NCBI RefSeq assembly: GCF_004010195.1
Contig: NC_057749.1
Coordinates: 10,875,646 to 10,897,874 of the forward strand
Reading direction: 5' to 3'
Length of the DNA stretch: 22,229 bases
From: Chiloscyllium plagiosum
Taxonomy: Eukaryota
This document shows positions 1 to 22,229 of this stretch, piece after piece. A model generated the notes under the pieces. It was not told the DNA's origin, ran no database searches, and was given only the letters and a program-made list of their open reading frames with translations. The first letter of the stretch is position 1. Each line of letters starts with the position of its first letter. A program made the position numbers and the translations under genes.

Positions 1-26
1 TCTCCATCCAAAGGTCCGGGCTTGCT

Positions 27-358
27 CATAGACCCCCTATAGTGTGGGAGAGGCAATTCAGCCCATCGAATCCACACTGACCCTCTGAAGAGACTACCCT
101 ATCCCTGTAACCCTGCATTTCCCATGGCTAACCCCACCTAGCCGACACATCTCTGGACATTAGGGGCAATTTAGCACGGCCAGTCCATCCTAACCTGCAC
201 ATCTTTTGGCCATGGGAGGAAACCGGAGCACCCTGATGAAATTCACACAGATACGGAGAGAACATGCAAACTCCACACAGACAGCCCGAGGCTGGAGTCA
301 AACCTGGGTCCCTGGTGCTGTGGGGCAGCAGTGCTAACCACTGAGCCACTGTGCTGCT
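27..358 (-). mobile_element. HE1-like V-SINE (tRNA-derived), near full length
   Basis: Minus strand reads GCAGCACAGTGGCTCAGTGGTTAGCACTGCTG (A-box), then a B-box-like GGTTTGACTCC, the V-domain GTGGAGTTTGCATGTTCTC...GGTGCTCCGGTTTCCTCCCA, and a CR1-type tail; the same body recurs 6 more times in the window. Confidence 0.85.
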
Positions 359-759
359 GTGGTACTTGGCTTGTAAATGTTCCTCATTGGAATATTGGAT
401 ACAAACTCTCTATCAACATTTTGACAGGTTTGCCTGACATATCTTCATGAGTAAGCCATTTCACCATTTCAGGTCAGCTCCACATCATGTCTGATCTGAT
501 GTTTCAGTTTTAAGAGGCTATTTCATATTCAAATCTACATTATTTGCCAATAGAGAGAGAGAGCGCGAGACAACCAGTAGACAACATCAGCCTGGACTGG
601 AGTCATTTCTGTTTCCCATAAGTTATTTCCTGCCGGTGTAACTCCCAGTTGATGGGTCCGGATTGGTAAATTTCCCCTTTTGTGTTGTGTTTATGTCACC
701 AATAGAAACCACTTCCACCATCAAGTAGTTCAAAGTTAATCCATAATTAATCTCCATTT

Positions 760-940
760 ACCCATCTCCGTTCCATAACCTCCATCAATCTTGCCAAATA
801 AATCTCTCAAACCCCACTTCAGTCAACTATTCTCATCATCAACAACTCTATGGGGGATGTGTGTTCCCGGTTTTCTCTAAGCTTTGTGAGGCAAAGTACT
901 CCCAGCGTCATTTCTGAAAGACCTGACTCTAAATTTCAGG
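760..940 (-). mobile_element. Old, degenerate CR1-like LINE 3' fragment
   Basis: Weak resemblance to the CR1 3' region seen at 2254-2560; heavily diverged, boundaries approximate. Confidence 0.35.
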
Positions 941-1524
941 TTCAAATTAATCAAAAAAACCTAATTTAATCAAGTGAAACAGCTGAAGGTGTTCACCCCT
1001 TAATGTCTCCACAACCATTCCTCAGACTCCAGTCCAATGCTGACAGTGTGTTACAATTCACAGTAAGTTCGAGTTGTGCACTTTAATCGGAATGTTGCGT
1101 TCTGGAGCAAAGGACAGCTGTGATGATGGAGGCTGTGAGTCTCTGTCCATCACACAGGACTGAGCAGGACTCTCTCCCATCGCTGTTTGTTGGAGGGATT
1201 TGTAATTGATGCTCAACCCATTTACCCTCCTCATCACTGCATCTGGATGTGTTTCTGGGTCAGAGGCAAGGACGCTGCCCATGTTGCTAGGCAGTGTCCT
1301 TGGTGTCTATTTTGAAGGGTTTAATTCTGAGTGGCCCTTCCAAAAGAGATTTGTGCATCAAGCCCAATTTAAGAGGAAGAGCCTCCCACTCAGTTCCTGT
1401 GGTTCCTTCTGATGATCAGCCTTCCCAAACAATCAACAAAAGGAACAAAATGTAGAAAATTCTAAACTTGAGTCCATTCGATTGAATTTACCCAAACATA
1501 ATAAACATTGGGGCCAGTTTCAAC

Positions 1525-1808
1525 ACCAGGTTCGATTCCTGCTTGTGTGACTGTATGGAGTTTGCACATTCTCTCCCAGTGTCTGCGTAGGTTTCCTCTG
1601 GGTGCTCTGGTTTCCTCCCACAGTCCAAAGATGTGCAGGTTCAGTGGATTGGCCATGCTAAATTGGCCCATAGTGTGCAGGCTAGGTGGATTCGTCATGA
1701 CTTAAAAATAAAAACTCATGCAGGGTTACAAGGTTGGGATGGAATGCTCTTCAGTGCACACTTTTGATGGGCTGAATGGCCTCTTTCTGCTCTTTAAGGG
1801 ATTCTACA
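1525..1808 (+). mobile_element. HE1-like V-SINE, 5'-truncated
   Basis: B-box GGTTCGATTCC, V-domain GGAGTTTGCACATTCTC...GGTTTCCTCCCACAGTCCAAAGATGTGCAGG, tail GATGGGCTGAATGGCCTC...GGGATTCTA. Confidence 0.85.
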
Positions 1809-2015
1809 ACCAAAATGAGATCTCTGTTCAACCTGATTTGCAATTCTGAAAGATTGGTCGAGGCTAACTTTAATAAATTTGAAATTTGTTGGTGTATGAA
1901 TTTGGCCTTTCCTCACTCTGTAAGGCTACAGTATGACACTTGATTTGGGATCATTGCATCGCGTGAGGGGGAGGTGATGGCCTTGTGATATTATCGCGAG
2001 ACTGTTGATTCAAAG

Positions 2016-2109
2016 TCGTGAGTGTGGTGCTGGAAAAGCCCCGCAGGTCAGGCAGCATCTGAGGAGCAGGAGACTCGACGTTTTGGGCATAAGCCCTTCA
2101 TCACGAAGC
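2016..2109 (-). mobile_element. Mini Penelope-like cassette (single pLTR arm) with degenerate hammerhead
   Basis: Arm matches 8940-9030 and 17491-17583; flanked by a 10-bp direct repeat TGATTCAAAG (2006-2015 / 2110-2119); minus strand GTGATGA-A-GGGC-TTAT-GCCC-AAAAC-GTC (core mutated). Confidence 0.8.
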
Positions 2110-2253
2110 TGATTCAAAGCCTCCTGTGCTGTTCTGCAAAAGTTTATTAAGCTGTTGCTGATTGTCATAGAAACCCATCTGGTTCACCTAACTTCCTTTA
2201 GGGAAGGAAGCTGTCTCACTTTCCTGGTCTCGCCTACATGTGACTCCAGACCT

Positions 2254-3103
2254 GTCATAGTCATAGAGGTGTACAGCACGGAAACAGGCCCTTCGGTCCA
2301 ACCCGTCCATGCCGACCAGATGTCCCAACCCAATCTAGTCCCACCTGCCAGCATCCAGCCCATATCCATCCATACCCATCCAGATGCCTTTTAAAGATTG
2401 CAATTGTACTAGCATCCACCACTTCCTCTGGCAGCTCATTCCATACACATACCACCCTCTGCATAAAAACATTGACACTTAGGTGCCTTTTATATCTTTC
2501 CCCTCACCCTAAACCTATGCCCTCTAATTCTGGACTCTCCAACCCCAGGGAAAAGACTTTGTCGAATTATCCTATCCATACCCCTCATGATTTTATAAAC
2601 CTCTATAAGGTCACCGCTCAGCCTCTGATGCCCCAGGGAAAACAGCCCCAGCCTGCTCAGCTTCTCCCTGTAGCTCAAATCCTCCAACTCTGGCAACATC
2701 CTTGTAAATCTTTTCTGAACCCTTTCAAGTTTCACAACATCCTTCTGATAGGAATGAGACCAGAATTGCGCACAATATTCCAACAGTGGCCTCATCAATG
2801 TCCTGTATAGCCGCACATGACCTCCCAACTCCTGTACTCAATACTCTGACCAATAAAGGAGTACTCAATACTCTGACCAATAAAGGAAAGCATACCAAAC
2901 ACCACCTTCACTATCCTATCTATCTACAACTCCACTTTCAAGGAGCTATGAACCTGCACTCCAACATTTCTTTGTTCAGCAACACTCTCCAGGACCTTAC
3001 CATTAAGTGTATAAGTCTTGCTCTGATTTGCTTTTCCAAAATGCAGCACCTCGCATTTATCTAAATTAAACTCCATCTGCCTCTGCTCAGCCCATTGGCC
3101 CAC
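2254..3103 (-). mobile_element. CR1-clade LINE, 3' ~850 bp (ORF2 C-terminus remnant plus 3' tail)
   Basis: Minus-strand ORFs give LYRTLMRPLLEYCAQFWS...LERVQKRFTRM...RLSGDLIEVYKIM and RVVCVWNELPEEVV...FKRHLD, typical of the CR1 ORF2 end; frameshifted; terminal CTATGACTATGAC microrepeat. Confidence 0.92.
2834..2887. repeat. Perfect 27-bp tandem duplication within the CR1
   Basis: GTACTCAATACTCTGACCAATAAAGGA at 2834-2860 and 2861-2887. Confidence 0.95.
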
Positions 3104-3254
3104 TTAACTGCTCTCTGGGCAATTAGATACAGATAATAAATGTTGGCCGAGCCAGCGACACCCTCATCATGTGAATGAATACAAATAAAGTCTCTTGTTG
3201 TGTTTTGGCTGTGTAATGATCATTTTGATTTTTGAGTTTTTGTCTCTCTCCAAG

Positions 3255-3356
3255 GCCCTTCTGGTTAACTTTAATTCTAGTCGTGTTGATTCAACACATA
3301 CTGACTCGACTCCTATTTCTTCAGAAGGATGGGAAACAGTTCAGCCTCACTAACAG
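3255..3356 (+). CDS. STRA6: STRA6 internal coding exon (4th from last), 102 nt: (W)PFWLTLILVVLIQHILTRLLFLQKDGKQFSLTN(R)
   Basis: Pyrimidine tract plus AAG acceptor (AG 3253-3254), GTACAG donor at 3357; matches vertebrate STRA6 WPFWLTL...LTNR; phase 2/2, joins the next exon in frame. Confidence 0.92.
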
Positions 3357-3674
3357 GTACAGGAAGCATTGATAATCACTGGAGTACTCTAAATTGCTGA
3401 GCGCTTAGGGAGTTTTAAAAATTTTAGTTAATTAGTATTGTATTAACTGCATTTTTCCATTGTGGCTTGGTCAGTAGCACTCTTTCCTCTGAGCTATTAA
3501 ATGATTTATTGTAACTTGTATTTTGCAGTAAATAATACAGTAAAATACAATGAAAATTTTCAAAGGTTGCCACAATCTGGTGTCATTTTGAATAGTTTAA
3601 AAATATATAACTTGAAAAGGAGTCTGGCTTTGTTCAGCCCTATTCCAGAGACTGGAGCCCTGTCCTGCCAGATG

Positions 3675-3775
3675 TGGATGTAGGTTTGCTCGCTGAGCTG
3701 GAAGGTTTTTTTTTCAGACGTTTCGTCTCCATACTAGGTAACATCTTCAGTGAGCGTCTGGACAAAGCCCGGCAT
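3675..3775 (-). mobile_element. Mini Penelope-like cassette, distinct family, with hammerhead
   Basis: 10-bp direct repeat CTGCCAGATG at 3665-3674 and 3776-3785; contains a hammerhead consensus on the minus strand. Confidence 0.75.
3713..3755 (-). ncRNA. Minimal type I hammerhead ribozyme motif (core intact)
   Basis: Minus strand: UCA-CUGAAGA-U-GUUACC-UAGUAU-GGAGAC-GAAAC-GUC-UGA; stem I UCA/UGA, stem II 5 of 6 paired, palindromic stem III ACGU. Confidence 0.7.
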
Positions 3776-3892
3776 CTGCCAGATGAACATACATTTCTCC
3801 AGCATTATTTGAAGGAGACTGAGGCTGTTCCCACAAGTATCCTGGCCAAGATTTCTCCCTCAATCAACAGCAAATGATCTGGTCATTTAGTG

Positions 3893-4274
3893 AAGATGGT
3901 GGGGTACCGGTAATGTCCCTGCACCAGTAATCCACAACCAATGGCTAATGATCTGGAGATGTAGCTTCAAACCACACCACAGTAACATGTGAACTAAAGT
4001 TCAATTCATAAATCTGGCTGTTTGAAATCTCATCATTGGTGACCATAAAACTATCATGGATTGGTGTAAAAGCCCATCTGACTCACCAGTGCCTGATAAT
4101 CTGCTGCCCTTGCCCGGTCTGGTCTACTTGTGACTCCAGGCACACAGCATTGCGGTTGATTCTTAACCTGCATGGCCCTGGCATGCCACTTGGCTTAAGG
4201 GCAATTAGGGATGGGCAACAAAAGAATTGGCCATCCATACCTACATTCTCACAAAAGAATGAGCAAAATAAAAT
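3893..4274 (+). mobile_element. SINE-B copy, diverged
   Basis: GTAAAAGCCCATCTGACTCAC...GGTCTGGTCTACTTGTGACTCCAG...GGGCAATTAGGGATGGGCAACAAAAG, colinear with 13100-13452. Confidence 0.7.
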
Positions 4275-4280
4275 CACTCT

Positions 4281-4620
4281 GGGGTGGCACAGTGACTCAG
4301 TGGTTAGCACTGCTGCCTCACAGCACAAGGGACCCAGGTTCGATTCCACCTTCGAGCGACTGTCTGTGCGGAGTTTGCACATTCTCCACGTGCCTGCATG
4401 AGTTTCCTCCGGGTGCTCCAGTTTCCTCCCACAGCCCAAAGATGTGCAGGTCAGGTGGATTGACCATGCTAAATTGCCCACAGTGTTTAGGGATGTGTAG
4501 GTGAGGGTGGATTAGTCAGGAGTGGGGGAATGGGTCTGGTTGGGTCACTCTTCAGAGGCTGGGTGTGGACTTGTTGGACTGAAGGGCGTGTTTCCACATT
4601 CTAGGGATTTTACGGTTCTC
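4281..4620 (+). mobile_element. HE1-like V-SINE, full length
   Basis: A-box TGACTCAGTGG (4293-4303), B-box GGTTCGATTCC (4337-4347), V-domain, CR1-like tail. Confidence 0.88.
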
Positions 4621-4682
4621 CTGAAAGTCATACTGCAGGCAGTGGTTGAATCAAACATTCTGACCACCTGCTCCTATTGGTG

Positions 4683-4921
4683 CTCTGGGTGCTTTCCTCC
4701 AGGTGCTCCAGTTTCCTCCCTCAATCCAAAGGTGTGCAGTTTAGGTGGATTGGCCATGCTAAATTGTCCATATCATCCAGGGGTGTGTAGGCTAAATGGA
4801 GTAGCCATAGGAAATGAGGATTGCAAGGATAGGGTAACAGGTGAGTCTGGGTGGGATGCTGTTCAGAGGATCGGTGTGGACTGAATGGCCTGCTTCCACA
4901 CTGTAGAAATTCTATCATTCT
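4683..4921 (+). mobile_element. HE1-like V-SINE, 5'-truncated
   Basis: GGTGCTCCAGTTTCCTCCC...TTGGCCATGCTAAATTG...GAATGGCCTGCTTCCACACTGTAG. Confidence 0.8.
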
Positions 4922-4946
4922 TTGATAAAGAGTACTCAAATATTTA

Positions 4947-5040
4947 AGAACAGGAATTGTTGAAAGAGCTCAGCAGGTCTGGCAGCATCTGTGGCGAGAA
5001 ATCCGACTTGAAGTTTCTGATCGAGTGACCCTTCCTTGGA
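4947..5040 (-). mobile_element. Mini Penelope-like arm (family of 7654-7835), hammerhead decayed
   Basis: CTCAGCAGGTCTGGCAGCATCTGT is shared with 7692-7753; minus strand GGAAGGGTCACTCGATCAGAAAC is a stem II / GAAA remnant. Confidence 0.65.
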
Positions 5041-5054
5041 AGGATTCAAGTTTA

Positions 5055-5295
5055 ACAGCAAATTTCTACAGCAGGGTGACCGGAATTGAATACAATATTC
5101 TAAAAGTGATCTCACCAATACAGCATGACCTCTCAAATCATACACGGTGCACTCACCAATGAAGGCAAGCGTGCCAAACTCCTCCTCCTCCACCCTGCCT
5201 ACCTGCAACTCCACTTTCAAGGAACTATGAACCCATACACCCTAGATCTTTCTGTTTGTCAACACTCCCCAAGGCCCTACCATTAACAGTATATA
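5055..5295 (-). mobile_element. CR1 ORF2 fragment
   Basis: Minus-strand ORF: FGTLAFIG...LVRSLLEYCIQFRSPCCR, homologous to the CR1 at 2750-3010. Confidence 0.8.
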
Positions 5296-5330
5296 ACTTA
5301 CCTCACTGCATTATCTTCCTCTTTCCACAG

Positions 5331-5494
5331 ACGAAGCCTGTACATCTTCACTTACCTGCTTTTCGCTTTCAATGTTCTGATTGGGGTCATTGCCGGTGTG
5401 TGGAGAATCGTCTTTACAGCTCTATACAACATTGTCCATTTTTGCCGATTGGACCTGGGCCTTATAAATCGAGGGGCAGAGATTTTTGACCCAG
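5331..5494 (+). CDS. STRA6: STRA6 coding exon (3rd from last), 164 nt: (R)RSLYIFTYLLFAFNVLIGVIAGVWRIVFTALYNIVHFCRLDLGLINRGAEIFDP(G)
   Basis: Acceptor TCTTCCTCTTTCCACAG (AG 5329-5330), donor GTAAGC at 5495; matches STRA6 NVLVG...WRV..SALYN..H...DL...DPG; phase 2/1. Confidence 0.95.
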
Positions 5495-6435
5495 GTAAGC
5501 TTCTGTCTTCATATTCTGAAGTCCAATTTTATTTTCATTTGAACTGTATTAGTTTCACACTATCGTACTGGCAATGCATTGAGTTTCTTTTAAAAACTGT
5601 GTGTTGGTTTGTGAAACCAAAAATGGTTCTTTAGAAGTATTATTTTTAGACGAGTGAAAAGCCACCAATTTGGTGAAGTTTCGTTTCCTGGTACGATGCA
5701 AACCAACAGAATAGCTTCACATTCTGCCTTAGATTGCATTGGGGATGTAAGGTTGTTGAATATTTTTTAAGGTGAAGGTGGATAAGCGTTTTGTGAGATA
5801 AGGGAATCAAAAGTTATTGGGTTGTTATGGTGTGGGAACGGCAAGCCAAACCAAATCAGTCTCACTATCACAGGCTTCAGAAGATGATGAAATTCAAACA
5901 TTCAATGGTCCTCAAAATTGGTCAGTTGTTCCTAACCAAATAACAGATCCTGAAAACAACTTAAACAACTATTAACAATTTATTACTAAGAATGTATTTT
6001 CAGCAGAAAACAAACTACAAGATGATGTAATTAATATTTATGATCTGAACTCAATCTTCTTTGACAATAAACTGCCCCCCCCCCCATTTTCTGAGACAGA
6101 CAAATATAGTTAAAGGATGCATTTGAAAAGAAAATAAAAGAATCCTAATTTCTCAATTCAATAATCATTTCAACAATGAATACTTCATGAAATCCTTGGA
6201 TAATGGGATATATCACAAGCACATAGAACTGTACATCTTGCTTGAGTTCCAAAATTCACAGCTCCCACAGTGTCTCTGGAGACATTTTATTTTAACTATT
6301 TCTTATCAAATGTGGTTCATTTCTCAGAATATTCAACAAGTTGATAGCCAGAGAATAATGAGACAGCAAAACCGAAAACAGCTTCCCAGTCTGACAGCTT
6401 CTAAAGCAAAACTGCCTTCTGCCCAAATCCAGTCA

Positions 6436-6620
6436 GGAGAAAGTGAGGGCTGCAGATGCTGGGGATCAGAGCTTAAAAATGTGTTGCTGGAAAAGCGCAG
6501 CAGGTCAGGCAGCATCAAAGGAGAAGGAGAATCGAGGGCTTATGCCCAAAACATCAATTCTCTTTCTCCTTGAATGCTGCCTGACCGGCTGCTCTTTTCC
6601 AGCAACACATTTTTAAGCTC
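6436..6620 (-). mobile_element. Palindromic mini Penelope-like cassette
   Basis: Inverted arms 6469-6535 / 6554-6620, unpaired ~33-nt tail on the left, flanking AAATCC(C)AGTCAG duplication (6425-6436 / 6621-6633); the spacer keeps GGGC-TTAT-GCCC-AAAAC but lacks CUGAnGA. Confidence 0.85.
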
Positions 6621-7653
6621 AAATCCCAGTCAGCACCAGTTCACTCTTTTTCTCTTTCTTTTCCAACATTTGGACAGCACCAATCTTCCATTCATTGACC
6701 AATTCAACATCCAATCAGCTGCCAGTCCTTGAGCATAACAGCATCTTGGTGCTCAATTGCCTACAGTGTTCTTAGAGCAATAATTCGCCTGTATTATCTT
6801 TCCAGGCCAGTTCCCAATGGCAAAAATTAGTCTTGTGTGTTTTTTATTTAAAAGAACAGGCTGCTGTTCAAAGTTCAATTCTCAACTGCAACTCTCAGTT
6901 CTAAACTAAAAATTAGAAAAATTAAAAAAAAAACAATAGTCTCGACAGGGTATGGCTGTACATCTCTCTGACTCTATCGATGGAAATGTGGAACTCAATG
7001 CCAGCAGATCAACTGTAGTCTTTTTGAATGGTAGGGCAGGCTCAATGGACTGAGGGGCTGATATCAACTCTTGCACCTTTTTTGTTTCTGTCTCCATTCC
7101 AATTGAACACTGAATGATATAAATGAGACTGTGGTTCTGTTGCTGTTCATATTATCACAGTGTCCTTTATTTGAATGATGAAACATTGTATTTCTATTGC
7201 AAAATGCTGGCGATCTATCACTTAAATAATCCTGGGCCTCTGTAGGAGCACAACATTGCATTTTCCAACCATTCTGCCTCTCAGAGAATCTCCTGGGCTC
7301 CAACAAACTCTTGTACTTATCACCCAGGCAGTGTGTTTTGTCCAATTTAACAATAAATAGTAAAGGGACAAATAATCTGGACCAGAAATGTTGCTTTGTC
7401 ATGGGGGTTGAGCGATGTGTGTGCATGTGCTCCCTGAGTTCATTTTTAACCCTACTGCTCCTGAAGAGTACAGTCAACATACAAGCCTGTTGGAGATGGG
7501 TTCATACTTTATAAATAAAATCTGAATATGCCCATGTGGGAAGGTGGTGGCTGTTGTCAACGTGTAGATCCACAGATGTTAAACTTTGTTTTTCTTGTCT
7601 CTGCGATTTGAATTAGATTTCAGTATGAGTGGTCAACACTAGTTATGGTTTGG

Positions 7654-7835
7654 ATAAAAGCAAATTACTGCGGATGCTGGAATCTGAAACCAAAAGAGAA
7701 AATGCTGGAAAATCTCAGCAGGTCTGGCAGCATCTGTAAGGAGAGAAAAGAGCAGACGTTTTGAGTCACATCAGCTCTTTTCTCTCCTTACAGATGCTGC
7801 CAGACCTGCTGAGATTTTCCAGCATTTTCTCTTTT
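7654..7835 (-). mobile_element. Palindromic mini Penelope-like cassette with perfect 62-bp arms
   Basis: 7692-7753 is the exact reverse complement of 7774-7835, with a 20-nt spacer; ~38-nt tail on the left; direct repeat TAGTTATGG at 7640-7648 / 7835-7843. Confidence 0.9.
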
Positions 7836-7949
7836 AGTTATGGGATGGAGTTTTCCAAGTCTCTCTGCCTCTGTACAACACCAGACAACAAATTTACCAA
7901 CAGTGCCTTTTCTATAGGGTTAGGAAAATGGTGATTATTTTGTAAATTA

Positions 7950-8520
7950 GGGAGGTGTTGGCCTAATGGTATTACCGCTAGACTTTTAATCCCTGCCATT
8001 GTGGAATTTACATTTTTTAAAAATGGAATTAGAAGCCTAACGATGATTTTATAACCATTGTCAATTCATAAAATCATACAGTGCAGAAAAAGACCTTTCA
8101 GCCCATAGAGTTGATACCTACCCTCTGAAGAACATCCTATCCAGATCCAGCCCCCCTACCCTATCCCTGTTACCAGGGCCAATCCACCTAACCTGCACAT
8201 CTTTGGACTGTGGGAGGAAATCGGAGAACCCAGCGGAAACCCACACAGACACAGGAAGAACGTGCAAACTCTACATATTCTCCCAACCTGGATTCCTGGT
8301 GCTGTGAGGTAGCAGTGCAAATCACTGAGCCACAATGCCGCCCACTTTTGAAAATTATTGGAGACATGCATCTGGTTCATTTAGGAAAAGCAATCTGCCA
8401 TCCTTACCTGGTCTGGACTGCAGACCCACATCAGTGTGGTTAACTCTGAACAATTAGGGTTGGGCAAAAAAGGCTGGGCCTAGCCACTGATACTCTCACC
8501 AAATGAATGAATAAAAAACC
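7950..8520 (+). mobile_element. SINE-B copy interrupted by an HE1-like SINE
   Basis: Head GGGAGGTGTTGGCCTAATGGTATTACCGCTAGAC; resumes CATCTGGTTCA...CTGCCATCCTTACCTGGTCTGG...AATGAATGAATAAAAAA. Confidence 0.72.
8067..8343 (-). mobile_element. HE1-like V-SINE
   Basis: Minus strand GGGCGGCATTGTGGCTCAGTG...GAGTTTGCACGTTCTTCCTGTGTCTGTGTGGGTTTCC...CCCACAGTCCAAAGATGTGCAGGTTAGG. Confidence 0.85.
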
Positions 8521-8639
8521 CACAAGGAGTGTTACAAAGATGGAAATCCACATCCTAAATCCTGTTACTTCCAGATGTGGCAGTGTGCCCTATGATGTCC
8601 TTTTGTATGAAATTGTGCCTATTTTCACTTCAGTTCTCA

Positions 8640-9640
8640 GTTAATAAATCTGGAACTGACAGCTAATCTCAGTGATGGTGACTATCCTAGCTACCATCAA
8701 TTGTAAAAACCCATCTGGTTCATGAATGCCCTCTGGTGTCCTTACCTGATCGAGCCAACATGTTTGCCTGTGTAATGAACTTCCTGAGGAAGTGATGGAT
8801 GTGGGTACAATTACAATGATTAAAAGACATTTAGATATGTACATGGATAGGAAAGGTTTGGAGGAATATGGGCCAGGCATGGTTTAGTTTGGGATTATCT
8901 TCGAGGAGAAAGTGAGGACTGCAGATGCTGGAGATCAGAGCTGAAAATATGTTGCTGGAAAAGCACAGCAGGTCAGGCAGCATCCAAGGAACAGGAGAAT
9001 CGATGTTTCGGGCATGAACCCTTCTTCTAGGAATGAGGAAAGTGTGTCCAGCAGGCTAAGATAAAAGGTGGGGGGAGGGGCATTGGAAATGCGATAGGTG
9101 GAAGGAGGTTAAGGTGAGGGTGATAGGCCGGAGTGGGGGTGGGGGCGGAGAGGTCAGGAAGAAAATTGCAGGTTAGGAAGGTGGTGCTGAGTTCGAGATT
9201 TGGGTTGCAAAGGACCTCTACTGTTCGGTTGGGTTGGTTGGTGCGGGTGTCCCAGAGGCGTTCTCTGAAACGTTCCGCAAGTAGGCGGCCTGTCCCCCCA
9301 ATGTAGAGGAGGCCACATCGGGTGCAGCGGATGCAGTAAATGATGTGTGTGGAGGTGCAGGTGAATTTGTGGCCGATATGGAAGGATCCCTTGGGGCCAA
9401 GTAAGGGAAGTAAGGGGGAAGGTGTGGGTGCAAGTTTTGCATTTCTTGCGGTTGCAGGGTAAGGTGCCCGGAGTGGAGGTGGGGTTGGTGGGGGTGTGTG
9501 GACTAAAGGGTCTGTTTCCATGCTGCATGACTCTGACGCATTTGCCAGTTGGTTGGCGCTGCCCTCTGAAATGGCCATTCAATTCAAGGAAATTTAGGGA
9601 TGGAGCACAAATCTTGAGTTTGTCAGCAACACCCACAGAG
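8640..9640 (+). mobile_element. SINE-B remnant hosting a CR1 3' fragment (8770-8902 plus 9499-9537), which itself hosts the PLE
   Basis: GTAAAAACCCATCTGGTTCA at about 8703; the SINE resumes CTGCCCTCTGAAATGGCC...TTAGGGATGG at about 9558; CR1 tail AATGAACTTCCTGAGGAAGTG...AAAAGACATTTAGAT continues as GGACTAAAGGGTCTGTTTCCATGCTG after the PLE. Confidence 0.7.
8903..9498 (-). mobile_element. 5'-truncated Penelope-like retroelement (probably Neptune type): Cys-rich linker, GIY-YIG endonuclease remnant and 3' pLTR with degenerate hammerhead
   Basis: Minus frames: PGTLPCNRKKCKTCTHT, then after a frameshift FTCTSTHIIYCIRCTRCGLLYIGGTGRLLAERFRE (IIY...YIG motif); the 3' end is the same family as the mini cassettes; hammerhead reads CUAGAAGA-A-GGGUUCAUGCCC-GAAAC-AUC. 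Confidence 0.9.
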
Positions 9641-9752
9641 GATAAAGAAAGAAAAATTATTTTGCATCTGTGCGTGTGTGGTTTATTGCATAGCTAGGAA
9701 CCAATCACAGCTAATGAAGGCTGCAAAAAAAAGTTTTTTTTTCTTTCTGCAG

Positions 9753-9890
9753 GCTATCACTGCTACTCCAACTTCCTGGAGGTGGAGGCCAGTCAGTCTC
9801 ATCGAGTGATGAGAGCTTTCTGCTTCCTCCTACTCCAGTGCCAAGGTTCCGGGAGAGGTTGCATTGAGAAAAGGAGATCAGTGGAAGAAG
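9753..9890 (+). CDS. STRA6: STRA6 penultimate coding exon, 138 nt: (G)[45 protein letters not shown](G)
   Basis: Acceptor TTTTTTTTTCTTTCTGCAG (AG 9751-9752), donor GTCAGT at 9891; matches STRA6 GY..Y.NFL..E.SQSH..M.AFC..LLQ; phase 1/1. Confidence 0.95.
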
Positions 9891-10225
9891 GTCAGTGATT
9901 GCACACAGTGCAAAGGGAGACCTTCAAAAATTAACTGTTTCGGAAACCAAAGTTTAGAATTTGGTGGAGAAATCTGATGTGTTCCAGTGTTTTTTTTTCC
10001 TGTGCTTATTTAATGTAAAGCTTATATGCCTATGCACAGGGTCAGGTACAGCCATATACAAAATAGTTACCTCCACTCTTTTTTTTTAAAATAAACTGTA
10101 CCATTCCATATGATAGGCATGGTGAATGGAGTACAGTTTGGAGTTACACAATAGTTAATGGGTGTTTGAATACCGAAAGCCAATGTAAGAATTACTACAC
10201 TCTGCCTCTTGTAAGGCTCCCAGTA

Positions 10226-10388
10226 CAGAGGAATCTTGATTATCCGAAGGACATGGGCGGGGAGTATTTCACTTGGTTAATCGAATTCCGGATAATCAAA
10301 TGTCGGATAACATAGTTTAGGACCTTGTGATCTTGCCGGATAATCCGATATTCAGATCATTGAATGCTGGATAATTAAGGTTCCTCTG
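10226..10388. mobile_element. Non-autonomous DNA transposon (MITE), Tc1/mariner superfamily, pogo/Tigger-like
   Basis: TA target duplication (10224-10225 / 10389-10390); 20-bp TIRs CAGAGGAATCTTGATTATCC vs CAGAGGAACCTTAATTATCC (18/20); internal GGATAA repeats. Confidence 0.85.
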
Positions 10389-10391
10389 TAT

Positions 10392-10540
10392 ATAGAACAT
10401 TACAGTGCAGTACAGGCCCTTCAGCCCTCGATGTTGCACCGACCTGTGGAACCAACCTGAAGCCTATCTATCCTATAATATTCCATTTTCGTCCATGTTT
10501 ATCCAGTGACCATTTAAATGTCCTTAAAGTTGGCGAGTCT
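10392..10540 (-). mobile_element. CR1 3' tail fragment
   Basis: ATAGAACATTACAGTGCAGTACAGGCCCTTCAGCCC... resembles the CR1 3' terminus at 2254-2400. Confidence 0.7.
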
Positions 10541-10876
10541 TATTTTAAAACATTCCAGTGATCGGTTCATATTATAATAAAATGTAACAAACATATGATT
10601 GAATGCTCACCTGTATCTTAAGTCTTGCACCTACACGCAGTCCACTAAATTTCTGTGTTCTAATTATAATGTAAACTTGTCACGCTGTAATTGTATCCTC
10701 CCGCCACTGGTGATGCTGTAGTGCCACCATTTTGCTTCTCCTCCTCCATCTGAACTACAGAGAAATTCCCAGGCTTTACTCAATTCTTCCTGAAGTGTTG
10801 CGCATTTTGCTACTTGTTGCCTGTGAGAGTTTCTAGGCTCTATGAGCCATTCTGATGCGTGTGTTTTGAATCCCAG

Positions 10877-11115
10877 GGATTCAGTTGGTGCCTGATCAGA
10901 AGCATACAAAATTGACAAAGTCGAAACGAGTTCTGGCAAGATGGTGCCTGATCTACACACTTCTGAACAATCCTTCATTGGTTCGCTGCAGGAGGCCCGT
11001 GGTTTGCTCGCTCAATGATGTCGTTACCAATGGGGAAATGAAGAGTTCCTCCAAACCCAGCACAGAGGATCTTGTTAAATCTGAACTTTGTGAAAAAACA
11101 CAAGGTCCTGTATAA
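10877..11115 (+). CDS. STRA6: STRA6 terminal coding exon: (G)IQLVPDQKHTKLTKSKRVLARWCLIYTLLNNPSLVRCRRPVVCSLNDVVTNGEMKSSSKPSTEDLVKSELCEKTQGPV*
   Basis: Acceptor CCCAG (AG 10875-10876), phase 1; ARWCLIYTLLNNPSL corresponds to human ARWGLAYTLLHNPTL (calmodulin-binding / YTLL region); stop TAA at 11113-11115. Confidence 0.95.
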
Positions 11116-11174
11116 ATCAGAATGTTGATGCAACTAATCACAAGTAGGTGGTCAGTCATGTTTCTACACAGCTA

Positions 11175-11180
11175 AATAAA
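11175..11180 (+). promoter_or_regulatory. Candidate STRA6 polyadenylation signal
   Basis: First AATAAA after the stop codon (60 nt downstream); actual usage unknown. Confidence 0.35.
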
Positions 11181-11704
11181 AATGTGCATAGTTGCACACA
11201 TCATGCCTACACACATCACATCCTGTTGCAATAATTGGTCAAATTTACCCCTGGATTTTGCTATGTCAACAATCACAACATAATTACAGACTCTGGCCAC
11301 TAGGTAGCTCTGTAGAGCAAGATCGATACACACTGAACTCTACATAGCCTTCTATTTAAAGAACCATTTTTAATTCATCAGCTAACTTACATCAACACTA
11401 GGGTTATTTTTGGTGGTGATATATGATTAGAATTGTTTATTTGTCTTTTTGTAGCTATTGGATTTTGTTACTAATTGTGACCTGGGCTGGTTTGAATTTT
11501 TACGAACAGCCATTATGAGAATGAGTTGCAATGAAAGACTTACACTATGTACCTGTATTGGTTGACAGCTTTCCGTCCAATAAGATACATCTCATGACGC
11601 CATGTGATATAAATCCTGACATGTCGTAAATATTTTTTAAATGAAAACTTTGGTGCTACAGATAAAAGATAGTCAGTTGGTACTATAGAACATGACTATT
11701 TCTA

Positions 11705-12070
11705 AGAAAATATACATTTTGTCAAGGTTTTTCACTTGACAGTTATGAGGATAATTTACAAGAATACTAATTCTCGATGGAGGCAAACCATCATTCCTAC
11801 TGCTTGAGAGAAGAGAGCTGATTGGTTGGTAAACAAATGAGCTTTGATTTTGTCAAGGTGTTGCCATGGAGAATGCACCAGTGATGCTGATTGGTAGTTG
11901 ACTGCCAGGCTTTGTTTAAATTTTAAACTAGGTGTGTTTGGTCAGGGCCTTACTGTCTGTTTGGTCAGGGCCAAACTGGGGATGTTTGGTCAGGGCCTTA
12001 CTCTGAGAAATGAACTGACACACTGCTATCATTTTTTAGAGTTAAGGTTTTGACAAAATGTATCTTTTCT
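11705..12070. repeat. ~365-bp segment bounded by 21-bp inverted repeats (old element)
   Basis: AGAAAATATACATTTTGTCAA (11705-11725) vs reverse complement of 12050-12070, AGAAAAGATACATTTTGTCAA (20/21). Confidence 0.6.
11935..11997 (+). repeat. Three exact copies of 15-mer TGTTTGGTCAGGGCC with 8- and 10-nt spacers
   Basis: Copies at 11935-11949, 11958-11972 and 11983-11997. Confidence 0.9.
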
Positions 12071-13099
12071 TTCAGCAACACATCATTGTAAAAATCTAGG
12101 AGAGAAGAAAATGTTAAAATAATATGCTAAATTTTAAAATAATTTTTAAATGTTTTACCTTTCCTTTAAATTTTATATCCTGTGCTCATTAGCTTAAAAA
12201 CTGTTAAAATAACATTTGTTTTTAAATGCCAATCTTTGGTACTGTATTTACATGACATTTTCCTAAAGTTTGTTCATTTTTTTTATTCCAATCTCTCTCC
12301 TGTATGATTTTTGTCATTCACCTCATTATTAGGTTTGAAAGTATTGTTGCTTGTGCTCATTGTTACTGCAGTGAAAGTAGAGCTCATCCACAGAGTATTT
12401 TGCTGGGAATATTTGACTTTTGTGCTGAGGGAATTGGAAGTGAAGTTGGGAGATCTTGTTGCTCATCACAATGAGGATGTAGGTCTACGGCTGTTGCCAA
12501 ACATACACCAAAAGCCACCTCAAAGTACATTAGGGGATGATCGTAGCTCCTTGCTGGATTGAGACTGATATGTCATGGTGCCATTTGCCATGGAGATTTG
12601 GTAGATAGTTAACATTTACCTGAGAGGTTGCGATGACTCTCTGTGAATGATTTTCAACCTCCATTGTTTCAGTTCAGGACGTTTGGAGGTCTGAGCTTTG
12701 TAGATGTAGATGATACGTTTGGATCCTTTTGTAAGCTTTTCAAACCCTGCACACGCAAGTGAAAATTTGGCTGGCCAACCAACCAACTTACTTATCAATG
12801 AGTTGCAAAGACTTATAGCAATTTTGAGAAAAGAGACATGCTGTAGATGATTTTCACCTTGTACTCACTAGAACAGGACACATACTGAAGAGCATGGGAG
12901 GGCATTCCAGGAGCAACAGCAGGCATACCCATAACTGAGCTGTTAATCTGGTGAAGGTACAACACAGGACTAGCGGGAGTTAAGTGGTTCCACAAACAAT
13001 GGATTGGATCTGAGCTTTTCAGTCCTACCACATCCAGCAATGAATGGTTATGAAAAATTAAACAACTCACTAGAGGAGAGGGCCTCCAACCTCAATAAT

Positions 13100-13452
13100 G
13101 GGGAGTTGATGGTCCTGTGGTCTTATATCTGGACTGTTAATCCAGAGACCCTGGTAATGTTCAGGGGACCCAGACTCGAATCCTACCATGACAGATGGTG
13201 GAATTTTAATTTGAGTATCTAGAATTAGGAGTCTAGTGATAACTATGAAACAATTATCGATTGTCAGTAAAATCTATCTGGCTTATTAATGTCCTTTAGG
13301 GAAGGAAACTGCTATCCTTCCCTGGTCTGGCCTAGATGTGACTCCCGACTGTCAGCAATGTGGTTGATACTTGTTTGTCCTTGGGCAATTAGGTGTAGAT
13401 AGTAAATGTTTACCTGGCCAGCCATGCCCACATCCCATGAAATAATAAAAAA
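13100..13452 (+). mobile_element. SINE-B, full-length uninterrupted copy
   Basis: GGGGAG head, B-box-like GACTCGAATCC, body AATGTCCTTTAGGGAAGGAAA...CCTGGTCTGGCCTAGATGTGACTCC, tail GGCCAGCCATGCCCACATCCCATGAAATAATAAAAAA. Confidence 0.82.
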
Positions 13453-13489
13453 TCAGTTCATAAGTTTAAGGTTGATGTATTTGTTAGTA

Positions 13490-14075
13490 TCTTCAGCCAG
13501 CAATGCTGTGTTAATGATCTTCCTTGGCCTCTTCTTAGTCCCCGGTGTCATGGATGCCAGTCTTCAGCCAATTGGATTCATGCCATGAGATATCCAGGAA
13601 TAGCTGAAGGCAGTGGATATTGCATACGCATACAGATGACATTCCAGCAACAGTTCTAAAGAGTTGTACTCCCAACCTTGCCATACCCGCAGCCAAGACG
13701 TTCTTGCATAGCTATAACACTGGCATCTACCTGATAATGTGGAACATTGCCCTGGTATTTCCTATACACGGTCGAGAGTGTGGTGTTTGAAAAGCACAGC
13801 AGTTCAGGCAGTATCCGAGGAGCGGGAGAATCGACGTTTTGGTGTAGGCCCTTCATCAAGAGCTTATGCCCAAAACATTGATTTCGCTACTCCTCGGATG
13901 CTGCCTGACCTGCTGTGCTTTTCCAGCGCCACACTCTCTGACCTCCAGCATCTACAGTCCTCATTTGCTCCTAATTGATTTCCTGAACATAGCAGACCAA
14001 ATCAAATCCAGCCAATTACTGCCTTCTCAATCTACTATTGATCATCAGCAAAGTGATGGAAACACTATCACTGAT
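13490..14075 (+). mobile_element. Old CR1/L2-group LINE ORF2 fragment (pre-RT region), interrupted by a PLE cassette
   Basis: Pieces translate to DASLQPIGF, SYNTGIYLIMWNIALVFPIH and NPANYCLLNLLLIISKVME, matching the W..A.V.P..K / P.NYRPISLL...SK..E motifs. Confidence 0.75.
13771..13973 (+). mobile_element. Palindromic mini Penelope-like cassette, diverged
   Basis: Inverted arms at about 13774-13853 / 13858-13938, tail on the right; both hammerhead remnants carry AAAAC instead of GAAAC. Confidence 0.85.
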
Positions 14076-14542
14076 TATAGAGGGGAGGGATGCCTTTGAA
14101 GATGTATAAAATTGTTTCCTTTTTCTAGCATAACTGTCCATACACCTGCAGCTAAAAACAGTTCTTGCTGAATTAACATTGGACTGTGACGTGTTTTAAG
14201 TACACTTGCCCATTTTGTTCACAGTGAGCAAAATGACCAAAGGTGCCTTTAATACATATACCTACACTGACTTAGAATCACTTTACCTTGAGATATGGAT
14301 CCTCTTCTTTAACATGATATAGATGTATTTTACTGTACCACCTTTTTATGCTCTTTCTGGTTTATACAATAAAATACAATTATTACAATGAAGCTGAAAC
14401 TGATTTCAGACATTTCTATGCACTTAAGGGCTTATTTGTTTCCATATCTGACAATGAATCACTCATTTTTCAGGATTTAAAATTACACTGCGTCTGGGTG
14501 TGGTTGAGTATCTGTGTAATTCTTCACACTGAGATAGGATTT

Positions 14543-14880
14543 CAACTTGCATTTATACAGTGCCTTCTTAAATTAGTAAAATGCCCCAAGGCGTTTCACA
14601 GGAGTATCACCAAATGAAAATAAACCGATAACGAGCCAAAGGCAACACCAGGATGCACCCTCGTAGAAACAGGCTCAAAGGAAGGAAGGGAGGGTGAGAA
14701 TTTTCAGCTGGAAGTTTCAGAGCTTGGGACCCAAACAGCTGAAGGCACCAAGAGTGGATGAGGACATAAGGGAAGCAGGATAAGAACTGAATTGTGAGAA
14801 GCAGAAATACCTCCACGAGCTGCAGGATGTAGATGATAATTATCGAAATACCCTTGAGATAAATGATTGTGCCTGGAATG
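14543..14880 (-). mobile_element. L2-type LINE 3' fragment
   Basis: AACTTGCATTTATACAGTGCCTT...CCCAAGGCGTTTCACAGGAG is the reverse complement of the L2/DeuSINE-type tail. Confidence 0.6.
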
Positions 14881-14948
14881 AGAAAAGGCAGCCAGCCAGC
14901 CCATGTAAGTGCCTGCCCATTAATTAGGATTTGAGACGTGATCATAAA

Positions 14949-14962
14949 GTGTGTGTGTGTGT
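14949..14962. repeat. (GT)7 microsatellite
   Basis: Direct reading. Confidence 0.9.
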
Positions 14963-15936
14963 ATAATCTGTCAGAGGAGGTGGCATTAGTGAAGGTACCT
15001 GTTGTAGATCATGGTACTTGTCCATCATTTCAAGGCAATATGAGTGGAACTGCACATGAGCTTGACAGAACTAGCAACTGGCATTTTACAGCTACTGTTT
15101 GAAGCTATTGATTTTGGGTTTCATCTGGAGTGTTCTTTTAGGGCCCAATCCCAATTAACTACACAAAACAGTACGGGATCACTGGTACTGATGAGACCTC
15201 CGTTGAGTTAGTTTTAAACCTACAGTGTTAAGTATCTCATTAACCTACATGGAGGAAGATGTGTTCTGATGATAACAATGAAGAACTTGCCATTTGTATT
15301 CTCTATATCTCTGTACCCCTCCCCCTCCTCCTCTCATGAGGGGCAGCCCCAGCTCCCAAAGGCCCTCCTTGAATAATTTAATTCTGATTGATCTGACCTG
15401 CTTCATTTGAAACCTTCTGGATTTATTTTTAAATCCATTTATATGGAAATGACAGGTTGCTCTTGCTACATGAACCGAGTGACTTAAGGCGACATTTCCT
15501 CAAATTGGTACCAGAAGGCTAAAAACTCAAATTTCCAAAAGAGTCTAGAGAAAACATTAGAATGTACTCAGCTGTGAATTGCGTTATAAGGCTGTAGTTG
15601 GTAGTGTCACATGTGCTAGACCTGTAACACACTGCATCATTAAAGGCAGAAGAATCTGACACTGTACAGACATGTAGCACAGTCACTCTGTTTTGGAGCG
15701 ATTAGTCCACTGTACAAACATGTTATCAGATTATGTTTTTAAATGTGGAGAATCACCATCAGGAATTTTCATTTACATTCATGTTGTCCTGGGTACAGAA
15801 TATACAAGTCGCAGCAAGAAATGAAGTACAAATGAAGGTCACTGAGCTCCTGGTATTCAGCAAGATTAAAAATCTTGGAAGTTAACAACACAAAGTTCTC
15901 AGATTCAGCTCTTGTGACTATCATTGAAAATTAATA

Positions 15937-16480
15937 GGGGCAGACAGTGATGTAATGATATTTTCACTGGTCCAGTGTCCAGAGGCTAGTGCTATAGTCA
16001 GGTGTCACATAACGCCAGGTTACAGTCGAACAGGTGTATTTGTAATCGCAAGCTTTTGGAGCACTGCTCCTTTGTCAGATGAAGTCAAATAAACCTATTG
16101 GACTATACCTGGGTGTTACCTGACTTCCAATTTTGTTCATGCCAGTCCAACACTAGCATCTCTACATCTAGGGACATGGGTTCAAATGCCACCACTGCAC
16201 AGTTTGAATTCAATCAATAAATCTGAAATTGGAAGCTAGATTAATTGATGGTGGCCATGACAACTATGATGTTTAACTCCCACCTGCTTTACTATTGTCC
16301 TGTAGGGAAGGAAATGCTGACCTGGTCTGGCCTATATGCAACTCCAGAGCCATTGTAAAGTGGTGGACTCTTGACCACTTTCTGACATGGCCCAGCGAGC
16401 CACTCAATTCACAAGCAATGAAAGAATAAAAATTGACCTCAGCAGTGACACTCATATCCCATGGAAGAATAAAGGAAGAA
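15937..16480 (+). mobile_element. SINE-B copy interrupted by a PLE cassette
   Basis: GGGACATGGGTTCAAATGCC, TAGGGAAGGAAATGCTGACCTGGTCTGGCCTATATGCAACTCCAGAGCC, tail CATATCCCATGGAAGAATAAA. Confidence 0.72.
15997..16168 (+). mobile_element. Palindromic mini Penelope-like cassette, further family, degenerate hammerhead
   Basis: Imperfect inverted arms at about 16004-16042 / 16086-16124; minus strand CUGACAA-A-GGAGC-AGU-GCUCC-AAAAGCUU keeps a perfect 5-bp stem II. Confidence 0.7.
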
Positions 16481-16594
16481 ATGCATAAATGATCAAATGG
16501 GAAGGTCCACTATGACTCCTTCCCAATTTCACAAACTTCCATGACACCCTAATGCTATCTGATCTGTTTCCAGATTTTTCTTGTTTTTCAGAAA

Positions 16595-17010
16595 TGTGAC
16601 TTCTGTGGTTGCTCTCTTGCCTGTGATTCAGCAGATTGGCTTCTCCCTCCTGCCCAAAGTCAAGACTGACATTTTTCCACGTGGAACTGAGGGAGTGCAA
16701 CACTGGCGTTGTTCAGTCACAATCAGGCTCTGTCCACCTTCTCAACTACACAGCTCAGATGCTGAAACACACTTCCAACTCAAGGTGGCGCTCCCCTGGG
16801 GTCCTGACAGCATTTACCTCTCAACCAATATGTTAAAGACGATTCAGATCATCACTGCACTGCTGTTTGGGAGGTGAATACGTTGTGCATACTGGCTGGT
16901 GTTTCCCCCATCATTGTAAAGTGGCGCTAACTTAAAAGTGCATTAGATCGAAAGTACTTTGCAATATCTTGAGGTCATGGAAGATGCTATACAAGGGCAA
17001 AGTTTCCTTA
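16595..17010 (+). mobile_element. Degenerate DeuSINE-like element (SacSINE1/AmnSINE type)
   Basis: ACTGAGGGAGTGC, GTCCTGACAGCATTTACCTCTCAACCAA, CTGCTGTTTGGGAG and tail TGAGGTCATGGAAGATGCTATACAA follow Deu-domain order. Confidence 0.6.
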
Positions 17011-17546
17011 ATTTACAGCAGCTGAAGAACATTTGGTCTTCCTGTGGGAATTGCCGTCAGAAAGTAGATTGGCAGTCAAATATCAAAGTTAGCATCAAAG
17101 GGTATTTTGTCAATATTAATAGAATTTATAATCTGTTAGCTCTATGGTGATGGCTTGTCTGGAACTTAACTCTGAGTTTGACACAACCTCAGGATCTGAG
17201 CATGTCATCTAGGCTGACCACTTAATGCTTATATTCTCATTGAAATTTTCGAAGATCCTGAAGAGATAAATAGGGTAGGCACTGAGAGATTGGCTGCTGC
17301 ACAAATTCAGGATAAGGAGCTGATCACTTAGGGCTGAGATAGGGAGAAAAGTCTTCACTCAAAGGGTTATTAATCTTGTAATTTATTCCATTGACACGCC
17401 CTCCCTTCGTTGCTGAACACATTTTAGACTGGGATAGACTGCTGTTTTGGTTTTAAGAGACATGGAGAGTGAGAGGGGACTGTGGACGTAAAGATTAGTG
17501 GTGTTGGAAAAGCACAGCAGGTCAGGCAGCATCCGAGGAGCAGGAA

Positions 17547-17582
17547 AATTGACGTTTCGGGCAAAAACCCTTCATCAGGAAT
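17547..17582 (-). ncRNA. Minimal hammerhead ribozyme motif (core intact)
   Basis: Minus strand: CUGAUGA(17578-17572)-A-GGGU-UUUU-GCCC-GAAAC-GUC(17551). Confidence 0.7.
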
Positions 17583-17609
17583 GGAGGCTGCGAGCCTCCC
17601 CGAAGCCTC

Positions 17610-17645
17610 ATTCCTGATGAGGGGCTTTTGCCTGAAACGTCGATT
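17610..17645 (+). ncRNA. Minimal hammerhead ribozyme motif (core intact, G-U closing stem II)
   Basis: CUGAUGA(17614-17620)-G-GGGC-UUUU-GCCU-GAAAC-GUC; predicted cleavage after C17641. Confidence 0.7.
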
Positions 17646-17971
17646 TTCCTGCTCCTTGGATGCTGCCTGACCTGCTGAGCTTTTCCAACACCACACTAAT
17701 CTTGACTCTGATCTCCAGCATCTGCAGTCTTCCCTTTCGCACAGTGGAGTTGAAGCCCACCACTCGATCTCCTGACTTTCAAATAACCCTTCAACTCAAC
17801 TCCTGGCCCATCGCCCACCATAACTACCCCCTTTTTTAATGATACGATGGACTGAACAGTCAACTCCAACTCCTCTTTCCTACATTCTCAGTGGGGGAGT
17901 TGAATTGTCAGTTTCCTGTGACCATCGCTGTTCACGCAGTTTAGCTGATTACAGCTCAAATCTGTAAAGAA

Positions 17972-18175
17972 AAAGTGTATTTATAGTGACTTTTATGTAA
18001 AGACAAATAATTGATTATACAAAACAGCATTTGACAGAGGATTAACATGTGACCAAAGTTGAATTGTAGAGGTTGGTTTTAAGAAGCGTCTTAAAGAGAC
18101 AGAGAGAGAGAGGTAGCGAGGTTTAGGAAGGGAATTTATATCTAGGGGCCCAGTCAATCAAAGATATGGTCACCA
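17972..18175 (-). mobile_element. L2-type LINE 3' fragment
   Basis: TGTATTTATAGTGACTTT...GGTTTTAAGAAGCGTCTTAAAG...GGTTTAGGAAGGGAATT, related to 14543-14880. Confidence 0.5.
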
Positions 18176-18371
18176 GTCAGAAAATAATCAAGAAAACTAA
18201 TGAAATGCTAGCCTTTATATCTAGAAGACTGAAGTATAAGGATGCAGAAGTTATGCTGCAGTTACACAAAATCCTAGTCGAGTAGTGTGTACAGATCTGG
18301 ACACCACGCTTTAAGATACTAACAGGAAAATTAAGATAACTATTTCCACTGGTTGGGGATTCTACAACTTG

Positions 18372-18542
18372 AGGAGAAAGTGAAGTCTGCAGATGCTGGA
18401 GATCAGAGCTGAAAATGTGTTGCTGGAACAGCGCAGCAGGTCAGGCAGCATCCCGGGAACAGGAGAATCGACGTTTCGGGCAAAAACCCTTCTTCAGGAA
18501 GGGCTGCCTGACCCGCTGCGCTGTTCCAGCAACACATTTTCA
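18372..18542 (-). mobile_element. Palindromic mini Penelope-like cassette with perfect 14-bp target-site duplication
   Basis: TSD GATTCTACAACTTG at 18358-18371 / 18543-18556; arms 18409-18449 / 18503-18543 (40/41); the tail matches the GIY-YIG copy at 8903. Confidence 0.92.
18466..18500 (-). ncRNA. Minimal hammerhead ribozyme motif (core intact)
   Basis: Minus strand: CUGAAGA(18497-18491)-A-GGGU-UUUU-GCCC-GAAAC-GUC(18470)-GA. Confidence 0.72.
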
Positions 18543-18634
18543 GATTCTACAACTTGGGGCATAGGTCTGAGTATTAGGGCTAGACCATTCAGGAGCGATG
18601 TTAGGAAGCAATTCTACACAAAAAGGTAGTAACT

Positions 18635-18897
18635 GGGTGGCAGAGTGGTTAGCAATGCTGCCTCTCAGCTCTAGGGACCCAGGTTGAGTGACCGTGTGGG
18701 GTTTACACAGATTCTCGCAACCGTGTGGGTTTCTGCTGGCTGCACTGGTTTCCTTCATCAAGGCAAAGAATGCGCAGGTTAGGTCTATTAGCCAGGGAAA
18801 TGGATGGTTACAGCCGGGTGGATCTGGGGTAGGCTGCCTTCAGAGGGTGTGGACTTGATGGGCCGAATGGTCCGCTTCCCTACTATGGGGACTCTGA
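18635..18897 (+). mobile_element. HE1-like V-SINE, diverged
   Basis: GGGTGGCAGAGTGGTTAGCAATGCTGCCTC...GGGACCCAGGTT...GTGGACTTGATGGGCCGAATGG. Confidence 0.75.
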
Positions 18898-19066
18898 TAT
18901 TTGGAACTCTCTTCTAGAAACAGTAGTAGATGCGAGATCAGTTGTGAATTTTAAATGAGGTCGATAAATTTATTTGAAACAAGGGAAAAGGGCCAGAAAC
19001 AGGTGGAAGGATTAGCCAGGATCTGATTGGCTGGTAGAACAGTCTTGAGGGGGCTGAATGGCCTCC

Positions 19067-19336
19067 AGCACTGCTGCCTCACAGCACCAGGGATCACGGT
19101 TCCATCCCAACCCTCAGGCGACTGTCTGGGGTGTACCTTCTCCCCGTTCCTGCGCTGGTTTCCTCCCACAGTTCAAGATTTTCAGGTTGGGTTGGATTGG
19201 CCTGGGGAAATTGCCCGTAGTGTCCAGGGATGTGTAGGCTAGGCGGATTAGCCGTGGGAAATGCCGGGTTACAAGGATTGAGTGGGATACTCTTCGGAGG
19301 GTCACTGTGCACCCACACCGCAGAGATTCTATGAAT
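19067..19336 (+). mobile_element. HE1-like V-SINE
   Basis: AGCACTGCTGCCTCACAGCACCAGGG...GGTTTCCTCCCACAG...GGATGTGTAGGCTAGG...GATTCTATG. Confidence 0.78.
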
Positions 19337-19433
19337 GAGAGAGCGGTCACAAACCTAGCAACAACGAAATAATGAAGCTTCTAGCCCGATTCTAAATAAG
19401 CATTGGATGTGCATTTTGTTTTTTTGTTTTAAA

Positions 19434-19439
19434 TTTATT
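19434..19439 (-). promoter_or_regulatory. Candidate ISLR2 polyadenylation signal
   Basis: TTTATT on + (AATAAA on -) about 850 nt past the stop codon, at the end of a repeat-free stretch and just before SINEs begin. Confidence 0.6.
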
Positions 19440-20291
19440 GAATACAGGGATAGACGTCTCTCTCCAAAAGAGGCGAGTGGGAAGTGATCGAAGTTAAAGA
19501 TGACACCACACACACAACACACACGCACGCACCAGATCCCACAACAAAATCTCTCGATTTTAGAGTATCCCTCTGACCCTAAGCCACCCCCAAGCCCCAA
19601 AACGACCGCCCCTTATATTAACACGAATGCACTCTGTGCGAAACATCATCGGCATAAAAAAATGGACTCATCTCTTTAAAAACAACACGTCGGTCCGTCC
19701 ACCAAAGGAGAAAGTAACGCTGTAAGTTTTCAGTTGGCAGGATGTTACTGTACAACACTGCATTAGCAAACACTAAGAGGTAACACAGAACACGCTCACG
19801 GGTGGCGGGGGTAGGACGGTGGGGGGTGGGGGGGGATGTTCAATGCAAAAGGGGGTGGTTTTGGGGGAATCAGACGCATGCTGCACGGTTAGGACAGGAC
19901 ACGGGGAGGATAATGCGTTGGCTCTATCAATGAAGCACCAATATATTTTGAACAGTACAACAAATATTCCCAGGACTGTTCTCCAAAGCTGCATTTCACT
20001 CTCAGTTGGAAAGTTTCCTGTGGGTTTCTGATTTTGTTTCTTCCCCCTCTTAGAAATACCAGGATTGCAGTGTGACTGTCAAAGATCTGCAGCAAAAAAA
20101 AAGTGTGAAAGTGTGTGTGAGTGACAGCAGCAACATCTCCTGGAATGAAGAAGGGGGTTGGGAGAATCCCAGATTTTGGGGGTCATTGATCTTCACGCTG
20201 TGGGGCTCGTTGTTTTTTTTTTAAATACAGATTTTGTTGTTTTTTTTTGTTTTGCTCGGCGATGTTTCCCTCCTTCCCGCCCGGACCGGAA

Positions 20292-22193
20292 TCAGCTCAG
20301 CGGCCGCCGGTAGTTCCCGTTGATCTCTGGACTGATGGTGACCGCCTCGGCGCCCAGGGGCAGGCGGTCGCTGTATTCCGAGCCGGCCTCGAACTCCTCC
20401 TGGGCGGGGGCTTTGCACTGCGAGCCGGCGAGGGAGTCGGGCGCCTCGCTGCCAGCGTCCTCGCTGGCCGGGTACAGCTTCTCGGAGCCGGGGAAGGAGA
20501 TGCTGCGTTGGATGGCGCCGGCGGCGTCCCCTGGCGGCAGCTCCCCGGGGCCTTGGCTCTTCATGATCAGCTTGTAGGTCTTGCCCCGGTACTTGTAGAG
20601 GAGGTGGCAGCAGCTGGCACCCAGGAGGGGCACCGTGGCCAGCGCCAACAGGAAGCAGCTCACCACCACCATGATCAGCAGCGAAGGGATCTTCCCCTTG
20701 GTGGTAAAGACGACTTGCACTTGGCAGTCCTGCCCGCGGGAGCTCAGGCACAGGCTGTAGTTGGTGCCCGGCCTCAGGCCCTGGAAGCGGTACGAGTTCA
20801 CGCCGCTCTCGATCGTCGACCACTGCACCACGGCGGCCGCTCGGCCCCTCTCCTCCGTGCACAGGTAGAGAGCGCGCAGCTTGCCCGGGCCCGCCGCCGC
20901 CGCCGGCGAGCTCTGGAATGGGGTGAGTTGGACCCGAGCGTCGGTCTCGGTCACCTCCAGCGCGATCAGGCCGAAGTCGAAGATGTGCTCCTTCATGGGG
21001 GAGGTGCGGTTGAAGGCGTGGTTGGAGGTGTACTGGCTCCCGGGCTGAGGGGAGCAGTTCCGCGCTGAGACGGGAGGGAGGGCCGAGGTGCCCCCAGGTC
21101 TCAAGGTGGGACCGGGCGAGGCTGGAAGGGAGGCTCTCTCCGGTTTGAGGACGCTGTTGCCCGGCTCCGGCCCTCGCTTGGGAGGGGGTCTGCTGACCCT
21201 CACCTCCAGGGAGGACCGGTTACTGCCCACCGAGTTGGAGGCCACGCAGCTGTAGAGCCCCTCCTGGCTCCTGTGGAGCCGGGGCAGGAGGAGGGTCCCG
21301 TTCTTGAGCAGCGACACCTCCCCCTCCCCTCCTGCCCCCTTCCCGTCCCCGGGGGCCAGCTCCTGGCTCTGGCCGAAGGGCCGCAGGGTCCAGCGGAGGG
21401 TGGGAGCCGGCTTCCCGGTGGCGGTGCAGTGCAGGGCGAGGCTGGTCCCGGCCGGGAAAGCCGGGCTGGCCCCGGGCTGGGAGCTGAGGGTGACCCAGGG
21501 GGGGCTGCACTGCAGCTCGGGCATCTCCACCACCGGGGAGCCCTGCAGCTCCGGGGGCTCCGAGCACTGGATGCTCTGTCTCTCCGGGATGGAGATCAGC
21601 GCGTCCAGGATCCAGCTCTTCAACCACAGCAGGCGGCACCCGCAGGAGAAGGGGTTGCTGTAGATCTGCAGGTGGGATAGGGAGCTGAGGGGCCGAAAGA
21701 CGCCTTCCGGGAGGCTGTGGAGCTGGTTGTTGTTGATGCGGAGGGAGCGCAGGTCCTGGAGGCCGGAGAAAGCGGCCTGGGGCAGGCTGCTCAGCAAATT
21801 GTGGTCCATCTTGAGGAGCTGCAGCGAGCTCAGGTTGGTCAGGTCCCCCCAGGGGAAGCTGCTCAGCCGGTTGTGGCTCAGGTCCAGGTTCTTGAGGGGC
21901 CGAAGCGGCGCCAGGGCGCCTTCCTCCACCCGGCTCAGGCCGTTGTGGGCCAGCCACAGGGAGGCGACCTGCTCCAGGCCGGCGAACGAGTCGCGCAGCA
22001 GCGAGCCGATGCGGTTCGCCGACAGGCTCAGGGTGGTCACGTTGGCGGGCAGCCCCCCGGGCACCGCCGAGAACTCCTTGTACGCGCAGTCGGCGAACTG
22101 CTGCGAATACTTGTCCTGGCACACACACCGCTCCGGGCACGCCCCAGCGACCAACAACCGCCAGGAGATCAGGTACAGCACGGCCAGCAGCAT
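20292..22193 (-). CDS. ISLR2: Immunoglobulin superfamily containing leucine-rich repeat protein 2 (Linx), 633 aa, single coding exon
   Basis: Signal peptide, LRRNT (CPERCVCQDKYSQQFADCAYK), LRRs, LRRCT (NPFSCGCRLLWL), Ig domain (LHC...W...GLYSCVASN), FN3-like segment (GLRPGTNYSLCL), TM helix, and the ISLR2-type C-terminus EEFEAGSEYSDRLPLGAEAV...EINGNYR; next to STRA6 as in the mammalian locus. Confidence 0.96.
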   Translation of the reverse strand: MLLAVLYLISWRLLVAGACPERCVCQDKYSQQFADCAYKEFSAVPGGLPANVTTLSLSANRIGSLLRDSFAGLEQVASLWLAHNGLSRVEEGALAPLRPLKNLDLSHNRLSSFPWGDLTNLSSLQLLKMDHNLLSSLPQAAFSGLQDLRSLRINNNQLHSLPEGVFRPLSSLSHLQIYSNPFSCGCRLLWLKSWILDALISIPERQSIQCSEPPELQGSPVVEMPELQCSPPWVTLSSQPGASPAFPAGTSLALHCTATGKPAPTLRWTLRPFGQSQELAPGDGKGAGGEGEVSLLKNGTLLLPRLHRSQEGLYSCVASNSVGSNRSSLEVRVSRPPPKRGPEPGNSVLKPERASLPASPGPTLRPGGTSALPPVSARNCSPQPGSQYTSNHAFNRTSPMKEHIFDFGLIALEVTETDARVQLTPFQSSPAAAAGPGKLRALYLCTEERGRAAAVVQWSTIESGVNSYRFQGLRPGTNYSLCLSSRGQDCQVQVVFTTKGKIPSLLIMVVVSCFLLALATVPLLGASCCHLLYKYRGKTYKLIMKSQGPGELPPGDAAGAIQRSISFPGSEKLYPASEDAGSEAPDSLAGSQCKAPAQEEFEAGSEYSDRLPLGAEAVTISPEINGNYRRPLS

Positions 22194-22229
22194 CTGGGGG
22201 GGGGGAGACAGGGAGGGGGAGACAGGGAG
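22194..22229 (-). promoter_or_regulatory. Splice acceptor (polypyrimidine tract + CAG) directly abutting the ISLR2 ATG
   Basis: Minus strand CTCCCTGTCTCCCCCTCCCTGTCTCCCCCCCCCCAG|ATG. Confidence 0.8.

Follow-up and report, generated by a model that had tools for sequence, protein, structure and literature searches.

The window analysed here, a 22,229-nucleotide stretch of Chiloscyllium plagiosum DNA, carries a series of tiny, often palindromic insertions associated with hammerhead ribozymes. It raises the question of whether these repeats form a mobile unit in their own right or are the stereotyped remains of abortive insertions of Penelope-like elements (PLEs).

Short insertions in the window

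A first-pass annotation had described nine such insertions from about four families. Repeat and inverted-repeat searches of the window found nine short non-coding insertions and one longer PLE 3′ fragment, all where it had placed them, and they fall into four families: main; 7654 with 4947 (linked by repeat D16, 74% over 68 nt); 3675; and 15997. The main family comprises 2016, 6436, 8903, 13771, 17491 and 18372, with three tail variants among them. The arm common to the copies was recovered as repeat D1 (6 copies) and also as D2, D4, D5, D10 and D11, and the inverted repeats as I2 (6437–6535/6554–6652), I3 (17498–17583/17609–17694), I9 (7688–7759/7768–7839) and I21 (13774–13842/13870–13938). 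The shared design proposed earlier, consisting of an arm, a minimal hammerhead or its remnant, an inverted second arm and a one-sided tail of 30–40 nt, was borne out: most insertions have an inverted arm, which lacks the final 30–45 nt, and the short copies have no coding region.

Solo copies lie on the minus strand at 2016–2109 (main family, without a tail, about −32 to +61 when counted from the ribozyme cleavage site, with a hammerhead remnant bearing two core changes), at 3675–3775 (second family, with intact CUGAAGA and GAAAC-GUC boxes and one helix II mismatch) and, with approximate bounds, at 4947–5045 (decayed and akin to the 7654 family). The minus-strand main-family hairpin at 6437–6619 joins a tailed arm (6437–6535, minus-strand sense, about −1 to +98) to an arm without a tail (6535–6619, about −20 to +64). 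The hairpin at 7649–7834, also on the minus strand, belongs to the family whose hammerhead is a U3/A8 core variant; its tail runs from 7649 to about 7692, and its central ribozyme is partly deleted. On the plus strand, the main-family hairpin at 13771–13975 consists of an inverted tail-less arm (13771 to about 13861) and a tailed arm (about 13858–13975), with decay in both ribozymes, and that at 17491–17740 has two intact minimal hammerheads, a tail at about 17701–17740 and a loop found in no other copy. The old plus-strand hairpin of the fourth family (15997–16180) has one minus-strand hammerhead remnant at its centre and leaves a tail unpaired at about 16125–16180; its self-inverted score of 39 (200 shuffles: mean 19.8, maximum 36) identifies it as a decayed hairpin. 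The minus-strand copy at 18372–18542 is a tailed main-family copy with an intact hammerhead and a short inverted tail-less arm (18503–18542, about +21 to +61). The PLE 3′ fragment (8903–9428, minus strand) contains a GIY-YIG ORF remnant, an internal deletion and a 3′ UTR, with a decayed hammerhead at about 9003–9040 and its tail end at 8903.

The earlier count of five target duplications of 9–14 bp, four of them exact, was reproduced. Exact duplications flank 2016–2109 (10 bp, TGATTCAAAG, at 2006–2015 and 2110–2119), 3675–3775 (10 bp, CTGCCAGATG), 7649–7834 (9 bp, TAGTTATGG) and 18372–18542 (14 bp, GATTCTACAACTTG), and a 13-bp duplication with one indel, CAAATCC(C)AGTCAG, flanks 6437–6619. Those of the 4947, 13771 and 17491 insertions are imperfect and were recognised by eye only, and none was found at 15997 or at the 8903 element. 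Across the family copies overall, target duplications measure 9–19 bp. The density, earlier given as about one insertion per 2.5 kb, is not special: within the window the main family reaches 2.7 per 10 kb, compared to a background of 1.7–2.0 per 10 kb (27 main-family clusters in 152 kb of flanking and random DNA), only about 1.5 times the genome level.

Penelope-like sequences and hammerhead ribozymes

Arm and tail together correspond to the 3′ end of copies in which an ORF containing a GIY-YIG-type motif lies further upstream, and this continuity with longer ORF-bearing copies supports the PLE derivation proposed for the insertions. The more specific claim, that the main-family tail and arm are the 3′ end of a GIY-YIG element at 8903–9498, held in part. 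The link was confirmed by alignment, in which 8903–9198 and 9227–9428 of the window match 409–704 and 2–202, respectively, of a longer natural copy (L045:1093–1800), and the two-block alignment therefore indicates an internal deletion in the window copy. Homology, however, is demonstrated to 9428 only, and the GIY-YIG call is weak: a Pfam search of the window ORF at this element found no domain, and the L045 ORF matched GIY-YIG at E = 1.3e-3, below the cut-off. Database relatives of the ORF matched RVT_1 at E = 6.8e-8; for GIY-YIG they reached E = 2.5e-4, narrowly missing the cut-off. The PLE protein evidence is thus indirect, and the reverse-transcriptase stretches of the loci retrieved read N, so that the elements inspected are partial. 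These comparisons suggest that the insertions derive from several families of endonuclease-bearing PLEs, whose 3′ ends would supply the arms and tails.

A strict minimal-hammerhead descriptor identified three intact hammerheads in the window (17614–17641 on the plus strand, 17551–17578 and 18470–18497 on the minus strand), compared to an expectation of 0.04 per dinucleotide shuffle and a maximum of 1 in 200 shuffles. The remaining window hammerheads are remnants with 1–3 core or stem changes, so the description of the insertions as carrying a minimal hammerhead or its remnant stands, with three intact examples under this descriptor. An Rfam scan returned no hammerhead in the window at E ≤ 1. 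In all three intact hammerheads CUGAUGA is followed by an extra base, helix II closes with a G-C pair and an ACGU palindrome is present, matching the published traits of minimal hammerheads, for which opposite-strand pairs and many single truncated PLE copies have also been reported (Cervera and De la Pena 2014, PMC4209133).

Breakpoints, hairpin centres and RNA

Breakpoints were mapped in a tail-anchored sample of 40 copies that is unbiased as to 5′ structure. In 22/40 copies the 5′ end fell within the 19 nt from −41 to −23, counted from the cleavage site (core C3 = −27), an interval at the ribozyme's 5′ edge; long copies accounted for 6/40, and 12/40 ended elsewhere. This clustering differs from a uniform spread over 396 nt (binomial P = 5e-19), and no peak of 5′ ends was found at the cleavage site itself in the sample. 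Truncation and inversion had been said to fall repeatedly at or just past the ribozyme; the stereotypy is real at the 5′ edge and does not extend to the cleavage site. An inverted arm was present in 21/40 copies, and 17 of these 21 had its outer end between +59 and +71 (P = 4e-14). The 5′ ends of all 39 non-self matches of the 3675 family lie at query positions 3–22, and its inverted partners end at 62–65 of 101 in 6/10 cases, the remaining four ending at 77, 81, 97 and 99. Shorter matches of the 15997 family begin at positions 98–105, at the ribozyme. Such a sharp 5′ boundary is not foreseen by plain loss of processivity; it could reflect run-off at an RNA 5′ end situated there, or an enzyme stop or strand switch at the ribozyme.

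Among 19 distinct main-family hairpins, the arms were conserved and the loops differed in length and sequence from copy to copy. The centre also varied among 21 copies of the 7654 family, which have a single ribozyme in either orientation, the whole antisense ribozyme forming the centre in six. Conserved arms with differing centres therefore indicate that hairpins are formed anew at each insertion rather than copied as a unit. Uniform breakpoints without shared junctions had been named as the mark of ordinary truncated copies; in these small samples of 40, 19 and 21 copies, taken from young subfamilies, the absence of shared junctions counts against a unit, and the breakpoints are clearly non-uniform.

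The loop-II variants TTTT and TCCT each occur in long and in short copies. The two arms differ in this variant in 3/27 hairpins, compared to a chance expectation of 0.25 (P = 0.002), which points to two RNA templates. In 4–5 copies the junction has a loop of 0–3 nt (GGAAT followed directly by CCTGATGA), some solo copies have 5–9 nt of inverted sequence at the 5′ end, and the 7654 family has one ribozyme between arms that start with a self-complementary helix I (GAGCU/AGCUC). The near-zero-loop junctions look more like fold-back on a single template than two-sided priming.

No tandem arrays were found in the window. RNA ends at the GUC site, another proposed check, were sought in one poly(A) single-cell run, in which 2,410 reads span −40 to +100 in both directions, paralleling the depth of DNA-run contigs, and 98% of the aligned RNA sequence continues into unlike sequence. 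These reads contained no site at which many molecules begin or end, the library being one that cannot capture small or non-polyadenylated RNA.

Formation of the copies and comparison with known systems

A discrete ribozyme-delimited, non-autonomous element of the SINE or retrozyme kind would be a unit some 130 nt long, comprising the hammerhead together with enzyme binding and start sites, transcribed alone and copied in trans by PLE enzymes. That copies of several families form a distinct size class, sharply bounded on the 5′ side, fits such a unit, as do a very high copy number (3,146 and 5,375 first-look candidates, with extremely common tail words), a weak initiator-like TCATTCC seen by inspection at −33 to −27, and a few DNA-run contigs that contain head-to-tail joints (364 to 266 in one, 392 to 316 in four). 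Precedents are the internal promoter of D. virilis Penelope, whose transcripts begin in the terminal repeat (Schostak 2008; Weinberg 2019), and a preprint that traces the retrozymes of animals to the terminal repeats of PLEs (Li, Clavereau and Pollet 2026). However, hairpin centres are not common to copies, long and short copies share both loop variants, many of the minis begin at −28 to −30 without most of helix I, the RNA reads are bidirectional and run into the flanks without discrete starts, and the window holds no arrays. Four-T runs inside the unit speak against polymerase III (by inspection), and the longest copies have ETS-like ACTTCCG repeats in their 5′ UTR, which suggests a promoter elsewhere; we regard such a unit as decidedly unlikely. 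DNA-transposon MITEs or microRNA genes, suggested by the inverted repeats, the target duplications and Rfam microRNA-family matches over the hairpins, have a probability close to negligible. They are contradicted by duplications ranging from 9 to 19 bp, by unequal arms with a tail on one side, by the identity of the arms with a retroelement 3′ end, and by Rfam scores that all lie under the gathering score (best 59 bits vs 86) and reflect hairpin shape only.

The sharp 5′ edge would also arise if the hammerhead, or the protein bound to it, marked the end of the template for the PLE enzyme, a relative of telomerase, and actively halted synthesis on long templates. The stop keeps its position relative to the ribozyme despite differing upstream sequence (main A vs B) and in other families, intermediate lengths are few (1/40 copies ends between −42 and −250, 6/40 are longer), and the hammerhead of an anole element cleaved in vitro only on protein addition (Frangieh 2024, PMC11167929). 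An enzyme meeting a roadblock, however, should halt ahead of the structure and not copy it first, and ribozyme mutants left insertion size unchanged in vitro (Frangieh 2024, PMC11167929); a template boundary of this kind is unlikely. Snap-back on a single template, in which the cDNA would reach the ribozyme, fold back with the aid of the helix I/II inverted repeats, copy itself and halt 30–45 nt before its own start, is a tentative possibility. It would explain near-zero loops and micro-inverted 5′ ends, loops made of local stutters such as GGAATGAAGGGC, the lone central ribozyme flanked by GAGCU/AGCUC in the 7654 family, and arms sharing a loop variant far more often than under random pairing (3/24 T- or C-type hairpins discordant vs about 11 expected). 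It does not explain arms from different subfamilies in 3/27 hairpins, nor that 8/21 inverted arms, although anchored at +59 to +71, extend only as far as +9 to +36, short of the fold-back point, with a complete sense arm in 6 of those 8. In 6/21 copies of the 7654 family, moreover, the ribozyme lies on the tail-less arm and the tail on the other, and a first strand lacking the tail could not have served as template for it.

Most probably, then, the copies are extremely 5′-truncated, dead-on-arrival insertions of several endonuclease-bearing PLE families, made by normal PLE integration. Of the two readings offered by the first-pass annotation, stereotyped abortive insertion is thus favoured over a MITE- or retrozyme-like unit, given the differing centres, the lack of window arrays and discrete RNA ends, and the shared loop variants. 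The short copies, without a coding region and with no discrete RNA of their own seen, presumably do not propagate. During integration, the PLE protein would cut both target strands, as the 9–19 bp duplications and published in vitro work suggest, and reverse transcription would begin at one of two internal sites about 35–40 nt apart. A main copy begun at the downstream site would bear the tail, and a copy primed on the other strand from the upstream site would lack it. Each cDNA would pass back through the hammerhead, usually stopping 1–14 nt upstream of the CUGAUGA box, and the joining of the cDNA ends, in which a few bases are stuttered or added without a template, would give a hairpin centre unique to the insertion; an absent or very short second copy would leave a solo unit of about 95–130 bp.

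PLE insertion units were reportedly described by Evgen'ev and Arkhipova in 2005, and Lunse et al. (2017) are said to have worked on minimal hammerheads of metazoan PLEs, and Cervera and De la Pena (2020, PMC7229834) on animal non-LTR retrozymes. In vitro, PLE integration cleaves and extends both strands, and two internal start sites bracket the 30–40 bp tail (Frangieh 2024, PMC11167929); the start site was alike on both strands there, whereas here the inverted arm nearly always begins at the upstream site, a difference that counts against the proposed route. Another account describes PLE insertions with an adjacent inverted 5′-truncated copy and a one-sided tail (Craig 2021, PMC8557442). Since these features and 5′ truncation are published for PLEs, the design is the known signature of PLE integration, and the insertions are a known kind of element with modest new detail. 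Canonical endonuclease-positive PLEs (Penelope/Poseidon/Neptune; Craig 2021, PMC8557442; Frangieh 2024, PMC11167929) share the strong 5′ truncation, adjacent inverted copy, one-sided 30–40 bp tail, variable target duplications, terminal-repeat hammerhead, and coding partner with RT and GIY-YIG. The copies here differ in being extremely short (about 95–250 bp), with 5′ ends concentrated within about 19 nt and the inverted arm almost always at the upstream start. Within the portions of the PLE literature compared, the extreme shortness, the packing of 5′ ends at the ribozyme edge and the upstream start of the inverted arm are not described.

Metazoan PLE minimal hammerheads (Cervera and De la Pena 2014, PMC4209133) share the CUGANGA and GAAA boxes, the extra base before helix II, the G-C closing pair, the absence of helix III, the palindromic ACGU, the short helix I and many dispersed single copies. 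Their opposite-strand pairs lie 100–700 bp apart, whereas here the pairs abut directly as hairpins; the host (a shark-type genome) and the sequence families are new. The U3/A8 core covariation that has been described in Schistosoma is also seen in the 7654 family. Animal non-LTR retrozymes are likewise non-coding, hammerhead-bearing, akin to PLE terminal repeats and thought to need PLE enzymes. Unlike their head-to-tail tandem arrays, which yield circular RNAs, the units here are dispersed, single or inverted, and flanked by target duplications; the window holds no arrays of them, and one poly(A) run showed neither circular nor discrete RNA. In LINE-1 twin priming (5′ inversion), an inverted 5′ segment is made during target-primed reverse transcription with the second nicked strand as primer. 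Its two segments are adjacent, non-overlapping parts of one RNA. The arms here, by contrast, both represent one stretch, with a fixed position for the second start, and in 3/27 hairpins they derive from different templates.

Short Penelope-like insertions and their hammerheads

Repeat finding in the window revealed arms common to the insertions at 2016, 6436, 8903, 13771, 17491 and 18372, and inverted repeats inside those at 6436, 7654, 13771 and 17491. Exact target duplications flanked the insertions at 2016 (10 bp), 3675 (10 bp), 7649 (9 bp) and 18372 (14 bp), and a 13-bp duplication with one indel flanked that at 6437; elsewhere in the genome, target duplications measured 12-19 bp. These results confirmed the insertions at the places reported in the first-pass annotation, and their derivation from Penelope-like elements (PLEs) was judged correct. 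Four families account for the nine cassettes. The main family, with three tail variants, takes in the six arm-sharing insertions, the longer fragment at 8903 among them. The insertions at 7654 and 4947 constitute a second family, and those at 3675 and 15997 are each the single window member of a family, the latter as a decayed hairpin (a hairpin being a tailed arm joined to an inverted, tail-less arm). The unpaired tail, of 30-45 nt, lies at one end; tails in the window measure about 34-44 nt.

The cassettes were connected to a coding element through a natural longer copy elsewhere in the genome (L045:1093-1800), which runs from an ORF with a GIY-YIG-type motif through a C/T-rich 3' UTR and a hammerhead (box at 578, cleavage after 605) to an end at about 704. 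On alignment, window 8903-9198 corresponded to positions 409-704 of this copy and window 9227-9428 to positions 2-202. The proposed link of the cassettes to a GIY-YIG element in the window was thus upheld for the arm and 3' end, whereas the GIY-YIG label itself is weak in Pfam: the window ORF at 9027-9578 (minus strand) contains an IYCIRC...LLYIGGTGR motif and gave no Pfam match, and the L045 copy matched GIY-YIG below the cut-off (E 1.3e-3). Among database relatives of the ORF, P0002 carries RVT_1 (E 6.8e-8) and P0001 carries GIY-YIG (E 2.5e-4, just short of the cut-off). The reverse-transcriptase stretches of the examined loci read N, and the coding evidence comes from partial elements; Pfam returned no match for the L045 reverse-transcriptase fragments, and look-ups in solved structures and the protein atlas with an ORF fragment gave nothing usable. 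A search with the N-terminal part of an ORF relative yielded 16,056 first-look candidates in the genome, indicating very many long copies, and open frames of about 900-1,000 residues were present in many of them. The 3.5 kb upstream of L045 is an inverted second copy.

The window PLE fragment (8903-9428) lacks about 200 nt at its endonuclease-region end (reference 202 to 409), and four other loci (L032, L033, L034 and L035) have similar junctions, with 217-240 joined to 391-416. The deletion, its junctions compared approximately rather than base by base, may mark an amplified deletion derivative. In the upstream region of the long copy L139, repeated ACTTCCGCC (ETS-like) and TGACATCA motifs were found some 300-450 nt ahead of the conserved portion of the ORF; judged by motif content, such repeats, which the longest copies carry in their 5' UTR, are a candidate promoter of the coding element.

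The main-family hammerhead sits on the strand opposite the GCTGGAAAAGC... arm and reads, in order, CUGAUGA, one extra base, GGGC-UUUU-GCCY, GAAAC, GUC and the cleavage site. A strict descriptor, demanding a CUGANGA...GAAA core, a helix II of at least 4 bp, an extra base before helix II, a palindromic 15.2-16.2 pair and a U-H cleavage dinucleotide, identified three intact minimal hammerheads in the window (two at 17491, one at 18372), compared with 0.04 expected by chance per dinucleotide shuffle and a maximum of 1 in 200 shuffles. The annotation had given each cassette a minimal hammerhead or its remnant; beyond these three sites, all are remnants. The three sites have all the sequence traits listed for the PLE minimal hammerhead (Cervera and De la Pena 2014, PMC4209133): one additional base separates positions 9 and 10.1, G10.1 pairs with C11.1, and the 15.2-16.2 pair is palindromic. 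Helix II varied among the four families with the core kept (GGGC/GCCC; GUUACC/GGAGAC, with one mismatch; GGAGC/GCUCC; GGGUC/GACUC), and the 7654 family (L106-L125 and window 7649-7834) showed a U3/A8 core covariation (UUGACAA...) known from Schistosoma (PMC4209133). The 7654-family hammerhead also has a perfect 5-bp helix I (GAGCU/AGCUC).

The Rfam covariance-model check suggested for the hammerheads was negative, with zero hammerhead families over the whole window at E ≤ 1; the only matches were of microRNA type, all sub-threshold, and were put down to hairpin shape. Rfam hammerhead models contain helix III, and the window motifs are without it. When the three intact motifs were folded with RNAfold and co-folded, the ribozyme structure did not emerge, thermodynamic folding being uninformative for these motifs. 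Reads ending at the GUC site numbered 0 in one RNA run, a poly(A) single-cell library unsuited to small RNAs.

Breakpoints and hairpin centres across the genome

Breakpoints were scored in a tail-anchored sample, unbiased for 5' structure, in which the 65-nt tail of the 17491 subfamily returned 472 candidates; the best 40 were scored, and about 433 nt around each copy was mapped on a natural long copy. The family-A tail matched nothing in its own genome, an outcome of the search passing over very common words rather than a sign of rarity. The sense-arm 5' end fell between -41 and -23 relative to the cleavage site in 22/40 copies, with a modal start, by eye, at -28 to -32, 1-5 nt before the CUGAUGA box. 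The other ends lay at least 250 nt further upstream in six (long copies), at -62 in one, at -17 or -18 in two, at -11 to 0 in six and at +14 to +36 in three. This clustering departed strongly from a uniform spread (P = 5e-19), so that the stereotyped breakpoints proposed at the ribozyme were borne out in position, although no shared junctions accompanied them. A second 5'-end peak at the cleavage site, suggested by the six BLAST-defined ends at -11 to 0, was rejected, as these proved by eye to be internal deletions of the ribozyme or ends scattered from -15 to -3. An apparent class of copies of about 300 nt was explained in part by the internal deletion of the window copy, which split matches, and by score-based selection.

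An inverted arm adjoined the 5' end in 21/40 tail-anchored copies. Its outer end lay at +59 to +71 in 17 of these 21, compared with +100 for the 3' end of the other arm, and its inner end lay at -24 to -37 in 12 and at +9 to +36 in 8. Inverted pieces beside long copies of the other subfamily had their outer end at +62 to +66, and an inverted copy was also found upstream of seven long copies (L042, L049, L051, L052, L053, L127 and L131). The 3675 and 15997 families exhibited the same layout of ends.

The 17491 hairpin was used as a query against its own genome, giving 3,146 first-look candidates, of which the best 40 were scored. The 19 distinct full main-family hairpins had conserved arms and central loops unlike in both length and sequence, many of them consisting of local stutters. 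In the 7654 family, 20 copies and the window copy had conserved arms and a variable centre with partial deletions, and the single central ribozyme had the orientation of the tailed arm in about 13 and the opposite one in 6, while 2 copies had lost it. Both loop-II variants of the main family, TTTT and TCCT, were found in long as well as in short copies. The hairpins are not amplified as units, the identical internal junctions suggested as a test being absent among the copies compared.

Formation of the cassettes

All design features of the cassettes are published hallmarks of PLE insertions. Craig 2021 (PMC8557442) describes insertions that are heavily truncated on the 5' side, adjoin an inverted copy likewise truncated at its 5' end, and bear a tail of 30-40 bp on one side, and truncated PLE copies with minimal hammerheads have been reported as scattered units, some of them paired on opposite strands (PMC4209133). 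For a lizard element, the encoded protein cleaves and extends both target strands, and reverse transcription begins at two neighbouring internal sites that bracket the tail (Frangieh 2024, PMC11167929). The cassettes fit such a two-strand model, the downstream site serving as the start of one arm and the upstream site as that of the other. The cassettes were most likely formed by two-strand integration of this kind. Insertion in vitro did not require hammerhead cleavage, and RNA ends were not seen at the cut site (Frangieh 2024, PMC11167929). The short copies of this genome preserve in nature the outcome of the integration reaction: synthesis very often stops at the ribozyme 5' edge rather than at the cleavage site, the second-strand copy takes the upstream start site, and two RNA templates lie behind at least some inverted pairs. 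They offer in vivo support and refinement for a model drawn in vitro from one lizard element, and define no new element class.

The inverted 5'-truncated copy next to the 5' end and the one-sided tail are PLE traits, both present here (21/40; outer inverted end at +59 to +71 vs +100). As to tandem pseudo-LTR copies, a few joints running backwards were seen in DNA-run contigs, and no tandem partner occurred within 760 nt upstream of long copies in 15 readable regions. Non-LTR retrozymes form head-to-tail tandem ribozyme repeats and circular RNA, neither of which was seen here: Tandem Repeats Finder detected no head-to-tail ribozyme array or tandem pseudo-LTR in the window, and no back-joined reads were listed for one poly(A) single-cell RNA run. 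MITEs have terminal inverted repeats at both ends and a fixed-length duplication, whereas the cassettes have a one-sided unpaired tail and duplications of 9, 10, 10, 13 and 14 bp. SINEs have an internal polymerase III promoter and multiply from master copies; on inspection, the unit lacks A and B boxes and is interrupted by runs of TTTT, and it shares both loop-II variants with long copies. With hairpin centres unshared, no tandem array in the window, unequal ends and variable duplications, the retrozyme/MITE-like system of the first-pass annotation is unsupported. The cassettes belong to the known PLE-insertion kind, and their novelty is modest mechanistic detail; searches of the printed literature yielded no account of shark PLE mini-hairpins, of a 5'-end pile-up at the ribozyme edge, of strand asymmetry in start-site use or of mixed-template hairpins.

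A cDNA folding back on itself may also contribute to hairpin formation, as three features have the look of fold-back: near-zero loops, micro-inversions of 5-9 nt in otherwise solo copies and, in the 7654 family, a helix I complement on either side of the single ribozyme. In 3/27 hairpins the two arms carried different loop-II variants (chance expectation 0.25, P = 0.002), and at least these were therefore copied from two RNA molecules, an outcome expected from two-sided priming but not from snap-back on a single template.

Within two-strand integration, the frequent end at the ribozyme 5' edge might attractively be explained by run-off at an RNA 5' end lying there. An initiator-like TCATTCC is present at the boundary, short products were obtained from such templates in vitro (Frangieh 2024, PMC11167929), and D. 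virilis Penelope transcripts are described (Schostak 2008; Weinberg 2019) as starting within the terminal repeat from an internal promoter. However, the upstream regions of long copies (15 readable and a 16th almost wholly N; 760 nt each) had variable 5' ends, and the ETS-like repeats would place a promoter in the 5' UTR, which weakens a run-off start somewhat. The alternative is a ribozyme-dependent stop or strand switch. In RNA run X19, one poly(A) single-cell library, the unit was covered in both directions in parallel to DNA-run contig depth and 98% of placed RNA continued into flanking sequence; no discrete RNA ends were seen on the long natural copy in this library, which is blind to small RNAs, and run X20 gave 0 reads on that copy. 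It seems improbable that the hammerhead is a built-in 5' limit to copying, with some 130 nt, comprising the ribozyme and the binding and start sites of the enzyme, as the smallest replicon of these telomerase-related retroelements, either as a self-transcribed, ribozyme-delimited parasite of the PLE enzyme or with the ribozyme as a telomerase-like template boundary.

Genomic setting

Main-family density was 2.7 per 10 kb in the window, compared with 1.7-2.0 per 10 kb in 152 kb of flanking and random DNA (27 clusters). The window, described in the first-pass annotation as a swarm, is therefore near the genome background. Extrapolated from the 152-kb density to the 3.56 Gb assembly, the short copies would number several hundred thousand. 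Past the element 3' end at L084, the loose-end consensus from 392 on was rich in A and T in both the RNA and the DNA runs (agreement 0.41-0.51), which agrees with reports that PLE endonucleases prefer A/T-rich targets.

At 9698-9895 (plus strand), Pfam identified an exon of a gene for a retinol-binding-protein receptor (STRA6-like; RBP_receptor, E 2.7e-11), with likely further exons, by eye only, near 5330-5500 and 10870-11110; the cassettes are therefore mostly intronic to a host gene on the plus strand. Intronic PLE hairpins of this kind score as microRNA-like in Rfam, which calls for caution in annotation. On the minus strand at 20292-22193, an open frame of 633 residues without interruption specifies a membrane-type protein with leucine-rich-repeat and immunoglobulin domains (LRR_8, 1.3e-27; I-set, 2e-9); it resembles an intact host gene of one exon and sits in a GC-rich island. 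Repeats of tRNA-like SINE type, unrelated to the cassettes, occur in both orientations at 1-360, 1500-1800, 4280-4910, 8090-8345 and 18630-19300 (repeat families D3, D12, D13 and D17; inverted pairs I1, I4 and I5).
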